Of a stretch of DNA of 64,000 bases, positions 1 through 64,000 are shown one piece after another. How positions within the stretch are numbered: position 1 is the first letter of the stretch; the number at the start of each line of letters is the position of its first letter. Location: the NCBI GenBank assembly GCA_964373055.1, contig CAYJTM010000001.1, forward strand, positions 28,688-92,687, in the 5' to 3' direction. This DNA is from an uncultured Planctomycetia bacterium (lineage in GTDB: Bacteria > Omnitrophota > Gorgyraeia > 1-14-0-20-64-10). The notes below the pieces were generated by a model. It was not told the origin of the DNA. It saw only the letters and a program-made list of their open reading frames with translations, and did not search any database. The translations under genes were made by a program, and so were the position numbers.

Positions 1-1676
1 TGTTCCACCGCCATCGCGGCGGCGATTTCGGTCAACCGGAAGTTGAAGCCGATCAGGTTGGTCAGCGGCTCCGCGCCGGCCTGCTCGGCGACCGCCTCCG
101 CGTGGTTGCGGATCAGGGCCAGCCGGTCCCGCAGCTTCGGATCGCGCGTGACGCAAACCCCTCCTTCCCCGACATGGATCATCTTGTTGACGTTCAGGCT
201 GAAGATGCCGATGTCGCCGAAGGAGCCGACGAACCGCCCGTTGATCTTGGCGCCGTGCGCCTGCGCGCAATCCTCCACCACCTTGAGGCCATGCTTTCGG
301 GCCAGCGCCATCAGCGGCTCCATGTCGGCCGGCAGGCCGAATTGGTGGACCACCACGATCCCGCGCGTCCGCGGAGTGATGCAGCGTTCGATCGAGGCCG
401 GATCCAGGGAACCGGTCTCCAGCTTCACGTCGGCGAAAACCGGGATCGCGCCGTAGACCAGGACGCAGGAGGCCGCCGCCGACATCGTGTAGGGGGAGAC
501 GATCACCTCGTCGCCGTAGCCGAGCCCCAGCGCGCCGATCGCCGCGATGAGCCCCGAGGTGGCGCTGTTTACGCTGACCGCATGGGGGACGTTGTAATAC
601 TCTTCCCAGGCCCGCTCCAACTTTTGGATGGAAGGCCCGCCCCAGAAACTGAAGGGCGGCTCCGGGTTCCAGTTTCCCTCGAAGAGCGAAAGCTGGCCCC
701 TCTGCAGCACCTCCAGCGCGGCTTGTTTCTCCTCTTCGCCGAACGTCTGTTTCTCCGGCGTCGCCATCGCTTGCGCCGCCCAGACCAGCTTCATGGTTTG
801 CGCGGTTTCCTCCAATGGGAAACGCCCTTCCTCCAGCGCCTTGGCCGCCGCTTCGACGGCGCCGGGCATCGATCCCTCCAATCCGCGCCAGGGGGATCCC
901 TCCACGGGCACGAGAACCCGCTCCCCGCGGGGGGTGAGGCGAACCTCCTCCGCCTCGATCCGCTTTCCGAAATCCAGGAAACGGATCCTTCCCTGCTCGA
1001 ATTGGAACTCCCCCTCGAAGAGCAGATAGCCCCGTTCATCCACGGAACGCAGATGGACCGGCGCCTCTCCCACCTGAAGCTCCACGTGGAGGTCGGCGTC
1101 GCTTCCCCGCCCAAACCCGGCCTGCCGGGCGGAAAAGAGCTGGGGTTCCTGCGGGAAGAGCATCCGGAGCAGATCGATCCAGTGGGTGCCGTTGTTGATC
1201 CATCCTCCATAGGTGGTGCAGGACCCTTCCAGCAGCTTTCCGAACCGGTTGGAGCGGGTCCACTCCGCGAGCTTCCGGTGGGGCGGGTCGAACCGCCGCG
1301 TGTGGTTGACTATCACGGTTACGCCGGCCTCCTGGGCCCGCTGCCGGATCTCGGCCAGCTCCTCGGGTTTCAGGCAGATCGGTTTCTCGACGAAGAGCAG
1401 CCGCGGCCGGCGGTCTCCCGCGAAGATCTGCCGGATCTGCGGAAAGTGGAGCTCCGTCGGGCTGCAGAGGGCGATGACATCCGGAGGGCCTCCGGAGAGC
1501 AACTCGTCGAGGTGATGGAAACCCCGCGGGACGCTCCACTCCTTCCGGAAACTCTCCAGCCGGTCCCCCCCCGGATCCACGGCGGCGGTCAAGCGGAAAC
1601 GGGGATGCTGTGAGAAGGCCTTGGCGTGCCGGCGGCCCATCCTTCCGCAGCCAACGATCCCAACGGACCATTTCAT
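1..1676 (-). CDS. Partial (C-terminus beyond window start): fusion protein, N-terminal Gfo/Idh/MocA NAD(P)-oxidoreductase + C-terminal DegT/DnrJ/EryC1 PLP aminotransferase
   Basis: Manual minus-strand translation from ATG at 1676: MKWSVGIVGCGRMGRRHAKAFS... (Rossmann GxGxxG), continuing without stops through ...FGEEEKQAALEVLQRGQLSLFEG...AVSVNSATSGLIAAIGALG...FSLNVNKMIHVGEGG (PLP-lysine motif) to position 1. The C-terminal half is paralogous to the stand-alone DegT at 23764..25059. Not in the ORF track because it runs off the edge. Confidence 0.72.
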   Translation of the reverse strand, partial: MKWSVGIVGCGRMGRRHAKAFSQHPRFRLTAAVDPGGDRLESFRKEWSVPRGFHHLDELLSGGPPDVIALCSPTELHFPQIRQIFAGDRRPRLLFVEKPICLKPEELAEIRQRAQEAGVTVIVNHTRRFDPPHRKLAEWTRSNRFGKLLEGSCTTYGGWINNGTHWIDLLRMLFPQEPQLFSARQAGFGRGSDADLHVELQVGEAPVHLRSVDERGYLLFEGEFQFEQGRIRFLDFGKRIEAEEVRLTPRGERVLVPVEGSPWRGLEGSMPGAVEAAAKALEEGRFPLEETAQTMKLVWAAQAMATPEKQTFGEEEKQAALEVLQRGQLSLFEGNWNPEPPFSFWGGPSIQKLERAWEEYYNVPHAVSVNSATSGLIAAIGALGLGYGDEVIVSPYTMSAAASCVLVYGAIPVFADVKLETGSLDPASIERCITPRTRGIVVVHQFGLPADMEPLMALARKHGLKVVEDCAQAHGAKINGRFVGSFGDIGIFSLNVNKMIHVGEGGVCVTRDPKLRDRLALIRNHAEAVAEQAGAEPLTNLIGFNFRLTEIAAAMAVE

Positions 1677-1705
1677 CGCACCGACTCCTGCCGGTAGGCC
1701 TTCCA
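1673..1705. repeat. 33-bp exact direct repeat copy A (tcatcgcaccgactcctgccggtaggccttcca); contains start codon and SD region of gene 1
   Basis: Identical 33-mer re-read base by base at 1673-1705 and 3447-3479. Confidence 0.85.
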
Positions 1706-2482
1706 TCATTTAACGCACGCCATGATGGACCCCGTTGCAAAGAAATCCAAACCCGGTTTATCTTCGGCCCACGCCGCGATTCTTGAGGTAAACTTTGGCC
1801 ACACCCTGGAGAAAGGATACGGAATGATCAGCTTGTTGTAACTGCACTGAGCCGTCACCCTGCAGCCAGCATCCAGAAGCAGACGCCGGAACTGCCCTTG
1901 GGTGTACGTGTTGCGCCGGATCCCGGCCGGTTTCCGGATGGTGAAGCGAACGAGGGCGCGCAGGGGCCCTGTGGTTCTCACGAGAAGGTCGTCGCAACTG
2001 AATTTTCTCGGTACATTAAATACCAGCCTCGCCCCCGGCCTGGCCACCCGAAGAGCTTCTCGGAGGACCTGTCGCGGATCCTCAAAATACTCCAGCAGCC
2101 CCAACCCGATGACCGCGTCGAACGCCTCATCGGGATACGGCAGCGACTCCGCATCCGCGACTTCAGCCGTAAACCGGGACGTCAGCCCCAAATCGCGAAT
2201 GCACTTCTGAGCATGGCGAATCATTTCGGGAACGCTGTCCGCCCCGTGGTATTCGACCTCTCGCTCCTTGAGCAGCTCGATCAAGGCCCCTGACCCGCAG
2301 CCGGCGTCCAACAAACGCTGCCCCTTGAGATCGCCCAGCAGCTCCACCGCCTTGCGTCGCCTCACCAGAAAACTATAGCTGGCCGGATTCGATGGGTTAT
2401 AGAGCTCGCCCCAGCGATTGCCCATGGCGTAGTCGTCGAAGTGCGCCCGAACCACCCTCCGCTGATTGCTGGGAAGAGTCAC
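1706..2482 (-). CDS. Class I SAM-dependent methyltransferase
   Basis: 258 aa; LLDAGCGSGALIELL motif I, acidic post-I; 4-bp overlap with upstream deacetylase. Confidence 0.85.
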   Translation of the reverse strand: MTLPSNQRRVVRAHFDDYAMGNRWGELYNPSNPASYSFLVRRRKAVELLGDLKGQRLLDAGCGSGALIELLKEREVEYHGADSVPEMIRHAQKCIRDLGLTSRFTAEVADAESLPYPDEAFDAVIGLGLLEYFEDPRQVLREALRVARPGARLVFNVPRKFSCDDLLVRTTGPLRALVRFTIRKPAGIRRNTYTQGQFRRLLLDAGCRVTAQCSYNKLIIPYPFSRVWPKFTSRIAAWAEDKPGLDFFATGSIMACVK

Positions 2483-3450
2483 ACGACACCCATCCGATGA
2501 ATGAGCGGCGTCATCTTCGCCACCAAGATGCTCACTGGAGCGAAGTCATCGATCATGATGCGGGGCAGCCGATAGGGGCCGTCGCCGGATGAGACCATGC
2601 GGAGTTCTGTAGTCCAGGCCGACCGATAGCCGGCCATCCGGATTCCCTGAATCACCCGCTCATCGTAATTTCCGCTGGGAAAAGCAAAGTGGTGAACCGG
2701 CCGGCGGGTCCACTGTTCAAGCAGCTGTTTGGACGTCTGGAGCTCTGCGGCCAACTCCTCATCGCTGAGCTGGGTCAGTTGGGCATGGGTGTGGGAATGG
2801 CTCCCCAGCGTGACCAGATCCCAGTCCAAGCCGCGCAGATGCTCCCGCGATGCGAGCTGGAATCTCTGAAGGCGGGAAGCGGGAGGTTCCCCCAGCTGCT
2901 TTAGAAAGTCCGCCAGGAGCGGCTCTCCCCGCGCTGCATCCGTCTGTTTGAGCATCTTGCTCACCGAGGCGACGACATATCCCCGGTTCCAGGAGCGCAG
3001 GCTCCATCGCTGCCCATCGCAAACCAACTGGGTTTTTGGGCTGTACAGAATGGCCGCGCGCAGACGATCGAACCAGAAAATATCGCTGGAGCCAACGAAC
3101 GCGGTCGGGACAAACCAGGTAGCGGGAAGCCGGTGAGCCTGGAGGGTGGGCAGGATCTCCTGGGCAAACGAAGCGTAGCCATCGTCAAAGGTCAGGGTGA
3201 TCAGCGGTTTCCGGATGTTGGAAGACAGGCTCGCAAGAAATTCTTCGATCCCCACAACATCTGCGTGCTCTTTCAGGAACAGCGCGTGCTTCTTGAAAAC
3301 GCGCGGGTCCACATTATGATAGCTCAAAGCGATCCGACGCTGGCCGGATTCCAAGCGGCCCGCCAAACGCAATAGGCCTGATCCGTGAAGAACCGGGATG
3401 GCCACCCTCTTTAGAACATGCCGGAGTCTGTGATGAGATGGTGGGGTCAT
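2479..3450 (-). CDS. Polysaccharide deacetylase (NodB-like)
   Basis: 323 aa; TFDDGYAS and HSHTH motifs typical of the NodB/CE4 fold. Confidence 0.82.
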   Translation of the reverse strand: MTPPSHHRLRHVLKRVAIPVLHGSGLLRLAGRLESGQRRIALSYHNVDPRVFKKHALFLKEHADVVGIEEFLASLSSNIRKPLITLTFDDGYASFAQEILPTLQAHRLPATWFVPTAFVGSSDIFWFDRLRAAILYSPKTQLVCDGQRWSLRSWNRGYVVASVSKMLKQTDAARGEPLLADFLKQLGEPPASRLQRFQLASREHLRGLDWDLVTLGSHSHTHAQLTQLSDEELAAELQTSKQLLEQWTRRPVHHFAFPSGNYDERVIQGIRMAGYRSAWTTELRMVSSGDGPYRLPRIMIDDFAPVSILVAKMTPLIHRMGVV

Positions 3451-3479
3451 CGCACCGACTCCTGCCGGTAGGCCTTCCA
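3447..3479. repeat. 33-bp exact direct repeat copy B; spans stop of cytidylyltransferase gene / start of deacetylase gene
   Basis: Identical to 1673-1705; here it encodes the C-terminus ...WKAYRQESVR* of the 3447..4211 gene and the ATG of 2479..3450. Confidence 0.85.
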
Positions 3480-4211
3480 GCGCCGCTCCACGCCCCGGTT
3501 TCGATCGGCGAGCTCCGGGTGCTCCTTCATGAATTCAAGGATCTGCGCCAGCCCGAATTCGGGGCCGCGCGGATAGAGATGCTCGTAAACGGCGCTCACC
3601 ACCTCAAAATCCTCGCGCGTATCCACCTCCAGGTAAAGCTCCGGCTGACGGAATCCCGGAGGGGCTTCCAGGTTGCAGATCCGGTACCGCTCCGGCCGGC
3701 CCAGGGTGCCTAAGCTCACATGTTCCCTCTGCTCGGGAGATCGGGCCGTTTGCTCGGCGTCAAACAGGAGGCGGGAGGGATAGACCGTCACCTCCATGCC
3801 GGGCGGATAGGTGGTCTTCAGGGCGCTCGTGACGACGTCGTAGCGGCCCGCGTGCTTGAGGGAGAAACCGATGAACTGGTCGATCAGCAAGGGATCCGGC
3901 AGAGGGCTGTCTCCGAGGAACTCCGCATGAAGATCGCCCGGAAAGGCGCGCAACGCGCCGGCGATACGAGACAGCACATCCTCCTCGCTGCCGCGGAAAA
4001 CCCCTACCCCAAGCCGGCGGGCCAACTCTTCCAGCGGGTCATCCTGCGGGTTGGTGCTGGTGGCCAGGACGATTTGATCAATGAGCCGACTACGGCGCAG
4101 GCGCTCGATCTGCAACTCAATCATCGGTTTGCCCAGGATCGGCAGCAGCACCTTCCCGGGAAGCCGGGAGGAGCCGGTCCGGGCCTGGATCGTCGCCGTG
4201 ACGGTCATCAC
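3447..4211 (-). CDS. Cytidylyltransferase, SpsF/PseF/NeuA-like (CTP:sugar nucleotidyltransferase)
   Basis: 254 aa; IQARTGSSRLPGKVL N-terminal signature of the CMP-sugar synthetase family; paralog of 22393..23157. Confidence 0.82.
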   Translation of the reverse strand: MMTVTATIQARTGSSRLPGKVLLPILGKPMIELQIERLRRSRLIDQIVLATSTNPQDDPLEELARRLGVGVFRGSEEDVLSRIAGALRAFPGDLHAEFLGDSPLPDPLLIDQFIGFSLKHAGRYDVVTSALKTTYPPGMEVTVYPSRLLFDAEQTARSPEQREHVSLGTLGRPERYRICNLEAPPGFRQPELYLEVDTREDFEVVSAVYEHLYPRGPEFGLAQILEFMKEHPELADRNRGVERRWKAYRQESVR

Positions 4212-5332
4212 CCCATCACCTCCGCCCTCAGATCCAAGAGGAGCTCTGCGATCCGGGCCGCCGCGTCGCCTGAGAGCAGCCGGCGCCGGAAGTCGGACTC
4301 CGAAACGGAAACGCCGGCGCCAGAAAAGAGGCCCTCCGACAGGTGGGCCGCGATCCCTTCCGGAGAGCGGGCGGAACGGACCAGGCCTGTCTCGGTCCCG
4401 ATGAAGGGGACGGCGATCCCCTGGGCCGGCTGGTAGCTGACGGCCGGCCGGCCCAGCAGCGCCGCCTCCACCAGGAGCATCGAGGTCATCCCGACCACGC
4501 CATCGGCGGCCAGCAGACAGGCCCAGGGCGGCTCGGCCTGCGCGAGCAGGAACTCCCTGGCGCGCGCCAGCGGGCCGGGCCGAAAGCGATCCCGATCCTC
4601 TTTCGGATGCAGCTTCACCACCCCCTTCAGCCGCCGGCCGTCCCGGCCCTCAACGATCCGGAGCGCCTGCGCCAACCCTTCGAGGGCGTCCGTCTCGGTG
4701 TAGCCCCGGTCATGGGGCGTCCCGCGCCGGAAGTCCTCGGAAAAGAGCTCCGAGGCGAACAGGATCAACGTCGCCGGCTCCTCGCCCATCCAGGCCGCGC
4801 GCAGCTGCCGGGCCTGCTGCAGCAGGCCGGCGTCTCCCGCCATGGCGGCGAGAGACTGCAGATGCGGCTGGCCCGTGATTCTGAGGATCTCCCTGGGAAG
4901 CCCCTCCGCCACTGCCCGCTCCAGAGCGATTTCGTCCATCACGGAGATCTGATTGGGCAGCCTCAGACGGCCGGATCCCGGCTCCACGAACCGCTCCCGG
5001 TAGTTGGACCAATGATCCACCACCGACAACGCGGGAATGCCGTTTTCTTGGCCAAACCGCAGGATCTCTTTTTCGATGCTCCGTCCCCAGGAAGTCCCCA
5101 GCAAAAGGGCCTCAGGCGCAGCGTCGCGCCAGCGCTCGCGCAGGAACCGCTCTCGTTCGCCTCGATCGGCCGGCGCCTCTTCGGCCGCGACCCCTTGCTC
5201 CCGGAAGATCCGCAGCGCCGGTCCCTCAGCGACAACGCGCAGCTGCACTCCAGGGTTGGCCTCCAGCCTTCTTAAGACCGGCAGCAGGATGTTGGCTCCG
5301 CCGGCGTCGCGGGCGGCGACCCAGACTCTCAT
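4208..5332 (-). CDS. GT-B fold protein, PseG/SpsG-like (possible nucleotide-sugar hydrolase or 2-epimerase-like)
   Basis: 374 aa; sits between NeuB-like and cytidylyltransferase genes as in sps/pse loci; C-terminal GVVGMTSMLLVEAALLGRPAV resembles the MurG/PseG C-domain. Family assignment uncertain. Confidence 0.55.
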   Translation of the reverse strand: MRVWVAARDAGGANILLPVLRRLEANPGVQLRVVAEGPALRIFREQGVAAEEAPADRGERERFLRERWRDAAPEALLLGTSWGRSIEKEILRFGQENGIPALSVVDHWSNYRERFVEPGSGRLRLPNQISVMDEIALERAVAEGLPREILRITGQPHLQSLAAMAGDAGLLQQARQLRAAWMGEEPATLILFASELFSEDFRRGTPHDRGYTETDALEGLAQALRIVEGRDGRRLKGVVKLHPKEDRDRFRPGPLARAREFLLAQAEPPWACLLAADGVVGMTSMLLVEAALLGRPAVSYQPAQGIAVPFIGTETGLVRSARSPEGIAAHLSEGLFSGAGVSVSESDFRRRLLSGDAAARIAELLLDLRAEVMG

Positions 5333-6165
5333 GGGGTCTCCCGACCGGCGGCGGTTTTCGGAAACCGGTTTCGGACCCTCTCGCGGATGGCCAGCTCCGC
5401 CTCCACCGGTTTCTTCAGCGCGGTTCCCAGCAGCCGTTCGGCCTGGCGGATCATCCCCACCAGCTCCCGCAGCTCCTCCGGGGTGACCGACAGGACGTGG
5501 TCGGTCCCCGGCAGCGTCTTATCCAGCGTGAAATGCTTCTCGATGACGGTTGCCCCGAGCGCCACCGCGATCACCGGAGCCAGCGCCCCGATCGTGTGGT
5601 CGGAATAGCCGATGGCGTGGTTCGGAAAGGCTTCGCGCAGGGCCTGGATGGCCCGGAGGTTGGCGTCGGAATCCCGGAGCGGATACTGGGTCACGCAGTG
5701 CAGGATAACGACCTGGGGAACCTTCCGGAGGAGGTTCGCCGCCTCCCGGACTTCCCCCAACTCCGCCATTCCGGTGGAAAGATAGACCCTCTGCGCATGG
5801 CCGGCGACGTATTCCAACAGAGGGCGGTTGAGCATCTCCGAGGAGGCGATCTTGATGGAGCGCAGGCCCACCTTCTCGCAGAGGAAGCGGGCCCGCTCCG
5901 GCGTGAAGGGGGCGCTCAAGAACTCCACGCCGTTGTCGCGGGCCAGGGCCGCCAGCTCGAAGTGCATCGCGTCGGGCAGCTCCACCTGATGGAACCATTC
6001 CTTTTCCGGGTCTTGGTCGGAGATGTCCCTGCCCCGGTAGGACTGGAACTTGACGACGTCCGCGCCGGCGCGAGCCGCCTCAATCACCATCTGCCGCGCC
6101 CGGCTCCAGTCCCCGACATGATTCTCGCCGATCTCGGCGATCACCGTCGTGCGTGGGTTCGTCAT
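5329..6165 (-). CDS. NeuB-family nonulosonic acid synthase, TIM-barrel only (no C-terminal SAF domain)
   Basis: 278 aa; IAEIGENHVGD, KFQSY, KIASS, GYSDHTIG, EKHFTLDK motifs of NeuB/PseI/SpsE. Confidence 0.82.
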   Translation of the reverse strand: MTNPRTTVIAEIGENHVGDWSRARQMVIEAARAGADVVKFQSYRGRDISDQDPEKEWFHQVELPDAMHFELAALARDNGVEFLSAPFTPERARFLCEKVGLRSIKIASSEMLNRPLLEYVAGHAQRVYLSTGMAELGEVREAANLLRKVPQVVILHCVTQYPLRDSDANLRAIQALREAFPNHAIGYSDHTIGALAPVIAVALGATVIEKHFTLDKTLPGTDHVLSVTPEELRELVGMIRQAERLLGTALKKPVEAELAIRERVRNRFPKTAAGRETP

Positions 6166-6863
6166 CGAAGGGCTTCCTCCAGCTCAGGGTTGGGCCCGGC
6201 CTCCCGCAGCGCCTGCATGCCCCAGGCCTGCGCGAGCTCGCGCCACCCCTCATGACGCGCCTGGCGCGAGTGAGTCATGCCCGCGGCGTGCCGATGGTAC
6301 GTGTAGAGAGGGGCGGCGACGTGCAGGAACCTTCCCTGAACGCGCAGCCGAAGGTAGAGGTCGTATTCTTCCCAGTAGAAGGGGCGATACCCTCCGATCG
6401 CGCGGAGCAGCTCGGTTCGGAAGAGCGTTCCGCAGGCGATCAGGGAGTACAGGTTGTCAGGGTCCACCCGGACGTGCCGCTTCTCCTCCCCCTCCCATTC
6501 GGTGCGGTCCGGCACGGCGCAGCTGGCCTCGGGGGCCGCCTCCAGCGCGGTTGCCATCCGCTCCAGCCAGTCCGGCGCCGCCCGATCATCCGAGTCGATC
6601 CGGGCAAGGTACTTTCCTTGGGCCAGCCGAAGCCCGGCGTTGCAGCTGGCGGGCAGCCCCTGGTTCGGCTGGCGGATGACGCGGAGCCAGTCCGATTGAT
6701 GCGAGAGGATCTCCTGAGTCTCATCGGTGGAACCGTCGTTGATGACGATCACCTCCCACCGATCAGGAGGAAGAGTCTGCGCGCGGAGACTCCGGAGCGC
6801 TTCGGAAAGCAGGGCGGCCTGGTTGAAGGTCGGCAGGACAGCGCTTACCAGGGGGCGGCTCAT
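6162..6863 (-). CDS. Family 2 glycosyltransferase
   Basis: Start at internal Met (MSRPLVSAVLPTFNQ) gives ATGA overlap with the upstream gene stop; VINDGSTDET, DSDD motifs. The ORF-track N-terminal 93 aa is a read-through extension. Confidence 0.78.
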   Translation of the reverse strand: MSRPLVSAVLPTFNQAALLSEALRSLRAQTLPPDRWEVIVINDGSTDETQEILSHQSDWLRVIRQPNQGLPASCNAGLRLAQGKYLARIDSDDRAAPDWLERMATALEAAPEASCAVPDRTEWEGEEKRHVRVDPDNLYSLIACGTLFRTELLRAIGGYRPFYWEEYDLYLRLRVQGRFLHVAAPLYTYHRHAAGMTHSRQARHEGWRELAQAWGMQALREAGPNPELEEALR

Positions 6864-9151
6864 CGGGGCTTCTCGCAAAGGGCGCCCAGCCCCAACAAAA
6901 GGACGAACGTGATCCCACAGCCGGCCGTAAGCATTTGCAGCGGCACGGCCTCTGCCGCTGTCAAGAGCACAGAGGAACTCTCCGGCGGCACATCGGCTTC
7001 CCACCGAAACCCGGAGAATTGAAGCGCAAGCGGGACGGCGTGGCCACCCCGGTCGACTGCGCTTGCTTTCATTTTCCGGAGATCCACGTGAAGCGACAAC
7101 CGTCCCCCTTTCGGATTTTGGAACCGGACGGCAATTCCCCACGGGATATGTTCCAGCGGCAATGGAACCCCGGGCTCATCAAGAAAGAAGGCAACCGGCT
7201 TGGCGCTTCTGTTTTCGAAGACCGCCGCGTACTCTCCCTGATACACCCGGCTGAACTTCTCTGGGTAAAGGCTTCGCAGGTCGAAATTACTCAGCCAATA
7301 CCGCACCCCATACGCTTCAAAACTCTCCGGCCCGGGGTCGACAATCTCGGCGAGGCGACGATTCAGGAAGGCGCCCTCCGGGCTGTTCGGCCGGTGGAGG
7401 AACGGGTTGCCGTCCGCCCTTAAGTTTCTTTGGACCGGCGTGTAGAAATGCAAGCTGGGGAGCAGGAACGCGAGGCCCTGCCGAAGGGACTTGTCATCCG
7501 CCGAAAGATAGGAAAGGATGACGTTCTCCCGCTGCATGACGGTCGCCCAAAACTTCTTCAAATTCCCTTGGGCAAGGTGGACGTTCGAGGCGAGGATCAA
7601 CCCGACCCGGTATTCGTAGCTCGGGACGCGATCCCGCAGGAACCGGAATTCCGATGGAGGAGACAAGGCCGCATCCAACCCCGGCTGCCGAACGTGCCAT
7701 TCCTGCGAATACCCGACGCTCAACGTGGGCGTCGCGATCGTCAAAAACAACGCGCCAAAGCAAAGAACCGGCCGAGAAGAGGCCCGAAAGGCCCGGGCTC
7801 CGAAATAGCCCGCAAGCCCCAGCGCGACCCCGGCCGCCACGGCGCGTGTGCCGCGCAAAAACTGCGGGATCATGGCCCCGGAACCCAGCATCCCGAAGCG
7901 CGAAGCCCACTCGGTCAACTGCTGGGCGTTCAGCGCGCAGAGAGCAAAAAAGGTCGCGGCTGCGCCGATCAGGAGCGCCTGGTAGAACCGGTGCAAGATC
8001 CGATTCGGCCGGCCAAACTCCTCTCGTCCGACGCCTGCGGCGACCACGAAGCCGCTGAGCAATGGAAAAAGGAAGGTGCGATGGAACCCCAACCCCCTGA
8101 TCAGCGGGGAGGGAATCCGGACCGCCTCCGCCACAGCCAAGGAGCCGATGTACAATCCCATCCCGATGGCCAAGGTTCGCATGCCCCTTTGCCTGGACCA
8201 CCCAAGGGCCAGGAGACTCGGGAGAAAGAGGAACGACCCAAAAAGAAAATTATTGGGAGGTTGTATTTTGCCCAGCCACCCCAGCTTGCTCAGCACGTCT
8301 CCCGCCACGATCGGAGCGGGGAACAGCAGACCCAACAAGCCGGTAAAAACGGAGCCGTCCAAGCCCCAGGCAAGCTCTCTCGGAGTGTATCGGGCGACTA
8401 AACCGGAACCCAACGAGAAGAGGATCGGAGCCAGGATTGGCGTCCAGGCAAGGGCGGTGATCGGCCATACCCACAGGGTCCATGGAACAAGCGTTCGCCT
8501 CCAGCTCCCCTTGCGGTAGACGGCCATCAGAAGAATCGCGGCGAACAGGTAAGCTTGGCTTGCGATCAGGGATGACAGGCCGGCAACGTACGGCTGCAGG
8601 GCGTTGGCAACCGCGCAGGCAAGCAGGTGCCCGCGCCGCCCTGTCTTGAGAAAAAGCCAAAACTCCCCCAAGGAGACCGCCAGCAGAATGGCAGCGGGCA
8701 CCCCGTAGGCCGTGACGACCCATTCCGACCACGAAGGCGAGAAGAACGCCACCACGGCTCCCGTAATCCCGGCGGTTCGAGTAACCCGGAAAACCGTTCG
8801 GCTGTAGCGATACACCACAAAGAAAAGAAGACTGTGCAGGCCCATCAGAAGGATCCCCCAGCCGGCCGCGCTGGCGCCCAGGGCGATGCTGGCCAGGCGA
8901 AGCAGGTGGAATGGATGGAAGACAATGTCCTGGCCCCAAAGCCGGGTATCCGCTGAGAGGTCGAAGTAGTGAAAGAACCGTCCCCCGGGCCGGTTGTCAC
9001 CCAGCAAGGTCAGCATGTGCTCCACGGGATCATCCTCTGAGCTCGTGAGGACGGTCCGCGCGGAAAGCAGCATGGGCCCATAAAAGACAAGCAGGCATAA
9101 AGCCAGCGCAAGGAAAGGAAGGAACCGATCCTTCCCCGGAGAATCGTTCAC
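6860..9151 (-). CDS. YfhO-family polytopic membrane glycosyltransferase (GT-C-like), paralog 1
   Basis: ~764-788 aa, >12 predicted TM helices plus C-terminal extracytoplasmic domain. Shares LALCLLVFYGP, YGVRYWLSNFDL, EGEYAAVFEN blocks with the next gene. Likely GTG start at 9151 overlapping the upstream TGA (GTGA); the ORF track starts at 9226. Confidence 0.75.
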   Translation of the reverse strand: MNDSPGKDRFLPFLALALCLLVFYGPMLLSARTVLTSSEDDPVEHMLTLLGDNRPGGRFFHYFDLSADTRLWGQDIVFHPFHLLRLASIALGASAAGWGILLMGLHSLLFFVVYRYSRTVFRVTRTAGITGAVVAFFSPSWSEWVVTAYGVPAAILLAVSLGEFWLFLKTGRRGHLLACAVANALQPYVAGLSSLIASQAYLFAAILLMAVYRKGSWRRTLVPWTLWVWPITALAWTPILAPILFSLGSGLVARYTPRELAWGLDGSVFTGLLGLLFPAPIVAGDVLSKLGWLGKIQPPNNFLFGSFLFLPSLLALGWSRQRGMRTLAIGMGLYIGSLAVAEAVRIPSPLIRGLGFHRTFLFPLLSGFVVAAGVGREEFGRPNRILHRFYQALLIGAAATFFALCALNAQQLTEWASRFGMLGSGAMIPQFLRGTRAVAAGVALGLAGYFGARAFRASSRPVLCFGALFLTIATPTLSVGYSQEWHVRQPGLDAALSPPSEFRFLRDRVPSYEYRVGLILASNVHLAQGNLKKFWATVMQRENVILSYLSADDKSLRQGLAFLLPSLHFYTPVQRNLRADGNPFLHRPNSPEGAFLNRRLAEIVDPGPESFEAYGVRYWLSNFDLRSLYPEKFSRVYQGEYAAVFENRSAKPVAFFLDEPGVPLPLEHIPWGIAVRFQNPKGGRLSLHVDLRKMKASAVDRGGHAVPLALQFSGFRWEADVPPESSSVLLTAAEAVPLQMLTAGCGITFVLLLGLGALCEKPR

Positions 9152-11481
9152 GGAATCACCCTGAATAAAAGCACAAGGAGTAAGAGAAAGCTGGCAACGG
9201 ACCCGGTCGTCAGCCGCCTGAGCCAAACAGATTCCTTCGCCGTAAAAACAACGGTGGAAGTGCCCGGCGGCAGTTCAACCACCCAGCGCAGGCCGGAGGG
9301 CTGCAGGACAAGTGGAGATGCGTGTCCATTCGCATCCATCGCCCGAGCGTCCATCCTTCTTAAATCCAGGTGGACCGAGAGCTTCCCGCCTTTTTGTCGG
9401 GGGAGTGCGATGGCGACTCCATAGGGTGCGTGTTGGAGCGGCAGCGGCACTTCCGGTTCATCCAGAAAGTGGGCGACCGGTTTGGCGCTCGGATTCTCGA
9501 ACACCGCCCCGTACTCACCCTCTGCCACGCGGACAAACTTCTGGGGGTGGAGCCGCTGCAGATCGAAGTTGCTTAACCAGTACCGGACACCGTAGTCGTC
9601 GAAGCAGCCCGCCTCAGGACGGACAATCACGTCGCGTCGAGTGAGCATCTGCGTTTCTCTGCTGTCCAGGCGTTTCAGGAACGGGTTTCCCTCCCTCCGA
9701 AGCTCACGATGAACGGGCCCATAGAAATGCAAGTACGACAGCACAAAAGCCAGGCCCTGCCGCATCCACGGACCGTTTAGACGGATGGAGTACAAAACCC
9801 GATTCTGATACTCGCTCGACGCAGTCCAGTAGCCCTTCCAATCTCCTTCTGCGAGCAGCATCTCCGAGGCGCAGAGGACCCCTGCCCGGTAGGTGTAGTC
9901 TGGGATGCGCTCTTGGAGGAACCGAATCTCTCGCGGATGGAACAACGTCGCGTCCAATTCCGAATGCCTTGTGTACAATCCCCATCCATACCCGATACCG
10001 AGCGCCGGTGGCACGATCGCCACGAACAAGGCGATGACCCGAGCTCTCCCTTTCGCGTTCTTGGATCGAAAATAGCCCAGAAGCCCCAGCGCAATCCCTG
10101 CGCAGAAGAGGAGGGTGCCTCGGAAAAAACGAGGAATCTCTGTTCCAGACCCCCCTAGCCCAAGTCGGAAGACAACGTCGGTGAGTGCCTGTTCACCTAC
10201 CATCCACAACGCGATCCCTCCAAGGAGTGCCACCCCCAGGATCAGCCCATAGAGACGGTGCAGCGTCCGCAGCCCTCTCGGGTTCACATTCGTCAGGAGT
10301 GCCTCCATCCCCCCCGCGACCACAAAACCGCTCAGCATTGGGAAGGCAAGCGGCAGCCAGAACGAGAGCGGCCGGAACAGGGGTGAAGGAACCAAGACCG
10401 ATTCTACCGCGAGGAAGAAGATGCAGCACAGCGCAACCCCACGGCCAAGGATCCGAAAGGCGCTCCGCCGCGACTGCCAGAGCGCGAGAAAGCAGGGCGC
10501 GAAGAGGAACGATCCAAAAAACCAGGGGGCCGGAGGAGACAGCCTGCTGATTCCAAGTTTTGCCCAGAGGACAAAAGTCACGCTGGGGACTGGGAAGAGA
10601 AGCCCCAAGAGCTGCGTCGAGCGCGAAAGGTCGATCCCCCACCTTAATGGCGCAACTGCCTCCCGAACCGCTAACCCAGAGCCCACGGTGTAGAGGAGCG
10701 GCCCGAGGATCGGCATCCAGCCGAGAAGCGATCGGGGCCAAACGATCAGGAGCAGCGGCAACACGGAGCCCCAAGCATCCCTCTGCGCAGAGGTGCGTGG
10801 CGGCGCATCCTCTAGCGCCGGCCGCCGGCGGAAGAAAGCCATGAGACCCACTGCCCCTAGAAGATAGGCCTGCGAGGGAATGAGGGAGTGCGATTGAGAC
10901 ACGTACGGCTGAAGTACGTTGGCAAGGATGCACAGGATCAGGTGCCGGCGCTGCCTCGTTGTTAGAAAGAGCGCGTATTCACCGACGGACACGACCAGAA
11001 GAAGCAGGGCGGCCGTGGGATGAATCGCCGCTGTCCACATCGGCCAGGATGCCGCGAAGAAGGCTACCGTGGCCCCCGTCAGGGCGGCCGCCGCAGAGGT
11101 TTGCAGCACGCTGCGGCTATACGCGTAGAGGGTCAGGAAGACCAAGCTGTGCACCCCAACAATGAGCGCTCCCCATCCGGTTTGGTTTGAACCCAACACG
11201 ATGCTGATCCATCGGATGAGATGAAGAGGGTTGTAAACCACGTCATCGCACCACAGCCGCGCGTTCACCGAAAGGTCAAAATAATTGAAAAACCGTCCCG
11301 CCGCTTGGTTGTCGCCGAGCAAGGTGAACATGTGGGCCGCCGGATCGAGAGTCGTGCCGGTCAGGACGCTTCCCGAAGAGAGGAGGATGGGCCCATAGAA
11401 CACAAGCAGGCACAGCGCCAGCACGGCGAAAGGCAACACGCGACTTTTCTCGGTACTGGGAGCCAACACGGGGTCAGGCAT
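9148..11481 (-). CDS. YfhO-family polytopic membrane glycosyltransferase (GT-C-like), paralog 2
   Basis: 777 aa; clear protein- and DNA-level homology to 6860..9151 (tandem duplication). Confidence 0.78.
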   Translation of the reverse strand: MPDPVLAPSTEKSRVLPFAVLALCLLVFYGPILLSSGSVLTGTTLDPAAHMFTLLGDNQAAGRFFNYFDLSVNARLWCDDVVYNPLHLIRWISIVLGSNQTGWGALIVGVHSLVFLTLYAYSRSVLQTSAAAALTGATVAFFAASWPMWTAAIHPTAALLLLVVSVGEYALFLTTRQRRHLILCILANVLQPYVSQSHSLIPSQAYLLGAVGLMAFFRRRPALEDAPPRTSAQRDAWGSVLPLLLIVWPRSLLGWMPILGPLLYTVGSGLAVREAVAPLRWGIDLSRSTQLLGLLFPVPSVTFVLWAKLGISRLSPPAPWFFGSFLFAPCFLALWQSRRSAFRILGRGVALCCIFFLAVESVLVPSPLFRPLSFWLPLAFPMLSGFVVAGGMEALLTNVNPRGLRTLHRLYGLILGVALLGGIALWMVGEQALTDVVFRLGLGGSGTEIPRFFRGTLLFCAGIALGLLGYFRSKNAKGRARVIALFVAIVPPALGIGYGWGLYTRHSELDATLFHPREIRFLQERIPDYTYRAGVLCASEMLLAEGDWKGYWTASSEYQNRVLYSIRLNGPWMRQGLAFVLSYLHFYGPVHRELRREGNPFLKRLDSRETQMLTRRDVIVRPEAGCFDDYGVRYWLSNFDLQRLHPQKFVRVAEGEYGAVFENPSAKPVAHFLDEPEVPLPLQHAPYGVAIALPRQKGGKLSVHLDLRRMDARAMDANGHASPLVLQPSGLRWVVELPPGTSTVVFTAKESVWLRRLTTGSVASFLLLLVLLFRVIP

Positions 11482-12478
11482 GGGGACGGTAATAGATCGG
11501 CGCGCACCAGTGATTCTTAGAAACCCAGTCCGTATTCGGGAAGTCCCCTTCCCTCTTGAGGATCCGGTGGCAGGGCTGGTCGTACACCTTTCCGGTGGAG
11601 GGCTCCGCCGGCTCGAAGGTGATGAACTTGTAGTAGCCGGAGGTCATGCCCTCCGGCAGCGTCAGTCGGCGCGGGAACCGGGGATCCAGCACCCGCCGCG
11701 CGTAATCGTTCTTCCAGGCAACAATCTCCGGCAGCCGCTGGGTCTGCACACAGCCGATCGCGGCGGCGAACTCGCTCATTCGGAAGTTCATGCCCTCGAC
11801 GTCGTAGGAGTTTTTGCCGTAGTTGCGGTGCTTCCGGGCGAAGGCCTCCAGCTCCTTATGCCGGGTGACCAGCATCCCCCCTTCCCCGGTGGAGACGGTC
11901 TTGGTGGCGTAGAAGGAATAGATGCCGGCATCGCCCCAGCTGCCCGGTTTCCGGCCGTTCCATTCCGCGCCGTGCGCGTGCGCGCAGTCTTCCAACAGCC
12001 AGATCCCGTTCTTCCGGCAGTAGTCGGCGATCAGTTCCACTTCGAAAGCGATGTGCCCGCCGATGTGAACCAGCCAGGCCGCCTTCGGTTTAAAGCGCTC
12101 CACCTTGCGGATGAAGTCCTCGTAGGAGAGGCAGAGATCGTTTCGGTTGCAGTCCACGAACTCCACCCGTCCGCCCGCCTTCAGGACGGAGAGCGGAGTG
12201 GCCATGAAGGTGTTCGAAGGGCAAAGGACCGTCTCGCCCCGGACGCCGATGAACTCGAGAGCCGCCATTGCCGCCCCCGCCCAGCTGGAAGTGGCCACAG
12301 CCGGCAGGCCGTTCCACCGGGACCAGAGCTGCTCGAACCGCTCGGTGAAGGGTCCTTCGCTCCACCGCTCGGAGGCGACGATCGAATCCCACATCTCGTG
12401 CAGCCGGGGAAGATCCCGCCGGTCGAAACCGATCGAGAAGGCCTGGGACTGAGCCTGATCAGGAACGGAGAGCGGCAT
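11474..12478 (-). CDS. DegT/DnrJ/EryC1/StrS family aminotransferase
   Basis: Start at internal Met MPLSVPDQ (12478); ...SSWAGAAMAALEFIGV..., SFYATKTVSTGEGG (PLP lysine). The 105 aa upstream in the ORF track overlap the epimerase gene and are discarded. Confidence 0.78.
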   Translation of the reverse strand: MPLSVPDQAQSQAFSIGFDRRDLPRLHEMWDSIVASERWSEGPFTERFEQLWSRWNGLPAVATSSWAGAAMAALEFIGVRGETVLCPSNTFMATPLSVLKAGGRVEFVDCNRNDLCLSYEDFIRKVERFKPKAAWLVHIGGHIAFEVELIADYCRKNGIWLLEDCAHAHGAEWNGRKPGSWGDAGIYSFYATKTVSTGEGGMLVTRHKELEAFARKHRNYGKNSYDVEGMNFRMSEFAAAIGCVQTQRLPEIVAWKNDYARRVLDPRFPRRLTLPEGMTSGYYKFITFEPAEPSTGKVYDQPCHRILKREGDFPNTDWVSKNHWCAPIYYRPHA

Positions 12479-13403
12479 CCACCTTGCTCCAGCTCTGCTG
12501 CTGTTGCCGCTGCAGGGCCTGAGTCCAGTCCAGGTAGCGCCGCAGGCCCTCTTCAAAGGGGGTCGAGGCGCGCCAGCCCAGCTCCTGCTGGGCGCGAAGG
12601 GAGCAGGCCACCTTTCCCGAGAAGTCCCCCGGCCGGCCCGGCGTGTGCACGATCTCTCCCCGGCCGACGACCCGCTGGACCGCCTGCGCGATCTGAAGGA
12701 TCGAGACCCGGTCTTGGCCGTCCAGGTTGTAGACCCGGTTGGCGGCCGCGGGCTTAAGGGCCAGCACGATCCCCTCGGCCAGGTCCTCGACATAGATGAA
12801 CTGGCGGAATTGCTGCCCGTCGCCCGCCACGGTGATCGGTTCCCCCTTGAGGGCCTTCGACACGAACAGCGGGACGACGGCGCCGCTGCGGGCCCGGGGC
12901 CCGTAGGGGATCCCGAAGCGGAGGATGGTGTACGGCAGATGGTAGAGAGCCCCGTAGGAACGGCAATAGAACTCCGAAGCGATCTTGGTGGCGGTGTATA
13001 GGTGGGAGGGAGGCGGTATCGGTGTCTCCTCGTCCACCTCCGTTTCCGGGCAATCGCTGTAGACCCAGGTGGTGCTTCCGTAGATCACGCGCGGGGCGGA
13101 GCCGCGGCGGGCCGCCTCCAGGACGCAGATTGTTCCGCGCGTGTTCACCGTCTCGGCATAGGAAGGGTCCTCAAAAACCTCCTTCACGTCGGCGACGGCC
13201 GCCAGGTGGATGACGGCGTGGATCCCCGTCATCGCCAGGCGGAGCGCCTCGATGTCCAGGACCGAACCGATGAAATGCTCCACCCCCGCGTGGTAAGGCG
13301 AGCGCTGCTGGTCGAAGATGCACGGCTCCACGCCGTGCGCGGAAAGACGATCCACCACGTGCGAGCCGATGAATCCCGAACCGCCGGTGACGAGGACTCT
13401 CAT
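12459..13403 (-). CDS. NAD-dependent epimerase/dehydratase (SDR-type nucleotide-sugar enzyme)
   Basis: Start MRVLVTGGSGFIGSHV (13403, ATGA overlap with upstream gene); YxxxK present (YTATKIASE). Confidence 0.85.
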   Translation of the reverse strand: MRVLVTGGSGFIGSHVVDRLSAHGVEPCIFDQQRSPYHAGVEHFIGSVLDIEALRLAMTGIHAVIHLAAVADVKEVFEDPSYAETVNTRGTICVLEAARRGSAPRVIYGSTTWVYSDCPETEVDEETPIPPPSHLYTATKIASEFYCRSYGALYHLPYTILRFGIPYGPRARSGAVVPLFVSKALKGEPITVAGDGQQFRQFIYVEDLAEGIVLALKPAAANRVYNLDGQDRVSILQIAQAVQRVVGRGEIVHTPGRPGDFSGKVACSLRAQQELGWRASTPFEEGLRRYLDWTQALQRQQQQSWSKVDAALRS

Positions 13404-14374
13404 CTTTCTCCTTGTTGGTTCAGGTGACGTTGCAGAAGCCCTAAGGCCAACCGGGCGGCTTGGGTCTGAGACTCGACCGTGGCACCGGCAATGTGGGGGG
13501 TAATCACGATCTGGCCCGAACGGTGAAAGCGAAGCAGCGGCGACCGGTCTTGGGTTCCCAGGGTTTCCCCCTCCAGAACGTCCAGGCCGACCCGAAGGTC
13601 GGGCCGCCGATCGAGAACGGTTGCCAGGTCCCTTTCCACCAGGACCTCGCCACGGGAGGTGTTCACCAGGCACGCCCCGGCTTTAAGCCGGCCCAACAAC
13701 GCGGCGGTGACCATTCCGGTTGTTTCCCGGCTCAAGGAACAGCAAATGCAGACCGCGTCGGATCGGCTGAACAGATCTTCCAAGGAAACGGCCGGAGCGG
13801 CGGCGGAAACAACGAGCGGATCGTGGTAAACAACCTGGGCGTCGAAGGCCGCGCAGTACCGGGCGACCCGCCGTCCGATCCGGCCGAAACCGACCAGGCC
13901 GACCTGTTTCCCCTGCAGCTCATACCCCCGCAGCAGCTCCTCGCGGTCCCGCCAGCGGCCTTCCGAGACTTCTCGGATCGCCGTGTCCAGGCGCCGCAGC
14001 GTGTTGAGCAACAGCAGGAACGTGAACTCCGCGCTGGCCGAGATCTCGTTCAACCCCTCCCGGTCATCCAGCAGGCTGTAGACGGCGACGCCCCGTTCCC
14101 GGCAGGCCTTGAGATCCAAGTGATTGCTTCCGGTGGAGGGAGTCACGATCACCGACAGGGCCGGGAGATCCCGAAGCACGGCGCCGTCCACGTGGAATTG
14201 CTGGCCCGGATTGACCACCCAAGCCGTGAGCCCGGGGTCCGGCAGGAGCTCTTCCCGCTTCCAGATCTCACGGAAGGCGGTCGGCATCAGGCGCCGGAAC
14301 TCCCCCTGGAGATCCCCCAGGAAAGAGAACGGCGCGCTAAAAAGGCAGGAAGCGGTCTGGGTTTTAATCATCAT
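13400..14374 (-). CDS. D-isomer-specific 2-hydroxyacid dehydrogenase family protein
   Basis: Start MMIKTQ (14374, ATGA overlap); GLVGFGRIGRRVA NAD-binding motif; catalytic His region ITPHIAG. Confidence 0.78.
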   Translation of the reverse strand: MMIKTQTASCLFSAPFSFLGDLQGEFRRLMPTAFREIWKREELLPDPGLTAWVVNPGQQFHVDGAVLRDLPALSVIVTPSTGSNHLDLKACRERGVAVYSLLDDREGLNEISASAEFTFLLLLNTLRRLDTAIREVSEGRWRDREELLRGYELQGKQVGLVGFGRIGRRVARYCAAFDAQVVYHDPLVVSAAAPAVSLEDLFSRSDAVCICCSLSRETTGMVTAALLGRLKAGACLVNTSRGEVLVERDLATVLDRRPDLRVGLDVLEGETLGTQDRSPLLRFHRSGQIVITPHIAGATVESQTQAARLALGLLQRHLNQQGER

Positions 14375-15069
14375 CGGACCACCTCCCTGACTCGGTCCGA
14401 AAGCCTCCGGAACTCCTCCGGGGTCGCGCTGAGCGCGTGGTCCCGGATCACGGTCGAGCTCTTGTCCATCGTGAAATGCTTTTCCAGGTAGCGGGCGCCC
14501 CGGTCGATCGCCAGGAAGCAGGCGGAGAGATCGAGGCAGTGGTCGCTGTAGCCGTAGTAGCCCGATTCTTCGAACCGCTCCGGAAACCCCGCAAGGTCCG
14601 ACCCGAAGGCCGGATATTTGGAGCGGCAATAGATGTAGAAAAGGGTTTTTCCGTCCGGCGGCCCGAACGGGAACCGGGGTTCATCCCACATCCCCAGGGA
14701 GACGAAGGTCGGCTTCCCCTCCGCCAGGATCTTGCGGACGAGCTCCGGGCGATCCACCACGGTGCGGGAGGCCACCTTGTAGCGCGGAAGCTCCAATTCC
14801 CGCGCCCACTCCAGCGCCTCCTCCGTGAAGAGTGAGGCCATCAGCTCGATACCGGTTTCCACGCACCAGTCTTTCAGCCGGCGTACCCGCCCGAGGTCCA
14901 TCGCGTTGATCTCCCCCGGCCCGGATCTCCAGCCGAACTGGAACTTGGCGGCGTCCGCCCCGGCGAGCTTCGCCTGGCGGATCATCTCCCGGGCGCGATC
15001 CCAATCTCCGTCGTGGTTCAGCCCGATCTCAGCAACAAGCAGCATGGAGGGGCTCCAGGCATTTTTCAA
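14371..15069 (-). CDS. NeuB-like nonulosonic/ulosonic acid synthase, short form (232 aa, no SAF domain)
   Basis: VAEIGLNHDGD, AKFQ, YKVAS, GYSDHCLD, EKHFTMDK...RDHALSATPEE; second NeuB paralog in window. The start may be the internal Met at 15045. Confidence 0.72.
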   Translation of the reverse strand: MKNAWSPSMLLVAEIGLNHDGDWDRAREMIRQAKLAGADAAKFQFGWRSGPGEINAMDLGRVRRLKDWCVETGIELMASLFTEEALEWARELELPRYKVASRTVVDRPELVRKILAEGKPTFVSLGMWDEPRFPFGPPDGKTLFYIYCRSKYPAFGSDLAGFPERFEESGYYGYSDHCLDLSACFLAIDRGARYLEKHFTMDKSSTVIRDHALSATPEEFRRLSDRVREVVR

Positions 15070-15949
15070 AAGGGGCGGTGAACTCCACCATGTTCCGCCT
15101 CAGGTGAAACGGGGAGGTCTCATCGGTGTTGAAGCCGAAGAGGGCCGTGCAGGAAAGGGAGAAGCCGGCCGACCGCAGCAGGGCGACCGTCTCCTCATCG
15201 AAATGCCCCTCCTGCCCCTCCGGGTAGGAGAAAAGATCTACCGGCTCTCCCAGCTGGCGTTCGATGGCCTGCCGGCTGCCTTGGATCTGGGACTCTTTCC
15301 CTTCCCGGCTCAGATGGGTGAGGATCGCATGGTCCACCGTATGCGCGCCGAACTCGCAGAGACCGGAGCGCCGCATCTGCCGGACCTGATCCCAGGAAAG
15401 GGTGCGGTAATCGGGATAATCGTATCGGGGGTCCACACCCAGCCGCTGCTGCATCTGCGCCAGAACGGGCTCGATCAGACCCGGGGTCTGCTTCAAGGCG
15501 GCCTTGATCTGGCACAGCGCCGCCCTGCGGTCGTCCGGTGTCCGAAGGAGAAACCCAAGCTGCAGGGCGGGCAGGAAAAAATCCGCCTGAGCGGTTTCGT
15601 TGAGGAGGTACTCCACCTTGTCCACCCAGAAAACCCTCTCGGTTCCGATGTGGCCGGAGGAGAGAAAGAAGGTGGCCGGGATGCGCAGCCGTTCCAGGAT
15701 GGGAAACGCCACGTTGTAGTTGTTCTCAAACCCGTCGTCGAAGGTCACGGCGACCGAGCTCTCCGGCAGGGCCCGCCGGGAACTCAGGCGGACCAGCTCG
15801 CGCAGAGACAGGACTTGGTATTCCGCCGCAAGCCGCTCCATCTGACGCTTAAATTCCCCCGCGGGGATCTGCTTGCGGGACGAGTTCTCGATCCCGCGGT
15901 GATTCTGCTCCGTGACGCCGTGGTAAAGGAGGATGACGAATCGACTCAT
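15029..15949 (-). CDS. Polysaccharide deacetylase (NodB-like), second copy
   Basis: Start MSRFVILLYHGV (15949, ATGA overlap); VTFDDGFENNY, HTVDH motifs. Confidence 0.8.
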   Translation of the reverse strand: MSRFVILLYHGVTEQNHRGIENSSRKQIPAGEFKRQMERLAAEYQVLSLRELVRLSSRRALPESSVAVTFDDGFENNYNVAFPILERLRIPATFFLSSGHIGTERVFWVDKVEYLLNETAQADFFLPALQLGFLLRTPDDRRAALCQIKAALKQTPGLIEPVLAQMQQRLGVDPRYDYPDYRTLSWDQVRQMRRSGLCEFGAHTVDHAILTHLSREGKESQIQGSRQAIERQLGEPVDLFSYPEGQEGHFDEETVALLRSAGFSLSCTALFGFNTDETSPFHLRRNMVEFTAPFEKCLEPLHAACC

Positions 15950-16653
15950 GGGGCCATCCCATCCAGGTGTCGCTGCAGGCGCCGGCCGGCCAGCCACCGC
16001 TTGAGGGGCCCGATGGCGGAGAGGGTGGTGCCCCGGGTCAGGTCCTGGGGCACGGCGGCAGGGAGATTCCCGAGCTGAAGCTCGCTCAGGATCTGCTCCG
16101 CCATCTCGGCGGCCAGGAGTGTGGTGTGATAACGCAGGTGGTGTGCTCTCATGCCGGACCGCAGCTGCAGCCGGCGCTGGAGGAGCACTGGGCCGGTGTC
16201 CAGCTTCTCCTCGAGGAGGTGGAGGGTCGTCCCGACGTTGCCGAAATCCCGCTGGTACACGGCCCAGAGGTCGGAATCCAGGCCCCGGTAATCGGGCAGG
16301 ATTCCCCGATGGACGTTGAGGCTGAGACGTCCCAGCCGGTAGACCGCCGGGAGGATCCGGCCGGTCCCGAAGGTAACGAGCAGATCCGGTTGGACCCGGC
16401 GGATCAGGGCTTCGCATTCCGGCTGATTCCCGCTGCGGAACCGATGGAGGCCTCCCGGCGCCTCGAACCGCTCCGAAGCGCCGTTGAACGACTGCTGCTC
16501 AAACCGGTCCTGGAGGCGCCCGAAAGGCGAGTGGGCCGGACGCGCCGGGCCTTTTTCCTCCAGCACGACGGTTAACTCCGCGCAGCGGGCGATGCGGCCC
16601 GCGAAGTACCGGTGGTGACGGGTGTCCGTCGTCAGCAGCAGGCAGCGGATCAC
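15946..16653 (-). CDS. Formyltransferase (Fmt/ArnA N-domain-like; probable sugar N-formyltransferase)
   Basis: 235 aa; SLNVHRGILPDYRGLDS matches the formyl_trans_N catalytic His/Asp region. Confidence 0.75.
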   Translation of the reverse strand: MIRCLLLTTDTRHHRYFAGRIARCAELTVVLEEKGPARPAHSPFGRLQDRFEQQSFNGASERFEAPGGLHRFRSGNQPECEALIRRVQPDLLVTFGTGRILPAVYRLGRLSLNVHRGILPDYRGLDSDLWAVYQRDFGNVGTTLHLLEEKLDTGPVLLQRRLQLRSGMRAHHLRYHTTLLAAEMAEQILSELQLGNLPAAVPQDLTRGTTLSAIGPLKRWLAGRRLQRHLDGMAP

Positions 16654-18101
16654 GGGGCCACCTTCTCCGGTGCTCCGGTTCTCGGGACCGGGGTCTGCGC
16701 AGCTGACGCCTGATGTGCCTGCCGCTGCCGCAGCAGGAACTCGATCAGCTGCAGATCGAAGGGGGTTTTGATCTGGAGACTTTCCTCCCGCGTCATCGTG
16801 ATGTGGCCAACCCTGCGGCCGACGAGATCCTGTTCGGTCAGGATGTCCCGCCAGAGGGCCCGGATCGCCCCGTTGCTCTCGTACAGGCCCTCCCGTTCGA
16901 GGCGGATCTGCCGGTGCATCGCCGGGTTGAGCGGCGTCAGCCCGTTCGGGCCGTGCACGAAATGGAGGTCGGTGTCTTCGCAGACGCTCACCACGCTGTC
17001 GGCCTCATACAGGATCAGGGTGTTCACCGCTTCGCGGATGTGCGCGGCGGTGCGCAGAGGCGCGTGCACGCTCAGCAGCACCAGGATGTCCGGCCTGCTC
17101 CCAAGCTTTTGTTCCAGGTGGGTCACCGCGTCCAGCGCCACTTCGGCTTCCGAGGTCCTCTCCCCGGAGAGCCCCGGAGAGCGCAGCATCGCGGAGATCC
17201 CCTGGACGCCCTGGCAGTGCCGCGCCACCTCGGGGTCATCGGTGCTGACCAGGATCTGCTCGAACAGCTCGGCCTGCAGCGCAGCCTCCAGCGTGTAGTC
17301 GATGAGCCGGGCCCCGGAGAGCTCTTTCAGCACGACGTTGGGCAGATGGGCGTAGCTGTTTTTCGCCTGCACGATCGCGGCGATCTTCAAGCCCGCCGTG
17401 CTGTTTCGGCTATCCACCATCGCCTGCTTGATTTGGCGGCGGGCCTCCAACAGACGCTCCTGCTTGCTGGACTGGGAATCGGCATGCTGACGGTAGAAAA
17501 AGAGGGGCGTCGCCACATTGGCGATCTCGTGCTGGGGGAGCAGCTTCAGCCACAACTCGTATCCGTCCTGGGCGCTGTGGCGCTCGTCATAGCCGCCCAG
17601 CTTTTTCAGCACCTCCCTGCGGACCAGCGTGCCGGCCCCGTGAGCGGGCAGGTCCAGGAACTGGGCCTCCTTCCCGATCCGTTTGCGGTGCTCCACGCCG
17701 AGGTAGTTGCCGGCTTCGTCCACGTAGATGTAGTTCGGGTAAACGAGTGCCACCTCCGGATGCCGATCCAAATAAGAGGTCAACACGAGCAGCGCGTTCT
17801 CATCCAGGAAATCGTCGGCGTCCAGCCGCAGGATAGTGTCGCCCCGCGCCGCTTGCAGCGCGGCATTGGCGCCAAACTGCAATCCGCGCGGCGGCGAATG
17901 CCGGATCACCCGGATCCGGTCCGGATGCTCCTTCTGGAAGCCCTCCGCCACCCGCGCCGTCTCATCCTCGGAGCCGTCGTCCACGATGATCAGCTCCCAA
18001 TCCGCGCGGCTCTGGCTCAAGACCGACTCGATGGCCTGCGCGAGATACCGCCCGTAATGGCGGCACGGGATGTAAACCGTCACCTTGGGGATCGAGCTCA
18101 T
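16650..18101 (-). CDS. Bifunctional: N-terminal GT2 glycosyltransferase + C-terminal acylneuraminate (CMP-NeuAc) cytidylyltransferase-like domain
   Basis: Start MSSIPKVTVYIPC (18101, ATGA overlap). N-terminal IIVDDGSEDET...DADD is GT2. C-terminal KIAAIVQAKNSYAHLPNVVLKELSGARLIDYTLEAA...LLSVHAPLR...ESNGAIRAL matches CTP_transf_3. Confidence 0.78.
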   Translation of the reverse strand: MSSIPKVTVYIPCRHYGRYLAQAIESVLSQSRADWELIIVDDGSEDETARVAEGFQKEHPDRIRVIRHSPPRGLQFGANAALQAARGDTILRLDADDFLDENALLVLTSYLDRHPEVALVYPNYIYVDEAGNYLGVEHRKRIGKEAQFLDLPAHGAGTLVRREVLKKLGGYDERHSAQDGYELWLKLLPQHEIANVATPLFFYRQHADSQSSKQERLLEARRQIKQAMVDSRNSTAGLKIAAIVQAKNSYAHLPNVVLKELSGARLIDYTLEAALQAELFEQILVSTDDPEVARHCQGVQGISAMLRSPGLSGERTSEAEVALDAVTHLEQKLGSRPDILVLLSVHAPLRTAAHIREAVNTLILYEADSVVSVCEDTDLHFVHGPNGLTPLNPAMHRQIRLEREGLYESNGAIRALWRDILTEQDLVGRRVGHITMTREESLQIKTPFDLQLIEFLLRQRQAHQASAAQTPVPRTGAPEKVAP

Positions 18102-19192
18102 GGAAGCTCCTTGGCCTTTCCGGTCCGTTGGGATTTGAGCGCCCGCATGAACTCTTCCTCGCTCAGGCCCGTGATCTGAAGGTAGTAATCCAGCTGCCCC
18201 GGCCGCTGGGGATCGAACTTCTTGATCAGCTCGAATCCCTCCTCGCGGGTGAGCAGCCCGGCCCGCACATCCTGGCTGACGTGATCGGTGGCCCGCCCGA
18301 AACCCCGTTTCACGAACTTGGCGTAGTCGTGCACGCCGGCCATCCTGCACTCCACGCTCTTGTACCCCTTGTAGGTCCCCTCGACGTTGTCTTCCCGCCA
18401 GCCGTAAGCGGATTTAAGAAACTCCACTTGCCGCTCGCCGTCCCAGAAGAGGTAGTCGCCGAGAAAGATCCCGCGGACGCCGGCGGCCTGGAGCTCCTCC
18501 GGGGTCGGAAACCGGAACGGGTAGAGGTCCCGGCCCGAGAGCCCCTCCCCCTCCATCCCTTCCACCCCCACCTTCATCGAGACCTTGGGATAGTAGCCCT
18601 CGTCGAACCGGACGGCGTCCTGGTAGCTTGCCTTGTTTCCCGCCTCGGCGACCGATTCCCCCCAGATGATCAAGGGGACGTTGAACTTGACAGCCACCTG
18701 CAGAGGGAAGGAGCCCACGCCCGCGTGGCAATGCCAGCAGGGATCCCCGATCCGGTAGAGGGATTTTTGGGCGATCCGGTTCACCAGGTCGCGGGCCGGG
18801 CTGAACAGCAGGTGGTCCACCCCCATCTTCTCCAGGATGTTCCAGAGATTGTATTCGCCGGTCTCGGTGAACCACCGGTGGCTGAAGGTGCAGGCCAGCG
18901 GCTTCATCCCGTATTGTTTCACCAGCACGTGAAGCTGGAAGGCGCTGTCCTTGCCTCCGCTGATCGGAACCAGGCAGTCGTAGTTGTCTCCGCTGGAGCG
19001 CTTGGCCTCTTCCAGGATCCCGCGCAGCTGCCGTTCTCGTTCGGCCCAATCGATACGCATCTTCTGTTCCGAGCTCTGGCACGCGCGGCAGACCCCCATC
19101 TCATCAAAGAGGGTTCCTTCGGAAGTCTCCGGCATGCAGCAGCGGACGCAGGTGCGCAGGTTCGCGAACAGAGGCCGGCCCGGCGCGCTCAT
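18098..19192 (-). CDS. N-acetyl sugar amidotransferase, PseA/WbuX family (PP-loop ATPase)
   Basis: 364 aa; N-terminal Cys-rich zinc ribbon (CVRCCMPE...CRAC), SGGKDS PP-loop, strong overall similarity to the PseA/WbuX family as recalled. Confidence 0.85.
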   Translation of the reverse strand: MSAPGRPLFANLRTCVRCCMPETSEGTLFDEMGVCRACQSSEQKMRIDWAERERQLRGILEEAKRSSGDNYDCLVPISGGKDSAFQLHVLVKQYGMKPLACTFSHRWFTETGEYNLWNILEKMGVDHLLFSPARDLVNRIAQKSLYRIGDPCWHCHAGVGSFPLQVAVKFNVPLIIWGESVAEAGNKASYQDAVRFDEGYYPKVSMKVGVEGMEGEGLSGRDLYPFRFPTPEELQAAGVRGIFLGDYLFWDGERQVEFLKSAYGWREDNVEGTYKGYKSVECRMAGVHDYAKFVKRGFGRATDHVSQDVRAGLLTREEGFELIKKFDPQRPGQLDYYLQITGLSEEEFMRALKSQRTGKAKELP

Positions 19193-20280
19193 CAGTTCAT
19201 CTTCGCGGCGGCCGCGAGGAACCGGCGCGCTTCCATCTCGGCCCGTTGCACCGCCTCTTCCGGAGGGCCATCCAGGATCGTAAAGGGGTTCTTCTCTTTG
19301 CGGATCGTCTTCAGGATCCGACCGGTGTCACCCGAGCAGGCTTCCACCAAAGACAAGAATCCACGGGCCTTGTCCTCAAACCGGCGCTCGTAGGTCCGGA
19401 GCCGATGGGAGAGGTCAGCCGCGCTGTCCCGGGTCCCGCCGTCGATCGCGTCGAGGAGCTCCGCGCGGGAAAGCGGCCGGGCCGCGCGGGCCAGCGTGTA
19501 GTACGCGCCCGGGATCCCCTCGAGGGGCTCGGAGGTGAACCGGATCGGCTTGAAGCCGAAGCGCAGCAGCGCCAGCTTCAGCGTCCGGTTCGAGAAATAG
19601 CGGTAATGGTTGTGGTTGTAATATTCCAGCGGGGAGCCCCACATCGCGTGGCTGCGGGTGCGCATCAGCAGCAGCCCGCCCTCCTCCAACACGAAGCGGC
19701 AGCGGCGCATCGCGCGGGAGAAATCGTAGACGTGCTCGAACGTGCCGAGGCTGACCGCCAGCGAGAACTCCCCTTTCCGGAACGGCAGGTTCTCGGCGTC
19801 GCCGATCCGCACTGGCAGCCGCAGGCCCCGGCCCGTCTTCACCGAGCCGACGTCCGGGTCCACGCCGGCGCACCGCCAGCCGGCTTTCAGGAACGGGACC
19901 ATCGTGGCGCCCGCCGAGCAGCCGATGTCCAGCATCTTGCCGGCGGAGCTGGCCGCCTTTTCGATGAAGCGAAGGATTTGTTCCCCCCGGTGTGTTTGCC
20001 GCCTCAGGTATTCTGCCGTGGGGGCGGAGCGGCCGGTGGCGACGTGCCGGTAGGTCTTACGGTAATAATCGATGTAGAACCGGCGCTCGTACCGCGGGTT
20101 GATCATCACGAACCCGCAGCGCCCGCAGACCCGCACCGGCAGCGGGCCGTAGACGCCCGGCCCGCCGACGCGGCCCTTGGACTGCAGCAGGCTGAACCGC
20201 CTGCTGTCGCAGATCTCGCAGGGGATCGTCCGCGGACGGTAGCGGCCGTTCATGCCGATGATTTCCAGATATTTTTTCAT
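19192..20280 (-). CDS. Zinc-ribbon SAM-dependent methyltransferase (class I); possible CmoB-analog partner of the adjacent CmoA
   Basis: 362 aa; CEICDSRRF...CGRCGF ribbon, MLDIGCSAGATM motif I, GTFEHV motif. Confidence 0.78.
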   Translation of the reverse strand: MKKYLEIIGMNGRYRPRTIPCEICDSRRFSLLQSKGRVGGPGVYGPLPVRVCGRCGFVMINPRYERRFYIDYYRKTYRHVATGRSAPTAEYLRRQTHRGEQILRFIEKAASSAGKMLDIGCSAGATMVPFLKAGWRCAGVDPDVGSVKTGRGLRLPVRIGDAENLPFRKGEFSLAVSLGTFEHVYDFSRAMRRCRFVLEEGGLLLMRTRSHAMWGSPLEYYNHNHYRYFSNRTLKLALLRFGFKPIRFTSEPLEGIPGAYYTLARAARPLSRAELLDAIDGGTRDSAADLSHRLRTYERRFEDKARGFLSLVEACSGDTGRILKTIRKEKNPFTILDGPPEEAVQRAEMEARRFLAAAAKMN

Positions 20281-21011
20281 GGTTTCAGCGCGATGAACGA
20301 GGCGAAGTTATACCAGCGGAAATACAGCTCCGGCGCGGCAAAACCGTTTCGCTGGAGCAGCTCGGCGTTCTCTTTTACCTTGTACGGGACCAGCACATTC
20401 TCCAGAGCTTCCCTTTTTTGCGCAATCTCCATTTCTGAATAGCCTTTCTTGCGCTTGAACTCGTAGTAGAGGTCGATATACATGCTGTTCAGCGTGGGGT
20501 CTTCCGCGAGCACCTTTTCCGACAGCAGCAGGCAGCCCCGCGGCCGCAAGGCCTGGAAGATGTTCCGGATCAGCGTGTCCCGGTACAGGGGGCGAACGAA
20601 CTGCAGCGTGTAGTTCATGATCACCACGCTGACGGGCCCAAGATCGAATTCCTGGTGGAGGTCCTGCTGGCGCAGGTCGCAGCGTTGAAGCAAGCCCAGC
20701 CGGCCCAGGTTCTCCCGGCTCTTGTCCAGCATCGCCTTCGAAAGGTCGAAGCCCACAATGCGGACCGTGGGGTCCGGAATGCCCTGACAGAGCAGGGCCA
20801 TCGTGGTTCCGGTTGAACAGCCCAGATCGGCCACCCCGCTGCCCGGCTGCGCGAAATTCCGGGCCAGCTCGACCGTCATGCGCTGCGCCTCCCTGTAGAG
20901 CGGCACGCTGCGCTCCAGCATATCGTCGAACACGTTGGCCACCGTCTCGTCGAACTGGAAGCCGGACGCCCTCTGCACCGGGGAATCGAAAATCTTGTCC
21001 CGGCCGCTCAT
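20277..21011 (-). CDS. cmoA: Carboxy-S-adenosyl-L-methionine synthase (CmoA family)
   Basis: 244 aa; N-terminal FQFDETVANVFDDMLERSVPLY and C-terminal KKGYSEMEIAQKREALENV align closely with E. coli CmoA ([20 protein letters not shown] ... ANGYSELEISQKRSMLENV); same length class. Confidence 0.8.
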   Translation of the reverse strand: MSGRDKIFDSPVQRASGFQFDETVANVFDDMLERSVPLYREAQRMTVELARNFAQPGSGVADLGCSTGTTMALLCQGIPDPTVRIVGFDLSKAMLDKSRENLGRLGLLQRCDLRQQDLHQEFDLGPVSVVIMNYTLQFVRPLYRDTLIRNIFQALRPRGCLLLSEKVLAEDPTLNSMYIDLYYEFKRKKGYSEMEIAQKREALENVLVPYKVKENAELLQRNGFAAPELYFRWYNFASFIALKP

Positions 21012-22381
21012 GAACGGCTCTCCGCCATCGCCGGGTCTCTCTGGGCCATTTCCACGGGGCTCCTCTCTTGCAGAAACCCTTCCTGCGTCAGCAGGCGGGC
21101 GAATTGGAGCAGCGGGTAATCCCCGTATTTTCGCCCCACCAGTTGCGCGCCGAACGGGAGCCCGGAGGGAGCGGTGAAAACCGGTATGCTCAGGGCCGGA
21201 ACACCGCAGAAGGTCCAGATCAGGCAGTTGTCCGGCAGGTCCCTTCCCTCGAGGCCGAGCGGGGCCTCTGAGCCGGTGGAGAGCGTAAGCAGCAGGTCTA
21301 CTGCTTTCTCCTCAAACAGGCGATCCAAATCCTGGGTGGCCCTTGCCTGAAAATCCAGGCAGTCCCGGTACTCGGCCGGGCCGACCTTCGCCCCTTCCTC
21401 CAGCATGGAGCGGAACAACCCGCTTAAGGCGTCCGGGGTCCGGTTCTCCGCCTTGAAGTAGTAGGCCAGCATGCGGCAATAGATCCGCTGGTGGACGTCG
21501 TGGATCCTTGCAAAATCGGGCGGCAGGTTCACATCGACAACCGAAACACCCCGCACCGCCGCAAGCCGGCCGACGAACCGCTCGAGCGCTTCTCTCGCGT
21601 AGGGCTTCGCCTGCTCCCACTTGGGCCCCCGCACGAAACCGACCCGCCAGCCGGAGGGGTCCGGCGCCTCAGCCGTGGGATCCACACGCTGCTGGACCAC
21701 TGGGTGGTTGCTCCCTCGAACGCGCGTCCGGTCGAAAATCAGCCGGAGATCGTCGATGTTCCGAGCCAAAAAGGAAACGTGATCCAACGTGTCCGTTGTC
21801 TTGAGCATGCCCGTCCTGGGAAGCAACCCGAAGCTGGGCTTGAAGCCATAGATGCCGCAGTAGCTGGCCGGCCGGATCGTGGAGCCGGCGGTCTGGCTGC
21901 CCAAGGCGAGGGGGACCATTCCCGTGGCGACCGCCACGGCCGAGCCGCTGGAAGAGGTGCCCGGTGAGCGGGCGAGATCGTGGGGGTTCCGTGTGGGCCC
22001 CGGCGCGTGGACCGCGAACTCACTGGTGACCGTCTTGCCCAGCACAATCCCGCCGCTGCGTTTCAACGCGGCCACCACCCGGGCGTCGTTTCCTGGGGTG
22101 AAGCCCTTCCAGAGGGGGCTCCCCATCTCGGTCGGCATCTCGGTTGTGTTGAAGATGTCCTTCACCCCGATTGGGGCTCCCTCCAGTGGGCCGGCGGTTC
22201 CGCCCCGTGCCCTGGAGTGGTCCGCTTCCTCCGCGTGCCGCAACGGGATCTCCGGATTCAGGAAGGCCCAGGCGCGGAGCTGCGGTTCCAGCGAATCGGC
22301 GCGAGATAAACAGGAGCGCGCCCATTCCGCGGAGCGGAGTTTCCCCGCCCGGATCTCCGGAATCGCCCTAGAGGCCGACAT
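21008..22381 (-). CDS. Amidase-signature family amidase (GatA-like)
   Basis: GTSSSGSAVAVATG (GGSSGG-type motif), Ser-cisSer-Lys context. Start likely MSASRAIPEIRAGKL (22381); the ORF track starts at 22426. Confidence 0.78.
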   Translation of the reverse strand: MSASRAIPEIRAGKLRSAEWARSCLSRADSLEPQLRAWAFLNPEIPLRHAEEADHSRARGGTAGPLEGAPIGVKDIFNTTEMPTEMGSPLWKGFTPGNDARVVAALKRSGGIVLGKTVTSEFAVHAPGPTRNPHDLARSPGTSSSGSAVAVATGMVPLALGSQTAGSTIRPASYCGIYGFKPSFGLLPRTGMLKTTDTLDHVSFLARNIDDLRLIFDRTRVRGSNHPVVQQRVDPTAEAPDPSGWRVGFVRGPKWEQAKPYAREALERFVGRLAAVRGVSVVDVNLPPDFARIHDVHQRIYCRMLAYYFKAENRTPDALSGLFRSMLEEGAKVGPAEYRDCLDFQARATQDLDRLFEEKAVDLLLTLSTGSEAPLGLEGRDLPDNCLIWTFCGVPALSIPVFTAPSGLPFGAQLVGRKYGDYPLLQFARLLTQEGFLQERSPVEMAQRDPAMAESRS

Positions 22382-22392
22382 CTGCCAGGGGT

Positions 22393-23157
22393 TCACGCGG
22401 CGCACGCCTCTTTCTGCGACATCCATTCCAGCGGAAGCCGACCGGCCGCAGCGGCTTGCATCACCGCGTGAAGATCAAAGTCCGGATCCCACGGATGGCA
22501 GGCCGTGAAGACCTCCCGGACCCCATCGAGGTTGTGAGGGTAATTAACGGCAAACGTCCACTCCGGTTTGTGGAGCTGAGCCCAGGGGCCTTCGGCCGCC
22601 AGGTAGCCGATCGAAAATTCTTCGGGATGTTCCGTGAAATAGCGTGTCGAATGCTCCCGGTCCATCGGATCGGTGGTCCGCGCAGCCACCCGGTCAAGCG
22701 CGTCGGCCGAGTAGACCTGGGCCCGGATCCCAATGGGGAATCGGGGCAGCCCCGCAGGGGCGTGCGGGTATTCCCGGGTCACATTGACGGCATAGTCAAA
22801 ACGGCCGGACTGATAGAGCCCCACCACGGCCTCGATCAGCGCCGAGTGGACCAGCGGGTTGTCGCCCAAGAGCTCCACGATGGCGTCCCCTCCGAAACGT
22901 TTCCATGCCTGATGGACGCGCCCGAGCACATCCTCGGCGGGGCCGCGGTGACAGAGAACGCCCAGGCGCTCTGCCCACAAGCTGAGGGGGGCGTCCTCCG
23001 GGCAGTCCGTCGTGGCCAGGACGATCCGGTCCAGACAGCGCGCCTTGGAAACCCGCTCCAGCATCCGTTCGATCATCGGTTTGCCCAGGATCAGCTGCAT
23101 TGTTTTGCCTGGAAACCGGCTGGAGCCCATCCGCGCCACTAGGATCGCCGTCGTCAT
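22393..23157 (-). CDS. Cytidylyltransferase, SpsF/PseF/NeuA-like (paralog of 3447..4211)
   Basis: Start MTTAILVARMGSSRFPGK (23157, ATGA overlap); 254 aa, same length and signature as 3447..4211. Confidence 0.82.
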   Translation of the reverse strand: MTTAILVARMGSSRFPGKTMQLILGKPMIERMLERVSKARCLDRIVLATTDCPEDAPLSLWAERLGVLCHRGPAEDVLGRVHQAWKRFGGDAIVELLGDNPLVHSALIEAVVGLYQSGRFDYAVNVTREYPHAPAGLPRFPIGIRAQVYSADALDRVAARTTDPMDREHSTRYFTEHPEEFSIGYLAAEGPWAQLHKPEWTFAVNYPHNLDGVREVFTACHPWDPDFDLHAVMQAAAAGRLPLEWMSQKEACAA

Positions 23158-23735
23158 GAGCCGTTTCCGAAGCGCCGCAGGAACTCGTTTTTGAGAACGC
23201 CGTATTCGATCACGTCCAGGTATCGGTTCTGTTTGAACGCCGCTTGGCGCCGGCACCCCTCTTCCCTCATCCCGAGGGAGCGGGCAAGCCGCCTCATCGG
23301 CGCGTTGGTTTCGAAGGTTCCGCAGTAAACCCGGTTCAGATTCAGCGTGAAAAAGGCGTGCCGGAGCAGCAAGGCCGCCGCCTCCTTCGAATACCCCTTA
23401 CCCCAGCAGGACCGGTCGCCGATGAGGATGGCGAACTCCCCGGAACGGGAGACCGGATCGATGCTCTTTAAGGCCACGTTCCCGATGTGCTGCCTGTCGC
23501 TCCGGCGGGCCACGGCCAGGATGAGCTCGCTCGCGTTGGAATGGGCCCGCTCGACGTACCGGAGCGCCTGCTCTCTCGAGTAAGGGAACCGGTGGTGCCC
23601 GTTCCCGGCGCAGACCACCTCATCGTTGAACCACTCCGCGTAGGGGCCGAAGGCGTCCTGGCGGCGGAGGGGCCTTAAAAAAACCTTTTTTCCTTGGAGG
23701 AAAGGAACCCCCTGGGAATGGACAGATTTCATCAT
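23154..23735 (-). CDS. GNAT-family N-acetyltransferase (PseH/RimL-like)
   Basis: Start MMKSVHSQ (23735); acetyl-CoA binding-like segment RQHIGNVAL...GKGYSKEA. The N-terminal 71 aa of the ORF track are discarded. Confidence 0.72.
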   Translation of the reverse strand: MMKSVHSQGVPFLQGKKVFLRPLRRQDAFGPYAEWFNDEVVCAGNGHHRFPYSREQALRYVERAHSNASELILAVARRSDRQHIGNVALKSIDPVSRSGEFAILIGDRSCWGKGYSKEAAALLLRHAFFTLNLNRVYCGTFETNAPMRRLARSLGMREEGCRRQAAFKQNRYLDVIEYGVLKNEFLRRFGNGS

Positions 23736-23763
23736 GTAACTTGTTATGATAGCACGAATTCTG

Positions 23764-25059
23764 TTACCGGGGAGCGGATTCGAGGAGTGCGGGGGCGTTC
23801 TCGAGGACCTTGTGAAAAGCGGCACTAACCTGGTCCATATGCGTCTGCGTGAGGGGCCAGCGGCAGAACCGCCCGAAGAGGAGCTCCCGCTCAAACAGAG
23901 CTTCCGCGGCGGGACAGAGGCCGCGTGGATAGCGGTAGGGAGCTCCACCCGGCCCGTTCCGGAACGGGAAGCCCTCTTTCCCGATGGCGATCCCCTTCTG
24001 GAAGAGCGGCTCCCAGTAGACGGGTCGGGCGTAGTCGCTCCTCAAGGGGATCCCCTCCGCCTGGACGGCCCGCAGGAACAGCTCACGCGGCAGTCCGCAG
24101 CGCTTCTCGTCGTAGCGCATGGCGTAGAAGTAATAGACGTGCCGGCTGTCCGGGTCGAGCGCCCGCTGAGGCCGCAGGCCGGGCAGCGAGGCCAGCTCTT
24201 TGTCCAGCGAGGCGGCCAGCCGCAGGCGATGCTGCGTCAGCTCTTCCAGCCGGCGCAGTTGCACGGAGGCGATGGCCGCTTCAATTTCGGTCATGCGGGT
24301 GTTTCCGCCGAAGGTGTTCTCCAGGCGCTCCACCCCCAGGGCTTCCACCGCGGTTTCGCCGTGATTCCGGATCAGCCGCAGGCGCAGGGCCAGCTCCTCG
24401 TCCTCCGTCACCATCACCCCGCCCTCCCCGGTCTGGATCGTCTTGTGGACGTTGAGGCTGAACCCCCCGATCCGACCCAGCGTGCCCACCGGCTTGCCCC
24501 GGTACGCCGCCCCCGGGGCCTGCGCGCAGTCCTCGAGGACGGCCAGGCCGTGGCGGCGGGCGACCTCCAGCAGCGGCTCCATCGGGGCGGGATGCCCGAA
24601 CAGGTGGACCACCACCAGGGCCCGTGTCCGCTCGGAGATCCGTTCCTCCACTGAAACGGGGTCGATGCAGAAGGTCTGCGGGTCCACGTCCGCAAAGATC
24701 GGGACCGCCCCGTAGGCCAGCGGGCAGACGGCGGAGGCGGACATGGTCAGCGGCGGGACGATCACTTCATCGCCGGGACCGATTCCCAGCGCTCCGATGG
24801 CGGCGTACAGACCGGAGGTCAGGGAGTTGAAAGCGATCGCGTGGCGCACCCCAAAATGGCCCGCCCACTCCTGTTCCAGCTTGCGCACCCGTGGGCCACC
24901 CAGGAAACCGGGCCCGGGTCCCGCTTGGAATCCGGAGAGGGTCCCCGAATCCAGAACCTCGAGGACGGCCTGCTTCTCCTCCTTCCCGATGGTGGAGGCC
25001 TCGGGCCACCTCTCTCGGCAAACGGGGACGCCTCCCAGGAGGGCTAGCTGTTCAGGCAT
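23764..25059 (-). CDS. DegT/DnrJ/EryC1/StrS family aminotransferase
   Basis: 431 aa; EEKQAVLEVL..., SLNVHKTIQTGEGG PLP-lysine; paralog of the C-terminal half of gene 1. Confidence 0.85.
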   Translation of the reverse strand: MPEQLALLGGVPVCRERWPEASTIGKEEKQAVLEVLDSGTLSGFQAGPGPGFLGGPRVRKLEQEWAGHFGVRHAIAFNSLTSGLYAAIGALGIGPGDEVIVPPLTMSASAVCPLAYGAVPIFADVDPQTFCIDPVSVEERISERTRALVVVHLFGHPAPMEPLLEVARRHGLAVLEDCAQAPGAAYRGKPVGTLGRIGGFSLNVHKTIQTGEGGVMVTEDEELALRLRLIRNHGETAVEALGVERLENTFGGNTRMTEIEAAIASVQLRRLEELTQHRLRLAASLDKELASLPGLRPQRALDPDSRHVYYFYAMRYDEKRCGLPRELFLRAVQAEGIPLRSDYARPVYWEPLFQKGIAIGKEGFPFRNGPGGAPYRYPRGLCPAAEALFERELLFGRFCRWPLTQTHMDQVSAAFHKVLENAPALLESAPR

Positions 25060-27040
25060 GCCGCGCCATCTCTTGAACCTCCGCCGGTTCCGGAGGGGGC
25101 GTCACGGATCCGTGTTGCCGCCCGACATCCTCGACGGCGGAGAGGATCACCCGGCGGAATCGCTCGAGGCATTCCCCGTCGGAATAGCGGCTGAAGTCGC
25201 GCGCCAAAGAGTCCCAGTGGCAGTCGAATCCCCGGAATCCGGACGCTATGCCCCGGAAAGCGCGTACCAAATCCTTCCGATTCCGGAGGACTAAATCCCG
25301 GCCGTACTGAGCAAAGACTTTTTCCGCCAGGAACCGGTAGTCGAACGTGAAGGTGGGCTTGCCGGCCGCCGTCGTCTCGATGAGGCCTGTCGTGGTTGTG
25401 GCCGCGATCACCAGATCTGCGAGCGCAAACCACTCGTACGTAGTGAAATGGCTTAAGTCCAGCACGATCCGTGAATCCTCTCGCAGCACCGCTTCAAGCC
25501 CAAGGGCCCGAGTGCGGGCAGCAAGCTCCACGGAACGGAATCGACAGACCACCGTGAGGTCACCGGGCACCTCGGCGCGCAGGAGGCGCAACCCCTCAAT
25601 CGCCTCCCGGATGCGGCGGAGGTCTTGGTGCCCGCCCAGCGTCGGAAAGAGCATGACCACCAGCGGCCTGCGGCCGCCGGTGAGGCCCCGGAAGCGCTCC
25701 TGCAGCTCTTGTAAGCGCTCCTGCCGCTGGGCGGCCTTCACAAAATCGCTCCTCCAGGAGCCGACAAGTATATTCTGCATGTGGTTCCAGTGCGGCTCGA
25801 AGGCCCTCAGGAACGCCTCTCCCCACACGGCGTGCCGGTGGATGTGGGTGTATCGGAGCACCGGGAATCCGGCGGGCCCATCCGGGGCTCCGTGGTGGTC
25901 CCCGACGGTGATTCGCCCCAACTTCTCGGATAGGATCGTGCGGACCACGTGGGAGGAGGAATAATCCTGGGCCTCCAAGAGCACCTTGTATTCCACCCAC
26001 GTGGTAAAGAGCTGGATTTTCAAGAAATTGTGCAGCAGGGCGGCGGAGGCCCAGGTGATCCGCGGATCTTCGGAGAGGGCCTCTCCGAAACGCCGGAGGA
26101 GTCCTGCCAGAAAATGCAAGTAATAGCCGAGCGCCTCCCGCGTGAATCCAAGAGTCAGGGGGAACCGTTTCGGATCGAAGTAGCGGATCCCCCGGCGGTT
26201 CATCCGTTCCTCCTGATTCCGCCTCTCCTCCGGGGTGAAGAGCCATTCCGAAAAATAGAAGGCCATGCGCGACGGGTCCAAGTCGCCGCCGAGAAGATAG
26301 GAATCGTCCAACCCGGTTTTCAAACCGCGGTTCGTGCCGTCCTCGCTGAATCCCCAGATCAACGGCGCCACCACATCGGCCCGGATCGGAGCCGCTCGCC
26401 GGCGAAACCCGGCGCGCCACGCGGTCCTCAGCAGGAAGAGGGCGGGCGTCCCGAGAAGGAAGAGCAGGTTGAACCCCAAGAGGCGGCGGACCCAATGGCC
26501 GAGGCGGTCCTTCATCCATAAGGCCGAGCGGACGGCTGAAGGAACCGCGTCATGGAGCTCCTGCTCCGTGAGGAAGGACTGATGGAACGCGTACCGGTCG
26601 TATGCGGCCGGGATGATGCCTAACGTTTCCCCGGAGCTCTTGAGGTGGCGTGCCGTCCGGTAGAACTGGGTCTCATAGAGGACCCAGGGAAGCAGCCGGA
26701 TTTTATAGAAGCGGTCCAGATGCGGGTCCGCGATCAGGCCCTGAAGAACCGAGGGGCTGGCGGAGCCCGCGACGCGGGGAAAGAGCGCCTCCAGGGCGCG
26801 GTCTGAGGCGAGGTTGTTCTCATAGGCCAGCGGGAAGGCCTCCTCGGGTTCCTGCTCCCCGACAACCGCCCGCCGGTTGATCCAGCGGATAAGACGCTCC
26901 GCCCACCGGCCGCGCCTGGCCTTGCGCCCTAACCGACCCAGCCAGTAAGGGCGATAAAAAACCACTCGGTCCGCCCGCAGGAGCTGAGGCAATGCCAGCA
27001 AGACCAGCCCGATCGACGGGTTTTGAAAAAAGAGGGTCAT
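25052..27040 (-). CDS. Large cytoplasmic transferase, probable TagF-like (CDP-glycerol glycerophosphotransferase family, PF04464-like) polymerase/phosphotransferase
   Basis: 662 aa; C-terminal ADLVIAATTTTGLIETTAAGKPTFTFDY resembles the aDiLITDYSS...grPiifY block; VVMLFPTLGGHQD resembles the YAPTWR region. Family call is tentative. Confidence 0.45.
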   Translation of the reverse strand: MTLFFQNPSIGLVLLALPQLLRADRVVFYRPYWLGRLGRKARRGRWAERLIRWINRRAVVGEQEPEEAFPLAYENNLASDRALEALFPRVAGSASPSVLQGLIADPHLDRFYKIRLLPWVLYETQFYRTARHLKSSGETLGIIPAAYDRYAFHQSFLTEQELHDAVPSAVRSALWMKDRLGHWVRRLLGFNLLFLLGTPALFLLRTAWRAGFRRRAAPIRADVVAPLIWGFSEDGTNRGLKTGLDDSYLLGGDLDPSRMAFYFSEWLFTPEERRNQEERMNRRGIRYFDPKRFPLTLGFTREALGYYLHFLAGLLRRFGEALSEDPRITWASAALLHNFLKIQLFTTWVEYKVLLEAQDYSSSHVVRTILSEKLGRITVGDHHGAPDGPAGFPVLRYTHIHRHAVWGEAFLRAFEPHWNHMQNILVGSWRSDFVKAAQRQERLQELQERFRGLTGGRRPLVVMLFPTLGGHQDLRRIREAIEGLRLLRAEVPGDLTVVCRFRSVELAARTRALGLEAVLREDSRIVLDLSHFTTYEWFALADLVIAATTTTGLIETTAAGKPTFTFDYRFLAEKVFAQYGRDLVLRNRKDLVRAFRGIASGFRGFDCHWDSLARDFSRYSDGECLERFRRVILSAVEDVGRQHGSVTPPPEPAEVQEMARHA

Positions 27041-28764
27041 GGGTTCAAGAGGAGAGGTGTTCCCTGCTCGACCGGTCCTCCCCGGCTCAGCGTCAAGACC
27101 TGGTCAAACCGAAGCACGCTGGAGAGGTGATGGGCGACGACGAGGATGGTCCGCCGGCCTCTCTGCTCCTCCAACGTCCGGTGGATGTACTGCTCGGAGG
27201 CCGGGTCCAGGGCGCTGGTGGCCTCATCGAGGATCAGGATCTCCGGGTCGCGCACGATAGCCCTGGCCAGCGCGATCCTCTGCCGCTGGCCGCCGGAGAG
27301 GCGGCAGCCGCGATCACCGATAAGGGTGTCATACCCTTCATGCAGCCGCTCCACAAACTCCTCGACGCGCGCGGCGCGAGCGGCGGCCAGGATCTTCTCC
27401 GGCGTGGCCCGGGGGTCGCCGAAAGCGATGTTCTCCCGTATGCTGGCGTGAAAAAGAAAGGGGTCCTGGGCGACAACACCCAGCCGGTCGCGCCAGGAGT
27501 CCAGCGAGAAGGCCTGGATCGGCTCTCCATCCACAAGGATCTGCCCGGCGGTGGGCTCATAAAGCCGGACCAGGAGATCCAGCGCGGAGGATTTCCCGGA
27601 TCCGGAAGGCCCGACGAACGCTGTAAAACTGCCGCGAGGGATCCGGCAGGAGAAGTTCTCCAGGGCGGGCGGCTCATCCGGACGGTAGCGCAGCGCCACC
27701 TCCCGGAATTCGATCTCACGCCGCAGGCCGGCGAACCGGCGTCCCACGGAGGGGGAACCGCCGCCGGCCGCTTCCGCCGCCCGGAGGAAGTCCACGATCC
27801 TCTTCAGGTGGGGCTGGGAGCTGGCGATCGCGGAGAGACTCGTGTGGATCGCCCCGATCCGGGGCGACATCCGGTGCAGCGCGATCACGAATGCCAGAAG
27901 GGAGGGCAGCATCTGTTTGGCCTCGGAGCCGAGCCAAACATATCCGCTGAGCAGAAAAAAGCCGGCCCCCAGCACCATCAGCGAGTCCACCACCGGCTCC
28001 AACACGGAGCCCCAGATGGCGGTGTCACGGGAGGCGGAGGCGCCCCGGCGTGAGATCTCCTGCAACGAACGCATCGCCTCCTCCTGGCGGCTGAACGTGT
28101 GGATCAGGCGGATCCCCTGCACGAATTCGGTGCTGCGCTCATGGAGCCGCTGGGTCGCCTCCGTGAGGGAGCTTGCGTGGCGCTTGACCTCCACGATCAC
28201 GCGCTGCAAAAGACGGGAGATCAGCCCATAAACGATAAATGCGAGCAGGCTGAGCTGCCAGGAGATCGTCAGCAGGATCCCTGCATACACGGCAGCCAGC
28301 AGGCAACTTCGCACGAGGAGGTTTATCTGCGCCAGGAACTGGTGCAGCCACTGGGATTCCTGGAGCAGATGGGTCAAATCTCCCAGGCGGTAGGCGGAAA
28401 CCCGCTGGAACGGAAGCTCCATGATCCGACGGAAAATCCGCTGAAAGCCCTCCATCTGCACCCTGACCTGCAGATGGGCGGTGGCCCAACAGCCCGCGAA
28501 CTGCAGCAGCGATCTGGAAAGCTGGGCTCCGACGGCCAGCAGGACCAGCACCAGGAACAGTTTTCCCTGCCCCAGTTCTGCCAACATCCCGGGAAGCGCC
28601 TGTCCCGCGGAGGGAAAGTTGCCCACAAGGGTGTGAATGGCCAGGACGAGACAACCGATCGTGGCCCCCTCAAAGAAGGCGGCCAAGAGGTTGGCGACAC
28701 CGGCGGCCAGGGCCCACCGCCACCCTGCCCGCGTCACATCCCAAAGGAGATGCCTGGCTTTCAT
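27037..28764 (-). CDS. ABC transporter, fused permease/ATP-binding (type I exporter, MsbA-like)
   Basis: 575 aa; 6-TM N-domain, Walker A GPSGSGKSS, signature LSGGQRQRIALARA, Walker B ILILDEATSALD. Confidence 0.88.
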   Translation of the reverse strand: MKARHLLWDVTRAGWRWALAAGVANLLAAFFEGATIGCLVLAIHTLVGNFPSAGQALPGMLAELGQGKLFLVLVLLAVGAQLSRSLLQFAGCWATAHLQVRVQMEGFQRIFRRIMELPFQRVSAYRLGDLTHLLQESQWLHQFLAQINLLVRSCLLAAVYAGILLTISWQLSLLAFIVYGLISRLLQRVIVEVKRHASSLTEATQRLHERSTEFVQGIRLIHTFSRQEEAMRSLQEISRRGASASRDTAIWGSVLEPVVDSLMVLGAGFFLLSGYVWLGSEAKQMLPSLLAFVIALHRMSPRIGAIHTSLSAIASSQPHLKRIVDFLRAAEAAGGGSPSVGRRFAGLRREIEFREVALRYRPDEPPALENFSCRIPRGSFTAFVGPSGSGKSSALDLLVRLYEPTAGQILVDGEPIQAFSLDSWRDRLGVVAQDPFLFHASIRENIAFGDPRATPEKILAAARAARVEEFVERLHEGYDTLIGDRGCRLSGGQRQRIALARAIVRDPEILILDEATSALDPASEQYIHRTLEEQRGRRTILVVAHHLSSVLRFDQVLTLSRGGPVEQGTPLLLNP

Positions 28765-30065
28765 CGGAATTCACCCCGCCAGTAGAGGAACGTGAACCAG
28801 ATTCGAGAAAGAACGTAGGCCAACGGGAGAAGGAAGGGATACAAAATCTTGCGGAGCATATCCCGCCACGAGGTGAACCGGGCGTACCACCTAAGGGGCG
28901 GCACCTCTCCGGAGAACGGGAGGAGAACGTTGAGCAGGGCGCGGGGCCTGGATCGGCTCCGGCCGAGGACCATGAACGGGTACTCCAGCTCACGCATCTC
29001 CCGCTCGTAGATCACTTCCAGGAACGCGATTTCCCGCGGGAGCAGCCGTTTCTTCCAGCGCTCGGTGACCTCTCTGTTCGGCCTGAAGAAACGGTCTTGC
29101 CCTGGAGGATCGTTGGCCAGCGGGCCCTGCGTGAAGGGCTGGTACGCGGTGCTGAAGGCGCTCATCCCTTGCCAGGGGACCCCGTTGGAGGTTGGGACGT
29201 AGTCGGGCGAAGACCAGGGATCAAACCAGCTTACGCCAAGCCAGCGCGTGAGCCGTTCCAGCGTGGCCGCAAACCGGAGATTGAGATCCTCGTTCCGCAC
29301 CGTGAAAACTTGGGCCTGATCCACGCCGGATTTCCAGAAACGGACCGCCCGCGCGCCGCGCGTGGTGGTCAGCAGGATCCAAACCCATGTGAAGCCGTTC
29401 TCGCCCCGGAGGAACCGCTCCAGCGGGTACATGCTCCGCCACTGGTTGACATACTGGTGGCGCAGGGAGGCGAAGTTGGCGCGGGGATCCCGCACCAGAT
29501 GGATCACCCGGGCGGGAGGGGACTCTCTTCGGACGGCCTCCAGGAAAGCTCCGTCGTTGGACTCGACCGACTCGGTCAGCAGCAGGTACCGGATGGAGCG
29601 CAGGGACCTGCCGGTGGCCAGCGCGTAGCCCAGGTAGAGGGCCCGGACTACATCGGACGGGCTGACCTCCGCTTGGTCTCGCACGAGCGCGCGAAGGACC
29701 CGCCGCACCGCCTCTCGGTCGATCGGCGCGTTCGGGTCGTTTCCCATCCGGAGAAACAAGCGGCGGATCTCCGGGGTCGGGTCGTTCACCAGAAGGGAGA
29801 CATTGGTTTCGGTCATCAGATGCTCAAAGGCCTCCCTGCCGGGGAGGGCGCTCCGGCCTCGAGCGAGCTCCGTGAGGCCCTGGTAGAGATAGGAGACATA
29901 AGGCAGGGTCAGGACCTCCGGGTGCCGGTCGAACAGCCGGGTGAAGAAATTTCCGCCCGCCCGGGCATGATCCACCGCGAGGAGAAGAGGCGCTTGCCGT
30001 ATCCCCGCGAAGGCCTCCCCGAGGTCGGCCGGGGCGGCCTGCAGAGGGGCGGAGGAGATCGTCAT
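28761..30065 (-). CDS. Sulfotransferase-domain protein with C-terminal membrane anchor
   Basis: Start MTISSAPL (30065, ATGA overlap); HARAGGNFF resembles the 5'-PSB loop, HLVRDPRANFAS the 3'-PB motif (RDPRD...S); hydrophobic C-terminus ILYPFLLPLAYVLSRIWFTFLYW. Confidence 0.55.
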   Translation of the reverse strand: MTISSAPLQAAPADLGEAFAGIRQAPLLLAVDHARAGGNFFTRLFDRHPEVLTLPYVSYLYQGLTELARGRSALPGREAFEHLMTETNVSLLVNDPTPEIRRLFLRMGNDPNAPIDREAVRRVLRALVRDQAEVSPSDVVRALYLGYALATGRSLRSIRYLLLTESVESNDGAFLEAVRRESPPARVIHLVRDPRANFASLRHQYVNQWRSMYPLERFLRGENGFTWVWILLTTTRGARAVRFWKSGVDQAQVFTVRNEDLNLRFAATLERLTRWLGVSWFDPWSSPDYVPTSNGVPWQGMSAFSTAYQPFTQGPLANDPPGQDRFFRPNREVTERWKKRLLPREIAFLEVIYEREMRELEYPFMVLGRSRSRPRALLNVLLPFSGEVPPLRWYARFTSWRDMLRKILYPFLLPLAYVLSRIWFTFLYWRGEFR

Positions 30066-31096
30066 AGCTGAAGAGAGGGAGGCGCCGGTTCCTTGAACAC
30101 CGCCGGATCTACCTCGCGCCCCCCGTGAGCCTGATAGCGGCGGACCAGCCCCATCGTCATGCGCACGCACTCCACCGGGTACTTTCCGATCGCCGTCTCC
30201 GCCGCCAGGACCAGGCCGTTGGCCCCATCCAGCAGCGTGTTGGCGATGTCATTGACCTCCGCCCGCGTCGGGTAGGGCCGCTCCACCATGCTCTCAAGCA
30301 GGTTGGTCGCCACATAAACGGGGATCGGCCGCCGGACCGCCTTCGAGATGATCCACTTTTGGATCGCCGGGATCTCCTCCAACGGAACGCTGCGCGAGAG
30401 ATCCCCCCGGTCAATCAGCAGGGCGTTGGACTCTCCGATGATCTCATCCAGATGAACCAGCGAGGGGCGGTTCTCAATCTTCGAGAGGATGCTCGACTCC
30501 GGGCCGACCAGCTCCCGGAGCATCCGCACCGCCTCCGCGCTTGAGCAGAAGGAGTAGGAGTAGAAGCGGATCCCCAGCCGGCGCGCCAGGGCCACCGCCC
30601 GTCTGTCCTTTGGGGTCAGCGGTGGAAGCGACAGCTCCCGATCCGGCGCCACCCCCTTGTTGCTGCCGATCCGTCCCCTGCTTAAGACCCGCGCCTTGAA
30701 CCCCTCCCCTTCTCGTTCTCCGACGCGCAGCACGCAGGTGTCAAAATCGACCCGCAAGGTCATGCCCGGCTCCAGAAAGGGAAACGCCTCAGTCGGATAG
30801 AGCGCCAGGCGCTGTGGGTTCCCTTCGGCTGTTCCCGGCACCAGATGGACCGTTTGCCCTGAGCTCAAATCCACCCGCCCCCCCTGCATCGGCCCGGTCC
30901 GGATCTGCGCTCCCTCCGTATCCAAGCAGATGGGGACCTCCGTCGCCGCCCGGATCTCCCGAACCAGCGACTCTAACTCCTCTAACGGCGTGTGGGAAAG
31001 GTTGATCCGAAAAAGGTTCGCCCCAAACCCTTCCATCTGCCGGAGAATGGCTGGGTTTCGGGAGGCCGGCCCGACGGTGCAGATCAGCTTAAACAT
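30062..31096 (-). CDS. Pyruvate kinase-like protein (barrel + lid domains, lacks C-terminal regulatory domain)
   Basis: 344 aa; ICTVGPAS, FRINLSHT, EIRTG-like, KIENRPSL, IDRGDLS, TRAEVNDIANTLLDGANGLVLAAETAIGKYP all parallel PK core motifs. About 120 aa shorter than canonical PK. Confidence 0.75.
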   Translation of the reverse strand: MFKLICTVGPASRNPAILRQMEGFGANLFRINLSHTPLEELESLVREIRAATEVPICLDTEGAQIRTGPMQGGRVDLSSGQTVHLVPGTAEGNPQRLALYPTEAFPFLEPGMTLRVDFDTCVLRVGEREGEGFKARVLSRGRIGSNKGVAPDRELSLPPLTPKDRRAVALARRLGIRFYSYSFCSSAEAVRMLRELVGPESSILSKIENRPSLVHLDEIIGESNALLIDRGDLSRSVPLEEIPAIQKWIISKAVRRPIPVYVATNLLESMVERPYPTRAEVNDIANTLLDGANGLVLAAETAIGKYPVECVRMTMGLVRRYQAHGGREVDPAVFKEPAPPSLQL

Positions 31097-31108
31097 AGGG
31101 ACATGATA

Positions 31109-33001
31109 CTATAACCCGCGTGGAGCGTCCAAGGGGCGCTCGAGGGAACGAAGCCACACTTCAAACGTCAGCAGCAGCCACAACCTCTGGCCGGCATCCT
31201 CCCGCCCGCTGTCATGATGATGAAGGAAGGCCTGCAGCCCTTCCGGCTTGAGGTACCGAAGCACTCTCGGGCGCCCCGCCGCAAGGAGGTCGTGCAGCGG
31301 TTCCTTCCAGGGACCCCGGAACCAGGTTTCAAGCGGAACGCCAAACCCCATCTTCCTGCGGGTCAAGATCGGTTGCGGGAGGTCATCCCGGAACGCTCTC
31401 CGCAAGATCCATTTCGTGACCCCTTTTCTCCACTTGAAGCGGTCCGGCAGAGAAAAGCTCCATTCGATCAAGCGCGTATCCAGGAAAGGAGAGCGGGTTT
31501 CCAGGCCGTGGGCCATGCTGCATCGATCCAACTTCACGTTTAAATCATTCGGCAGGTAATCGTGAAAATTGAGCCGGAGGAGTTGTTGCAGCGGGGTCGC
31601 CCCCTGCTCCACGGCCACGGCCGGATCCGGCTGGCGGTATTCCGGTCGCAGGATGGAGTCCAGGTCCGGGAAGTAGCGCATCCAGGAGGAAAACCGTTCC
31701 GGTAGCCCTAAGTGGGCGGACGCGAAGAAACGGCGCAGCCGCGTCCAAGAGGATTTCTGAGAAGCCCCGGCCGGCAGCCGGTTCGCGAGATGAGAAGCGA
31801 GCAAGCGGATGGGACGCGGAATCCTCTCGGCAAAGAGGCCCGCCGAAAAGCGGTCGTAACCGGCAAAGAGCTCATCCCCGCCGTCCCCGGTGAGGGCCAC
31901 GGTCACCTGGGACCGGGCCCACTGGGACAGCAGGTAGGTGGGAACCGCGGAAGAATCTCCGAAGGGCTGGTCATGGTGCCAGACGAGTTTTTCCAGAAGA
32001 TCGAAGGACTGGGCGGTTACGGTGAACAGATGATGCCGGGTTCCAAACCGGGCCGCCGCTTGGTTCGCGAAGGAGGCCTCGTTGTAGCGCTCATCCCCTT
32101 CAAACCGGATGCTGAAGGTGCGAAGCGGTTCCCCCGTGATCAGCTTCGACAACAGAGAGACCACGATGCTCGAGTCCAACCCACCGCTTAGGAAAGCGCC
32201 CAGAGGCACGTCGGAAATGAGCCGGCGGCGGACAGACTGGGTCAAGAGGTCCCGCAGCTGGTCGACGGCTTCCTGATCGGACCGAGGCGCCGGAACGGCG
32301 CCGGGGACCGGGTTTGGGGCTGGGAGAGACCAGTAGACGCGGGGCTGGGGATCCGGATCATCGGCGCGGAAACGGAGCAAGGCGGCCGGAGGGACTTGGC
32401 GTATTTCTCGATAGCAAGTCAAGCCGGCGGGAGGGGCGCCGAAGGCCAGCAGAACTCCCAAGGCCTTCTCGTTGACCTCCCGGGGAACGTGGGGATGGGC
32501 CAAGAGGGCCTTGATCTCTGAGGCGAAGGTGACACAGCGGCCGTCGGTCCAGTAATAAAGCGGCTTCTTGCCCGTGCGATCGCGCGCCAGCAGGAGCTCT
32601 TGACGGCGGGAGTCCCACAAAGCGATGGCAAACATCCCGTCCAGGCGCGGGATCGCTTCCGCTCCCCAGACCTCGTAGGCGCGAAGGATGACCTCGGTGT
32701 CCGACCGGCTCCGGAATCGGCAGCCGCGCGCAGTCAGCTCCTCCCGGAGCTCCTTGAAATTATAGATCTCGCCGTTGAAGCAAATCCAGAGGGATCCGCT
32801 TTCATTCGACATGGGTTGGTCGGCCGCTTCCGACAGGTCGATCACCCTCAGGCGGGCGTGGGCCAGCGCGATTCCCGGTTCCGGAAGGAGATGGGCAAGC
32901 CGGTCGGGCCCCCGGTGCTTCAACCGGTCGGCCATGGAAGCGGCTTCTTGCTCCGCCACCGGCCGGCGATCCCAATGGACAATCCCCCCGAATCCGCACA
33001 T
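31109..33001 (-). CDS. asnB: Asparagine synthetase (glutamine-hydrolysing) family amidotransferase (AsnB/WbpS-like)
   Basis: 630 aa; N-terminal MCGFGGIV (Ntn Cys2), SGGLDSS PP-loop. Confidence 0.88.
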   Translation of the reverse strand: MCGFGGIVHWDRRPVAEQEAASMADRLKHRGPDRLAHLLPEPGIALAHARLRVIDLSEAADQPMSNESGSLWICFNGEIYNFKELREELTARGCRFRSRSDTEVILRAYEVWGAEAIPRLDGMFAIALWDSRRQELLLARDRTGKKPLYYWTDGRCVTFASEIKALLAHPHVPREVNEKALGVLLAFGAPPAGLTCYREIRQVPPAALLRFRADDPDPQPRVYWSLPAPNPVPGAVPAPRSDQEAVDQLRDLLTQSVRRRLISDVPLGAFLSGGLDSSIVVSLLSKLITGEPLRTFSIRFEGDERYNEASFANQAAARFGTRHHLFTVTAQSFDLLEKLVWHHDQPFGDSSAVPTYLLSQWARSQVTVALTGDGGDELFAGYDRFSAGLFAERIPRPIRLLASHLANRLPAGASQKSSWTRLRRFFASAHLGLPERFSSWMRYFPDLDSILRPEYRQPDPAVAVEQGATPLQQLLRLNFHDYLPNDLNVKLDRCSMAHGLETRSPFLDTRLIEWSFSLPDRFKWRKGVTKWILRRAFRDDLPQPILTRRKMGFGVPLETWFRGPWKEPLHDLLAAGRPRVLRYLKPEGLQAFLHHHDSGREDAGQRLWLLLTFEVWLRSLERPLDAPRGL

Positions 33002-33002
33002 G

Positions 33003-35999
33003 CTATAGCCAACCCTTCAGCCGGTAGTAGAGGATGCTGAACATTTCGTGAAGAATCCCCCGCAGCTGCTTGTACGTGATGGCGCCGTGCGGCGCGTAAT
33101 AACCGCTTTCGTGGGCCGGCGTGTGAACGACCTGAAGCCCAGGGGCGTTGCGTCGGAAGGTCAGGTCGGCCCGGCGGCCATGGTAAGGGGAGGTGACCAG
33201 CAGGATCCGTTTCCAACCCCTTTGCCGAGCGGTCTCCTTGACCTGCAGCACGTAATCCTTCGTGGAGCCGACCCGGGTCTCCTTCCGGATGGCCGCATCA
33301 GGCACGCCCAAGCTTTCCGTGAGGAGGGCCATCACATCCGCCTCGCGAAAGATCCGGGTAAAACCGGAGATCAGGAGGATCTCCGGAGCATATCCCTGTT
33401 GATAAAGCTGCACCGCCTGTTTTACCCGTTCCTCATAACCCTCCCCCGCTTGACCGGATTCACCGACTCCCCCCGCGAAGACGACAACGGCATCCGCCTT
33501 TCTCGGCGGGTCGGAGATGCGCAGCGGACTTGCCGCCCACCAGAGCAAGGGCGTCTGGAAGAACAGCAGGTAAACGCACAGAACCCCCGCCGGAAGAAGG
33601 AGCGCGCGCCACATCAACCTCTGGGAGGTCCTGCGAAGGATCCCGCTCCAGCCCTCAGATCGGGCCCGGCGCTTGGTCCGAAGCGCCTCCTCCAGGATCC
33701 CACTCATTGAATCGATCCGGTCGGGCCAAGAATGCGTGCGGGCGACCGCCTTGCGCAGCTCCTTGTAGCGCGGATCCTTTTCGTCGAGGGCCTCCCGTAC
33801 GTGGGCTTCGAACTGGCCGGCGTTTTCTCCGATGCGGACGAGAGCGCTGTTCCCTCGCGCGATCTCCAACACCTCCGGCAGGGCGGTGGAGACGACCGGT
33901 TTCCCCAGGCTCAGGTACTCGTAGAGCTTGGTGGGATACACCGTTTGGGTGTAGGGGTTGAGGCAATAGGGAATCAGGCAGACGTCGAAGTGGGCCATGT
34001 GCTGGGGGATTTTCTCATGCGGCTGAGACCCGAGCCAAAAGACATTGCGCTTTTGGCGGAGATTCTGCGCCGGTTCCTGGGACGGCCCCACCAAGACGAT
34101 CGACCAGTCCGGATGCCGGTCGGCGAGGGTGCCCAACAGCTCGAAGTCCACGTGGCGCTGCAGCGCCCCCACGTAGCCGATCCGGGGCCGCGGGATTTTG
34201 GCCAGCTCCTCCGGAATCTCCATCAACTCCGGCCGCTCAAAAAGCTCCGGGCGGACCCCGAACGGAAAGATAGAGACATTCGAGACGAATGGGCGGCAGC
34301 GCTGGGCCAGCAGCTCTCCCTGGGCGAACACCACATCGGTGCGGCGCAGCAGCGCCTGCTGGGCTTTCCGGACCTTCCGAGAAGGGCCGACCTTCTCGAA
34401 ATCGGCGATGCAGTAATAGACCACCAGCTCCGGGTCCAGCACATCCATCAGGTCCAGCGTGATGCGGGTCGGCAAGAAGGTCCAGAGGATGGGATTCTTG
34501 GAGCCTACCAGCCGCAGCCATTCGCGAATCGTGCGGTACAAAAGGAACCGGTTGATGGTGCCGGCCAGCCGGGAATACGGGAAGGGAAAGATCACCGGGG
34601 AGCAGACCCAGAGGCGCTCCCGGATTTTCCGGATGCCTCCGACGTTCCTTCTCCAGTTGGCCAGGCGGGCCCCCAGCCGGGAGAGATCCTTCAGGCCAGG
34701 CACGCGAATCCCGGTATTTTCGATGAAGAGGACCGTGTTCCCTTGATCGGCAAAGGCGGACATGACCTCCTGGTGTCCCTGCCAGTTGAAATCCCAATCA
34801 ATGGAAGAGACGCAGACAACGGTCTCGGAATTGAGCCGCGGGGCCGGCGCGTGTCCTGGCTCAGAGGTCCCGTTCTGTCCGACCCTCAAGACCGGCGCGT
34901 GCCGTTTGGACGCCGGGAGGATCTCCTCCAGCGCCTGGAGAAATTTCGGAGCGAACTGGGACAGCGCGTACTGCTCTTCGACGGAGCGCCGCCCGGCGTC
35001 CCCGAGCCGGCGCCGGAGTTCGGAACCGTCCAGCAGCCTCTCCAGGGCGGGCAACCACTCCTCCGGAGAGCGGGCCAGCAGTCCATCCGTGCCGTGGCGG
35101 ATGATTTGGTTGTTCATTCCAATGGCGGATGCGACGACAGGCACGCCGGAGGCCATGAACTGGAGTGCCTTGTAGCCGCATTTTCCTCTTGACCACTCGT
35201 CATCCCAGAGCGGATAAACCCCGATGTCGCAGTTCCGGAACTCTTCCGCCTCCGTTTGCAGGTCCCACCCCTTGCAGTCCACCTCCACGCCCGGAATCCG
35301 GACCGGCTGGCCCGCCCCCACCACCTTCAGCCGAAACCGATGGGTGCGGGCCAATTGCTGGAAGACCGGGGTCAGACTCAGCAGATACTTCGCCGTGCTG
35401 GGGGATCCGATCCAACCCACCGTGAGGAGAGACCCGCCGGGATTGTTGGATCTTGGAACGTAGCGATCCGTGTCCACCGGCGTGGGGAGGCAAACCACAT
35501 CGGGGTTCAACTTCGCCGCGTATTCGGCCAGAAATGAATTGCCGGCAATGACGCGCCGGCTCAAGGCGATCAGGTGCCGGACGCTGTGGGTGTTTTCCAG
35601 TTTTCCCACGAGGCCTCGGTTACGCCGGTGAGGCAAAAAGATGGCGTCGTCGAAATCGTAGATCACGGGCGCTCCATGCCGCCGGAGTTCCCCCTCTAGA
35701 AGTGCCATGCCGGGCAGGAGCCCCAGCGGAAACAGCTCCCGGTGGATGAAGACCAGGTCGTATCGGGTGCCGCGCAAGACCTCCAACCTTTTTCGAGCTC
35801 CCTTCAGCAGCCAACCGGTCTTGCTCCCCGCCTTGCCGGGCGCGTAGAGCTCCTCCAAGGATTCCGAAGGGAAGAAGGGATGGAACTGGATTTCATAACC
35901 GGCTTCGCGCAGGGCCGGTTCGTAGGCCAGCACCCGGTACCGGGTGGAAGCCACCTCGAGGGGGTGTGTCGCCAGGAAGAGGAGGCGGACGTTATTCAT
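33003..35999 (-). CDS. Multidomain protein: two tandem GT4/GT1-type (GT-B) glycosyltransferase domains + TM segment + C-terminal DUF218 (SanA/YdcF-like) domain
   Basis: Start MNNVRLLFLATHPLE (35999). Two GT-B C-domains (EWSRGKCGYKALQFMASGVPVV; TVYPTKLYEYLSLGKPVV), TM LLPAGVLCVYLLFF, then ADAVVVFAGGV...ILLISGF typical of DUF218. Confidence 0.75.
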   Translation of the reverse strand: MNNVRLLFLATHPLEVASTRYRVLAYEPALREAGYEIQFHPFFPSESLEELYAPGKAGSKTGWLLKGARKRLEVLRGTRYDLVFIHRELFPLGLLPGMALLEGELRRHGAPVIYDFDDAIFLPHRRNRGLVGKLENTHSVRHLIALSRRVIAGNSFLAEYAAKLNPDVVCLPTPVDTDRYVPRSNNPGGSLLTVGWIGSPSTAKYLLSLTPVFQQLARTHRFRLKVVGAGQPVRIPGVEVDCKGWDLQTEAEEFRNCDIGVYPLWDDEWSRGKCGYKALQFMASGVPVVASAIGMNNQIIRHGTDGLLARSPEEWLPALERLLDGSELRRRLGDAGRRSVEEQYALSQFAPKFLQALEEILPASKRHAPVLRVGQNGTSEPGHAPAPRLNSETVVCVSSIDWDFNWQGHQEVMSAFADQGNTVLFIENTGIRVPGLKDLSRLGARLANWRRNVGGIRKIRERLWVCSPVIFPFPYSRLAGTINRFLLYRTIREWLRLVGSKNPILWTFLPTRITLDLMDVLDPELVVYYCIADFEKVGPSRKVRKAQQALLRRTDVVFAQGELLAQRCRPFVSNVSIFPFGVRPELFERPELMEIPEELAKIPRPRIGYVGALQRHVDFELLGTLADRHPDWSIVLVGPSQEPAQNLRQKRNVFWLGSQPHEKIPQHMAHFDVCLIPYCLNPYTQTVYPTKLYEYLSLGKPVVSTALPEVLEIARGNSALVRIGENAGQFEAHVREALDEKDPRYKELRKAVARTHSWPDRIDSMSGILEEALRTKRRARSEGWSGILRRTSQRLMWRALLLPAGVLCVYLLFFQTPLLWWAASPLRISDPPRKADAVVVFAGGVGESGQAGEGYEERVKQAVQLYQQGYAPEILLISGFTRIFREADVMALLTESLGVPDAAIRKETRVGSTKDYVLQVKETARQRGWKRILLVTSPYHGRRADLTFRRNAPGLQVVHTPAHESGYYAPHGAITYKQLRGILHEMFSILYYRLKGWL

Positions 36000-36651
36000 C
36001 GGATTCCAGCGGCCGGCCCAACAGCCGTTTCCCCGCCCTCTTAAGCTCATGGAGGATTCTTGGGCCCGGCATCTGCATCCGCGCCCGGAGGGTTTGGGGG
36101 ACGGAGAACCGGCCTAGACCCGCCTGCTGAACGCTCATGAGCCGGCCGGCCGCGTCCCGGAGGGCAACGCCCTGCGCGACATCCCAAACGGTCCAGTGGT
36201 CCCCCAGGCGCACAAAGGAGAACACCCGGTCTGGAGAGCCGTCGCGGCCCCGGATCACCCTCCAGAAGGAGGGGATGCCCGCGTAGGTCGCCAGCGTCGT
36301 GAAGACGTCGGCCGCTTGATCCTTGGTTCCGTAGCCGCGGATGATGATGTGGGTGATGTGATCATCCACAATCGGCCATCCGGGAGGCACCGGGCGGATC
36401 TGCTCACGGGTCCACCTGAACAACGTCTCCGCCTTCGCCTCTTCCGGCACCACGCCCCGGGTGACCTCGGCGGCCAGGCGCCGGTACTCGTAGTCACGCA
36501 CCAGAAAGCCCATCCCTTTGACGCCGACCGGGATCTGCTTCTCGGTAACCTTGAAATTGACGCCCTGCCGGGTGGTGGCCGGCCAAGCCAGCAGGCCCAG
36601 CAGCAAGAGGCCCGCCAGGGACCCAAAGAAAACTTTTTTCGGAAAACGCAT
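35992..36651 (-). CDS. Secreted/lipoprotein-like hypothetical protein (possible degenerate transglutaminase-like core)
   Basis: 219 aa; N-terminal signal peptide MRFPKKVFFGSLAGLLLLGLLA; segment GYGTKDQAADVFTTLATYAGIPS resembles the G-x-C...GIPAR core, but Cys is replaced by Thr. Confidence 0.5.
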   Translation of the reverse strand: MRFPKKVFFGSLAGLLLLGLLAWPATTRQGVNFKVTEKQIPVGVKGMGFLVRDYEYRRLAAEVTRGVVPEEAKAETLFRWTREQIRPVPPGWPIVDDHITHIIIRGYGTKDQAADVFTTLATYAGIPSFWRVIRGRDGSPDRVFSFVRLGDHWTVWDVAQGVALRDAAGRLMSVQQAGLGRFSVPQTLRARMQMPGPRILHELKRAGKRLLGRPLESDE

Positions 36652-36665
36652 GAGGATGGCCCTAT

Positions 36666-38423
36666 TTAACGCTGGCTGGCCGCGTCGCCACCGCGACGCG
36701 GCATTTCCTCGGCAGCAAGGAGGGTGCCGCCTCGGTCAGAGACGGCCGGGACGGTCGGTTTACTTTGGAAGTAGGAACAGACCCGCTGTTGGTCATCCAG
36801 CGAATGGATCTCCGACCAGCCGTGATCGATCTCCATGCCGAACATGGGGACCTGCTGCTCAAGCAGGTCCAGCAGGAGATCGGTGAAATCGGCCTTTTCC
36901 ACCGTGGGGGATTCGTGATAGGGGCGGTCCTGGGTCCGGCCCAGGGCTTGGCGCCAGGCGGCCTGGAGTTTCGCGAAGCCCTCCGCCCGGAGATAGGCCA
37001 AGCCGATGAACTCATGCCCCGCCTTCTCGCGCGGGACCCGTTTACCGATGGAGCGGATCCTCTTGAAGCCCGAAAGCCGCAGGTCCCTGGAGCCCTCGGC
37101 GGCGGAAGGGGTCTCCTCCACCCAGACGAGATCCAACGGCTTGTCCCGCGGGGGGAGGGTCCGGTACGCGCGGTCCATCACCAGCGTGATCTCATGGGGG
37201 CTGCGCAGAAGCCGCTCGAGGATTTGCGGATCGAACAGGATATCCGAATAAAGGATCAGCACGTCCCGGTTCGACGGGTTCTGCACCTGCAGAATGGATT
37301 GGGCGCACCCGCAGCGCTCGTAATCAGGGTTGTAGAGCACGGTGACCGACTCCGCCTGTATCTTGTCATGCAGATGCCCACCCACCACGGTGACCTCCTG
37401 GACCCCGGCCGAGCGCAAAAGGTCGACCTGCCTCTCCAGCAGCGTCCTGCCGGCGATGTCCACCATGCAGAGCGGCTTGTCCTTGAGCAGGTCCAGAAGG
37501 TCCGCCTGGAAGCGGTGGTCCCGCGCGGCCGGGATGACCGCCCTGACCTTGCCCCGGTCCAGGAACCTCTTTTCCTCTTCCTTCATCCGCGTGAGCCCCT
37601 GCAGCTCGAATACCTCCTGTAAGGAAGCGATCTCCTTCTCCACCGCCGCCGTCGACCCGCTCGCGGCGATCGTCTGGAACACGCGGTCCAGCGCGCGGAT
37701 GGAGGCCCGCAGGCCCTGGTTGGCGTAGATCACCATCGAGAAGCCTTCCCGCTCCAGTTCCGAGGCCGTCACCTTGAAGTAGGTGGTCGGGATCGCCACC
37801 AGCGGGGCCCGGCGCCGCCACCTTCGGGCGAAGGCAAAGATCTCATCAGGGGTGGAGGCCTTCGAATGGATGACGATGCCGTCCGCGCCCGCCTCGGCGT
37901 ACGCCTGGGCCCGCCGGAGCGCCTCCTCCAGCCCAAAGCCGGCAATCAGCGCCTCCACCCTGGCAAAGACCATAAAATCAGCGCCGCGCTGGGCCTCTTT
38001 GGCCGCCCGGATTTTTCCGGAAAACTCTTCCAGTGAAACCAATTCCTGCCGGCCCTGCACCAAGCTGTTGAGCTTCGGAAAACGCTGGTCCTCGATGACG
38101 ACGGCGGCTAGGCCCACCGCCTCATAACGCCGCACCATGTGCATCACATTGGAGGCGTTCCCGTAGCCGGTATCACAGTCGCAGACGACCGGAAGCTGGG
38201 TCGCGTCGTTCATCGCCCGGGCGGCTTCCAAGTTCTCGGTCATTGTCAGGAGGTTGGCGTCGGGCAGCCCGTACGCGGTGGAGACCTCCAACCCGCTCGC
38301 CCAAACCCCATCGAACCGGTGCCGCTCAACCAAGCGGGCTCCCAGCCCGTTGTGCGCCCCCATGATCCGGACGATCCCGCCTGATGCCAGCCGTTCCCGA
38401 AGGACCGATGACTTATCCGTCAT
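36666..38423 (-). CDS. Fusion: N-terminal phosphoenolpyruvate mutase-like (ICL/PEPM superfamily) + C-terminal MobA/LicC-like nucleotidyltransferase
   Basis: 585 aa; IMGAHNGLGA, DCDTGYG, EDQRFPKLNS (PEPM E-D-K-x5-N-S signature with K->Q), then KVRAVIPAARDHRF...VVGGHL nucleotidyltransferase domain. Architecture resembles the Ppm-nucleotidyltransferase fusions of phosphonate-glycan pathways as recalled. Confidence 0.7.
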   Translation of the reverse strand: MTDKSSVLRERLASGGIVRIMGAHNGLGARLVERHRFDGVWASGLEVSTAYGLPDANLLTMTENLEAARAMNDATQLPVVCDCDTGYGNASNVMHMVRRYEAVGLAAVVIEDQRFPKLNSLVQGRQELVSLEEFSGKIRAAKEAQRGADFMVFARVEALIAGFGLEEALRRAQAYAEAGADGIVIHSKASTPDEIFAFARRWRRRAPLVAIPTTYFKVTASELEREGFSMVIYANQGLRASIRALDRVFQTIAASGSTAAVEKEIASLQEVFELQGLTRMKEEEKRFLDRGKVRAVIPAARDHRFQADLLDLLKDKPLCMVDIAGRTLLERQVDLLRSAGVQEVTVVGGHLHDKIQAESVTVLYNPDYERCGCAQSILQVQNPSNRDVLILYSDILFDPQILERLLRSPHEITLVMDRAYRTLPPRDKPLDLVWVEETPSAAEGSRDLRLSGFKRIRSIGKRVPREKAGHEFIGLAYLRAEGFAKLQAAWRQALGRTQDRPYHESPTVEKADFTDLLLDLLEQQVPMFGMEIDHGWSEIHSLDDQQRVCSYFQSKPTVPAVSDRGGTLLAAEEMPRRGGDAASQR

Positions 38424-39726
38424 TAGCAGTTCCCTCCAAAAGTCGGTGATGCATCAGCAGCGCGCAAAACCCGAGCAGCAGCAGGCCATAAAACGGTAGG
38501 GACCACCAGAGGTACATCAGGGAATGCTGTTGGCCCCAGACCGGATGCGGCGGCAGCTTGTTCAGGGCGCCCCCGGGAATCACCATGCCAGTCAGGCCGT
38601 AGGCCAGACCGAACAGGCCGACGTGCACGGCCGAGAAAGAGTCCCGGCGCTGGATCAGCAGCAGGCCCACCGCCACGAACCCGGGCAGCACGAGGATCGA
38701 GTAATGGACCCGGGAAGCTTGGGAGATGACCAGGATCATCACGAGGGAGAGGGTCGCCTCGAGCAGGTGCAGCGGCCAGCGGTCTTCCCGCTCCCGCCGG
38801 CTCCACCGGCCGCGCAGCAGGAAGAGGAGCCACCCGACCACCGCAAGCCCCTTCAAGGCCTTCGCAAGTCCAAGCGCCAGTGCCGGATTGGGCACCGGCA
38901 TGTAGGTTCCGCGCCGGATGTATTCGAAAAAGGAGGTTCGAGGCTCCGGCCGGGCGAACCAGCGATTGATGGTGCCGCTCAAGGTTTGCATCTCCACGCT
39001 GGCTTCCGGCCGGTTCCCCTCATGCTGGTGGTCCAACATCAGGGCGGTCGCACGGCCGAAAAACCCGGAGGAGAGAATCTTCGGGCCGAACGAGGCGAAA
39101 ACGGCCCCCAGCACCACGGCTGCCCCGAGCAGTGAACCCAGCAGGACCTTCCATTCCCGCTTGGCTCCGAAATGGACCAGCAGCAGCGCCGGAAGGTACT
39201 TCAGGTTCGCGGCCGCCATCAGCAGGCCCCCGCACAGCAGATCCCTGTGCCGCCGGAACGCCCGCAAGGCGAAGCAAATCAGCAGGAACTCGATCCCTTC
39301 CACCTTGTGCTGCGCGAGCGTCTCCAGAAAAGGTTGGGAGTTGACCACCAGCGCCGCCGTGACCCCGTACGCAATCCACGGCGGACGGGAGGGGCCGGTC
39401 CAGACGGCCTGTGTCAGGCAAAGAATGGCGGCCGGGTAAAACAAGAACTGGAGGAAATAGAAGATGAAAGCGCAGCGGCGCTGACCGCCGGCCAGCGCGT
39501 CGACCCACAGCAGCAGCGCGTAATAGAATGGCGGGTGGAGGTGCCACGAGGTGCCGCTTGGCGCGGGGGAGTCCAGGGAAACTTTCCATTCCATCGCTTC
39601 CTGATAGACCCGGTTGAAATCGCCGCTGGCGGCCCCTCGAAAAACGCTGTACTGCGTCACCGAGAAAGCCAGGTGCAGCGCCGTGTAAGCGAGCAATAAG
39701 GCCCAAAGGATCTTCTTAAGCGACAT
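38413..39726 (-). CDS. Polytopic membrane protein, DUF2029/GT87-like GT-C glycosyltransferase candidate
   Basis: ~437 aa, >10 TM helices; start MSLKKILWALLL (39726). Confidence 0.55.
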   Translation of the reverse strand: MSLKKILWALLLAYTALHLAFSVTQYSVFRGAASGDFNRVYQEAMEWKVSLDSPAPSGTSWHLHPPFYYALLLWVDALAGGQRRCAFIFYFLQFLFYPAAILCLTQAVWTGPSRPPWIAYGVTAALVVNSQPFLETLAQHKVEGIEFLLICFALRAFRRHRDLLCGGLLMAAANLKYLPALLLVHFGAKREWKVLLGSLLGAAVVLGAVFASFGPKILSSGFFGRATALMLDHQHEGNRPEASVEMQTLSGTINRWFARPEPRTSFFEYIRRGTYMPVPNPALALGLAKALKGLAVVGWLLFLLRGRWSRREREDRWPLHLLEATLSLVMILVISQASRVHYSILVLPGFVAVGLLLIQRRDSFSAVHVGLFGLAYGLTGMVIPGGALNKLPPHPVWGQQHSLMYLWWSLPFYGLLLLGFCALLMHHRLLEGTANDG

Positions 39727-40414
39727 CGCCTTCCCCCTTTGACGCGACGACCGCCACATAGGTGAACAGGTCTCCGGGTCCGAAGTCCGACCGAAGCAGT
39801 GTGAGCCGGTTGCGTCCCATCATCTCCCGGATCCACCGGAAAGAATGGATGCGGGAGAACTCGTCTGGATGCAGCTTGAGCGGTTGCCGGCGGAAACGGT
39901 TCGCAATCCCCGTGAACAGCCCCAGCGCGATCACCGACAGGCCGAAATCCGGGGGCCAGAAAAGGACCATGCGCCCCCCGTCTTTCAACACCCGCTTGAA
40001 CTCCGATAGGATTGAGCCGATCTGTTCCTCCGTGAAGTGCTCCATCACGCCGAAATTGAAGATGCCGTCCATTGAGCCCGAAGCGTACGGCAGCCTAAAA
40101 ATGTCCCCGCAAGCGTAATTGCGCCTTAAATTCATCGGTTGACGCTGATGCAGTTTCATCGCCACCGGCGACAAATCCAAGAAGTGGAACCGGGACCGCG
40201 AGAGCGGGATCCGCTGGTCCGAGCCACCGCTGCCGCAACCGGCATGCAGGTAATTCCGCTCAGGTCCGTCCGGAAAATGCCGGTTTAAGACCCGGGCCGC
40301 CGATCGGGAGATGATCTGGTCCCGGTAAAATTGTGCAATCACCTGATAAGGGTTTTGTCGGCGCGGTTCGGCTGCCCGGGTCCAGTAAAGATCCCACTCC
40401 ATGGTCTGGGTCAT
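39716..40414 (-). CDS. Class I SAM-dependent methyltransferase
   Basis: Start MTQTMEW (40414, ATGA overlap); YLHAGCGSGGSD motif I. The upstream 242 aa of the ORF track overlap the next gene and are discarded. Confidence 0.72.
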   Translation of the reverse strand: MTQTMEWDLYWTRAAEPRRQNPYQVIAQFYRDQIISRSAARVLNRHFPDGPERNYLHAGCGSGGSDQRIPLSRSRFHFLDLSPVAMKLHQRQPMNLRRNYACGDIFRLPYASGSMDGIFNFGVMEHFTEEQIGSILSEFKRVLKDGGRMVLFWPPDFGLSVIALGLFTGIANRFRRQPLKLHPDEFSRIHSFRWIREMMGRNRLTLLRSDFGPGDLFTYVAVVASKGEGDVA

Positions 40415-41283
40415 GGCTTCCTGAAGATCGCAAACATCTCGCCGGGAAGGGCCAGCGTGACCTTCAAGCCCGAGATGGCCGGATGTGCCGTCAGCCGCCG
40501 GGCGGCCGAGCCGATGGCCGGATAACGGCTCAGCGATTTCGCCACCGATCCCAACGTGGTCACGTGAGGGTAGCGACCGACCCAGACCTCCTGGAATCCG
40601 GCCTGAACGAAGGCGCAGCGCAGCGAGTGGTGGCTGAAGACCTGAAGATGTTGCCCCTGGATGTACCACCACTGTCTGCCGAATAAACGCGCCGGCAAGC
40701 TTGCGATGTCGCCGGTCCACAGGCAAACGAGTCCCCCGCCGCGGAGCAGCCCGTGCATTCTGCGGATCTCTTCGACCGGTTGCTCGAAATGTTCTATGAC
40801 GCCCCAGAGCGTCAGCAGATCGTAGGGTTCGCTTGGGCGGAAATCGGCCAGCTTGGACCGGTGGACCGTGAGCCCTCGCGAGCGGGCGATGTCGGCCGCC
40901 CAGCCGGAAAGCTCCAGTCCTTCCGTTTGGAAATGGCGGCGGGCCTCTGACAGGAAGTCTCCCGTCGCGCAGCCGATGTCCAGCAGCCGCCCCGATGGCC
41001 GGTAGCCGGTGATCCTGCGCAGCACGCGGCGGGCGCTCACCAGCCGCTCCGGTTGGCGCTTCAGGTAAGCCGGGTCCTCCACCTCCTCGTACTGTTGCCA
41101 GAGCTGGGCCGGCCGCGGCGAGGCATAGCCATGCCGACAATCCCGGCAGAAAACCACGCGGTAGGTCTTCATGTGATCCGGCGTGAAGTCATAGCCGAAC
41201 CGAGGCAGCTGGGTCTCCAGCGTGTCGGGGTAAAGCTGCGCGTGGCCATCCTGGCCGCATAGGGGACAAGGAAAATGGATCAT
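40411..41283 (-). CDS. Zinc-ribbon SAM-dependent methyltransferase (class I)
   Basis: 290 aa; CPLCG...CRDC ribbon, LLDIGCATGDF motif I. Confidence 0.8.
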   Translation of the reverse strand: MIHFPCPLCGQDGHAQLYPDTLETQLPRFGYDFTPDHMKTYRVVFCRDCRHGYASPRPAQLWQQYEEVEDPAYLKRQPERLVSARRVLRRITGYRPSGRLLDIGCATGDFLSEARRHFQTEGLELSGWAADIARSRGLTVHRSKLADFRPSEPYDLLTLWGVIEHFEQPVEEIRRMHGLLRGGGLVCLWTGDIASLPARLFGRQWWYIQGQHLQVFSHHSLRCAFVQAGFQEVWVGRYPHVTTLGSVAKSLSRYPAIGSAARRLTAHPAISGLKVTLALPGEMFAIFRKP

Positions 41284-42011
41284 GAGGGATGGGACCCGTT
41301 TCGGGCCATCCGCTGAAGACTCAGTCTACAGAGCGTCTTGACCGCTCGCAGGATCTCGGCCCGGGAGATCTTGGATTTCCCCTGGTGGCGGGAGCTGATG
41401 ACGATGGGGACCTCGCCGACCGTGTGCCCTTTCTTCCGGATGTGGAACAGCATCTCGATCAAGAAGGCGTAACCTTCCGCCTGGATCTCATCCAGATTGA
41501 TCTCCTTGAGGAGCGCCACCGGGTATAGGCGAAACCCGCCGGTGCAGTCGTACGGAATCCGCAGGAAGGAGGTCGTCAGCCCGTGAGCAATATGGGTCAA
41601 GATCCTCCTGGGGAGGCTCCAGCCCGCCAGCCCGCCTCCGGGCAGGTAGCGGGAACCCACCACCACGTCGGCGAAGTTCGAGCCCGCGATCAGCTGTTTC
41701 AGGTACCGGGGGGAATGCGCGAAATCCGCGTCCATCGTGAGGACCCAACGGTAACCGCGTTGCATGGCGTACCGGAAGCCGGCCTTGTGGGCCCCGCCTA
41801 TCCCTAACTTCCCCGCCCGGTGAAGAACCGTCACCGGCGCCTCCGATTTCAAAGCCTCCGCCACTTGGCCGGTGCCATCCGGCGAATGGTCGTCAATGAC
41901 CAGGATATCCAGCGGCAGTTTCTCCTGAACAATCTCCCGGATCAGGCGAGGCAGATTCTCCGCTTCATTGTACGTGGGGATCACCACCAGCGTTTCGGCC
42001 CAAGGAGCCAT
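41280..42011 (-). CDS. GT2 polyprenyl-phosphate glycosyltransferase (GtrB/CsbB/DPM1/ArnC-like)
   Basis: Start MAPWAETLVVIPTYNE (42011); LVIDDHSPDGT, DADF, RGYAF...KGHTVGEVPI typical of Dpm1-like GT2. Confidence 0.82.
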   Translation of the reverse strand: MAPWAETLVVIPTYNEAENLPRLIREIVQEKLPLDILVIDDHSPDGTGQVAEALKSEAPVTVLHRAGKLGIGGAHKAGFRYAMQRGYRWVLTMDADFAHSPRYLKQLIAGSNFADVVVGSRYLPGGGLAGWSLPRRILTHIAHGLTTSFLRIPYDCTGGFRLYPVALLKEINLDEIQAEGYAFLIEMLFHIRKKGHTVGEVPIVISSRHQGKSKISRAEILRAVKTLCRLSLQRMARNGSHPS

Positions 42012-43315
42012 CAAACAACCCTGGGCTCGGGGAACGCAACAACAAACCGGGTGCCGCCGGCGCGGAGCACTTTTTCCCGCTCGAGAAAACCCTCCAGGAA
42101 ATGCCATGGAAGGACCAGCAAAAGGTCCGGTTTCGCGCGGCGCATCTCTTCCTCCGAACAGATGGGAATGGAAGTGCCGGGGGTGCGCCTGCCCCATTTC
42201 GCCGGATTTCGGTCGGCGATCGCGGCCAGGTCTTCCGGCCCGAAACCGCAGTACTGCAGCAGGACATTGCCTTTGGTGGAGGCCCCGTAGCCATAGACCG
42301 ACTTCCCTTCCCGCGCGGCCTGCCTCACCAGCTCCTGAGTGGCCGACCGGATCCGGACCGCGTTGGCTTGGAAACGAGCGAAGCGTTCAGGGCTGTACAC
42401 GGCGGCCCGTTCCTCATCCGCCAACGCCCGATCGATCCTGCGCTGAGCTTCCGGATCCGGCCCCGGCTGGCCGGAGGTCTTTCGAAACGAGCAGCGCATG
42501 CTCCCGCCGTTGGAGGAATTGAAGGCCACATCCTCCAAACGGAAACCGCAGGTCTGGGCGAGACGGTTCATGCAGTTCAAGCTGTAATAGCCCAGGTGCT
42601 CATGGCAGATGGCGTCGAACGCGTTGGTCTCCAGCATGGACCCCCAGTAGTGCAGCTCCACGACCCACAGCCCATCTTCCGCGAGGATCCGGTGGATCTG
42701 GCGGCAGAACCCGGCGGGGTCCTCAATGTCGTAGAACATCGCGACGGTGGTCACGGCCCTGGCCTTCCGGCCCGGGCACTCCTTTTGAAGGTCCTGGGCG
42801 CCGGTTTGGCTGCTGAAGAAGCTCCGGAGGACGCGGACACCCCGCCGCTCGGCGACCGCCGCGGCATCGGAGGGCTCGAACCCAAACCGGACCAGGCCCG
42901 GTTCACGATAGGCCAGCAACGTGGTCCCGTCATTGGCGCCGATGTCCACCACGAGGTCGCCGGCTTTCAGATCGAGCCGGGACTCGATCTCCGCGGACAG
43001 CTGTTCCAGGTGCCGGCGCATGGTTTCATTGAGGCCGGAGCGGTAGCCGTAATCTTGGAACATCAGATCCGGAGGCACAGAATGCCGAAGCTGAATGAAA
43101 CCGCATCCTTTCGAAGAAGGATCGCAGCAGACGACTTCCAGGGGGACTGCAGCCCTCAATTGGTTCTGGGGTCTGCCGTCATCGAACAGGCCGGCCAAGA
43201 ACTGGGAGCCAAGGTCAATGACCGGGCGCAGCAGGCGGCCGCCGCAGACGCGGCAGGCCTGAATCACCCGCACCCGTTTTTCCCAGCCCTGGAGGGACTG
43301 ATCAACGGTGGGCAT
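42011..43315 (-). CDS. Zinc-ribbon SAM-dependent C-methyltransferase (TylCIII/NovU-like NDP-hexose C-methyltransferase family)
   Basis: 434 aa; CRVCGG...CCDPSSKGCG ribbon, VVDIGANDGT motif I, C-terminal C-methyltransferase domain (GYGASTKGNVLLQYCG). Confidence 0.78.
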   Translation of the reverse strand: MPTVDQSLQGWEKRVRVIQACRVCGGRLLRPVIDLGSQFLAGLFDDGRPQNQLRAAVPLEVVCCDPSSKGCGFIQLRHSVPPDLMFQDYGYRSGLNETMRRHLEQLSAEIESRLDLKAGDLVVDIGANDGTTLLAYREPGLVRFGFEPSDAAAVAERRGVRVLRSFFSSQTGAQDLQKECPGRKARAVTTVAMFYDIEDPAGFCRQIHRILAEDGLWVVELHYWGSMLETNAFDAICHEHLGYYSLNCMNRLAQTCGFRLEDVAFNSSNGGSMRCSFRKTSGQPGPDPEAQRRIDRALADEERAAVYSPERFARFQANAVRIRSATQELVRQAAREGKSVYGYGASTKGNVLLQYCGFGPEDLAAIADRNPAKWGRRTPGTSIPICSEEEMRRAKPDLLLVLPWHFLEGFLEREKVLRAGGTRFVVAFPEPRVV

Positions 43316-43652
43316 CGGATCTTCCCATCAGCCGCATCAAAAAGCTGGACTCCCAGACCGAGCGCCAATCCTCCGGCCCGAAGAGGCCGACCCCAGCGGC
43401 CACCAACCCCACGCCCCGCAGCGGAATGCCCCACGCGGCAACCTCCCGATGGAGCAGGAACAGAGCGAGCGCATTGGAAAGGATGGCCGCAGTAAGAAAA
43501 GCGGACAGGGCCCGCGGAGAAAGCCCCCACCCGAGGAGTTTACCGAGGAGGTCCTCGCTCTTCCGAAAGAACCCTTGCGCGAAGCGAGAACACGAGGAGA
43601 TCAGAAGGCTGCCCGCGAGGTAATCGCGAGTCGCGCGATTTTCCTCTCCCAT
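43302..43652 (-). CDS. Small membrane protein (~116 aa), possible GtrA-family
   Basis: Internal Met MGEENR at 43652 right after the upstream stop, AGGA 13 nt upstream; 3 hydrophobic helices. Alternatively non-coding. Confidence 0.35.
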   Translation of the reverse strand: MGEENRATRDYLAGSLLISSCSRFAQGFFRKSEDLLGKLLGWGLSPRALSAFLTAAILSNALALFLLHREVAAWGIPLRGVGLVAAGVGLFGPEDWRSVWESSFLMRLMGRSDAHR

Positions 43653-43653
43653 C

Positions 43654-44928
43654 TTACTTGATCCTTTTGTTCTCAAAATAATCATCTGAAAAGACCGCGA
43701 ACGGCTTGGAAATGACGATTCCGGAGTGTTCCTGACCGTTGATCTTAAACCAGATGCGCGCCCCCTGGTGCAACGGGCGTGCCCAGACGGATGAAACGAG
43801 CTTCCCCTCCTCCATCGTGATTTGAGCGGGCAGAAGCACTTCCGCGATGGGATAGGGGCCCATGTTGTAGTTCCTGTGCACGCCCGCAGCCCGCACCTGA
43901 CCCAGTGGACGCCTGAGTTTCCACTCCAGGGAGTCCTGAAACTCCTGCATCGCGCGCGCGCTCGGTTCGTCCAGCAGGACGGTGGCGACCATGAACGCCT
44001 GAAACCCAGAGCTGATATAGACGAGACCCTCGCCGATCCTGATCTTCGGTGCATCTTGGAGCTCAAAGCTCACGTCAGCTGCCCTTCCCGCTATCTTGGG
44101 GGTTGTTTTCAGTTGAATCTTCAAACACTCGGGGCTCACCAGGGTCGCCTCGCCGATCCGCTCTTCGTTGAGCCACACGGTGGTCCCATTGAGAAAGTGC
44201 TTTCCATAGAGGACTAAATCGACGGTATCTCCGAGAACAATCCGATCCGGCGCCACGGAAGTGATCTCGGGTGCCGGCGCCACGGTGACGGCCTCTTCCC
44301 AGGTGGCGGATTGGCCTCCGGCGTTGGTCACGGTCAACCGTTGTTGGCCCAGCGGCAGCGGAGGGCCTTTGCTGAAATCCGCGGAGAGCTTCCGAGTGGG
44401 GGCTGAGCTGTGCCTGTCCGCTGGAATTTCACGCTCTCCGAGGCGGATGGTGCACGAGCGAGAAAAGAAGTTTCCGGAGATATCCAGACGCGCGCCCTCC
44501 CCCGTGCTGTAGAGGATCTTCGGCTTGACCTCCGAGATCTTCGGTTCCCAAACGACTTCCAGAGGATCCGGGACGGTCGCGGTCCGGCCGTGACTGTCCC
44601 GCACCCACAATGCATAGACCCCGGGCTCAACCTCCTCGTTGATCTCGACCCCAAGGACCGAATCCTCCCAATAGACGCCCTTCCGCGAGATATGCTCGCC
44701 CAATCGGACGGTGGTGGGTGGATCAAAACCGGTTCCTCTCACAACCACAAATTGGCGGGGCCCCGCGACGATCCGCTTGGGCTCCACGTCGGCGATCTCG
44801 AGGGCCCGGTAGTGGGAAACGCCCACGGCGTAGGCAACCACACCCCCCATGCTTAAAAGAAAAAGTGAAACCAGCAGATCTAAAAGATTGAGCTTCCCGA
44901 AAAGGCGGCCCCGGCTATCCAGCCACAC
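43654..44928 (-). CDS. Membrane-anchored protein with three IPT/TIG-like Ig-fold repeats (function unknown)
   Basis: 424 aa; N-terminal TM LLDLLVSLFLLSMGGVVAYAV; repeated PKRIVAGPRQFVVVRGTGF / PKILYSTGEGARLDISGNFF / ITSVAPDRIVLGDTVDLVLYGKHF blocks. Confidence 0.55.
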   Translation of the reverse strand: MWLDSRGRLFGKLNLLDLLVSLFLLSMGGVVAYAVGVSHYRALEIADVEPKRIVAGPRQFVVVRGTGFDPPTTVRLGEHISRKGVYWEDSVLGVEINEEVEPGVYALWVRDSHGRTATVPDPLEVVWEPKISEVKPKILYSTGEGARLDISGNFFSRSCTIRLGEREIPADRHSSAPTRKLSADFSKGPPLPLGQQRLTVTNAGGQSATWEEAVTVAPAPEITSVAPDRIVLGDTVDLVLYGKHFLNGTTVWLNEERIGEATLVSPECLKIQLKTTPKIAGRAADVSFELQDAPKIRIGEGLVYISSGFQAFMVATVLLDEPSARAMQEFQDSLEWKLRRPLGQVRAAGVHRNYNMGPYPIAEVLLPAQITMEEGKLVSSVWARPLHQGARIWFKINGQEHSGIVISKPFAVFSDDYFENKRIK

Positions 44929-46300
44929 GGTTGGGCGCCTCCCCGGAAAACCCTTGCTTGCCGCGCGCGAAGATCCAGAAGCCGGCGGCGGAAAAGAGTA
45001 GAACCATAGGGGTTGTCATGTCCCGCATACGAACCAGGATCCCCACATTGCCGATGGACAGAGCGCCCATCAGGACCCAGAGGAGGAGAGGCGCGGCAAG
45101 GAAGGCGCAGTTCCAGGTGTTCCGGCGAATCCCCGCGGCAACGCCGATCAGCGCGAAGGGCAGCAGGAAATACCAGAGCACCATCTGGGGGATCATGAAA
45201 AAGGGGCTTCCGCTGACGGTGCGGCTCGGCAAGGGCTGAAAGAAATAGTGCGCCAACGCGGTGGGAGTTCTCCTAATCACCACCCCCACCAGGTCGGCTC
45301 TCCGGGTTTCGCTTTCCAGGTTATAGAACGGATCGGGAAGATACCGGTAGGTCATGCTGTCCGTCTGATATCCCATATGCCGGTAGACGGCGTAACCGAT
45401 CGCGCCCTGAATCCTCTTCGTTGGGTTGAAAACCATCAGGACAATGACCGCAAGCAGCAGAGCCGCGTACCACCGTTTCCGGATGCACCATTCCAACCCC
45501 CCTACGCCGAGCAAACAAACCATTAAAGCCAAGATCCACTCCTCTCTCCCGAGACTCTGCGCGACCCAGAAGATCGCCCCGAAGGCGCCTAAAATGGCGA
45601 TCCGGCGCTTGAGGCCAGGAGCGGTCCGAAGCGCGGCGAAAAGCAGCAGCAACAGCGTGATCAGAAGGAACAGCAACGGATCCTTCAGATTGCTCGCGGA
45701 CCAGACGAGAAGCGTGGGAAAGCAGGCGGCTAACCCACCCGCCCATCGGGCGATGCTGGATTGAAAACAGACCTTGGCGAGGTGGAAGAGGGCGATCACC
45801 TGCAGGGCGCCGAACCAGCAGTTCAGCCACTTCACGGAGAAGGGGCTGAAGCCGAAGGTATAGTAAAACCAGCCGACGACGAAGAGGTAGCCGTGGTGGC
45901 CGTACCTCGTGATGCGTTGAAGCACCGTGGGCGCCCGATTCCCGCTCGCGTAATGCGCCAGGGAGTACCCCCGTCCGGAGTAGTAGTCGCTGTCCCCCAG
46001 CCGAAGGAAAGCCCGGGACTGGTCGCTCATGCCGAGATCCCAAACGTGGGGAGGCCCCCATCGCGTAGGCAGGCGCCCCTCCACCTTCCATGAAATCGCA
46101 TCGAAGCAAACAGAGAGGCCCATGCGCAGGAAGAAGGCGACCAGGAACAGCCGGACCAGGAACACGCGGTCCCCCGGCGCGGTGAAGCGGCGGAGCGCCG
46201 CGCAGACGCTCGCCGCCAGAAACAGGACAAACACCCCCCCCGGCGAGAACGCCGCGGCGCCGCCCAGAAACGCCCCCAGCAACAACGGTTTTTTACTCAT
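44915..46300 (-). CDS. Polytopic membrane protein, putative GT-C glycosyltransferase (ArnT/PMT-like)
   Basis: Start MSKKPLLLGAFLGG (46300); ~461 aa with >10 TM helices. Confidence 0.55.
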   Translation of the reverse strand: MSKKPLLLGAFLGGAAAFSPGGVFVLFLAASVCAALRRFTAPGDRVFLVRLFLVAFFLRMGLSVCFDAISWKVEGRLPTRWGPPHVWDLGMSDQSRAFLRLGDSDYYSGRGYSLAHYASGNRAPTVLQRITRYGHHGYLFVVGWFYYTFGFSPFSVKWLNCWFGALQVIALFHLAKVCFQSSIARWAGGLAACFPTLLVWSASNLKDPLLFLLITLLLLLFAALRTAPGLKRRIAILGAFGAIFWVAQSLGREEWILALMVCLLGVGGLEWCIRKRWYAALLLAVIVLMVFNPTKRIQGAIGYAVYRHMGYQTDSMTYRYLPDPFYNLESETRRADLVGVVIRRTPTALAHYFFQPLPSRTVSGSPFFMIPQMVLWYFLLPFALIGVAAGIRRNTWNCAFLAAPLLLWVLMGALSIGNVGILVRMRDMTTPMVLLFSAAGFWIFARGKQGFSGEAPNRVAG

Positions 46301-47199
46301 CAGGCCACCGGGGCGGCCACAGGAGCCGCCGAGCGATCCGAACCGGGAAACCGGAAACATACGGGAGGATCCGCGGAGAGGTCCGCACCGCCTTGGCTGC
46401 CCAGGCGACCGCCTGTTTCCACTCCCCATTTCGAGAATAGCCGCCCGCCAGCATGGCATAGAACCGGGCCCAAACCTGCGGGGCTTGCGCACGGAGCGCG
46501 GGTTCCAGTAAGGGGTTCGAGAAGAACCGCTCCAGCGAGCGAACCCCCGGTTCCAAGTGGATCCCCACGTCCCGGCTCTGGTTCTTGGGATACTGCCTGT
46601 ACAAAACCAGGATTTCCGGAACCGACCGGAGGGTTCCCGCGCGCGCCAGCCGGCAAGCCATATCCCAGTCGGAGAGGATGACCAGGTCTTCCCCGAAGCC
46701 CCCGACCATTTCAAAGGCGCGCTTGCGCACGACCAGGGTGGAGGAGAAGGCCGGCAGGTTCTCGAAGAGCAGAAAATTCATCAGGCTGTCCCGCGCGGGG
46801 TCACAGCGCCGGACCTCCAGGACCTCCTTCAGTTGAGCGTCCACGCAGCAGGCGCCGCATTGGACGGCCAGGATGCCGGGCTCCCGCTGGAAGGCCGCCA
46901 TCTGGGTTTCCAGTTTCCGGGGAAGCCACAGGTCGTCTCCGTCCAGAAAGGCCACAAATTCACCTTTTGCCCGGGCGATTCCCAGGTTTCGCGCCGAGCC
47001 GGTCCCGCCATTGGGTTTCGGAAGGTAGCGGACCTTGTCCCCGTAAGGCCGCACTCGGGCGGCCGTGTCGTCTGTGGAGCCGTCATCCACCACGAGGACC
47101 TCGATCTCCCGGTACGACTGGCGCAGCACCGAGTCGATCGCCTCCGGGAGGGTGTCCGCCTTGTTGTACGTGATGATGCACACGGAAACGTTAGGCACG
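46293..47199 (-). CDS. Family 2 glycosyltransferase
   Basis: Likely GTG start at 47199 (GGAG 9 nt upstream, 9-nt overlap with upstream TAA) giving M-PNVSVCIITYNK...; VVDDGSTDDT, DGDD motifs. Confidence 0.72.
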
Positions 47200-48120
47200 G
47201 AAAAACTCCACGATGTTGCGCGCGCAGCGAAGCTCCATCTCACCCCGCGAGCGGGCGGTGAGAGAGGCCACGTGCGGCGTGCAGAGCACTTGAGGGAATC
47301 GGCACAGCTTCCCGGCGGTGGTCGGCTCGCTCTCAAAGACATCCAGGGCCGCCGCGGAGAGATGGCCCGACTCCAGGGCCTCGATCAGCGCGGCCTCGTC
47401 CACGAGGCGGCCCCGGGCCGTGTTGATGAGGCGGCTTCCCTTCCGCATGAAGGCGAACTCTCGCCGGCTCAACAGAGGTGGGGCGTCCGGCGGCAAGGCC
47501 GCGTGAAGCGAGACGACATCCGACTCCCGCAGCAGGGATTCAAGCTCCGCGCAGCGGGTCTCCTGGGGGAAGCGCTGCGCGGGGAGGTTGGGATCGTAGA
47601 CCCGGATCGCGCACCCAAAAGGTTGAAGGTACTCGTGAAACGCTCTTCCAACCCTTCCCAAGCCGACGACCCCCACCGTCCACTCCGAAAGAAGATGGCC
47701 CGTGCGCTTCCTCCACTCTCCCCGACGGAAGTCGTCCCAATGCAAGGGCAAGTTTCGAGCAAGGGCCAGCAGCATCGCCAGGGCCATCTGCGCCACCGGC
47801 TCGACTACCTCATCGGGCGTGGTAAGCACAGCAACCCCCCTTTTCCGTGCGGTTTCCAGATCAATGCTGTCGGTCCCGGTCCCGCAGCGGCTGATGCACC
47901 GCAAACGGGGCAGGCGTTGCAGGATCCCCGCGTCGTAGGGCTCGATTCCGGCCAGCACCGCGTCCGCCTCATTTAGAAAATCCGGCATCTCTTCCCGGCG
48001 GAGGCGCCGCCCCAGCGGATTCTCCCGCACGCGCAGGCCGGCCCGCAGCAGCTCCCGCCGGGGCCGGTCATTCCCCTCGCAGAAGGTTTGCAGCGCGACA
48101 AAAACACTTTCTCCACTCAC
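47191..48120 (-). CDS. D-isomer-specific 2-hydroxyacid dehydrogenase family protein (second copy)
   Basis: Likely GTG start at 48120 overlapping the upstream TGA (GTGA); GVVGLGRVGRAF NAD motif, CTPHVAS. The ORF-track N-terminal 113 aa are a read-through extension. Confidence 0.72.
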   Translation of the reverse strand: MSGESVFVALQTFCEGNDRPRRELLRAGLRVRENPLGRRLRREEMPDFLNEADAVLAGIEPYDAGILQRLPRLRCISRCGTGTDSIDLETARKRGVAVLTTPDEVVEPVAQMALAMLLALARNLPLHWDDFRRGEWRKRTGHLLSEWTVGVVGLGRVGRAFHEYLQPFGCAIRVYDPNLPAQRFPQETRCAELESLLRESDVVSLHAALPPDAPPLLSRREFAFMRKGSRLINTARGRLVDEAALIEALESGHLSAAALDVFESEPTTAGKLCRFPQVLCTPHVASLTARSRGEMELRCARNIVEFFRA

Positions 48121-48884
48121 GTGTTGAGGATCTCCTTCAATACAGCTTGCTGGCGCGGATCGGAGGCCAGGATCTTCTTCGCCTGGGCAAGCTCCCGGGG
48201 GTGATTGACGCCCGCGTACGCCTTCCGGAAAGGGACGCTCTGAAGCCAGTGGTCGTGCTCGATGATACGGGATTGGTCCACCGATTCGGCCCTCTCCAGG
48301 GGTGTGCGCTTCAGCCGGCCGTAGCGCTCCAAAAAGTCCACCCGATAGCCGAGGATCCCGAGCAGGCTCCGGACCGGCTCCATTCCGCCAGGCGCTTGGG
48401 CCAGCCACGAGGCGTCCCGGGTGCAGAGCAGGATCCGACCGCTGGCCGAAAGGATACATTTTACAACGGAACGGTCGTGGAATGTCGCCTCATGCTCGAT
48501 GGGTCCCACCGCGTTCCAGGCCGGTATTTCAGGACGCCGGAGGATTGCCGAAACCATCCTCTTGAGGTCGCGCGGGAGGACCAGAAGCTCATCTCCCTGC
48601 ACGTTGACGACATGGGAACATCGAATCCCCCGGGCGGCTTCCCGCACGCGGTCCGTCGCGGCCGGATGCTTGGCGGAGGTCATCCGGACCTTCCCGCCGT
48701 AACGCCGCACGCAGCGGGCGATCTCCCTGTCGCAGGTGGCCACCCAGACCTCGCTGAAGGCGCCCGACAGCAGCGCCCGCCTGCGCACATGCTCCACCAT
48801 CGGCAACCCGCGGATCTCCTTCAGCGGTTTTCCGGGGAATCGTGTGGAGGCCATTCGCGCGGGGATGATCGCTACGATTCTCAT
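48117..48884 (-). CDS. kdsB: 3-deoxy-manno-octulosonate cytidylyltransferase-like (KdsB family CMP-ulosonic acid synthetase)
   Basis: 255 aa; MRIVAIIPARMASTRFPGKPL...GLPMVEHV...VVNVQGDE aligns closely with E. coli KdsB over the full length. Confidence 0.82.
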   Translation of the reverse strand: MRIVAIIPARMASTRFPGKPLKEIRGLPMVEHVRRRALLSGAFSEVWVATCDREIARCVRRYGGKVRMTSAKHPAATDRVREAARGIRCSHVVNVQGDELLVLPRDLKRMVSAILRRPEIPAWNAVGPIEHEATFHDRSVVKCILSASGRILLCTRDASWLAQAPGGMEPVRSLLGILGYRVDFLERYGRLKRTPLERAESVDQSRIIEHDHWLQSVPFRKAYAGVNHPRELAQAKKILASDPRQQAVLKEILNT

Positions 48885-48891
48885 CGCGGGG

Positions 48892-49647
48892 CTACTGAGG
48901 GAGGGTGCCGCAATCCACGTTGATGCATTGCCCGGTGATCGCCGAGGAGGCCAGGCCGGCCAGGAAGAGGACCACCTCCGCCACCTCCTGAACCGTGGGC
49001 AGCCGCCCCAGCGCGGTCTGGGAGGCGGCGAACTGCTCCAGGTAGCGCTCCACCCCGCCCTGCCCCTGGGCGGGGGAGCCCGGCTCGGAAAGGGACTCCA
49101 GGATTGTCTCGGTCCGGACGTAGACGGGGCAAACGGCGTTGACCCGGATGCCGCGGGGGCCCAGTTCCTTGGCCAGCGATTGGGTGATCCCGTTGACGGC
49201 GAACTTGGCCGCGCAGTAGACGCTGTTATTGGCGCTGCCTCGCTTGCCGGCCAGGCTCGAGACGTTCACGATGACGCCGCCCTCCTTCATCACCGCAGCC
49301 GCCGCAGCGCAGCCCCAGAGGGTCCCCAGCACGTTGGTCTCGATCAACTCGGAGGAGAAATCGGCGTCGATCTTCTCGATCGGGCGCCACCGAGAGATGC
49401 CCGCGCAGTTGACGAACAGGTCCAGCCCTCCGTAGGCGCCGAGCACCGATCTCACGAATTGGTCCACCTGCTCCTTCCGCCGGATGTCGGCCGGGTGAAC
49501 CAGGATGCCCGCCGGAAGTGCAGAATCCTGGGGGGAACGGGCGCAGACCGCGACCGAATAGCCGCGGGCCAGGCAGAGATCGGCCACCGCTCGGCCGATC
49601 CCGCGCGTCCCGCCCGTCACCGCCGCGACCAACTTGTGATCTTCCAT
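48892..49647 (-). CDS. Short-chain dehydrogenase/reductase (SDR)
   Basis: 251 aa; TGGTRGIGRA, NCAG, S...YCAAK catalytic triad region. Confidence 0.85.
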   Translation of the reverse strand: MEDHKLVAAVTGGTRGIGRAVADLCLARGYSVAVCARSPQDSALPAGILVHPADIRRKEQVDQFVRSVLGAYGGLDLFVNCAGISRWRPIEKIDADFSSELIETNVLGTLWGCAAAAAVMKEGGVIVNVSSLAGKRGSANNSVYCAAKFAVNGITQSLAKELGPRGIRVNAVCPVYVRTETILESLSEPGSPAQGQGGVERYLEQFAASQTALGRLPTVQEVAEVVLFLAGLASSAITGQCINVDCGTLPQ

Positions 49648-49649
49648 GG

Positions 49650-50426
49650 CTAAACCGTCATGGCGGTGAACCCGCCGTCCACAGTGACCATGGAGCCGGT
49701 CACAAAGACGGCCTCATCCGAGCAGAGCCAGAGCGCGGCGCCCACCAGCTCCTCGGGCCGGCCGAACCGGGCCATCGGCGTGTGGCCGAGGATCTTCCTC
49801 TTGCGGGAGGGATCGATAAAATGTTTCATGCTCCAATCGGTTGGGAAGAAGCCGGGCTTCAAGGCGTTGACCCGCACGCCGAACGGCGCCCATTCCCTGG
49901 CCAGGTTCTGCGTCAGGTTGGCCACGCCCGCCTTGGCCGCCGAATAGAGGAAGGCCTTTGACAGCGGCGGGCCGGAGGAGACCGAGGCGAAGTTGATGAT
50001 GCTGCCGGAGCGCTGCCGGACCATCACCTCCCCGAACACCTGGCAGCCGGTGAGGGTCCCCACCAGGTTGACCCCCAAGATCCGCCGGATCTCGGCATCG
50101 GTGATCTTCAGGAAGGGAGTCGGCGCGTTCGCGCCGGCCCCGTTGAGCAGGACGTCCACGCGGCGGTGTTTCCGGATGACCGCCCCCCTGCAGCGGACCC
50201 AATCCGCCTTCGAGGTCACGTCGCAGCTGAACCAGTCTGCCGCTTTGGCCAGATCGGCGGGCAGGCTCTTCCTCTGCCCCGGCAGGTCCAGGATCGCCAC
50301 GCGCATGCCGGACTCCAGGAACGCCCGGGCCAGCACGGAACAGAGATGCCCCGCCCCGCCGGCCACGACGGCGACTTTCCCCGCAAGGTTGAACTGACTC
50401 TCTATTGTACGCTTCGCCCAGACCAT
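49650..50426 (-). CDS. Short-chain dehydrogenase/reductase (SDR), second copy
   Basis: 258 aa; VAGGAGHLCS, NGAG, YSAAK. Confidence 0.85.
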   Translation of the reverse strand: MVWAKRTIESQFNLAGKVAVVAGGAGHLCSVLARAFLESGMRVAILDLPGQRKSLPADLAKAADWFSCDVTSKADWVRCRGAVIRKHRRVDVLLNGAGANAPTPFLKITDAEIRRILGVNLVGTLTGCQVFGEVMVRQRSGSIINFASVSSGPPLSKAFLYSAAKAGVANLTQNLAREWAPFGVRVNALKPGFFPTDWSMKHFIDPSRKRKILGHTPMARFGRPEELVGAALWLCSDEAVFVTGSMVTVDGGFTAMTV

Positions 50427-50431
50427 AGTTT

Positions 50432-52015
50432 TTACGGCCCTTTTCTCTTCCCATGATAAAAACCGTCAGGATAGACCGCCGCGTAGTCAATGAGCACCGT
50501 TCCCTTCCGAGGGATCTTCCCCTTTCCGGAGGAATGGGCCCGGAAATCAGGGAAGAAATCAAAGGTCAACATCTCTCCTTCAGATTGAACAGGAGACCGC
50601 GCTAGATGTACACCATCCCACAAAATCTTTCGGGGGTACCCGGCGCGCTGAGGGATCGTTCTCCCTATCATCCAGCTAAGTTGGGTCTCAAATCCTTTAC
50701 CCAACAACCCCTCGACCCCCCAATAGTAGTCGAGCTGATTGGCGGGATCTTTGACCCACGTGTAGGGGATCCTTTGGGCAAAACTGTACTGATCATAGAG
50801 CACCCGATCCGCCTGCAGGATGGATCCCATCTTCTCTTTAATGGTCTCCTCGATCGCGTTATTCATCCGGCATGAAACCACTTGGTTCCAGGCAATGCCT
50901 TGGGACATGATCAGACCCATTCCAAATAAAAACACCGGGAACAGCGGCCGCCATCTGATGAAGAAACGAACGGCGGCAACGACCAGGACAGAAAAGCCAA
51001 TTGAAGCCAAAGCGGTGTGGCGGCTTTCCATATAAGGAATAAATGTAAAGGGAGCCAAGAAGAAGACCCCCATGGCGGCTGAGAGAAGGATCGCTCGAAG
51101 CGGAACCCAGGGGAGGGACTGCCTCCTCAACCACCGGAAGAATCCCCAAAGAGCCAACCCGTCCATTGCCAATAAAATGAAAACCCAAGGAGACTCCATG
51201 GTAGGAAATCGCGCCAGGCCATACGCGATCCACTTGATCATTTGCCTGCCGAAATAAAGATTCGGTACCGTCACGAACAGCTGGTGCTTAAAATACATCA
51301 GCGGCTGGCTGAATCCCATGGAGGGGTAGCCCTGGCTGAGAAGATGCCCCCTCCACAACAAGCTGAGGCCCGCGGGAAGGAGAAAGAGGAGAGAATCTCC
51401 CAGTTTCTTTCTTTCGTAAAACCATGCCGCAACAATTAAAAGCAACGGAAGAAAGAAACCCGCTTCATACCAAAAAATCACAACGGTATAACACATGAGC
51501 GAAACCCAAAGAGTAACGCGATTCGAATTTCTCAAATAGATTAAAAACAAAGCCGCGCTGGCGACGGTCACCGCATAGGCCGCGTTCATGGTCGAATAGA
51601 GTAGATGATGGTAAAGTTGAACCTTATTCGGTAAAAGGACGAAGACGCCGCCGCAAATCAAACCCAGCGCGCGGTTTCCAACCATCTCCACAGTCAAGTA
51701 ATAAACAGATACGGCAAGAAGAGTGCTCGTTAAGAAAACGGTGGTGATCCACAGAGCCGGCACGTCTCCAATAAGCCAATCCAGGAGCATCGTGGAAAAC
51801 ACGAGCGGACGCGGCCCTGGCTGGGCCAGCCAAGACCGGATGGATTCCCCATAGGACCAACCCGGCTGCAGACGGACGCTCATATTCGTGAGATCATCCA
51901 ATGTCAAAGAAACCCGTTCAAAGGGAAGAAAATGAGCCAAGAGATTTAAACCTACAATGACCAAGACGGGAAGGGCGGCGGGCACCCATCTTAGGCAGGA
52001 TTCCTGGATGCTCAT
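50432..52015 (-). CDS. Polytopic membrane protein (GT-C/polymerase-like), compositionally atypical (low GC)
   Basis: Start MSIQESCLRW (52015, ATGA overlap); ~527 aa, >11 TM helices. DNA is ~50% GC versus ~66% in flanks; few shadow ORFs here. Confidence 0.6.
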   Translation of the reverse strand: MSIQESCLRWVPAALPVLVIVGLNLLAHFLPFERVSLTLDDLTNMSVRLQPGWSYGESIRSWLAQPGPRPLVFSTMLLDWLIGDVPALWITTVFLTSTLLAVSVYYLTVEMVGNRALGLICGGVFVLLPNKVQLYHHLLYSTMNAAYAVTVASAALFLIYLRNSNRVTLWVSLMCYTVVIFWYEAGFFLPLLLIVAAWFYERKKLGDSLLFLLPAGLSLLWRGHLLSQGYPSMGFSQPLMYFKHQLFVTVPNLYFGRQMIKWIAYGLARFPTMESPWVFILLAMDGLALWGFFRWLRRQSLPWVPLRAILLSAAMGVFFLAPFTFIPYMESRHTALASIGFSVLVVAAVRFFIRWRPLFPVFLFGMGLIMSQGIAWNQVVSCRMNNAIEETIKEKMGSILQADRVLYDQYSFAQRIPYTWVKDPANQLDYYWGVEGLLGKGFETQLSWMIGRTIPQRAGYPRKILWDGVHLARSPVQSEGEMLTFDFFPDFRAHSSGKGKIPRKGTVLIDYAAVYPDGFYHGKRKGP

Positions 52016-52647
52016 CGGAGGAGGGACCTGAAGTCCGGCACGGTGAGGGTGCTGCCCGGCAGAGAGGTTTCGCCCAGGGTGACAAAGGGGCATCCCGCCC
52101 TCTCCGCTGCGCGCGCGTCCTCCGGGGTGTCGCCGAAAAAGAGGATCCGGTCCGCCGGGTATCCCAGCCCCTGCAGCCCCTTGAGCCAATCCGCCTTCAC
52201 AACCGGGGCCCCGCGCTGCAGATCAAAAAGCCCAAGCCATCCGCGGGCTTCCAGGATCTCCCGGAGGATCGGATGGGGAGTGCTGGAGAGGACGGCCGTG
52301 TGGGCCTTGTGCCGGACCGACTCCAGGAAACCGGAAGCGCCCGGGACTTCAGGGGCCCCGATGATCGCCTGCGTGGTCTCCCGCTCGAAGCGCCGGTGCA
52401 GCTGCTGTTCGGCGTCGGCCGTGTAAGGCAGGCCCAGGATCCGCTCGTAGACGTGGCGGAATTTCTCGCTGCGGGTCGTGTGGTTGTTGCCGCGGCAATA
52501 GGCGAGGATCTCCCCCCGGCGGGCCGCAAACTCCGGCCCCGAGAAGCAGTTCTCAAAAGCCCGCCACTTGATCGGATTGGAGTCCACGAGGGTGCCGTCG
52601 AAATCAAAGACATAGAGGTCGGCCTCCGGGGCATGGGTCTTAACCAT
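52012..52647 (-). CDS. HAD-superfamily hydrolase/phosphatase
   Basis: Start MVKTHAPEADLYVFDFDGTLVDS (52647); DxDGT motif I, GDTPED motif IV. Confidence 0.75.
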   Translation of the reverse strand: MVKTHAPEADLYVFDFDGTLVDSNPIKWRAFENCFSGPEFAARRGEILAYCRGNNHTTRSEKFRHVYERILGLPYTADAEQQLHRRFERETTQAIIGAPEVPGASGFLESVRHKAHTAVLSSTPHPILREILEARGWLGLFDLQRGAPVVKADWLKGLQGLGYPADRILFFGDTPEDARAAERAGCPFVTLGETSLPGSTLTVPDFRSLLR

Positions 52648-54394
52648 TTCGCCGGAAGATCGTGAACTCACCGATCCGGGTCTCCACGCGATAGCCCAGG
52701 CCGTCCGCCGGCCCGGCCCAGCCGGCTTTGGCGGTCGGGACCACCAGGTAGTCCGGCGGCCCAAACTCCTCCAGGCGGTGGGACACCGCCGCGGGGTCCT
52801 GCGCTTCCCAAGCGGCCACGAATTCGTTCATCCGGCGATTCTTTTCCTCCCACCATTGAAGTTTTGGGTAGTCCAGGTAGAAGGCCGCTGGATGGCCCAT
52901 CGGCATGGTCCGTCCGGCCCGGGTTCGCAGCGAAGCGTCAAAATGAAGCGCCGAGGGTTGGCGATGGGTGTCTTCCATCGAAAGGGCCAGCACAGTGGCC
53001 GAGGGAGGCGTTCGCTCTAAAAAGTACTCGTTGACGCCGACCCATTTCGCGCAGAGGTTGTCCCCGATGATCCCGTGCCGGACCAGGTAGACCAGCGCCT
53101 CCCGGCGCTGGTGGAGGGCGCCGATCGTGTAAAGGGCCAGCGTCCCGATCAGGACCGGGACGGCCGCCAACCGAAGCCGCTCACCCGGCTGCAGCCGTTC
53201 CAGCGCGAGCGTCCGGCAGCGCATCAGCCCCACCGCCAGGAGGAACCCGGCCAGGATCAACAGCTTGACCCGCGGCTCCTCGTGCAGAAGGTACAAGCCG
53301 AAGAAGGCGGCCAGGGAGAGCCACGCGGCCCGGCAGGAGGAGGCCTGCCCGATCCGTTTCAGCAGTCCAACCGCCAGCGCGGCCATCACGATGTAGGAGG
53401 GCCAGCGCAGAGCCCGACGGGGATCGAACGGGACCAGATAGGGAATCTTCATGAAATCAGGGGCGAAGGTCAGGTAGAGCCCGCTGAGCAGCCAGGTGGC
53501 CAGGCCGATCATGACGATGACCCGGACGCGGCGAAGCGCCTGCGCCGGCAGATCTAACGGGAGGAAGGCCAGCAACGAGAAGGCCGCGAAACAGAGGTTG
53601 GCCCAGGCGGGGTACAGGAACGGGTTTGCCTCGGCGTCGTCGATCTTGGCCAGAATGTAATCGAACAGCTTCACGTCGCTGCCGTCCGGCGGGCGGATAG
53701 CCAGCGCGTAGAAGGCCAGCCCGCCGCTTACGGCGAGGCACGCTCCGAGCAGCGTCCATCGCTTGGCCGCTGGGCCCAGCCGGTCTTTCCAAAGCAGCAC
53801 GGAGGCGGCGATCACCGGGATCCAGGTGTTCTTGAGGGAGATCGCCAGGCAGAGCGCGATCAGGGGCACCTGGCGGGCAGCCCCCCACCCCGCCAACACC
53901 CCATAGAGAAGCCAGAGGGCCGCCACCGCCCCCAGGCCGGTGCCGCTGAAACCGTAGTTGTCGACCAGCACCGAATGAATGATGAAGAAGCGGTGCTCCA
54001 AAAGGAGGAAGGCCAAGATCGCCGCCCGTTCCAGCCGGCCTTTCAGGCCCAGCAGCCGGACCGTCTTATCCAAAGCGGCCAAGGAGAGGATCGCCATCCC
54101 CATAAAGAAGAAAAAGGTGAAGCGGTCATCCAGCCAGATCGGGCCGGCCAGTTTCACGATCCCGTAATAGAGAGAAAGAAGCACCGGGCGGGTTGCTGGA
54201 GCGAAGGCGTCCCCCGGGAAAGATCCGGGGTAGAGCACTTGAAACACGCACCCCGAATAGCCGCTGTGGCCTTCCAGCCCCCGGAACATGGCCGCTGTGT
54301 AGGCCAGACTTAAACCGAGGATCAGCAGCACCCAACGGAAGTGATGTCCGTTCAACGGCGCTCCCGGATCAGTTTTTTCATCCGTTCTCCCCAT
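52640..54394 (-). CDS. Polytopic membrane protein with C-terminal extracytoplasmic domain, GT-C-like
   Basis: 584 aa; >12 TM helices. Start uncertain (the 54394 ORF-track start overlaps the upstream gene by 43 nt). Confidence 0.55.
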   Translation of the reverse strand: MGRTDEKTDPGAPLNGHHFRWVLLILGLSLAYTAAMFRGLEGHSGYSGCVFQVLYPGSFPGDAFAPATRPVLLSLYYGIVKLAGPIWLDDRFTFFFFMGMAILSLAALDKTVRLLGLKGRLERAAILAFLLLEHRFFIIHSVLVDNYGFSGTGLGAVAALWLLYGVLAGWGAARQVPLIALCLAISLKNTWIPVIAASVLLWKDRLGPAAKRWTLLGACLAVSGGLAFYALAIRPPDGSDVKLFDYILAKIDDAEANPFLYPAWANLCFAAFSLLAFLPLDLPAQALRRVRVIVMIGLATWLLSGLYLTFAPDFMKIPYLVPFDPRRALRWPSYIVMAALAVGLLKRIGQASSCRAAWLSLAAFFGLYLLHEEPRVKLLILAGFLLAVGLMRCRTLALERLQPGERLRLAAVPVLIGTLALYTIGALHQRREALVYLVRHGIIGDNLCAKWVGVNEYFLERTPPSATVLALSMEDTHRQPSALHFDASLRTRAGRTMPMGHPAAFYLDYPKLQWWEEKNRRMNEFVAAWEAQDPAAVSHRLEEFGPPDYLVVPTAKAGWAGPADGLGYRVETRIGEFTIFRRNG

Positions 54395-55107
54395 TTCCAG
54401 AGCAGGAAGACGTCGGAGGCCAACACCACGAAGGTGTAGCCGGCCCTCAGGGCCGCCGCCACGCTTTGAGCGTCCGGGTCCACGACCTGGGTCCCGCAGG
54501 CCTTGCCCAGTTTCCGGCAGACCTCCACCACCCGGCTGCAGGCCTTGGTGACGCGCGGGTGCGTGAGCTTCCCCGGGATCCCCAAAGAACCCGAGATGTC
54601 ATAGGGCCCCACCATCGCGCCGTCCACCTCCGGATGGGAGAGCAGCTCCTCGGCCGCCTCCACGCCGGCGATCGATTCAATCTGGATCATCAGCACCGAC
54701 CGGCGGTTCCAGCCGGAGACATAAGAATTGAATTCGAAGCCGTATCCCTGGGCCCGGGCGACACCAAACCCCCGCTTGCCCACCGGCGGGTACTTCACCC
54801 ACTCCACGATTTGCTCCACCTCTTCGCCGGTGGAAACGTTCGGCACCAGCACGCCATCGGCGCCTGAGTCCAGCAGGCGCCGGATCTGCTCGCCGTTGTG
54901 AGAAGAGACGCGGGCGAGGCAGGCGGTTTTGTTCGCCTGGGCGGCCGCGATAATCCTCTGCGCCTGCCCGAGGCTGATCGTGCTGTGCTCCAGGTCGATC
55001 CCGACGAAATCCACGCCGATCCGGCAGAAGGCCTCGGTGATGGAGGGGTGCCCCAGCGACGTCCAGGCTCCGAAAACGGTTTGACGATCACGCAGCTTCT
55101 TGCGCAT
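54352..55107 (-). CDS. HpcH/HpaI-family class II (pyruvate-dependent) aldolase
   Basis: 251 aa; VFGAWTSLGHPSITE...VDFVGIDLEH..., RVSSHNGEQIRRLLDSGADGVLVP, MIQIES motifs typical of HpaI/GarL/citrate-lyase-beta fold. Confidence 0.78.
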   Translation of the reverse strand: MRKKLRDRQTVFGAWTSLGHPSITEAFCRIGVDFVGIDLEHSTISLGQAQRIIAAAQANKTACLARVSSHNGEQIRRLLDSGADGVLVPNVSTGEEVEQIVEWVKYPPVGKRGFGVARAQGYGFEFNSYVSGWNRRSVLMIQIESIAGVEAAEELLSHPEVDGAMVGPYDISGSLGIPGKLTHPRVTKACSRVVEVCRKLGKACGTQVVDPDAQSVAAALRAGYTFVVLASDVFLLWKWGERMKKLIRERR

Positions 55108-56257
55108 AGATCTCCCTCAAAAAATCGAGCAGCTTCGCGGAGCTGCGTTCGGTGCTGAATTCTCCAGCCGTTTCAAGTCCGCCGGCTCGGACCCGCCGGC
55201 GGAGGGGTTCCTCCCGGAGCAATCGCAGCGTCTGATCCCGCAGCGCGGCGGGGTCGCCCGGCGGGCAAAGGAGGCAGTTCTCCTCTTCCTTGGCGTACTC
55301 CACGACCCCCTCGACGGCGGTCGTGACCAGTGCGGCCCCGCAGGCCATCGCCTGCAGAGGCGGCGCCGGAAAACCGTCAAACAGACTAGGATAAACGAAA
55401 ACATCCGTTTCCTGGAGCGCCGCGATGTAATCCTGCCCGCGCAGGTAGCCGTGATTCACGTCGAAGAGATTTTTCTGCTCTCCGGCCACCTGCCCGATCG
55501 AGCAGAGCCGGATCTCCGGCGCGCGGGCCCTCAGGCCGGCCATCGCCTCCACCCCGGTCTCCATCCCCTTGTGCTTGTTCGGATCGCAGTAGAGCGAAAC
55601 CGTCAGCCGCTCCCCAGCCGGCCGCTGCTTCACCTTGAAGAGGTTCAGATCAATCCCGCCGGGGATCATCCTTTGGACCGGGATCCCGAGCCGCTCGGCG
55701 GCCTGCTGGGAATCCCGGCTGGTGGCGTAGCGCGGGATCTTCAAACCGCGCTCCAACTCCACCCAGTGCCGGAACCAAGCCGATCCCTCTGGAGAGGCGC
55801 TGCAGGCCGCCTTTTCCAGGTTGACGTGGAGCGCCCCCACCAGCTTCGGCATCCGACGCGGCCTGCTCTCCAGCAGGCGGCGGGCAACCACGTAGGTGTG
55901 CGGCGCCACCGTGATCCCCCCTTCCAGGGAGCTCAGCGGGGGGATGGCCCCGAAACGGCTGACCCGGACGCGCGGGTCCACATGGAAGTCGGAGAACCCG
56001 CACCACGGTTTCGGAAAAAGGGCCGCGCGGGCCGACTCCGCGGCCAGCTTCAGGGCCTCTTTCAGCCGGGGCAAGGGTGCCAGGCGGCCGAGCATGAAAC
56101 GCCGGTACTCCCACCAATCCACCGAGGGGAACATCACCGTCGCCGGGATCCCGTTGCGCACCAGGTAGTTGGCCGTGTCCGCCGTGATGCGGGTGACGCT
56201 AACCGGAAGGTTCGTGGCCAGCAGGAACCGGACGTGGAACCCATTCGGCTTGCTCAT
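55088..56257 (-). CDS. GT4-family glycosyltransferase (GT-B)
   Basis: 389 aa; C-terminal YPSLFDGFPAPPLQAMACGAALVTT (E-x7-E-like region). Confidence 0.78.
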   Translation of the reverse strand: MSKPNGFHVRFLLATNLPVSVTRITADTANYLVRNGIPATVMFPSVDWWEYRRFMLGRLAPLPRLKEALKLAAESARAALFPKPWCGFSDFHVDPRVRVSRFGAIPPLSSLEGGITVAPHTYVVARRLLESRPRRMPKLVGALHVNLEKAACSASPEGSAWFRHWVELERGLKIPRYATSRDSQQAAERLGIPVQRMIPGGIDLNLFKVKQRPAGERLTVSLYCDPNKHKGMETGVEAMAGLRARAPEIRLCSIGQVAGEQKNLFDVNHGYLRGQDYIAALQETDVFVYPSLFDGFPAPPLQAMACGAALVTTAVEGVVEYAKEEENCLLCPPGDPAALRDQTLRLLREEPLRRRVRAGGLETAGEFSTERSSAKLLDFLREIYAQEAA

Positions 56258-56314
56258 CCCCGCTCCAGTAATGATTTCGGTGGCTGCGATAGTAGGCGAC
56301 CGTCCGCAGGCCGC

Positions 56315-57076
56315 TCATGGCTTGCTCCTCCAGCGGGCGTACCAGGGCAATGGGAAGCGCATGTCCGGCTTGTCTTCGACGCGGACCTCGCCGGGCCGGC
56401 CGCTCTTGAGCAGCACCGCCATCGCGGTCTCGGCGGTCCCGGTCTCCAGGAGATAACACTCCTTCGGCAAATAACGGTTCTCCTTCCCGCCCAGCACCAT
56501 CCGGTGGCGCTGCACGGTCACCTCAGCTTTCGGGCGGCGGCGGCGCACGAAGTCCACTGTTTCCTGCAGGTTCAGGACCAGGTAGGGCATCCAGCCGTCG
56601 TAGTGGTATTGGCAGGAGAGCTCCGGGTCCATCACGGTTTCGCCGGAATCCCGCGTCCGCAGCCGGACCACCACCGCCTCGGTGGCCCGGTCCAGAAGCT
56701 GCCCGAGGAAACCGAATGGATCGGTCTGATGATGGACCACGTCCTTGGAGTAGACCACCTCGGCGCTCTCTGGCTGCCCGCCGGAAAGCAGCGTCTCGGC
56801 AACCGGCCTTTCCGGCGAATGAAGAAGGAAAAGACCCTTCGGGTATTTCTGGCGCGCCCTCTCCAGCGCCACGCGGGAAACGTCGATGCCGCAGTACCGC
56901 ACCGAGGGAAATTGAAGGCGCAGGTACCGATGGAATTCTCCGGTGGCGCAACCCACCTCCACCAGCGAGGCACCCGGGTTCCGGGAAAGTATCCCCCCCA
57001 GCATCCGCACGTCGTTGAATGCCCCATAGTGGCCGGCCAGCGCCCGATCGGACAAGGCGCTGCGCGCGTCGAACAC
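56315..57076 (-). CDS. Class I SAM-dependent methyltransferase
   Basis: 253 aa, GTG start; LVEVGCATGEFHRYL motif I; flanked by 57-61 nt intergenic gaps. Confidence 0.68.
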   Translation of the reverse strand: MFDARSALSDRALAGHYGAFNDVRMLGGILSRNPGASLVEVGCATGEFHRYLRLQFPSVRYCGIDVSRVALERARQKYPKGLFLLHSPERPVAETLLSGGQPESAEVVYSKDVVHHQTDPFGFLGQLLDRATEAVVVRLRTRDSGETVMDPELSCQYHYDGWMPYLVLNLQETVDFVRRRRPKAEVTVQRHRMVLGGKENRYLPKECYLLETGTAETAMAVLLKSGRPGEVRVEDKPDMRFPLPWYARWRSKP

Positions 57077-57137
57077 CCGGACGTGGCCGGTGTTCTGCCA
57101 GTCCTGATGCCACTTCGAATCCGGTTTGGTCGTGGCT

Positions 57138-58703
57138 CTAACCGACGTAGGTCAGCATCCGGTCCGCTTCGTCCACTCCGTAGACCATCTCGTAAAATTC
57201 CTTGGAGAGTTTTTCGAACAGAGCGTTCCCCTCCTCATCGAACGTTTCGGCCCTCTGGATTTCCGGGTAGCGCTCCTTCGGCAGGCGGACGTAGAGCGGG
57301 AACACGCGCTGAAGGCTGAGGATCTCCTTTCCGGAGAGATAGGGCGGCGGCATATTCAAAATGGATTCCGCGATCACCGAGGTGGTCTGCCGCTCAGGGT
57401 CCAGCCAGCCCTCCTTGAGGGCCATCTCCCTTAAGACCGTGCCGTGGTAGGGCACAAAGACGTTGACGCTCAGCGCGTCGAACGTGCCGATCTCCCGGTT
57501 GAACATCATCGACTCAAACATCAACTCCCGCGTCTCGTAGGGGAAGCCCACGATGTTGTTTAGCGTGTACGGGATGCCCACCTTGTGAACGATCTGGGAC
57601 TGCTGCAGCATCTTCTCGTTGGAGATGTTCCGCCGCAGGATCTCCTTGCGGTACTTTTCATTGCCGTGCTCGAGCCCGAAGGAGATCCGGTAGCAGCCGA
57701 CCGATTTGAGCCAGGCCAGCTTCTCCTCGTCGATGTCCTCGAACCGGGTCTGGAACCAGAAGGGGATCTTGAACTCCTTGTACATCTCGGTGAAGTCGGC
57801 GATCTCCTGCTTGGGCCTCGCCATGAAGGCGTCGTCGTTGATGTAGAAGAATTCCGGCGAGTAGCGCTTGATCAGCGACAGGATCTCCGTGCGGAGTGCC
57901 TCGATGCTCTTGCGCCGCAGGAAATAGCCCTGTCCGCTCTCCTTCGCGATGGTAACCTGGGCCGGCGAGTTGCAGAAGGTGCAGGTGTAGGGACAGCCCC
58001 GGTAGGTCTCCAGCGGGATCGTCTTCCAGATCTTGGCCCCCAGCGGGCGGTAGAAGCGCCGCTCGTCGAACAGCGAGAAGTCGGCCATCACGTCGTTGAT
58101 GTTGACCAGCGGCCGCTTGGGGTTGCGGGTCACGTTGCCTTCGGAACCCCTAGCCCACGTGCCTTGGATGTTGGCCGTGGAGGCCCCGTTCCTCACCGCC
58201 TCGCAGAAATCCACGACCGTCTCCTCTCCCTCGCCCAGGCCGATCGACTGGATGTAGGGGGATTGGATCACCATCTCGGGCGCCATCGTCGTGAAGACCC
58301 CGCCGACCAGCGTCCGAATCTCCGGGAAGCCCTCGGCCAGCACCTTCAGCATGTCCCTGGCCTGCGGCCAGGTGTCCTCCACCAGCGTCGAGAAGATCAC
58401 CGCCTGCGGCTTGAACTGCTCCACCTTTTTGACGAAATCGCCCAGCAGATCCTCGCGGGCGTCACCGAACAGGGCCTTGGCGTCGAATCTCCGGCTGTTC
58501 AGCAGGCTGTTGGCCCGTGTGACCGGCAGCGGCTCCTTCATGAACTCGTAGGAGGCCAGGTAGGGGGTGCAGTCAAAGAGGTCGATCTCGTAGCCTTGGG
58601 CTTTCAGGAGGGTCGTGAAGAGCCCCACCGCGTAGGAAGGGGTGAGCATCATGCTCAGGTTCGGGTAGGCGATCAGAACCCGAAATTTAGATTTCTCGAT
58701 CAC
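57138..58703 (-). CDS. Cobalamin-binding (class B) radical SAM methyltransferase
   Basis: 521 aa; N-terminal B12-binding domain (FRVLIAYPN...), radical SAM CPYTCTFC (CxxxCxxC); protein K/E/F/Y-richer than neighbours. Confidence 0.88.
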   Translation of the reverse strand: MIEKSKFRVLIAYPNLSMMLTPSYAVGLFTTLLKAQGYEIDLFDCTPYLASYEFMKEPLPVTRANSLLNSRRFDAKALFGDAREDLLGDFVKKVEQFKPQAVIFSTLVEDTWPQARDMLKVLAEGFPEIRTLVGGVFTTMAPEMVIQSPYIQSIGLGEGEETVVDFCEAVRNGASTANIQGTWARGSEGNVTRNPKRPLVNINDVMADFSLFDERRFYRPLGAKIWKTIPLETYRGCPYTCTFCNSPAQVTIAKESGQGYFLRRKSIEALRTEILSLIKRYSPEFFYINDDAFMARPKQEIADFTEMYKEFKIPFWFQTRFEDIDEEKLAWLKSVGCYRISFGLEHGNEKYRKEILRRNISNEKMLQQSQIVHKVGIPYTLNNIVGFPYETRELMFESMMFNREIGTFDALSVNVFVPYHGTVLREMALKEGWLDPERQTTSVIAESILNMPPPYLSGKEILSLQRVFPLYVRLPKERYPEIQRAETFDEEGNALFEKLSKEFYEMVYGVDEADRMLTYVG

Positions 58704-58775
58704 TTGGCCAGTTTAGCACGGACGATCCCTATCGTCAATCGCTGCAGCCGGTTACCTGCTCAACGAGGAGACCGG

Positions 58776-59492
58776 TTACGCCCGAGCGGGGGTCTTGGGA
58801 CCGGTGAAGCGGGCGCCGTCCTTGAGGAACATCTGCACCGTTTCCTTGCTGTAGGGGTGCACCAGCATCCCCTCGATCAGCGAAGGGGCCGCCGTGACGA
58901 TGTGGGCCCCCGCCTCAAACCACTCGATGATGTTGAGCACCTCGCGTGTCGAGCCGACGATGATCTTGGCCGGACTGCCGAAGGCGTCGAGCAGCCCGCG
59001 CAGGCGGCGGATCTCCAGCCGGGAATCGTAGCCCATGTTGTTGACGCGCCCGCCGAACAGCGAGACGTAAGTGGCCCCTGCTTGCGCCGCCAGCAGGCAC
59101 TGCTGGGCACTCATCATCGCGGTCACATTGACCCGGATGTCCAGGTCCGTTTCCAACTCATGCACCAGCTTCAGGTTCTCGGTCCCCCCTTCCGGCCCGT
59201 GGATGGGGATCTTGACGTTGATGTTCTTCGCCCAGCCAGAAAATTGCCGGGCCTGCCAGAGCATCTCCTCGGGTTCGTTGGTGGTGACCTCGACCGAAAC
59301 CGGCAGCGGGTCCACTAGACTGGAGATCTGCCGGATCTGCTTCTCGATGCCGGGCCACCCGCCGGAGACCCCCTCCTTGGCCAGGATCGTTGGGTTGGTG
59401 GTGACCCCCCGGATGATCCCCATCTCGTGCAGCTTCTGGATCTCCTCCAGCTTGGCCGTATCGAGGAAGATGCCGATCAGATCATTGCTCAT
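58776..59492 (-). CDS. Transaldolase / fructose-6-phosphate aldolase (TalC/FSA-like)
   Basis: Start MSNDLIGIFLDTA (59492, ATGA overlap); FLDTA...GVTTNP signature and Schiff-base Lys region. Confidence 0.78.
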   Translation of the reverse strand: MSNDLIGIFLDTAKLEEIQKLHEMGIIRGVTTNPTILAKEGVSGGWPGIEKQIRQISSLVDPLPVSVEVTTNEPEEMLWQARQFSGWAKNINVKIPIHGPEGGTENLKLVHELETDLDIRVNVTAMMSAQQCLLAAQAGATYVSLFGGRVNNMGYDSRLEIRRLRGLLDAFGSPAKIIVGSTREVLNIIEWFEAGAHIVTAAPSLIEGMLVHPYSKETVQMFLKDGARFTGPKTPARA

Positions 59493-60115
59493 GTCCGCTG
59501 AACCTCCTTCAAGCCCGTTGAGCCTTCCCATTTGTTTTGGCGCAGCATGAGGCGCGGGTCCGACACGATCGCGTGCCAGACCACTCCCTGAAAGGCCTCC
59601 GTATGCGGCGTCACTTGGTTTTCGTTCACCGTCGGGATCACCAACACCAGATCCCCTTTTTTCTTCGTGTAGCCGCCGTCCCGGCCGACGAGGCCCAGCA
59701 CGTCCATGCCGCGCCGCTTCGCCTCATCCACGGCGCAAACCAGATTGGGGCTGATGTTTTTCTCGCGGCTGCCGCCGCCGACAGAGAAGATCATCAGCGC
59801 GTCCTTGGAGGCCGCCTGGCTCACCTTCATCCACTCGGAGAAGACGGTCTCCCACCCCTCGTCGTTCGTGCGGGCGGTCAGCTCCGAGACATTATCCGTG
59901 GGGGCGTAGGCCTCAATGCCGGCCAGTTTCCTAAAATCGTTCACCGCGTGGCTGCAGTTGCCTGCGCTGCCTCCGACGCCGCACAAGAACAGCCGGCCCC
60001 GCTCCTCCCGAAGCCGGACCAGTCGCTGGACCATCCGGTCCAGCAGGTCGAGGTCCAACCCGGCCGCGATCTGCCGCGATTCCTCAAAAAACCCCCGCAG
60101 GAACTCCTTGCTCAT
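59489..60115 (-). CDS. gmhA: SIS-domain sugar-phosphate isomerase, GmhA (sedoheptulose-7-phosphate isomerase)-like
   Basis: 208 aa; LCGVGGSAGNCSHAVNDF matches GmhA GNGGSAxDAxH; single SIS domain, no CBS domains. Confidence 0.75.
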   Translation of the reverse strand: MSKEFLRGFFEESRQIAAGLDLDLLDRMVQRLVRLREERGRLFLCGVGGSAGNCSHAVNDFRKLAGIEAYAPTDNVSELTARTNDEGWETVFSEWMKVSQAASKDALMIFSVGGGSREKNISPNLVCAVDEAKRRGMDVLGLVGRDGGYTKKKGDLVLVIPTVNENQVTPHTEAFQGVVWHAIVSDPRLMLRQNKWEGSTGLKEVQRT

Positions 60116-61077
60116 CGCTTCTTCGCCACCACGCGCGCGAAGGAGCTCAAACCCCGGCGCTGCAGGAAACTCTGGAACTCCGCCCGCGTCTCCGCGTCCG
60201 CTTCCACGACCTGCCGCTCAAAACGGGACAAGGCGACTGACGGGTCGGCCCGCAGATGGGCCTGCACGATCTCCACGTCCAGCACGCCCGGCGTGGAAAC
60301 CTCGAGCAACTTGAAGCCCTCGTTTTCGATCAGCCGCCGGAGTCCCTTCAGGCTGAAGCAGTTGGTCCGGTCCGGCGGGTAGAGGTACCGGCTCTTGAGC
60401 CCCAGAACCTCCAGGTCGAACCCGGAAGCGACGAGGGCCGTCGCGAAGAGCAGCCCGCCGTCGGTCAGCCGGTTCGAAGCCCCTTTCAGCAGGCCGCGCG
60501 GGTCATCCACCCTGTCCAGCGACTCCAGCATCACGATCGCCTCCGCGCTGCCCTGCTCCCGCGCGGCGCCGTCGTGGGCCAGATCCATCTCGTTGACGGC
60601 GCGGATCTCGGCGAAGGAGCGGCACTCCTTGAGCAGCGCGCTCATCTCGCTCGGCGGGGTAACCGCTTCCAAGATGCGGGCCTTCCGGATCCCTTGCAGC
60701 GCCAAGGTCTCGCGGATCCAGTCCAGCTTCGGGGCATAGACGTTGTCGGTCCGCGATTGGGAAAGGTCCCCGTTCAAGCCGCCCGGCGCGTGGCGGGAGC
60801 GGCTGATTTCAGCCAGCAGGGCCTCCCATTCCTTCGGGCCGGAAAGGCGCATCAGGAAGAGGGAGCCGGTCTCGGCGCAGAGGCCGTACGGCAACCCCTC
60901 CACCTCTCCGAGCGGCTGCAGCCCTTTCCCCGTGATCGGGGAAACCGCGCGGGCACGGCCGGCCTTCTCCAGCAGCCGGCGCGTGGCCGACAGGCAGAGC
61001 TCCCTCAGCGAGGAGATCCTCTCCAGCGGCTTCACGGAAGAGAGCGGGAACGTCTGCCCTGTTTGGATGGATCTCAC
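60112..61077 (-). CDS. Hypothetical protein, divergent methyltransferase-like fold
   Basis: Likely GTG start at 61077 overlapping the upstream TGA (GTGA); IVMLESLDRVDDPRGLLKGASNRLTDGGLLFATA resembles MTase motifs II-III, but motif I is degenerate. Confidence 0.45.
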   Translation of the reverse strand: MRSIQTGQTFPLSSVKPLERISSLRELCLSATRRLLEKAGRARAVSPITGKGLQPLGEVEGLPYGLCAETGSLFLMRLSGPKEWEALLAEISRSRHAPGGLNGDLSQSRTDNVYAPKLDWIRETLALQGIRKARILEAVTPPSEMSALLKECRSFAEIRAVNEMDLAHDGAAREQGSAEAIVMLESLDRVDDPRGLLKGASNRLTDGGLLFATALVASGFDLEVLGLKSRYLYPPDRTNCFSLKGLRRLIENEGFKLLEVSTPGVLDVEIVQAHLRADPSVALSRFERQVVEADAETRAEFQSFLQRRGLSSFARVVAKKR

Positions 61078-62084
61078 CGGACCTCCTGCTTGGAAAGAGC
61101 GTAGATCTCCTGGACAAGCCGCATCACCTGCCGGGCATCCTCCAGCTGGCCGTGCGTGGCCGGTCGCTTTTGCTGGATCGCGGCGATAAATTCGTTGACC
61201 TCCCGGTCCCACGACTCGTCCCGGTCAAAATGGATGATCTCTTCCCGCGGGTTCCCCAGCGCGAGGGCTTCATCCTCGAACTGCCTTTTGCCGATCACCA
61301 GCTGCTCCCGGCCGTAGCTTCCGGTCTGGGAGAGGAAACCGCTGGCGATCAGGTAGCCGTTCTCGCAGCCGATCTCGACGCGGAAGGTGTGCTTCCAAAG
61401 GGTCGCCGAGGAATGGAGGAAGGCGGGGACCCCCCGCTCCGACTTCAGCAGCACAAACGCGTTGTCCTCGACGCCGCACTTCCAGAAGGAATCGGCCAGC
61501 ACGGCGTCCACCACCCGGAACGGACCGCCGAAGAACTGGAAAAGATCCAGCATGTGGATCCCCTGGTCGAGCAGGATCCCGCCGCCGGAGACCTCGGGGT
61601 CGTTGCGCCAGCTTTCCCGGTAGCGGGCTCCGCCGGACTTCCCGTAGGTCCCCTTGATGTAGAGGACTTCACCCAAGGTCCCTTCATCCAAGAGGGCCTT
61701 GGCCGACTGCACCGACGGGTGGAGCCGGTGGTTAAACCCGAAGACCAGCGTCTGGCCCGGCGCCTGCTCCGCGGCGGCGGCGATGCGGCTCAAATCCTCC
61801 CAGTTTCTTCCGGGCGGCTTCTCGCAGAAGACATGCCTGCACCGCTGGAGCGCCTCCACGCAGAGATCAGCCGTCACGTTGTTGGGCGTGCAGATGAAGG
61901 CGGCGTCGTGCTCCTTCCATGGCACCGGCGCTTGAGCGGGCAGCAAAGAGCCGTTCAGCTCCGAGGCCGAAGCCGGGGAGGGAGCAGGGTCCACCACGGT
62001 GATCCTCTCCACGGCGGGGTGTTTCCGCAGCGATTGATAACGGATCTTTCCCATGTAGCCGTAGCCGAAGATCAGGCAGTTCAC
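61074..62084 (-). CDS. Gfo/Idh/MocA family NAD(P)-dependent oxidoreductase
   Basis: 336 aa; N-terminal Rossmann IFGYGYMGK, EKP motif (CEKPPG), C-terminal GFNHRLHP. Confidence 0.85.
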   Translation of the reverse strand: MNCLIFGYGYMGKIRYQSLRKHPAVERITVVDPAPSPASASELNGSLLPAQAPVPWKEHDAAFICTPNNVTADLCVEALQRCRHVFCEKPPGRNWEDLSRIAAAAEQAPGQTLVFGFNHRLHPSVQSAKALLDEGTLGEVLYIKGTYGKSGGARYRESWRNDPEVSGGGILLDQGIHMLDLFQFFGGPFRVVDAVLADSFWKCGVEDNAFVLLKSERGVPAFLHSSATLWKHTFRVEIGCENGYLIASGFLSQTGSYGREQLVIGKRQFEDEALALGNPREEIIHFDRDESWDREVNEFIAAIQQKRPATHGQLEDARQVMRLVQEIYALSKQEVR

Positions 62085-63619
62085 GCGAGAACCTCCAGAA
62101 ACGCCCTGAGAGAAGTGTCGTCCACAGGAATAGCATAAGATCTCACAAACTCACTTGCAACAGTCCATTCCTTTTTGGAGGAGGCCTCCCCCGCCACTGC
62201 GTACCGGCTGAGGATCCCCTCCAGCTCTTCGAGCCCCTCCGCGGTCTCTTTCCACTGCGAAAGGGCCGAGAGGGAGTCCAAATCCGGCAGCGACCGTTCC
62301 CTCAGATAGACGGGCTTCAGGCCCGTGCGAACCGCGTACAGGACCGAAGAGGACCCCCGATAGAGCAGCACCGAGGAGCGGGCAAAATCCTCCTCCACCG
62401 CCTTGGCCGTGGAAACCTCGAGATTCGGGATCTCCGCCGGGTCGCGCCCCAAGCTGGAGCGGATCTGAGTTTTGGGGGACGGCAAGATCGGATGACACCG
62501 CAGGATGAAGTGGTGGTCCGGCAGCCGCTCGGCGATGCGCGCCGCCGTCTGGAACAGGAGCGACATCTCCTCGGCGTGGGCCTCCGGCAACACCAGCACG
62601 GTCTTGCGCCCGGGAACCGGCATGCTGCCGTTTGTCGCGGCGGTCCTCAGGCCGGCGCTAGAGGAAGCGCCGCCACGCGCCTCAGCGCAGCGAAAGGTTC
62701 CGAAGGGGATCAAGCGGGCGCCCGGATGGGCCGGCCGCAGCATTTCGGCGGAGTGGGGCCCCAGGCAAAGGACCGCGTCGGGTTTCGCGGAGAAGCGGTC
62801 CCGGCCCGGGAGACGAAGCATCGAAAGCTGGTGTGGGTGCAGGATCGTATGTTGATAACCGATGGTTTTGCAGGAGGGATGCGCCTCCTTGGCGGCGGCC
62901 CAGGCGAACTGTTCCCATGGGTGCCCCTCGTAGAGTGTGAGCATCCCTCTCGGCTTCCAGATCTCAGCGGCCCGTTTAAACATCGGATAGGTCAGCCCCT
63001 GGAGCAGGTGCCGGAAGGAAAGGCAGTCCAGCATCGCCCGCTTGGCCACTTCGGCCGTGAGCCCCGTGGTCTTGGAGCCCAAGCGGCTCAAATACCGGGA
63101 GGTGGCCCATTGAGAAAAGACCAGCCGGAGCGGAGCGGAAAGAGGCAAGAGGACCATCTCATGCAAATTCCAGGTTTCTGGGTCGGACGCAAGGCGCGGA
63201 CCTCGCCACGCGGCACCCCTCGGGTAGCTGTAGAGGGTGAGCATTCGCAGCCCCTTCTCCTGCAGCCGTCGCCGCAGATCCCCGTAGTAAAAATCCCCCT
63301 CCGCGCCCTCGCCCGTCTCAAACCGCCAGCTCTTTGCCACGAGGTCGAAGCGCTGCGAGGCGAGCGCCCGCAGCGCCGTCGAGTGCCGCGCCCGAATTTG
63401 CAAGAGCCGCGCGGTGAGAGTGAGCGCGTAAAGGAGCGAGAAGAGGGCGGAAGCCGCGCGTCGAAGATCTCCAGGCCCGCGCCGCGGCGGGCCCAGCAGC
63501 TCTCGGTGCGCCGGGTGGATGGGGTGCTTCATCTGCATCCAGGGGATGGCCAGCAATGGAACCTCCGGGCACCTTTCCCGGACGGCCTGGATCGCTTCGT
63601 GCAGGGAGTTTAGGCTCAT
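62081..63619 (-). CDS. Hypothetical protein (512 aa), possible capsule-synthesis (KpsC/KpsS-like) type transferase
   Basis: Start MSLNSLHEAIQ (63619, ATGA overlap); two HP motifs (YEGHPWEQF, ILRCHPILP). Weak family evidence. Confidence 0.5.
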   Translation of the reverse strand: MSLNSLHEAIQAVRERCPEVPLLAIPWMQMKHPIHPAHRELLGPPRRGPGDLRRAASALFSLLYALTLTARLLQIRARHSTALRALASQRFDLVAKSWRFETGEGAEGDFYYGDLRRRLQEKGLRMLTLYSYPRGAAWRGPRLASDPETWNLHEMVLLPLSAPLRLVFSQWATSRYLSRLGSKTTGLTAEVAKRAMLDCLSFRHLLQGLTYPMFKRAAEIWKPRGMLTLYEGHPWEQFAWAAAKEAHPSCKTIGYQHTILHPHQLSMLRLPGRDRFSAKPDAVLCLGPHSAEMLRPAHPGARLIPFGTFRCAEARGGASSSAGLRTAATNGSMPVPGRKTVLVLPEAHAEEMSLLFQTAARIAERLPDHHFILRCHPILPSPKTQIRSSLGRDPAEIPNLEVSTAKAVEEDFARSSVLLYRGSSSVLYAVRTGLKPVYLRERSLPDLDSLSALSQWKETAEGLEELEGILSRYAVAGEASSKKEWTVASEFVRSYAIPVDDTSLRAFLEVLA

Positions 63620-64000
63620 TTTACGAGTTTCCCCACCAAAGTGCGGACGGCCCGGACCGGGCGAGTGCGGAAAGACCGGGCGATCTCTCGGAGCCATTCC
63701 CGGTACCGGCCGTGGGCCAGGAACCAATCCGCCCGGAAGATGTACGAGTAGGAGAGACCGTCCCGGAGGATCTCCCGCTCCTCGCCAGCATAGTCGTCTC
63801 CCTCCAGCAACCGCTGGAAAACCTCGATGTACTCATCGGCGGCCTTCAGGCTGTAGGAATCTTGGGCAGGGTACCGGCGGCAACCCACCAGCGCCTCGGG
63901 CAGGTTGATCGCGCGGTACCTCCTGAGGAACCGGATGAAGAGCTCCCTGTCCGACGCGTACCGGTAGCGCTCATCGTACCCGCCGGCATCCAGCAGCGCT
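63616..64000 (-). CDS. Partial CDS (N-terminus beyond window end), hypothetical protein
   Basis: Minus-strand frame open from 64000 down to the TGA at 63616 (manual translation ...ALLDAGGYDERYRYASDRELFIRFLRRYRAINLPEAL-VGCRRYPAQ...LVGKLVK*). The ORF track shows only the 90-aa tail because of the GTG-as-M convention. Confidence 0.5.
   Translation of the reverse strand, partial: ALLDAGGYDERYRYASDRELFIRFLRRYRAINLPEALVGCRRYPAQDSYSLKAADEYIEVFQRLLEGDDYAGEEREILRDGLSYSYIFRADWFLAHGRYREWLREIARSFRTRPVRAVRTLVGKLVK

Follow-up and report, generated by a model that had tools for sequence, protein, structure and literature searches.

A 64-kb single-strand array of 57 genes from an uncultured Planctomycetia bacterium, probably part of a modular surface-glycan locus

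Results and Discussion

If a long run of genes packed on one strand is a single operon, it may serve a single, very complex glycan; alternatively, it may be a composite of separate modules. This question is raised by a 64,000-nucleotide stretch of DNA from an uncultured Planctomycetia bacterium, analysed here as a whole and referred to as the window. The most probable reading (about 0.75) is that the window belongs to a locus, 64 kb or longer, for building and tailoring a surface glycan, in which several modules lie head to tail on one strand. Loci of this kind are known, and the array stands out for its unusual size and compactness, not as a new type of system.

Organization of the gene array

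In GC3 frame analysis, the highest-GC3 position tracks a single continuous series of minus-strand open reading frames, giving one chain of 57 genes (g0 to g56) across the window, two of which are cut by its ends. The coding fraction is 99.6%, and 45 of the 57 called genes have Pfam matches. The ten largest plus-strand open reading frames matched no Pfam family at E ≤ 0.01. The preliminary description, in which about 57 co-directional genes filled the entire window and every supported gene was on the minus strand, is thereby borne out, and all gene coordinates below refer to that strand. No tRNAs were found and no Rfam families were matched in the window. The bacterium has a GC content of 64%, and the plus strand is C-rich along the whole window; this fits leading-strand genes but could also result from coding-strand bias alone.

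An array of this kind could also arise from a chimeric contig or from collapsed strain variants. Independent short-read contigs do share break points at 3450 and 30929, and an exact 33-nt repeat flanks g54-g55, a cassette whose number and placement depend on the assembler's repeat resolution. However, independent contigs match the window at 3450-13008, 30929-36726, and 40043-57992 with 99.98-100% identity, such that about 33 kb is reproduced by contigs from four sequencing runs, with near-identical gene calls. The break at 3450 is explicable by the 33-nt repeat, assuming that the contigs were built with k=31, and in relatives, too, these gene families share one strand. Therefore, at least within the matched stretches, the array does not stem from misassembly, and an artefactual origin is very improbable for the window overall.

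Gene junctions and expression

Neighbouring genes overlap by 1-20 nt at 45 of the 56 junctions (80%), and the overlap is 4 nt at 30 of them (54%; 21 ATGA, 8 GTGA, and 1 TTGA), a higher rate than in two relatives (30/56 vs 7/39; Fisher p = 6e-4). ATGA had been described as the form of most junctions, which overstates its share (38%), as only the 4-nt NTGA overlaps jointly reach 54%. GTGA junctions are present as described but number eight (seven should g53 begin with the ATG 1 nt further downstream) and were given as at least four; likewise, gaps are few and the largest is indeed 72 nt, but those of at least 5 nt number eight (72, 61, 57, 28, 14, 12, 7, and 5 nt), not about nine. The three gaps of 57-72 nt cluster around g6 and g7.

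The start choices are supported by an SD-like core upstream of 24 of the 56 starts, against a 16% background (p = 1e-6), and by gene calls on the independently assembled contigs, which cover about 30 genes and are identical except for g10 and g53. The start of g10 was set to the TTG at -4, following the independent call, and the independent call for g53 uses the ATG at -1. Given that start and stop codons overlap at 80% of junctions, frequently with an SD-like motif within the preceding gene, neighbouring genes would be translationally coupled.

The tight packing had been taken to leave no space for internal promoters over most of the window. The packing itself stands, but the largest gap (72 nt, 58704..58775, minus strand) holds a sigma-70-like site with an extended -10 (58738..58710), the sole such site found in a scan of 44-64 kb. 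Terminator-like sites in the same interval are not enriched (25 vs 19±5 in shuffles). Because promoters can also sit inside genes, a lack of promoter space does not prove one operon. Long capsule and O-antigen operons are read through via RfaH/ops or UpxY antitermination; no ops element was found on the coding strand of the window. Judging from the sequence, the genes are probably transcribed as a few long units.

Predicted gene functions

Gene assignments are matches at the family level unless stated otherwise. The first module (g0-g16) presumably makes a CMP-activated 3-deoxy-ulosonic acid. Its conserved core would comprise a SIS-domain sugar-phosphate isomerase (g4, 59489..60115; GmhA-like, below cut-off), a fructose-6-phosphate aldolase/transaldolase family enzyme (g5, 58776..59492), an HpcH/HpaI class II pyruvate aldolase (g9, 54352..55107), a HAD phosphatase (g11, 52012..52647), two short-chain dehydrogenases (g13, 49650..50426; g14, 48892..49647), a KdsB-type CMP-ulosonate cytidylyltransferase (g15, 48117..48884), and a D-2-hydroxyacid dehydrogenase (g16, 47191..48120). 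The KdsB-type enzyme (NF003952, 200 bits against a cut-off of 193) is the only cytidylyltransferase in the window above a curated cut-off. The isomerase, phosphatase, and KdsB-type enzyme recall the Kdo pathway (KdsD-KdsA-KdsC-KdsB); however, the core has the HpcH-type pyruvate aldolase and the fructose-6-phosphate aldolase-type enzyme but no KdsA, and thus a Kdo-like sugar, if made, comes by another route.

The module also holds a GFO/IDH/MocA oxidoreductase (g2, 61074..62084), two SAM methyltransferases (g3, 60112..61077; g7, 56315..57076, its call independently confirmed), a GT-B glycosyltransferase (g8, 55088..56257; Glycos_transf_1), and a B12-binding radical-SAM enzyme with a CPYTCTFC motif (g6, 57138..58703), which has an odd codon composition and is bordered by the 72- and 61-nt gaps, the largest in the array. 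Two proteins without a family are g10 (52640..54355; 571 aa, about 10 TM segments) and g12 (50432..52015; 527 aa, about 8 TM segments), the latter in a low-GC stretch (55%). At the window end, g0 (63616..63999) is the C-terminal part of a cut gene with a GC3 of.83, faintly GT2-like (Pfam Glyco_tranf_2_2 at E=0.044 only), and has a homologue in the related locus L010. Its neighbour g1 (62081..63619; 512 aa) matches no Pfam or NCBIfam family; the L010 homologue is 43% identical and lacks an inserted loop.

The second module (g17-g29) would be a membrane module. Its glycosyltransferases are a GT2 enzyme (g17, 46293..47198), a small GT2 resembling polyprenyl-phosphate sugar synthases (g22, 41280..42011; DPM1-like, family level only), a GT87 (GT-C) membrane enzyme (g25, 38413..39726; 39.4 bits against a cut-off of 25), and a 998-aa protein with two GT-B (Glycos_transf_1) modules and DUF218 (g28, 33003..35999). 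They are accompanied by a polytopic membrane protein with a weak PMT_2 (GT-C) match (g18, 44915..46300), a membrane-anchored DUF4330 and TIG protein (g19, 43654..44928), a 116-aa protein with one TM segment and no family (g20, 43302..43652), a sugar C-methyltransferase (g21, 42011..43315; Methyltransf_13/14), two SAM methyltransferases (g23, 40411..41283; g24, 39716..40414), a signal-anchored protein with a weak transglutaminase-core match (g27, 35992..36651), and an AsnB-type glutamine amidotransferase (g29, 31109..33001). Polyprenyl-phosphate/GT-C glycosylation, as previously proposed, is therefore represented by g25 and, at family level, g22, with g18 contributing a weak match.

The remaining gene of this module, g26 (36666..38423), encodes a PEP mutase fused to an NTP_transf_3 nucleotidyltransferase. 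Such fusions (Ppm-PntC) are associated with cell-surface phosphonate tailoring (Rice et al. 2019, PMC6697681; PMC8942020, an inventory of branch points), and g26 shares both their domain pairing and a setting among glycan genes. In contrast to those systems, its signature motif (EDQRFPKLNS) has EDQ in place of EDK, as in its two closest relatives vs EDK in 82 other loci, and neither a phosphonopyruvate decarboxylase (Ppd) nor an AEP transaminase was found in the window or in the 10-kb flanks of the related locus L001. As coupling enzymes, the sole candidates are the 2-hydroxyacid dehydrogenases, to whose family VlpB belongs. The phosphonate module proposed earlier thus retains its fused mutase but not the canonical signature or the decarboxylase. 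The closest named homologues of g26 are from Candidatus Omnitrophota MAGs (59-64% identity).

The third module (g30-g33) would combine a pyruvate-kinase barrel without the C-terminal domain (g30, 30062..31096), a sulfotransferase (g31, 28761..30065), a fused ABC exporter of MsbA/PglK type (g32, 27037..28764; ABC_membrane and ABC_tran, with Walker A and LSGGQ), and a 662-aa GT-B-fold protein of an unnamed family (g33, 25052..27040). The last had been described as a TagF-like polymerase served by an ABC exporter. The exporter stands, and g33 resembles TagF/TarL in its fold, with TagF/TarL among its Foldseek matches (E ~1e-6, TM 0.53-0.57 on target), and in adjoining an exporter, a pairing also seen in an unrelated contig, where the two genes overlap by 4 nt. 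However, OtsA and UDP-GlcNAc 2-epimerases match equally well or better, and a search with the TagF family (Glyphos_transf) drew no match among the window proteins up to E ≤ 10; with TagF one of many equal generic GT-B matches, the assignment is not supported. Unlike TagGH, g32 is of the fused ABC_membrane type and not ABC-2, and no CDP-glycerol or CDP-ribitol genes were found in the window. Another g33 relative lies beside a B12 radical-SAM gene and a NeuB gene with a SAF domain, and the latter neighbour speaks for a CMP-sugar donor.

Modules 4 and 5 (g34-g47 and g50-g56) would encode pathways of NeuB type for amino-ulosonic acids, equipped with aminotransferases, deacetylases, and cytidylyltransferases as well as N-acyl, formyl, and amidino tailoring. 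The former comprises two DegT-type aminotransferases (g34, 23764..25059, a sugar aminotransferase; g47, 11474..12478), a GNAT N-acetyltransferase (g35, 23154..23735), a CTP_transf_3 cytidylyltransferase (g36, 22393..23157), an amidase (g37, 21008..22396), two SAM methyltransferases (g38, 20277..21011; g39, 19192..20280), a WbuX N-acetyl-sugar amidotransferase (g40, 18098..19192; 345 bits against 203), a GT2 fused to CTP_transf_3 (g41, 16650..18101), a formyltransferase (g42, 15946..16653), a polysaccharide deacetylase (g43, 15029..15949), a short NeuB-family synthase (g44, 14371..15045), a D-2-hydroxyacid dehydrogenase (g45, 13400..14374), and an NDP-sugar epimerase/4,6-dehydratase (g46, 12459..13403). 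The latter comprises a GT2 glycosyltransferase (g50, 6162..6863), a second NeuB-family synthase (g51, 5329..6165), a 374-aa protein with no family (g52, 4208..5332), a CTP_transf_3 cytidylyltransferase (g53, 3447..4211, starting with GTG at 4211 or ATG at 4208), a polysaccharide deacetylase (g54, 2479..3450), a SAM methyltransferase (g55, 1706..2482), and a GFO oxidoreductase fused to a DegT aminotransferase (g56, 3..1709), cut by the window end, whose true start may be the ATG at 1676. Between them lie two lineage-specific 13-TM paralogues, g48 (9148..11481; 777 aa, about 13 TM segments) and g49 (6860..9151; 763 aa, 49% identical to g48); 16 homologues of g48 were found, including one named Candidatus Omnitrophica.

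As in nonulosonic-acid pathways (NeuB/PseI/LegI with a CMP-NulO synthetase), the NeuB-family genes adjoin CTP_transf_3, DegT, dehydratase/epimerase, and N-acyl transferase genes; however, both synthases lack a SAF domain. No Epimerase_2 (NeuC/LegG) gene was found in the window. The NeuB homologues score 115 and 269 bits, against NCBIfam cut-offs of 340-400, and all cytidylyltransferases except g15 are far below the equivalog cut-offs. Therefore, the CMP-nonulosonate synthesis proposed earlier has its enzyme families (NeuB-family g44 and g51; CTP_transf_3 g15, g36, g41, and g53), but the products would be unspecified ulosonic acids and not known nonulosonates. More generally, since almost all enzymes are below equivalog cut-offs, the products cannot be named.

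Related loci and modularity

The g26 and g48 homologues point to an uncultivated member of the candidate phylum Omnitrophota, and a groundwater source is likely because the nearest relatives were recovered from groundwater metagenomes. In L001, 15 of 18 genes, all co-directional, are homologous to window genes, and the 23 genes of L092, likewise co-directional, include the same core gene families. The trio g45-g44-g41 is present in L077, and the PEP mutase occupies differing positions among the same genes in L010, L006, and L004. Across Omnitrophota relatives, the modules thus recur on a single strand but in shuffled order. Module boundaries were read from synteny in a handful of relatives, and the same modules in different orders argue for a composite of modules and not one indivisible pathway.

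These data bear on whether all 57 genes are one operon, transcribed as a single unit for one very complex glycan. The unbroken co-orientation, near-complete coding, prevalent overlaps, and unenriched terminator-like sites are what that organization would show. However, the modules are evidently workable in other orders, combinations, and contexts, and at least four separate cytidylyltransferase-centred pathways suggest several products or precursors. Composition is also uneven (the 55% GC of the g12 region and the atypical codon positions of g6), and the three large gaps around g6/g7, with their sigma-70-like site, and possible promoters within coding sequence leave room for further transcription units. 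A single operon is thus unlikely, and a composite locus is preferred.

Comparison with known systems

For this composite locus, the gene families suggest a cytoplasmic supply of activated sugars, which GT-A and GT-B enzymes would join on a lipid carrier. The ABC exporter would flip the product across the membrane, and GT-C-type enzymes would elaborate it outside with polyprenyl-phosphate sugars. Tailoring could be extensive, and the dense set described earlier is confirmed at family level: eight SAM methyltransferases, the sulfotransferase, the formyltransferase, GNAT, AsnB, and WbuX, to which the B12 radical-SAM enzyme and the amidase are added.

Many of these families, including PEP mutase, B12 radical-SAM enzymes, methyltransferases, amidotransferases, sulfotransferases, and ABC exporters, are common in natural-product clusters, and the window might accordingly make and export a phosphonate or aminoglycoside-like small molecule and not a cell-surface glycan. 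This is improbable, given at least six polytopic membrane proteins (the GT87 g25, the PMT_2-like g18, and four more), eight glycosyltransferase genes of GT2, GT-B, and GT-C (GT87) type, KdsB- and NeuB-type enzymes, a PEP mutase in the form tied to cell-surface tailoring (PMC6697681, PMC8942020), and the absence of NRPS, PKS, or ATP-grasp genes from the window.

A surface-glycan locus has closer counterparts among large O-antigen/LPS loci, which also hold tens of nucleotide-sugar, glycosyltransferase, tailoring, and export genes nearly all on one strand, are modular and variable among relatives, and may include nonulosonic-acid genes. The Leptospira rfb locus is such a locus on a single strand. 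It is the main serovar determinant (PMC10958091), and Leptospira carries NulO genes (PMC3438082). In contrast to these loci, the window is packed much tighter, probably comes from an uncultivated Omnitrophota host, has a phosphonate enzyme and a sulfotransferase, and, in place of Wzx/Wzy/Wzz, WaaL, and initiating transferases, is rich in GT-C-type and unassigned polytopic proteins: a family search of the window detected no initiating phosphoglycosyltransferase, Wzx, Wzy/WaaL, or Wzz. Enzymes for initiation, polymerisation, and attachment may lie outside the window or be among the six unassigned polytopic proteins.

Sequence repeats

The exact 33-nt direct repeat is a junction duplication: one copy (3447-3479) covers the 3' end of g53, including an SD-like GGAG and the ATGA junction, the other lies at 1673..1705, and together they enclose the two-gene cassette g54-g55. 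A second repeat, of about 42 nt, occurs in-frame in g1 (62647-62692) and again in g48 (10780-10825), as well as in housekeeping genes of relatives.

Gene organization of the locus

At a GC content of 64%, long spurious open reading frames (ORFs) arise in every frame (201 of at least 100 aa across all frames of the window), and genes were therefore called from the GC content of the three codon positions. The phase with the highest third-position GC (GC3) switches only at the handover between successive minus-strand ORFs, and nearly all ORFs with a coding-type contrast between GC3 and GC2 are on the minus strand. When chained, these ORFs form 57 genes, numbered g0 to g56 from the high-coordinate to the low-coordinate end; both terminal genes are truncated, and the locus is thus cut at both window ends. 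Pfam matches were obtained for 45 of the 57 genes, and g40 additionally belongs to the NCBIfam WbuX family with a score above the cut-off. Plus-strand genes with homologues were sought among the ten largest plus-strand ORFs (398 to 739 aa), none of which had a Pfam match at E≤0.01; these were rejected as genes and are taken to be shadow ORFs of the 64% GC sequence. The co-directional minus-strand chain proposed in the preliminary description therefore stands. A crude longest-ORF caller generated false plus-strand calls in the window itself, and was set aside for assessing strand bias in relatives. Neither tRNAs nor Rfam families were detected in the window. The plus strand is C-rich nearly throughout, which fits genes located on the leading strand, although coding-strand bias could equally produce this composition.

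The genes are tightly packed, with a coding coverage of 99.6%. Overlaps occur at 45 of the 56 junctions, and 30 of these are 4-nt overlaps (21 ATGA, 8 GTGA, and 1 TTGA), while the remainder measure 1, 8, 11, 14, 17, or 20 nt. Only eight gaps reach 5 nt or more (72, 61, 57, 28, 14, 12, 7, and 5 nt). These counts are close to those initially reported, but the statement that most junctions are ATGA was too strong: ATGA accounts for 38%, and all 4-nt overlaps together for 54%. Gene calling favoured a start at -4 wherever one was present, and the choice of starts thus needed independent support. Calls made on independent contigs (Logan assemblies from four sequencing runs) agree for about 30 genes, the exceptions being g10, for which TTG at -4 was adopted after the independent call, and g53, for which the independent call is ATG at -1. 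Additionally, a Shine-Dalgarno (SD)-like core is present 4 to 17 nt upstream of 24 of 56 starts, in comparison to 16% of internal ATG or GTG codons (p=1e-6). Two relatives processed with the same calling pipeline have 4-nt overlaps at 7 of 39 junctions, far below the frequency in the window (Fisher p=6e-4).

The independent contigs are 99.98 to 100% identical to the window over positions 3450-13008, 30929-36726, and 40043-57992, which excludes an assembly artefact over these intervals. Two of the compared contigs, L087 and L089, come from independent runs and both end exactly at 30929, inside g30, where no repeat explains the end; the position may mark a boundary that varies between strains, or coverage may drop there. 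Exact look-ups of g26, g40, and g1 retrieved no contig.

Possible transcriptional signals

The three widest gaps are all close to g6 and g7. The widest, of 72 nt, contains TTGACG-17-TAAACT with TG before the second hexamer (an extended -10), and a consensus scan of 44-64 kb gave no other sigma-70-like site. Terminator-like sites are not enriched in the same interval. The ops/JUMPStart antitermination element, GGCGGTAG, was considered and rejected, as its two occurrences are on the non-coding strand only and at chance level.

The B12 radical-SAM gene g6 (57138-58703) is flanked by the two largest gaps (58704-58775 and 57077-57137), and the third lies just downstream of g7. Its GC content at the three codon positions is 0.55/0.37/0.89, relative to about 0.66/0.47/0.80 elsewhere, and its relatives occupy differing positions in related loci. 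This gene may have moved recently and may carry its own promoter.

Gene content

All assignments are at the family level and derive from Pfam and NCBIfam. The first genes (g0-g16) encode two proteins without assignment, a GFO oxidoreductase, a methyltransferase, a GmhA-like SIS isomerase, an F6P-aldolase/transaldolase, the B12 radical-SAM enzyme, a second methyltransferase, a GT-B transferase, an HpcH/HpaI pyruvate aldolase, two polytopic proteins without assignment, a HAD phosphatase, two SDRs, a KdsB-type cytidylyltransferase, and a 2-hydroxyacid dehydrogenase. They are followed (g17-g29) by a GT2, a weakly PMT_2-like polytopic protein, a DUF4330/TIG protein, a small membrane protein, a sugar C-methyltransferase, a DPM1-like GT2, two methyltransferases, a GT87, a fusion of PEP mutase and NTP_transf_3, a weakly transglutaminase-like protein, a 998-aa double GT-B protein with DUF218, and AsnB. 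Next are a pyruvate-kinase barrel without the C-terminal domain, a sulfotransferase, a fused ABC exporter, and a protein without assignment (g30-g33). The group g34-g47 comprises a DegT, a GNAT, a cytidylyltransferase, an amidase, two methyltransferases, the WbuX amidotransferase, a GT2-cytidylyltransferase fusion, a formyltransferase, a deacetylase, a short NeuB, a second 2-hydroxyacid dehydrogenase, an epimerase/dehydratase, and another DegT. Genes g48 and g49 are paralogues (49% identity) with 11 to 13 TM segments, and the last genes (g50-g56) encode a GT2, a NeuB, a protein without assignment, a cytidylyltransferase, a deacetylase, a methyltransferase, and a GFO-DegT fusion.

Sugar-activation genes (four CTP_transf_3, two NeuB, three DegT, an epimerase, and SDRs) thus stand alongside glycosyltransferases (five GT2, two GT-B genes, and a GT87), and g32, with ABC_membrane and ABC_tran domains and with Walker A and LSGGQ motifs, is an exporter by sequence. 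Such a clustering of nucleotide-sugar genes with glycosyltransferases and an export or flipping component is characteristic of a surface-glycan locus. None of the 57 proteins belongs to a Pfam family for an initiating phosphoglycosyltransferase, polymerase, or ligase (WbaP/WecA, Wzy, WaaL), and six polytopic proteins in the window have no family assignment. One of the proteins without a family match, the 8-TM product of g12 (50432-52015), is encoded by a low-GC stretch (55% versus 64%), which recalls the Wzy-type polymerase genes of O-antigen loci. The dense tailoring noted initially was recovered at the family level, with eight methyltransferases plus radical-SAM, a sulfotransferase, formyl and acetyl transferases, amidotransferases, and a phosphonate-type enzyme.

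The pyruvate-kinase homologue g30 (30062-31096) is a 344-aa catalytic barrel without the C-terminal regulatory domain and adjoins the sulfotransferase gene. It scores 265 bits against an NCBIfam cut-off of 432, and might be linked to the supply of PEP for the NeuB-type synthases and the PEP mutase.

Proposed ulosonic-acid pathways

Both NeuB homologues match Pfam NeuB (E 3e-71 and 4e-31), and each has a cytidylyltransferase nearby: g53 is two genes downstream of the NeuB gene g51, and the GT2-cytidylyltransferase fusion g41 is three genes upstream of the NeuB gene g44. A CMP-sugar synthetase is thus found next to the synthase, as for CMP-nonulosonic acids, with g53 and g41 scoring below the PseF and KdsB cut-offs. 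The previously proposed CMP-nonulosonate synthesis is supported at the level of the NeuB and cytidylyltransferase families, but does not hold as stated. The NeuB homologues reach 269 and 115 bits against NCBIfam equivalog (NeuB/PseI) cut-offs of 340 to 400 and lack the SAF domain. A hydrolysing 2-epimerase or nucleotidase of the NeuC/LegG/PseG type was sought, and no Epimerase_2 family was found in the window; g52, at the expected position, has no family. The products of the NeuB-type genes are best described as putative amino-ulosonic acids rather than known nonulosonates.

A second set of genes, within g0-g16, forms a core module of SIS isomerase, F6P-aldolase/transaldolase, HpcH aldolase, HAD phosphatase, two SDRs, KdsB-type enzyme, and 2-hydroxyacid dehydrogenase. 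Its KdsB-type enzyme, g15, is the only cytidylyltransferase in the window that exceeds a curated cut-off. The module resembles the Kdo pathway in its isomerase, phosphatase, and KdsB, but has an HpcH pyruvate aldolase at the place of KdsA. This core pathway is conserved in the clade and corresponds to no named pathway. The most far-reaching reading of the locus is that the core module is an undescribed route to a CMP-3-deoxy-ulosonic (or ulosaric) acid and that the array of at least 64 kb is a single, translationally coupled transcript; for the two together we estimate a probability of roughly one in ten. If this joint reading is true, a class II pyruvate aldolase would replace the PEP-dependent KdsA/NeuB synthase in the core route, and the array would rank among the longest bacterial operons.

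Probable membrane glycosylation and export

Among the membrane proteins, g25 scores above the cut-off for GT87 and is thus a membrane enzyme of the GT-C families, while g18 reaches 21.9 against the PMT_2 cut-off of 26.1. The polytopic proteins g10, g12, g48, and g49 have no family assignment. A profile of the g48/g49 family had no match in the PDB, and a GT-C nature of these two proteins therefore stays a guess; the family has 16 detectable relatives, one of them named Candidatus Omnitrophica. A candidate polyprenyl-phosphate sugar synthase (DPM1/GtrB/ArnC type) is g22, a 243-aa DPM1-like GT2 with a DAD motif, assigned at the family level.

The claim that g33 is a TagF-like polymerase was abandoned. 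Glyphos_transf (PF04464) matches neither g33 nor any other window protein, even at E≤10, and sequence searches with g33 against Pfam, NCBIfam, and the PDB gave no match. Its family is small and unnamed (191 representatives in 1.84 billion proteins), and a profile of 48 members retrieved no TagF chain from the PDB. An AlphaFold model based on the alignment of these 48 members (pLDDT 94) has a generic GT-B fold in Foldseek searches, in which trehalose-6-phosphate synthases, TagF/TarL, and UDP-GlcNAc 2-epimerases match at similar levels with large rmsd, OtsA and the 2-epimerases being equal to or better than TagF/TarL. Genes for CDP-glycerol or CDP-ribitol supply were not found, as no CTP_transf_like or IspD family occurs in the window, and the exporter g32 is of the ABC_membrane (MsbA/PglK) type, unlike the ABC-2 TagGH of TagF systems. 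In contrast, the pairing of this candidate with an exporter is real: the g32-g33 pair recurs in an unrelated contig, where an exporter of 42% identity and a g33 relative of 45% identity share the same 4-nt overlap. A more distant g33 relative adjoins a NeuB with SAF and a B12 radical-SAM gene. We infer that g33 may be a transferase that uses a cytidine-nucleotide sugar and is coupled to export. A 1244-aa relative (P0122) was considered as a fusion with an ABC exporter and rejected, as it contains no fusion.

PEP mutase fusion

The preliminary description also named a phosphonate module, a label that does not hold as stated. The PEP_mutase domain (PF13714) of g26 (36666-38423) is strong (E 1.4e-56), but the signature motif of PEP mutases is EDKxxxxxNS, and residues 111-120 of g26 read EDQRFPKLNS, with the later K, N, and S retained. 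The same K-to-Q change is present in the two closest relatives, P0001 and P0003 (86% and 78% identity), while EDK is found in 82 other loci, including all 18 more distant proteins of the alignment. The unfavourable equilibrium of PEP mutase is pulled by a coupling enzyme of the Ppd, FrbC, PalB, or VlpB type (PMC8942020). No TPP enzyme (phosphonopyruvate decarboxylase), HMGL-like, or Aminotran_1_2 family was found in the window, and the only coupling candidates are the 2-hydroxyacid dehydrogenases g16 and g45, ten genes upstream and 19 genes downstream of g26, respectively, which are in the 2-Hacid_dh family of VlpB (PMC8942020). A g26 relative with 86% identity comes from an ENA metagenome; the best matches in species-representative genomes (59 to 64% identity) are from Candidatus Omnitrophota MAGs, many from groundwater, and further matches are labelled "uncultured Planctomycetia". 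With the Candidatus Omnitrophica protein of the g48 family, these matches point to an uncultivated, high-GC lineage of Omnitrophota as the origin of the window.

Related loci and comparison with known systems

The same gene families are found on a single strand in related loci. For instance, a 150-kb groundwater contig (L001) has 18 genes on one strand, with homologues of g15, g11, g16-g19, g21, g22, g24-g26, g28, g27, g29, and g48, and in L092, a contig of an Omnitrophica MAG, 23 genes share one strand and include the same core gene families and a g48 relative. The families and the single-strand layout are therefore a clade trait. Gene order, however, is fluid between relatives: in L010 it runs g0-g3, PEP mutase, g4, g5, g7-g9, g11, g13-g15, g38, g16, and the PEP mutase is at yet other positions in L006 and L004. 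A further locus, L077, contains the trio g45-g44-g41. Therefore, the single-strand layout of the proposed supercluster is retained in relatives but its gene order is not, and this pattern fits a modular composite under rearrangement, usual for surface-glycan loci, better than one fixed pathway.

Large unidirectional LPS, capsule, and glycosylation loci are already known, and on present evidence this locus is not a new kind of system. The Leptospira rfb locus, for instance, is large and has a single-strand layout. It also carries nonulosonic-acid genes (PMC3438082, PMC10958091). Differences from known glycan loci lie in the degree of packing, in how strongly membrane proteins of the GT-C type and of lineage-specific families are represented, in the absence of Wzx/Wzy-type families from the 64 kb, in a Kdo-like core with an HpcH aldolase, and in the host phylum.

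Together, these features suggest a pathway in which several acidic sugars activated with CMP, possibly along with a nucleotide-activated phosphonate, would be synthesised in the cytoplasm and tailored by methylation, N-acylation, formylation, amidination, amidation, and sulfation. GT2 and GT-B enzymes would assemble them on a lipid carrier, to be flipped by the ABC exporter. Extension would take place outside the membrane, catalysed by the GT87 and the PMT_2-like protein, probably along with other polytopic enzymes, with polyprenyl-phosphate sugars supplied by the DPM1-like GT2. Translation of neighbouring genes would be coupled through the overlapping stops and starts and the SD-like motifs within upstream genes, and the locus is an extreme natural case of gene packing and of probable translational coupling.

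Omnitrophota are uncultivated, mostly ultra-small, and thought to be attached to or to prey on other cells (PMC10066038); no paper describing their glycan loci was found in the literature. At least 64 kb devoted to surface sugars must be a sizeable share of a probably small genome, and much of the locus consists of lineage-specific families (g48/g49 and g33). It thus offers targets, both enzymes for expression and sugars to seek in cell envelopes.

Repeated sequences

The window contains a single long exact repeat, a 33-nt direct repeat (1673-1705 and 3447-3479; spacing 1774 nt) that brackets g54 (deacetylase) and g55 (methyltransferase). Copy A forms the last ten codons of g53, with an SD-like GGAG and an ATGA stop/start overlap. 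Copy B is inside the 5' end of g56, and the Rossmann motif MKWSVGIVGCG begins at the ATG of the repeat (1676). This arrangement suggests a two-gene cassette that was inserted, or that is able to be lost, with the coupling junction duplicated. Independent short-read contigs break at 3450 and at about 1706, which the repeat would explain if they were assembled with k=31, as assumed.

A second repeat, of about 42 nt, has the consensus RGGCC-GGCGCTAGAGGAAGCGCCGCCACGC-GCYTCWGCGCAG and is open in four of six frames. Its copies at 10780-10825 (g48) and 62647-62692 (g1) form a 41-nt inverted repeat, being in opposite orientations and in-frame in unrelated genes. Each arm encodes a loop that is missing from homologues: it is absent from all 16 g48 relatives, including one at 85% identity, and from the g1 relative in L010. 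Hairpin potential was not clearly better than in shuffled sequences (z -0.5 and -1.9). In an HMM search of 1.6 Mb of collected loci, the repeat was found only in this lineage, and its 25-nt core is present in 15 metagenome contigs at about ten distinct sites (L097-L111, and also the end of L003). Every one of these copies falls within a long coding ORF, and between them they make use of all four stop-free frames.

The host genes, assigned by eye from motifs in translations, are of the housekeeping type, and encode YchF, ornithine carbamoyltransferase, FabD, QueG, an aminotransferase, a histidine kinase, and a squalene-hopene cyclase, the last with two oppositely oriented copies. The YchF hosts are of the Omnitrophica type. 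One YchF ortholog carries the repeat one way round, an 86%-identical ortholog has it reversed at the same site, and five aligned orthologs (75 to 89% identity) are empty there; a related variant is present at another YchF site in three more distant proteins. No published report of this repeat was found in the literature. It resembles the Rickettsia palindromic elements, which are cited in PMC1779305 and PMC10969869 as selfish DNA with in-frame insertions in protein genes, but is much shorter. The repeat has the appearance of a miniature mobile element able to persist within genes.

Follow-up and report, generated by a model that had tools for sequence, protein, structure and literature searches.

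A deacetylase-methyltransferase module flanked by a duplicated 33-bp gene junction in a predicted sugar operon of an uncultured Planctomycetia-like bacterium

The window, as we call the whole 64-kb stretch of DNA that was analysed, begins with a locus whose genes are all encoded on the minus strand. Its features, including the two copies of a short direct repeat, are as follows.

1..1676, minus strand: gene 1, the downstream resident gene, a fusion of a Gfo/Idh/MocA oxidoreductase and a DegT aminotransferase that extends past the left edge of the window
1673..1705, minus strand: repeat copy A, left from duplication of the 3′ end of the cytidylyltransferase gene and lying between the methyltransferase stop codon (1706-1708) and the gene 1 ATG (1676-1674)
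1706..2482, minus strand: inserted class I SAM methyltransferase, 258 aa, Methyltransf_11/25/31, with motif I LLDAGCGSG
2479..3450, minus strand: inserted CE4-type polysaccharide deacetylase, 323 aa, PF01522
3447..3479, minus strand: repeat copy B, comprising the last 10 codons of the cytidylyltransferase gene (WKAYRQESVR) and its TGA, an AGGAG ribosome-binding site (RBS) and the deacetylase ATG in an ATGA overlap
3447..4208, minus strand: gene 4, the upstream resident cytidylyltransferase, 253 aa, CTP_transf_3, SpsF-like, whose start forms an ATGA overlap with gene 5
4208-5332, minus strand: gene 5, a 374-aa conserved protein with no Pfam match
5329-6165, minus strand: NeuB-family synthase

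The NeuB-family synthase and gene 5, both of which have 4-nt start/stop overlaps, mark the locus as a predicted sugar operon of the nonulosonic- or ulosonic-acid type. NCBIfam models gave no match above any curated cut-off. In the deacetylase, the metal/catalytic motifs TFDDG and HSHTH are intact on direct reading, and its stop codon is joined to the start of the methyltransferase gene through a GTGA overlap. Counts of promoters and terminators inside the cassette formed by these two genes were at the level expected from shuffled sequence. The methyltransferase C terminus ends at the same point as that of its closest homologue (L009), and thus the insert stops exactly at the native methyltransferase stop codon.

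The cassette is bounded by a 33-mer, TCATCGCACCGACTCCTGCCGGTAGGCCTTCCA, that a scan of the window finds exactly twice, as copies A and B, which bears out the exact direct repeats reported in the initial annotation. No third copy is present in the window at up to three mismatches, 100 dinucleotide-preserving shuffles gave no match, and the identity between the two copies ends sharply on both flanks. Among the 20 largest of the at least 60 direct-repeat families in the window, this one (D17) alone is 100% identical. With no further near-copies and none expected from the shuffles, we rejected an origin by chance or as a common motif, the latter having been named at the outset among the circumstances that would count against a cassette. 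A degenerate form of the 33-mer had no match in the JGI metagenomes and retrieved no additional strains.

The gene geometry at copy B agrees with its description as a working junction between the end of the cytidylyltransferase gene and the start of the deacetylase gene, as the cytidylyltransferase stop (3447-3449) overlaps the deacetylase ATG (3450-3448) in the form ATGA. At the other end of the cassette, the methyltransferase stop directly adjoins copy A, which gives gene 1 an AGGAG located 8 nt before its ATG. The initial annotation had placed copy A in a 29-nt intergenic gap, where it would supply the Shine-Dalgarno sequence and start codon of gene 1. Its position and both of these elements hold, but the gap may be translated. 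The gene 1 frame contains two more ATGs, one at 1709-1707, which overlaps the methyltransferase stop as ATGA, and another at 1706-1704, and from either of them copy A could be translated as an in-frame N-terminal extension of the gene 1 product, MMEGLPAGVGA.

Three independent Logan contigs assembled at k=31, from runs ERR4904390 and ERR4904391, match the window exactly over their full length, and each breaks within the 33-mer as a de Bruijn graph predicts. One of these (L001) consists of the 1741-nt interior plus 30 nt of the repeat at each end, and this interior contig is present in three samples. The fact that the contigs are exact and break in the repeat indicates that the repeat exists in the raw reads, rather than having been created by the assembler of the window. 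An artefact of that assembler is therefore largely rejected, given that both novel junctions are reproduced by the k=31 contigs of other runs. These contigs fit equally well with the integrated form or with an empty chromosome accompanied by a separate 1774-bp circle or tandem array. They are blind to empty-site and circle junctions because all 31-mers of such junctions are also contained in the integrated form, which, by comparison, only the window's own contig asserts.

In every close relative that we found, the counterparts of genes 4 and 1 abut each other, an arrangement that the initial annotation had suggested looking for. The six closest lineages found, whose cytidylyltransferases are 74-87% identical, proceed from the cytidylyltransferase to the oxidoreductase through a 4-nt overlap and carry no cassette. 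The five relatives with DNA keep this junction, which reads ...CGATGA in L008, L092, L093 and L012 (with L004-L007), and ...GGCGTGA, with a GTG start, in L094, the most distant of them (74% identical). The oxidoreductase that follows begins with M(S/T/R)(W/R)(T/S)VGIVGCG, or with VSWTVGVIGCG in L094. In the sixth relative, represented by a contig of P0004, the 4-nt overlap leads into a 736-aa Gfo/Idh/MocA-DegT fusion. An oxidoreductase homologue also starts no more than 150 nt from the end of the cytidylyltransferase gene in half of the informative GTDB loci (39 of 78), which come from many phyla, and the deacetylase occurs in none of 80 GTDB cytidylyltransferase loci. Deletion between copies A and B would, as originally claimed, join gene 4 to gene 1 with an intact junction, and this junction is the same as that carried by the relatives.

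Each relative has a single copy of the homologous 33-mer, located at the uninterrupted junction. Copies A and B share one combination of variable sites and differ from each relative at 2-12 of the 33 positions, and the cytidylyltransferase gene as a whole has 74-85% nucleotide identity to those of the relatives. Because the two copies are alike while differing from every relative, the duplication is younger than the splits from these lineages.

The cassette DNA looks foreign in origin, both from its composition and from the presence of the module in unrelated clusters of other organisms. Its GC content of 0.596 lies in the lowest 3% of sliding windows, and its GC3 is 0.68-0.69, versus 0.79-0.86 for the flanking genes, such that the difference in GC and codon usage proposed as a check does exist. 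The deacetylase and methyltransferase recur together, as a conserved unit, in three unrelated glycan contexts (the L009, L010 and L011 modules), and once the two are fused into a single 563-aa protein. These three modules share no end sequence, and repeats on their flanks do not exceed chance, which indicates that the 33-bp repeat stems from the target rather than the cassette; end sequences borne by the cassette were rejected on the same evidence. A plasmid search with the cassette proteins gave nothing above 31% protein identity and phage DNA gave no match, and carriage on plasmids or phages was rejected for lack of a close homologue. Thus, the reading of this segment as an inserted cassette is well supported by the cassette-free relatives, the lower GC and GC3, and the rarity of the 33-mer.

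The cassette does not qualify as a dedicated mobile element. Pfam searches of approximately 45 open reading frames across the 64-kb window gave neither a recombinase nor a transposase, and no terminal inverted repeats were found at the cassette ends. Insertion sequences and transposons have a transposase, terminal inverted repeats and a target-site duplication that is usually 2-14 bp, whereas the cassette holds only the deacetylase and methyltransferase genes and the duplication is 33 bp. In integrons, a cassette carries attC, an imperfect palindrome of about 57-141 bp, at its 3′ end. Here attC is absent, as the methyltransferase stop lies only 29 nt from the gene 1 ATG and no attC-sized imperfect palindrome is found there. 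No attI is present either, and the lack of a recombinase Pfam match within the window extends to IntI. An att-flanked island is likewise not indicated, given that the window has no recombinase and the same module elsewhere does not carry the same core. An integron, a transposon and an integrase element were all rejected on this anatomy and on the window-wide Pfam scan.

We favor an interpretation in which a promoterless deacetylase and methyltransferase module was recently inserted by general, not site-specific, recombination that duplicated its target, and we assign it a probability of about 0.72. The target would have been a junction in a NeuB-type sugar operon, that between the translationally coupled cytidylyltransferase and oxidoreductase genes; 33 bp of this junction, including the cytidylyltransferase end, the AGGAG and the ATGA overlap, would have been duplicated by the insertion. 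By virtue of this duplication, the cytidylyltransferase gene retains its full 3′ end and the old junction now starts the deacetylase gene, while the oxidoreductase gene retains an identical copy of its own RBS and start codon. The operon would then remain fully expressed and would gain two extra enzymes.

The route of recombination and its donor are what we infer here. A small circular fragment with about 33 bp of homology may have entered by a single crossover and left that homology as the flanking direct repeats, and single crossover of a circular molecule is known to leave the shared segment duplicated (PMC3240628). Alternatively, two joins at microhomology, or two template switches, may have used ATG(A) as the left and TGG(A) as the right junction, at sites 33 bp apart in the target. 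Homology-facilitated illegitimate recombination proceeds at microhomologies of 3-10 bp (PMC3240628), and the methyltransferase end of the homologous L010 module reads TGATGGA. Some points speak against general recombination. A single crossover would have had only 33 bp to act on, which is very little, and a right boundary located exactly at the methyltransferase stop needs luck and selection, or the putative microhomology, if the event was unguided. The route cannot be reconstructed because no donor was found, the nearest deacetylase homologue being 70% identical and in a different context.

The 33-bp duplication represents one event rather than a pattern, because other variable junctions in related clusters are without it. 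No junction duplication is seen at the NeuB, methyltransferase, radical-SAM and gene 5 junctions of L005, and the families of repeats listed from the window include none of comparable short range; on these grounds we rejected junction duplication as a general rule at variable junctions. Once in place, the two copies may recombine again and delete the module precisely. Such an excision is plausible, and the 33-bp repeats might in this manner act as a mechanism of glycan variation, although repeats of this length, with 1.77 kb from one to the other, should undergo deletion only rarely and would not make a fast switch.

Several other explanations were weighed against insertion by general recombination. 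Mis-resolution of the assembly, wherein the chromosome would read gene 4-repeat-gene 1 and the segment would belong to a circle or tandem array, or to a different genome with the 33-mer, and have entered the contig at a de Bruijn loop, seems improbable to us. The k=31 graph loops at the 33-mer, with identical k-mers for either resolution; moreover, 33 is a common SPAdes k value, and in a related MAG a similar short repeat is the site of a gap of 100 Ns. However, in the reads the segment is bordered on either side by 30 nt or more from the 3′ end of the cytidylyltransferase gene, and it must therefore be flanked by sequence of that gene wherever it is located. Furthermore, a stable 1.8-kb circle without a replication gene is implausible, the same interior contig turns up in three samples, and an assembler is unable to invent shared sequence and has an unambiguous path once its final k exceeds 33. 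It is very unlikely that the cassette and its repeats are instead ancestral and that the relatives lost the cassette by deletion between the repeats. Such a deletion would yield exactly the junction of the relatives, and RecA-independent deletion between direct repeats of less than 200 bp within a few kb of each other is documented (PMC7145654), yet the loss would have to have occurred independently in each sampled relative. The adjacency of cytidylyltransferase and oxidoreductase genes across phyla and the consistent absence of the deacetylase also argue against this history, as do copies that are identical although the cytidylyltransferase gene has diverged by 15-26% from those of the relatives, and a cassette GC3 that shows no shift toward host-gene values. 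Furthermore, no close relative that we found carries the cassette with diverged repeats and branches outside the cassette-free relatives.

We give very little credence to the 33-mer as the att-like core of a small cis-mobilisable cassette whose excision as a 1774-bp circle and re-insertion would depend on a recombinase encoded at another locus. The layout is like the attL and attR of islands that give the target gene its 3′ end back, the cassette boundaries coincide exactly with the ends of open reading frames, and the k=31 graph is compatible with a circular form. This explanation is countered by the window-wide lack of an integrase or recombinase match, by the three other contexts in which the module is without flanking repeats or shared ends, by a 29-nt spacer after the methyltransferase that is too short for attC, and by the failure of the degenerate 33-mer to match JGI metagenomes; the repeat is merely local sequence, as the relatives carry at the uninterrupted junction. 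It is just as doubtful that the second copy arose from a separate short duplication or gene conversion, by which an efficient RBS and ATG would have been moved before gene 1 after an older insertion. Copy A does provide a good AGGAG-N8-ATG for gene 1, and the ATGA overlap already present in the gene 1 frame at the methyltransferase end means that a simpler join was possible without duplication. This account, however, requires two events rather than one, the low GC3 of the cassette points to a recent and not an old arrival, and no intermediate is known. The slightest chance of all attaches to an active "operon-junction cassette", either recombinase-independent or mobilised in trans, that excises as a 1774-bp circle via the repeat and re-enters the cytidylyltransferase/oxidoreductase junctions of related strains. 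If true, such an element would bring the RBS and start codon that keep the operon translationally coupled, and would constitute a previously undescribed shuffling of glycan-tailoring genes within a population.

Insertion by general recombination involves no new mobility system or regulatory mechanism, and the scar is the ordinary footprint of operons gaining optional genes. It is an unusually clean one, providing a base-by-base view of a module that entered an ATGA-coupled junction with neither neighbor broken and the junction duplicated. The locus is a concrete example of surface-sugar operon diversification in uncultured Planctomycetia-like bacteria, and it flags the deacetylase-methyltransferase pair as a travelling unit, sometimes fused, in nonulosonic-acid and other glycan clusters.

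Comparable outcomes are known from several systems. As in Campbell-type integration, the insert is flanked by direct repeats that correspond to the shared homology, the target gene is intact, and a reverse crossover would restore the original site. Duplications of this type were the main product of an E. coli assay in which the homology was 109-950 bp (PMC3240628), whereas the homology here is 33 bp and the circle and donor are hypothetical, with no vector or replicon. Homology-facilitated illegitimate recombination, or microhomology insertion, similarly joins foreign DNA at very short identities, for which ATG(A) and TGG(A) are candidates. Its typical product deletes recipient DNA (PMC3240628), unlike the 33-bp duplication seen here, and the microhomologies are putative. 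Genomic islands and prophages that enter a gene at its 3′ end and bring a replacement copy of this end also leave the gene intact, with attL/attR direct repeats equivalent to its 3′ end, but no integrase is found in the cassette or in the 64-kb window, the insert is 1.7 kb with two biosynthetic genes, and the same module elsewhere is without such ends. With integron cassettes the module shares promoterless genes in the orientation of the resident transcription unit and, in principle, the possibility of excision as a circle; it differs in having no attC, IntI or attI and in having a repeat that is target sequence. Finally, an optional deacetylase-methyltransferase module between conserved core genes conforms to the modularity of polysaccharide and nonulosonic-acid clusters, and the relatives carry other optional genes elsewhere, for example a methyltransferase, alone or together with a radical SAM enzyme, in the space between NeuB and gene 5. 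What sets this junction apart from the other variable junctions of such clusters is that its scar is perfectly kept, so that the exact breakpoints can be read.

The repeat TCATCGCACCGACTCCTGCCGGTAGGCCTTCCA, which reads TGGAAGGCCTACCGGCAGGAGTCGGTGCGATGA on the coding strand, is present in exactly two copies within the 64-kb window: copy A at positions 1673 to 1705 and copy B at 3447 to 3479. No third copy is present in the window even when three mismatches are allowed, and no match arises in dinucleotide-preserving shuffles. The exact repeat reported in the initial annotation is thus borne out, and the concern raised there that the 33-mer might be a common motif finds no support within the window. 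In a whole-window repeat scan, it is the sole family with 100% identity (D17) among the 20 largest of at least 60 repeat families, and identity ends sharply on either side of both copies. The repeat lies in the following series of genes, given in order of transcription, wherein neighboring genes are joined by successive 4-nt overlaps (ATGA or GTGA).

5329 to 6165, minus strand: NeuB-family synthase
4208 to 5332, minus strand: conserved 374-aa protein without a Pfam hit
3447 to 4208, minus strand: CTP_transf_3 cytidylyltransferase
2479 to 3450, minus strand: polysaccharide deacetylase
1706 to 2482, minus strand: class I SAM methyltransferase
1676 (start) and running off the window, minus strand: Gfo/Idh/MocA oxidoreductase–DegT aminotransferase fusion

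As had been proposed, copy B encompasses the final ten codons of the cytidylyltransferase gene (WKAYRQESVR) and its stop codon, which is overlapped by the ATG of the deacetylase gene. Copy A begins directly after the methyltransferase stop codon and ends in the ATG of the oxidoreductase fusion. Because each starts from one repeat copy, the deacetylase and oxidoreductase genes have a common AGGAG-N8-ATG initiation region, which agrees with the earlier claim that copy A supplies the ribosome-binding site and start codon of the fusion gene. To this we add that the oxidoreductase frame holds two extra ATGs, at 1709 to 1707 (overlapping the methyltransferase stop as ATGA) and 1706 to 1704, such that translation could pass through copy A and add 11 residues at the N terminus. 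The ATG at 1676 nevertheless likely remains the start, since the oxidoreductases of relatives start at this same position, just ahead of the GxGxxG motif.

The repeat is also borne out by Logan assemblies (k = 31), made independently of the window contig from runs ERR4904390 and ERR4904391, which include contigs that are exact substrings of the window. Two of these contigs, approaching from the cytidylyltransferase side, stop at base 30 of the repeat, and one 1801-nt contig (three samples) covers the 1741-nt interior and carries a further 30 nt of the repeat on either end. Such breaks are required of a k = 31 graph that meets a 33-nt repeat, and the contig ends indicate that, in the reads, the two genes are flanked on either side by the 3′ end of the cytidylyltransferase gene. 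The contigs are compatible either with the integrated form or with an additional empty site plus a circle, as all alternative-junction 31-mers also occur in the integrated form. The integrated form, with the loop traversed once, is the arrangement asserted by the window contig.

A protein search with the cytidylyltransferase, followed by inspection of the contigs recovered, identified relatives at 87, 87, 84, 82, 78, and 74% identity. In all six lineages, the cytidylyltransferase gene runs into a Gfo/Idh/MocA gene with a 4-nt overlap, which is the abutment that the initial annotation had suggested seeking as a test of an inserted cassette, and that reading is therefore supported. The four closest relatives with DNA have the junction ...CGATGA followed by M(S/T/R)(W/R)(T/S)VGIVGCG, and the 74% relative has ...GGCGTGA followed by VSWTVGVIGCG. 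As judged by sequence comparison, this uninterrupted junction is the product that would be expected from recombination between copies A and B. The oxidoreductase is a separate 317- to 318-aa protein in the 87, 78, and 74% relatives, whereas the 82% relative has a 736-aa Gfo/Idh/MocA-DegT fusion like that of the window. Among GTDB representative genomes, 80 loci were recovered, the closest named genome being an uncultured Planctomycetia MAG. Of the 78 loci that have room downstream, 39 show the start of an oxidoreductase homologue no more than 150 nt from where the cytidylyltransferase gene ends, and the deacetylase is absent from all 80.

Both copies of the repeat have the identical combination of variable sites, and the repeat differs from five relatives at 2, 2, 2, 5, and 12 of 33 positions (74–85% nucleotide identity across whole cytidylyltransferase genes), so the duplication is younger than those splits. 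Copy A, although now largely noncoding, has accumulated zero substitutions. A difference in composition of positions 1706 to 3446, for which the initial annotation had suggested checking, was also observed: GC content is 0.596 versus a window mean of 0.639, within the lowest 3% of equal-sized sliding windows, and GC3 is 0.68 to 0.69 versus 0.79 to 0.86 in adjoining genes.

The deacetylase belongs to a subfamily of ~37 proteins (at least 40% identity) whose nearest member is only 70% identical. In each of the three contexts examined, the next gene encodes a homologue of the same methyltransferase and overlaps the deacetylase gene by 4 nt, and the other neighbors are an APS kinase in one context, a NeuB/epimerase/acetyltransferase set in another, and glycosyltransferases with asparagine synthase in another. 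A database protein (P0153, ENA) fuses the two domains in 563 aa, which supports joint action of the two cassette genes. Given its conserved adjacency in differing contexts and this fusion, the pair is a functional unit moving from one glycan cluster to another. Both genes look intact: direct reading finds the TFDDG and HSHTH motifs in the deacetylase and GCGSG in the methyltransferase, which ends at the same terminal residue as its closest homologue. No protein of the operon or cassette reaches an NCBIfam curated cut-off, and the operon can be described at the family level only, as a predicted NeuB-type synthase, SpsF-like cytidylyltransferase, and oxidoreductase–aminotransferase fusion plus the deacetylase and methyltransferase. 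A reasonable guess is that the cassette causes an amino sugar to be de-N-acetylated and then methylated.

The whole window (1 to 64000) seems to be one same-strand glycan super-cluster of ~45 genes, including those listed here.

57141 to 58703: B12-binding radical SAM enzyme
36669 to 38423: PEP mutase–nucleotidyltransferase fusion, a hint of phosphonate
28764 to 30170: sulfotransferase
22396 to 23256: second cytidylyltransferase
16653 to 18350: GT2–cytidylyltransferase fusion
15032 to 16417: second deacetylase

A 41-nt inverted repeat (93% complementary; 10783 to 10823 and 62650 to 62690) has arms 51.8 kb apart, both within long ORFs without Pfam hits, and is far longer than expected by chance. 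A 585-aa ORF at 50435 to 52189, also without a Pfam hit, has the lowest GC in the window (0.54, GC3 0.60) and may be another foreign insertion. Among relatives, optional genes (a 333- to 335-aa methyltransferase, with or without a radical SAM/SPASM enzyme) lie between NeuB and the 374-aa protein (contigs L004 and L005, 3806 to 5838, and the contig of database protein P0004); this junction is direct in the window and in relative L008, and no repeat scar was found at it. The related Planctomycetia MAG contig L005 (GCA_947085785.1) carries an extra 215-aa methyltransferase flanked by a direct repeat (1489 to 1537 and 2166 to 2214) that is 90% identical over 49 nt and exact over 28 nt. The second repeat copy falls within a 52-aa ORF that resembles the leftover 5′ portion of a gene that was displaced. 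A cluster of this type may here have undergone another short-repeat rearrangement; in L004 (GCA_964372395.1), the other assembly of that species, the corresponding spot (2087 to 2186) is a gap of 100 Ns.

One recombination event by general machinery is the simplest account of the cassette and its repeat. A small circular fragment with ~33 bp in common with the cytidylyltransferase gene end could enter by a single crossover, which would generate exactly the observed structure; when integration with homology on one side was assayed in E. coli, duplications of the shared segment predominated among the products (PMC3240628). The other possibility is a pair of microhomology joins or template switches landing 33 bp apart. 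The left join may have used ATG(A) and the right join TGG(A), and the homologous module of contig L010 has TGATGGA at its methyltransferase end; illegitimate joins typically use microhomologies of 3 to 10 bp (PMC3240628). By either inferred route from an unsampled donor, selection would retain only products with the cytidylyltransferase intact and the oxidoreductase translated, and this may be why the cassette boundaries fall at ORF ends. RecA-independent deletion is known to occur between direct repeats under 200 bp long that lie no more than a few kb apart, at a frequency that falls exponentially with distance (PMC7145654). Module loss with perfect return of the ancestral operon is therefore possible, and should be rare for a 33-bp repeat at 1.77-kb spacing.

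Flanking repeats above chance were not found around homologous modules elsewhere, so the repeat comes from the target and does not mark an end of the cassette. When ~45 ORFs from across the window were scanned against Pfam, all hits were to glycan and sugar-metabolism families, with no recombinase or transposase among them, and the window repeat scan found no terminal inverted repeats of the cassette. The 29-nt spacer is too short for an attC of an integron cassette. Known plasmids and phages yielded no similar cassette (plasmid maximum, 31% identity), promoter-like and terminator-like matches in the region do not exceed shuffle expectation, and other variable junctions of related clusters lack a comparable duplication. 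The feature is neither a new element nor a new mechanism but an insertion scar that is well preserved and belongs to a known general kind.

Follow-up and report, generated by a model that had tools for sequence, protein, structure and literature searches.

A fused Gfo/Idh/MocA dehydrogenase and DegT aminotransferase encoded beside nonulosonic acid genes in an uncultured bacterium

Pairs of a dehydrogenase and an aminotransferase are the standard route of bacteria to amino sugars, and their chemistry is familiar. Gfo/Idh/MocA 3-dehydrogenases are paired with DegT-fold aminotransferases in NtdC/NtdA (kanosamine) and RifL/RifK (AHBA pathway). In KdnB/KdnA the dehydrogenase KdnB is an iron alcohol dehydrogenase and not a Gfo/Idh/MocA enzyme, the substrate has eight carbons, and the two genes are separate. 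In WbpB/WbpE of P. aeruginosa and WlbA/WlbC of Bordetella, a Gfo/Idh/MocA dehydrogenase likewise acts before a DegT enzyme that aminates its keto sugar, and the two reactions are coupled (PMC10622841). The oxidant of NADH in P. aeruginosa WbpB is alpha-ketoglutarate (PMC10622841). ElaA of Acinetobacter baumannii KL49, a Gfo/Idh/MocA enzyme with the Lys/His pair K91/H181, is encoded with the CMP transferase ElaB and is proposed to oxidise C8 of CMP-Leg5,7Ac2 (PMC13656337). Here we describe a gene of an uncultured bacterium in which a Gfo/Idh/MocA dehydrogenase and a DegT aminotransferase are joined in one polypeptide, and we compare its locus with these systems.

The fused gene and its two halves

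The window, the whole 64,000-nucleotide stretch of DNA that was analysed, has a GC content of 64%. The fused gene occupies positions 1..1676 on its minus strand. Re-translation of 1-1676 gave a single uninterrupted frame of 558 codons without a stop from position 1676, as the preliminary description of this DNA had claimed; the stop codon or frameshift between the domains that would have meant two genes is absent. The translation begins MKWSVGIVGCGRMG. The start codon is the ATG at 1676, with GGAG 8-11 nt upstream, and 29 nt separate it from the end of a methyltransferase gene at 1706. The reading frame is truncated by the start of the window, and the other 158 codons lie outside. The complete protein (P0001, 716 aa) is 100% identical to the window frame over the shared part and is the same at full length in the NCBI contig and in two independent read assemblies. 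Window positions 1-1702 showed 0 mismatches to the read assemblies ERR4904390 and ERR3478686. The fusion is a genuine single gene for a Gfo/Idh/MocA dehydrogenase and a DegT aminotransferase.

P0001 consists of the dehydrogenase (aa 1-305; 762..1676, minus strand), an 8-residue linker, TPEKQTFG (aa 306-313; 738..761), and the DegT/DnrJ/EryC1/StrS PLP aminotransferase (aa 314-716), of which aa 314-558 are encoded in the window at 1..737. The domains had been said to join after about 330 residues. A join was indeed found, but the boundary lies at about aa 305-313, the last Gfo helix of the AlphaFold model spanning 289-305 and the first DegT helix 314-326. The Pfam family GFO_IDH_MocA (PF01408) matched aa 5-125 (5e-23, 82.4 bits against a cut-off of 24), and DegT_DnrJ_EryC1 (PF01041) matched from aa 347 (1e-69, 235.7 bits against 19.8). 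The Pfam C-terminal domain PF22725 gave no match in P0001, though it was matched in relatives.

The catalytic residues of both halves are conserved. The dehydrogenase carries the GxGxxG motif as GCGRMG at aa 9-14, EKP at 97-99, NHTRRFD at 124-130 and H165. In an alignment of 15 Gfo halves of the family, E97, K98, P99, NHxRRFD and H165 are invariant. K98 (codon 1383..1385, minus strand) is the presumed catalytic lysine, and the EKP lysine, the downstream histidine and the C-terminal alpha/beta sheet domain are those of a Gfo/Idh/MocA enzyme. In the model this half has a Rossmann part, a beta-sheet domain (148-257) and C-terminal helices, with pLDDT above 90. The SLNVNK motif noted earlier was located at aa 493-498 and is followed by GEGG; it is kept in the family consensus, and K498 (codon 183..185, minus strand) aligns with the PLP-binding lysine of the family. 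Together with PF01041 and Foldseek TM-scores of 0.79-0.89 (normalised by target length) to solved DegT-type enzymes, K498 places this half in fold-type I. The full-length AlphaFold model had a pLDDT of 94.8 and a pTM of 0.79, the junction being its lowest-pLDDT block (about 75). When the full-length model was compared with the PDB by Foldseek, the DegT half alone was matched, over at most 430 aligned columns, and no PDB entry matched both halves in a sequence search. A fused enzyme of such architecture is without a solved structure in the PDB.

The preliminary description had called the protein a WbpB-WbpE-like coupled pair. The two enzyme families in one polypeptide were confirmed, but the specific identity with WbpB and WbpE was not. 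Against solved structures the best match of the DegT half was at 2.5e-50, and WbpE (3nu7) came roughly 39th at 4.4e-27, no closer than other DegT enzymes. Its best sequence matches there are glutamine:2-deoxy-scyllo-inosose aminotransferases; KdnA is among the better ones in both sequence and structure (2e-45, TM-score 0.84 by target length), and NtdA and AHBA synthase are also among the PDB matches. The DegT half is about equidistant from enzymes of nucleotide sugars (perosamine synthase, ArnB) and from enzymes of non-nucleotide substrates (BtrR, KdnA, Fic25), and the class of substrate therefore does not follow from homology. The Gfo half matched solved structures in its Rossmann part only, with a best value of 3.6e-14, 9e-10 for 3q2k and 1.9e-6 for WbpB (3o9z), which thus scored below many unrelated Gfo/Idh/MocA enzymes. 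In a profile search with this half WlbA came 15th and WbpB was not among the 60 best matches. The NCBIfam profile for UDP-GlcNAc 3-dehydrogenase, NF040723, gave 60.2 bits against a cut-off of 450, and the best NCBIfam match was inositol 2-dehydrogenase (85 bits against 355). The PseC profile TIGR03588 (210.8 bits against 423.5) and the LegC family profile TIGR04181 (167.8 against 420) likewise stayed under their cut-offs. Judged by these scores, the subfamily of both enzymes falls under no curated family definition.

Conserved neighbourhood and unfused relatives

The genes upstream of the fusion lie on the same strand. A SAM-dependent methyltransferase (1706..2482; Methyltransf_11, 4e-22) and a polysaccharide deacetylase family protein (2479..3450; Polysacc_deac_1, 1.5e-24) are insertions of this lineage between the fusion and a CTP_transf_3 cytidylyltransferase of the KdsB/NeuA/PseF superfamily (3447..4211; Pfam, 4.5e-23), whose NCBIfam matches to KdsB and PseF are weak only. 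Beyond it, 4208..5332 encodes a 374-aa candidate NeuC/LegG-like enzyme with a UDP-GlcNAc 2-epimerase fold. This protein had no Pfam or NCBIfam match; the best Foldseek PDB matches of its AlphaFold model (pLDDT 92) are all UDP-GlcNAc 2-epimerases (E about 1e-13), and one homologue carries PF02350. Farther upstream lies a NeuB-family nonulosonic acid synthase that consists of the barrel only, without a SAF domain (5329..6165; Pfam NeuB, 3e-71; NCBIfam NeuB 269 bits and PseI 200 bits, both under cut-off). The family 2 glycosyltransferase at 6162..7142 (Glycos_transf_2, 1.4e-32) is the first gene of this run, in which gene ends overlap by 4 nt. Directly downstream of the fusion is a WbuX-family N-acetyl sugar amidotransferase (TIGR03573, 5e-104). 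Farther away, the minus-strand gene at 23764..25059 encodes a stand-alone DegT enzyme with no adjoining Gfo gene, identified by Pfam and local phmmer labelling. A GNAT gene follows it at 23154-23948, as does a second cytidylyltransferase at 22393-23256. The stand-alone enzyme is a paralogue of the DegT half as proposed, but hardly a close one, with 57% identity over 250 aa against 70-81% for unfused orthologues in other organisms.

The nearest relatives of the fusion are the same two enzymes encoded by separate adjacent genes, with sizes of about 317 aa for Gfo and about 430 aa for DegT; the stand-alone P0008 is 81% identical to the DegT half. The two genes overlap by 8 bp in locus L003, overlap also in L009 and L010, and are 113 nt apart in L007. 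Since the two genes adjoin and overlap in close relatives, the two halves are functionally linked, which agrees with the earlier view that they are consecutive enzymes. As compared with the unfused P0007 and P0008, the five residues TPEKQ stand in place of the stop codon of Gfo and of roughly the first 20 residues of the stand-alone aminotransferase.

A database search for the same domain fusion, as had been suggested, found fused forms at no fewer than four (at least 4) separate places in the Gfo tree, where the nearest neighbours of each are unfused, and the junctions of the fused forms are of four different types. Therefore, the fusion arose repeatedly. Independent fusion on several occasions is a strong genomic argument that both steps act on one intermediate. 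DegT-Gfo fusions in the reverse order also exist. Among the 120 best DegT matches, 21 have a longest contig of the same length as that of a member of the Gfo subfamily; the fraction that is fused is only an estimate, the profile search with the Gfo alignment not listing fused proteins. None of the 72,556 plasmids scanned had a match covering both halves, although plasmid p6 of the cultured Azospirillum argentinense MTCC4035 (locus L020) has a related module with the Gfo/Idh/MocA gene D3093_RS34875 and the DegT gene D3093_RS34905. A literature search yielded no paper on the Gfo-DegT module or its fusion. The fusion is a rare form of a widespread uncharacterised gene pair.

The neighbourhood is also conserved. 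The order of 2-epimerase fold, CTP_transf_3, Gfo and DegT with NeuB nearby is found in the window, on the contig of a second fused protein (P0002), and in L003 and L009. It recurs in L004/L008 with a radical-SAM gene inserted, and in L006 without DegT. The epimerase-like match of L007 is weak, and in L005 and L010 only the cytidylyltransferase stands beside the Gfo/DegT pair. CTP_transf_3 is immediately upstream of Gfo in seven related loci with NeuB nearby, the window having two genes in between; a cytidylyltransferase adjoins Gfo in L003, L004/L008, L006, L007, L009 and L010. Several loci contain two cytidylyltransferase paralogues, and L007 also has a pair of Fe-ADH and DegT genes (KdnB/KdnA-like) beside NeuB. 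In the Planctomycetia locus L006, GNAT and class I/II aminotransferase genes follow the Gfo gene, so the logic of oxidation and then amination persists when the partner is replaced. Neither a UDP-sugar 6-dehydrogenase nor a hexapeptide acetyltransferase was found in the related cassettes. Across many phyla, the subfamily of both enzymes is tied to genes of nonulosonic acid synthesis and CMP activation and not to nucleotide-hexose genes.

Proposed reaction and alternative readings

With moderate confidence we propose that the fused enzyme aminates a sialic-acid-like (nonulosonic) acid by oxidation and then transamination. The NAD-dependent Gfo/Idh/MocA half would oxidise a hydroxyl group of the sugar, giving a ketone or an aldehyde, and the attached DegT aminotransferase would use PLP to turn that carbonyl into an amine. 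Since the module stands beside a cytidylyltransferase, a 2-epimerase-fold protein and NeuB, the most likely substrate is a nonulosonic acid, probably once it is CMP-activated. This would yield a nonulosonic acid that carries an additional amino group or one introduced late. The fusion would keep a labile keto intermediate beside the enzyme that consumes it and would help to drive an unfavourable oxidation. The data show the domain composition, the conservation of catalytic residues and of the gene neighbourhood, and the repeated independent fusion; what we infer is the identity of the substrate, the carbon that reacts, the donor of the amino group and a possible recycling of NADH.

A bolder and more tentative idea is that the fusion comes from a widespread undescribed pathway for the late amination of finished CMP-activated nonulosonic acids, with the repeated fusion marking the channelling of an unstable keto-CMP-sugar. 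Such a pathway might yield sialic-acid-like sugars of a new class, such as 5,7,8-triamino sugars or 7-amino sugars with a 9-hydroxyl, and could explain the 8-amino acid of Tenacibaculum (Flexibacter) maritimum. An 8-amino-3,5,7,8,9-pentadeoxy-nonulosonic acid is present in the O-polysaccharide of Flexibacter maritimus (PMC3210612). In our literature search, the biosynthesis of extra-aminated sialic-acid-like sugars was not found described. Should a (CMP-)nonulosonic acid prove to be the substrate, the module would offer a testable route to these sugars and a single-polypeptide catalyst.

We consider it unlikely that the fusion is of the WbpB/WbpE or GnnA/GnnB type, in which C3 of UDP-GlcNAc or UDP-GlcNAcA would be oxidised and transaminated and the released 2-oxoglutarate would re-oxidise NADH, the coupling being fixed by the fusion. 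That pathway employs both of these enzyme families and has its chemical steps in this order, and P. aeruginosa WbpB does use alpha-ketoglutarate (PMC10622841). A Wbp-like nucleotide-hexosamine pathway would also accommodate the 2-epimerase-fold protein of the cassette, which has WbpI-type 2-epimerases (8sxw, 8syd) among its structural matches, and the WbuX-family amidotransferase that lies downstream. However, the match to WbpE is far weaker than those to many other DegT enzymes, WbpB and WlbA match no better than inositol dehydrogenases and other enzymes do, and NF040723 falls far below its cut-off. No WbpA-type UDP-sugar 6-dehydrogenase or WbpD-type acetyltransferase was seen among the approximately 45 larger minus-strand ORFs scanned in the window, so that of the co-encoded WbpA, WbpD and WbpI only the 2-epimerase-fold protein has a counterpart. 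The constant neighbour is a cytidylyltransferase of the CMP type, NeuB is close by, and the Wbp pathway involves neither of these enzymes. The UDP-GlcNAc(A) substrate put forward in the preliminary description was not borne out by these data. A 3-amino hexosamine feeding NeuB to give a normal pyranose nonulosonic acid was rejected by chemical reasoning, because the hexose O3 becomes the ring oxygen and such a sugar cannot pass NeuB.

It is still less probable that amination comes early. Here, C4 of a nucleotide-linked GlcNAc would be oxidised and transaminated without 6-deoxygenation, and 2-epimerisation/hydrolysis and NeuB would then give a 5,7-diamino nonulosonic acid with a 9-hydroxyl. In L003, L006 and the P0002 contig the core cassette has the 2-epimerase fold, NeuB and the cytidylyltransferase but no 4,6-dehydratase, so that the second amino group could be introduced by a different route. 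Many loci, however, already have a separate SDR dehydratase and a PseC/LegC-like DegT (at 11474-13673 in the window), and there is no conserved N-acetyltransferase between the aminotransferase and the epimerase/NeuB steps. In addition, Gfo is translationally coupled to the cytidylyltransferase, which acts in the last step of nonulosonic acid synthesis, and none of the Gfo/Idh/MocA enzymes known to us oxidises a nucleotide hexosamine at C4.

The inositol 2-dehydrogenase match of the Gfo half and the 2-deoxy-scyllo-inosose aminotransferase matches of the DegT half would fit an aminocyclitol-type pair, whose inosamine product would decorate a glycan. We regard this as very improbable: the 85 bits are barely over the scores of other subfamilies, the cassette is without an inositol-phosphate synthase or phosphatase, and the conserved partners are NeuB, the cytidylyltransferase and the 2-epimerase-fold protein. 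A merger of two genes by a sequencing or assembly frameshift has a negligible chance and was rejected: although the closest relatives are unfused and one deposited annotation of a fused ORF lists the aminotransferase part alone, the junction is identical in three independent assemblies, P0002 keeps it at 78% identity, the stop codon and some 20 further codons are cleanly lost in a net deletion, and the confidence of the model holds across the junction.

Comparison with known systems

Amination of a nonulosonic acid, the reading that we prefer, can be set against each of the described systems. WbpB/WbpE and WlbA/WlbC are pairs of separate proteins, a UDP-GlcNAcA 3-dehydrogenase and a 3-aminotransferase, that act with WbpA, WbpD and WbpI on a UDP-uronic acid, whereas the context in the window is NeuB and a CMP transferase. 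NtdC/NtdA and RifL/RifK differ in that they are unfused, use glucose-6-phosphate or UDP-glucose and have no nonulosonic acid context. KdnB/KdnA of Shewanella, which converts Kdo to Kdo8N, resembles the proposed reaction in that oxidation and then DegT-type transamination take place on an ulosonic acid and not on a nucleotide hexose. The ElaB/ElaA system is similar in that a cytidylyltransferase adjoins a Gfo/Idh/MocA enzyme of about 320 aa, and for the Ela enzyme, oxidation of a CMP-nonulosonate at a side-chain hydroxyl has been proposed (PMC13656337). A Gfo/Idh/MocA gene beside a cytidylyltransferase in a NeuB locus is the arrangement found here as well. The Gfo half and ElaA themselves are linked only by 3EZY, which is among the nearest solved relatives of both. 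In the Ela system, a proposed C8 epimerisation of CMP-Leg5,7Ac2, the SDR enzyme ElaC reduces the keto intermediate to the epimer, whereas in the window the partner of the dehydrogenase is an aminotransferase, which in this lineage is fused to it.

The fused gene and its domain structure

A minus-strand reading frame with its ATG at 1676 contains 558 stop-free codons up to the start of the window, whose edge cuts the ORF. The full-length protein, P0001 (716 aa), is identical to the window ORF and was found on a 131-kb NCBI contig and in two read assemblies. Window positions 1-1702 have no mismatch in either read assembly. A GGAG is located 8-11 nt 5' of the ATG, and a 29-nt gap separates the ATG from the upstream methyltransferase gene (1706-2482), the last in a run of genes that starts at 7142 and has 4-nt overlaps between neighbours. 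Re-translation and the three identical assemblies thus bear out the single uninterrupted Gfo-DegT frame of the preliminary description. An assembly artefact is ruled out by these assemblies and by conservation of the junction in P0002, a fused relative 78% identical to P0001.

Pfam detected GFO_IDH_MocA at aa 5-125 (5e-23) and DegT_DnrJ_EryC1 starting at aa 347 (1e-69). The AlphaFold2 model, built from an alignment of 88 relatives, was confident (pLDDT 94.8, pTM 0.79) with a dip at the junction only. Because the final dehydrogenase helix (289-305) ends at 305 and the first aminotransferase helix (314-326) starts at 314, the domain boundary lies at about 305-313 and not at about 330 aa, as first described. 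The Gfo half contains GCGRMG (aa 9-14), EKP (aa 97-99), NHTRRFD (aa 124-130) and H165; in the DegT half, the SLNVNK motif with its PLP lysine is present as reported, at K498. From general features of Rossmann folds, the conserved Asp34, where the second Rossmann strand ends, suggests NAD over NADP as the cofactor of the Gfo half. No solved structure in the PDB matched both halves.

Recurrent origin of the fusion

The Gfo-DegT fusion is genuine, arose recently and has occurred more than once. The closest relatives of either half are stand-alone proteins: P0004, P0005, P0007, P0009 and P0011 (316-318 aa) are 62-77% identical to the Gfo half, and P0008 and P0010 share 81% identity with the DegT half. 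The P0007 and P0008 genes are adjacent on the same contig (L003), where the Gfo stop and DegT start overlap by 8 bp (ATGGATAA). In P0001 and P0002, TPEKQ or NPEKR replaces the Gfo stop and about 20 N-terminal DegT residues, the lost stretch being the NGGxPVRxxPW segment. This segment is retained in three other fused relatives, after a linker of about 40 residues in P0003, about 8 residues in P0006 and a Pro/Thr-rich linker in P0127. The stand-alone DegT at 23764-25059, which had been called a close paralogue, is indeed a paralogue (57% identity) but is more distant from the DegT half than unfused orthologues elsewhere (70-81%).

A neighbour-joining tree of 132 Gfo halves scatters the fused forms over at least four separate places, the nearest neighbours of each being unfused. 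Among 1.84 billion cluster representatives, searched exhaustively, there were also reverse-order DegT-Gfo/Idh/MocA fusions with canonical Gfo C-terminal domains (P0207 and P0267, 790-813 aa) and tandem DegT-DegT fusions (P0132, P0151, P0166 and P0175, 777-878 aa). These scattered tree positions, unfused neighbours and further fusion types indicate that the two genes of this module are mostly separate and have fused repeatedly. Such repeated fusion is classic genomic evidence that two enzymes share one pathway intermediate. None of 72,556 plasmids searched had a match spanning both halves. Gene calls can hide these fusions: in Omnitrophica RIFCSPLOWO2_12_FULL_50_11 (MHFT01000074.1; L008), a continuous 786-codon Gfo-DegT frame occupies 7986-10346, and the deposited OGX04592.1 covers the 443-aa aminotransferase part only.

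Gene neighbourhood of the module

We compared the window with L001, the P0002 contig and L003-L010; among them are loci from Planctomycetia, Thermodesulfobacteriota, Omnitrophica, Vicinamibacterales and Campylobacterota. The same gene set recurs around the fused or split pair. In related loci, a CTP_transf_3 cytidylyltransferase gene directly precedes Gfo, in many cases overlapping it by 4 nt, and is itself preceded by a gene for a Pfam-less protein of about 375-390 aa. The CTP_transf_3 superfamily makes CMP-Kdo, CMP-Neu5Ac and CMP-Pse. A NeuB-family synthase gene lies near the module, and genes for SAM methyltransferases and for a radical-SAM/SPASM protein are often found there too. For 21 of the 120 best DegT matches, and for a dozen epimerase-like homologues, the longest contig equals in size that of a Gfo-subfamily member. 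Downstream of the fusion, the window organism encodes a WbuX/PseA-family N-acetyl sugar amidotransferase (5e-104) followed by two large proteins, of which one shows a weak relationship to TIGR04326 surface-carbohydrate proteins. In L008, an ORF of about 690 aa (14890-16963) that runs off the locus end may encode NeuB fused to a cytidylyltransferase: local phmmer labelling gives a NeuB match N-terminally and a cytidylyltransferase match further on.

The window protein at 4208-5332 (minus strand) is a conserved 374-aa protein with neither a Pfam nor an NCBIfam match. The best PDB matches of its model (pLDDT 92) are all UDP-GlcNAc 2-epimerases (Foldseek E about 1e-13), including the Neisseria hydrolysing sialic-acid enzyme, and PF02350 was detected in one homologue. 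By its predicted fold, it belongs to the UDP-GlcNAc 2-epimerase family, as a divergent branch that lacks annotation and travels with the module. No UDP-sugar 6-dehydrogenase or canonical Epimerase_2 was found among the window ORFs scanned.

A second partial set of related genes lies on the minus strand at 14371-25059: a short NeuB-like protein (14371-15069), a second WbuX-type amidotransferase (18098-19192), a second cytidylyltransferase (22393-23256), and GNAT with the paralogous DegT (23154-25059). No second Gfo gene was found in the window. A separate SDR dehydratase and a third DegT are at 11474-13673. A related locus is present in a cultured bacterium, on Azospirillum argentinense MTCC4035 plasmid p6 (NZ_CP032327.1, 135746-154915; L020). 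It encodes AsnB, a short NeuB-family protein, a methyltransferase, GNAT and a 780-aa DegT-methyltransferase fusion closest to the window's DegT paralogue, with a cytidylyltransferase-like protein, a Gfo/Idh/MocA enzyme and a 2-epimerase-like protein on the opposite strand.

Two other fusions were seen on the minus strand of the window. One (16650-18350), in the cluster that holds the Gfo-DegT gene, joins a family 2 glycosyltransferase (aa 91-251) to a CTP_transf_3 segment (aa 324-405); a similar protein is on the Azospirillum plasmid (L020, 11382-12782). The other (36666-38423) joins PEP phosphomutase to a MobA-like nucleotidyltransferase domain and points to phosphonate decoration of a glycan. 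Its minus-strand cluster also contains an asparagine synthase (31109-33001), a pyruvate-kinase barrel-only protein (30062-31096), a sulfotransferase-like protein, an ABC exporter, an amidase and a B12-radical-SAM protein.

Possible role of the enzyme pair

The DegT half is about equidistant from BtrR, RbmB (2-deoxy-scyllo-inosose), Fic25, perosamine synthase, ArnB and KdnA (1e-50 to 1e-44) and farther from PseC (6e-35) and WbpE (4e-27). Only the Rossmann part of the Gfo half matches solved structures; WbpB (2e-6) and WlbA (9e-10) are not favoured over inositol dehydrogenases, YjhC or TM_0414 (3EZY), and a 15-sequence Gfo profile likewise showed no WbpB/WlbA preference. Neither half reached a curated NCBIfam cut-off (PseC, 211 bits vs. 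423.5; ArnB, 177 vs. 631; LegC family, 168 vs. 420; IolG, 85 vs. 355; UDP-GlcNAc 3-dehydrogenase, 60 vs. 450). Each half thus falls in a subfamily that has no name.

The redox-transamination logic of the preliminary description holds. Its WbpB/WbpE-type pair acting on UDP-GlcNAc(A) keeps some weight, as the Wbp pathway also has a 2-epimerase and the Wbp O-antigen cluster also holds an amidotransferase. Alpha-ketoglutarate is the NADH oxidant for WbpB (PMC10622841). However, the sequence comparisons give this identity and substrate no support, WbpA and WbpD were not found among the window ORFs scanned, and the recurrent cytidylyltransferase and NeuB are left unexplained. A 3-amino hexosamine would also be barred from the NeuB route to a pyranose nonulosonic acid because the hexose O3 is the later ring oxygen. 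Early C4 amination of a hexosamine precursor is possible, but it would proceed without a conserved acetyltransferase, and we know of no precedent. An aminocyclitol role is improbable, as the best hits that point to it are weak.

The dehydrogenase/aminotransferase module to which P0001 belongs, in fused form, is uncharacterised and phylogenetically widespread, and it is linked to nonulosonic acid genes; its chemistry is familiar. The order of 2-epimerase-like protein, cytidylyltransferase, Gfo and DegT, together with NeuB, mirrors a NeuC/NeuB/NeuA-type route to nonulosonic acids, extended by two steps that are tied to its last enzyme. Conserved gene order, the ElaA precedent and natural variants favour a nonulosonic acid, probably linked to CMP, as the substrate that the pair would oxidise and then transaminate. 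The Gfo half would oxidise this substrate to a keto intermediate, which the DegT half would transaminate to an amino sugar. The fusion could hand over the labile keto intermediate and pull the unfavourable oxidation forward.

Two variants support the oxidise-then-aminate logic. In a Planctomycetia MAG (CAYJQV010000006.1; L006, 8001-12487), the Gfo gene is followed not by DegT but by a GNAT acetyltransferase (8960-9532) and, two genes beyond, a class I/II (HisC-like) aminotransferase (11399-12487), which looks like non-orthologous replacement of the partner. In a Thermodesulfobacteriota MAG (JBMORG010000010.1; L007, 276-3229), an Fe-ADH adjoins a second DegT close to NeuB, and this KdnB/KdnA-like pair is present besides the Gfo and DegT pair. 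KdnB/KdnA follow the same logic on Kdo, and KdnA is among the sequence matches of the DegT half.

A direct precedent comes from A. baumannii KL49, where the genes for the CMP transferase ElaB and the 323-aa Gfo/Idh/MocA enzyme ElaA occur together. The proposed role of ElaA, which has a catalytic Lys/His pair, is oxidation of CMP-Leg5,7Ac2 at C8; reduction of the resulting ketone by the SDR ElaC then yields the 8-epimer (PMC13656337). An 8-amino-3,5,7,8,9-pentadeoxy-nonulosonic acid is present in the Flexibacter (Tenacibaculum) maritimus O-polysaccharide (PMC3210612). Compared with ElaA/ElaC, an aminotransferase in place of the reductase would change the product from an epimer to an amino sugar.
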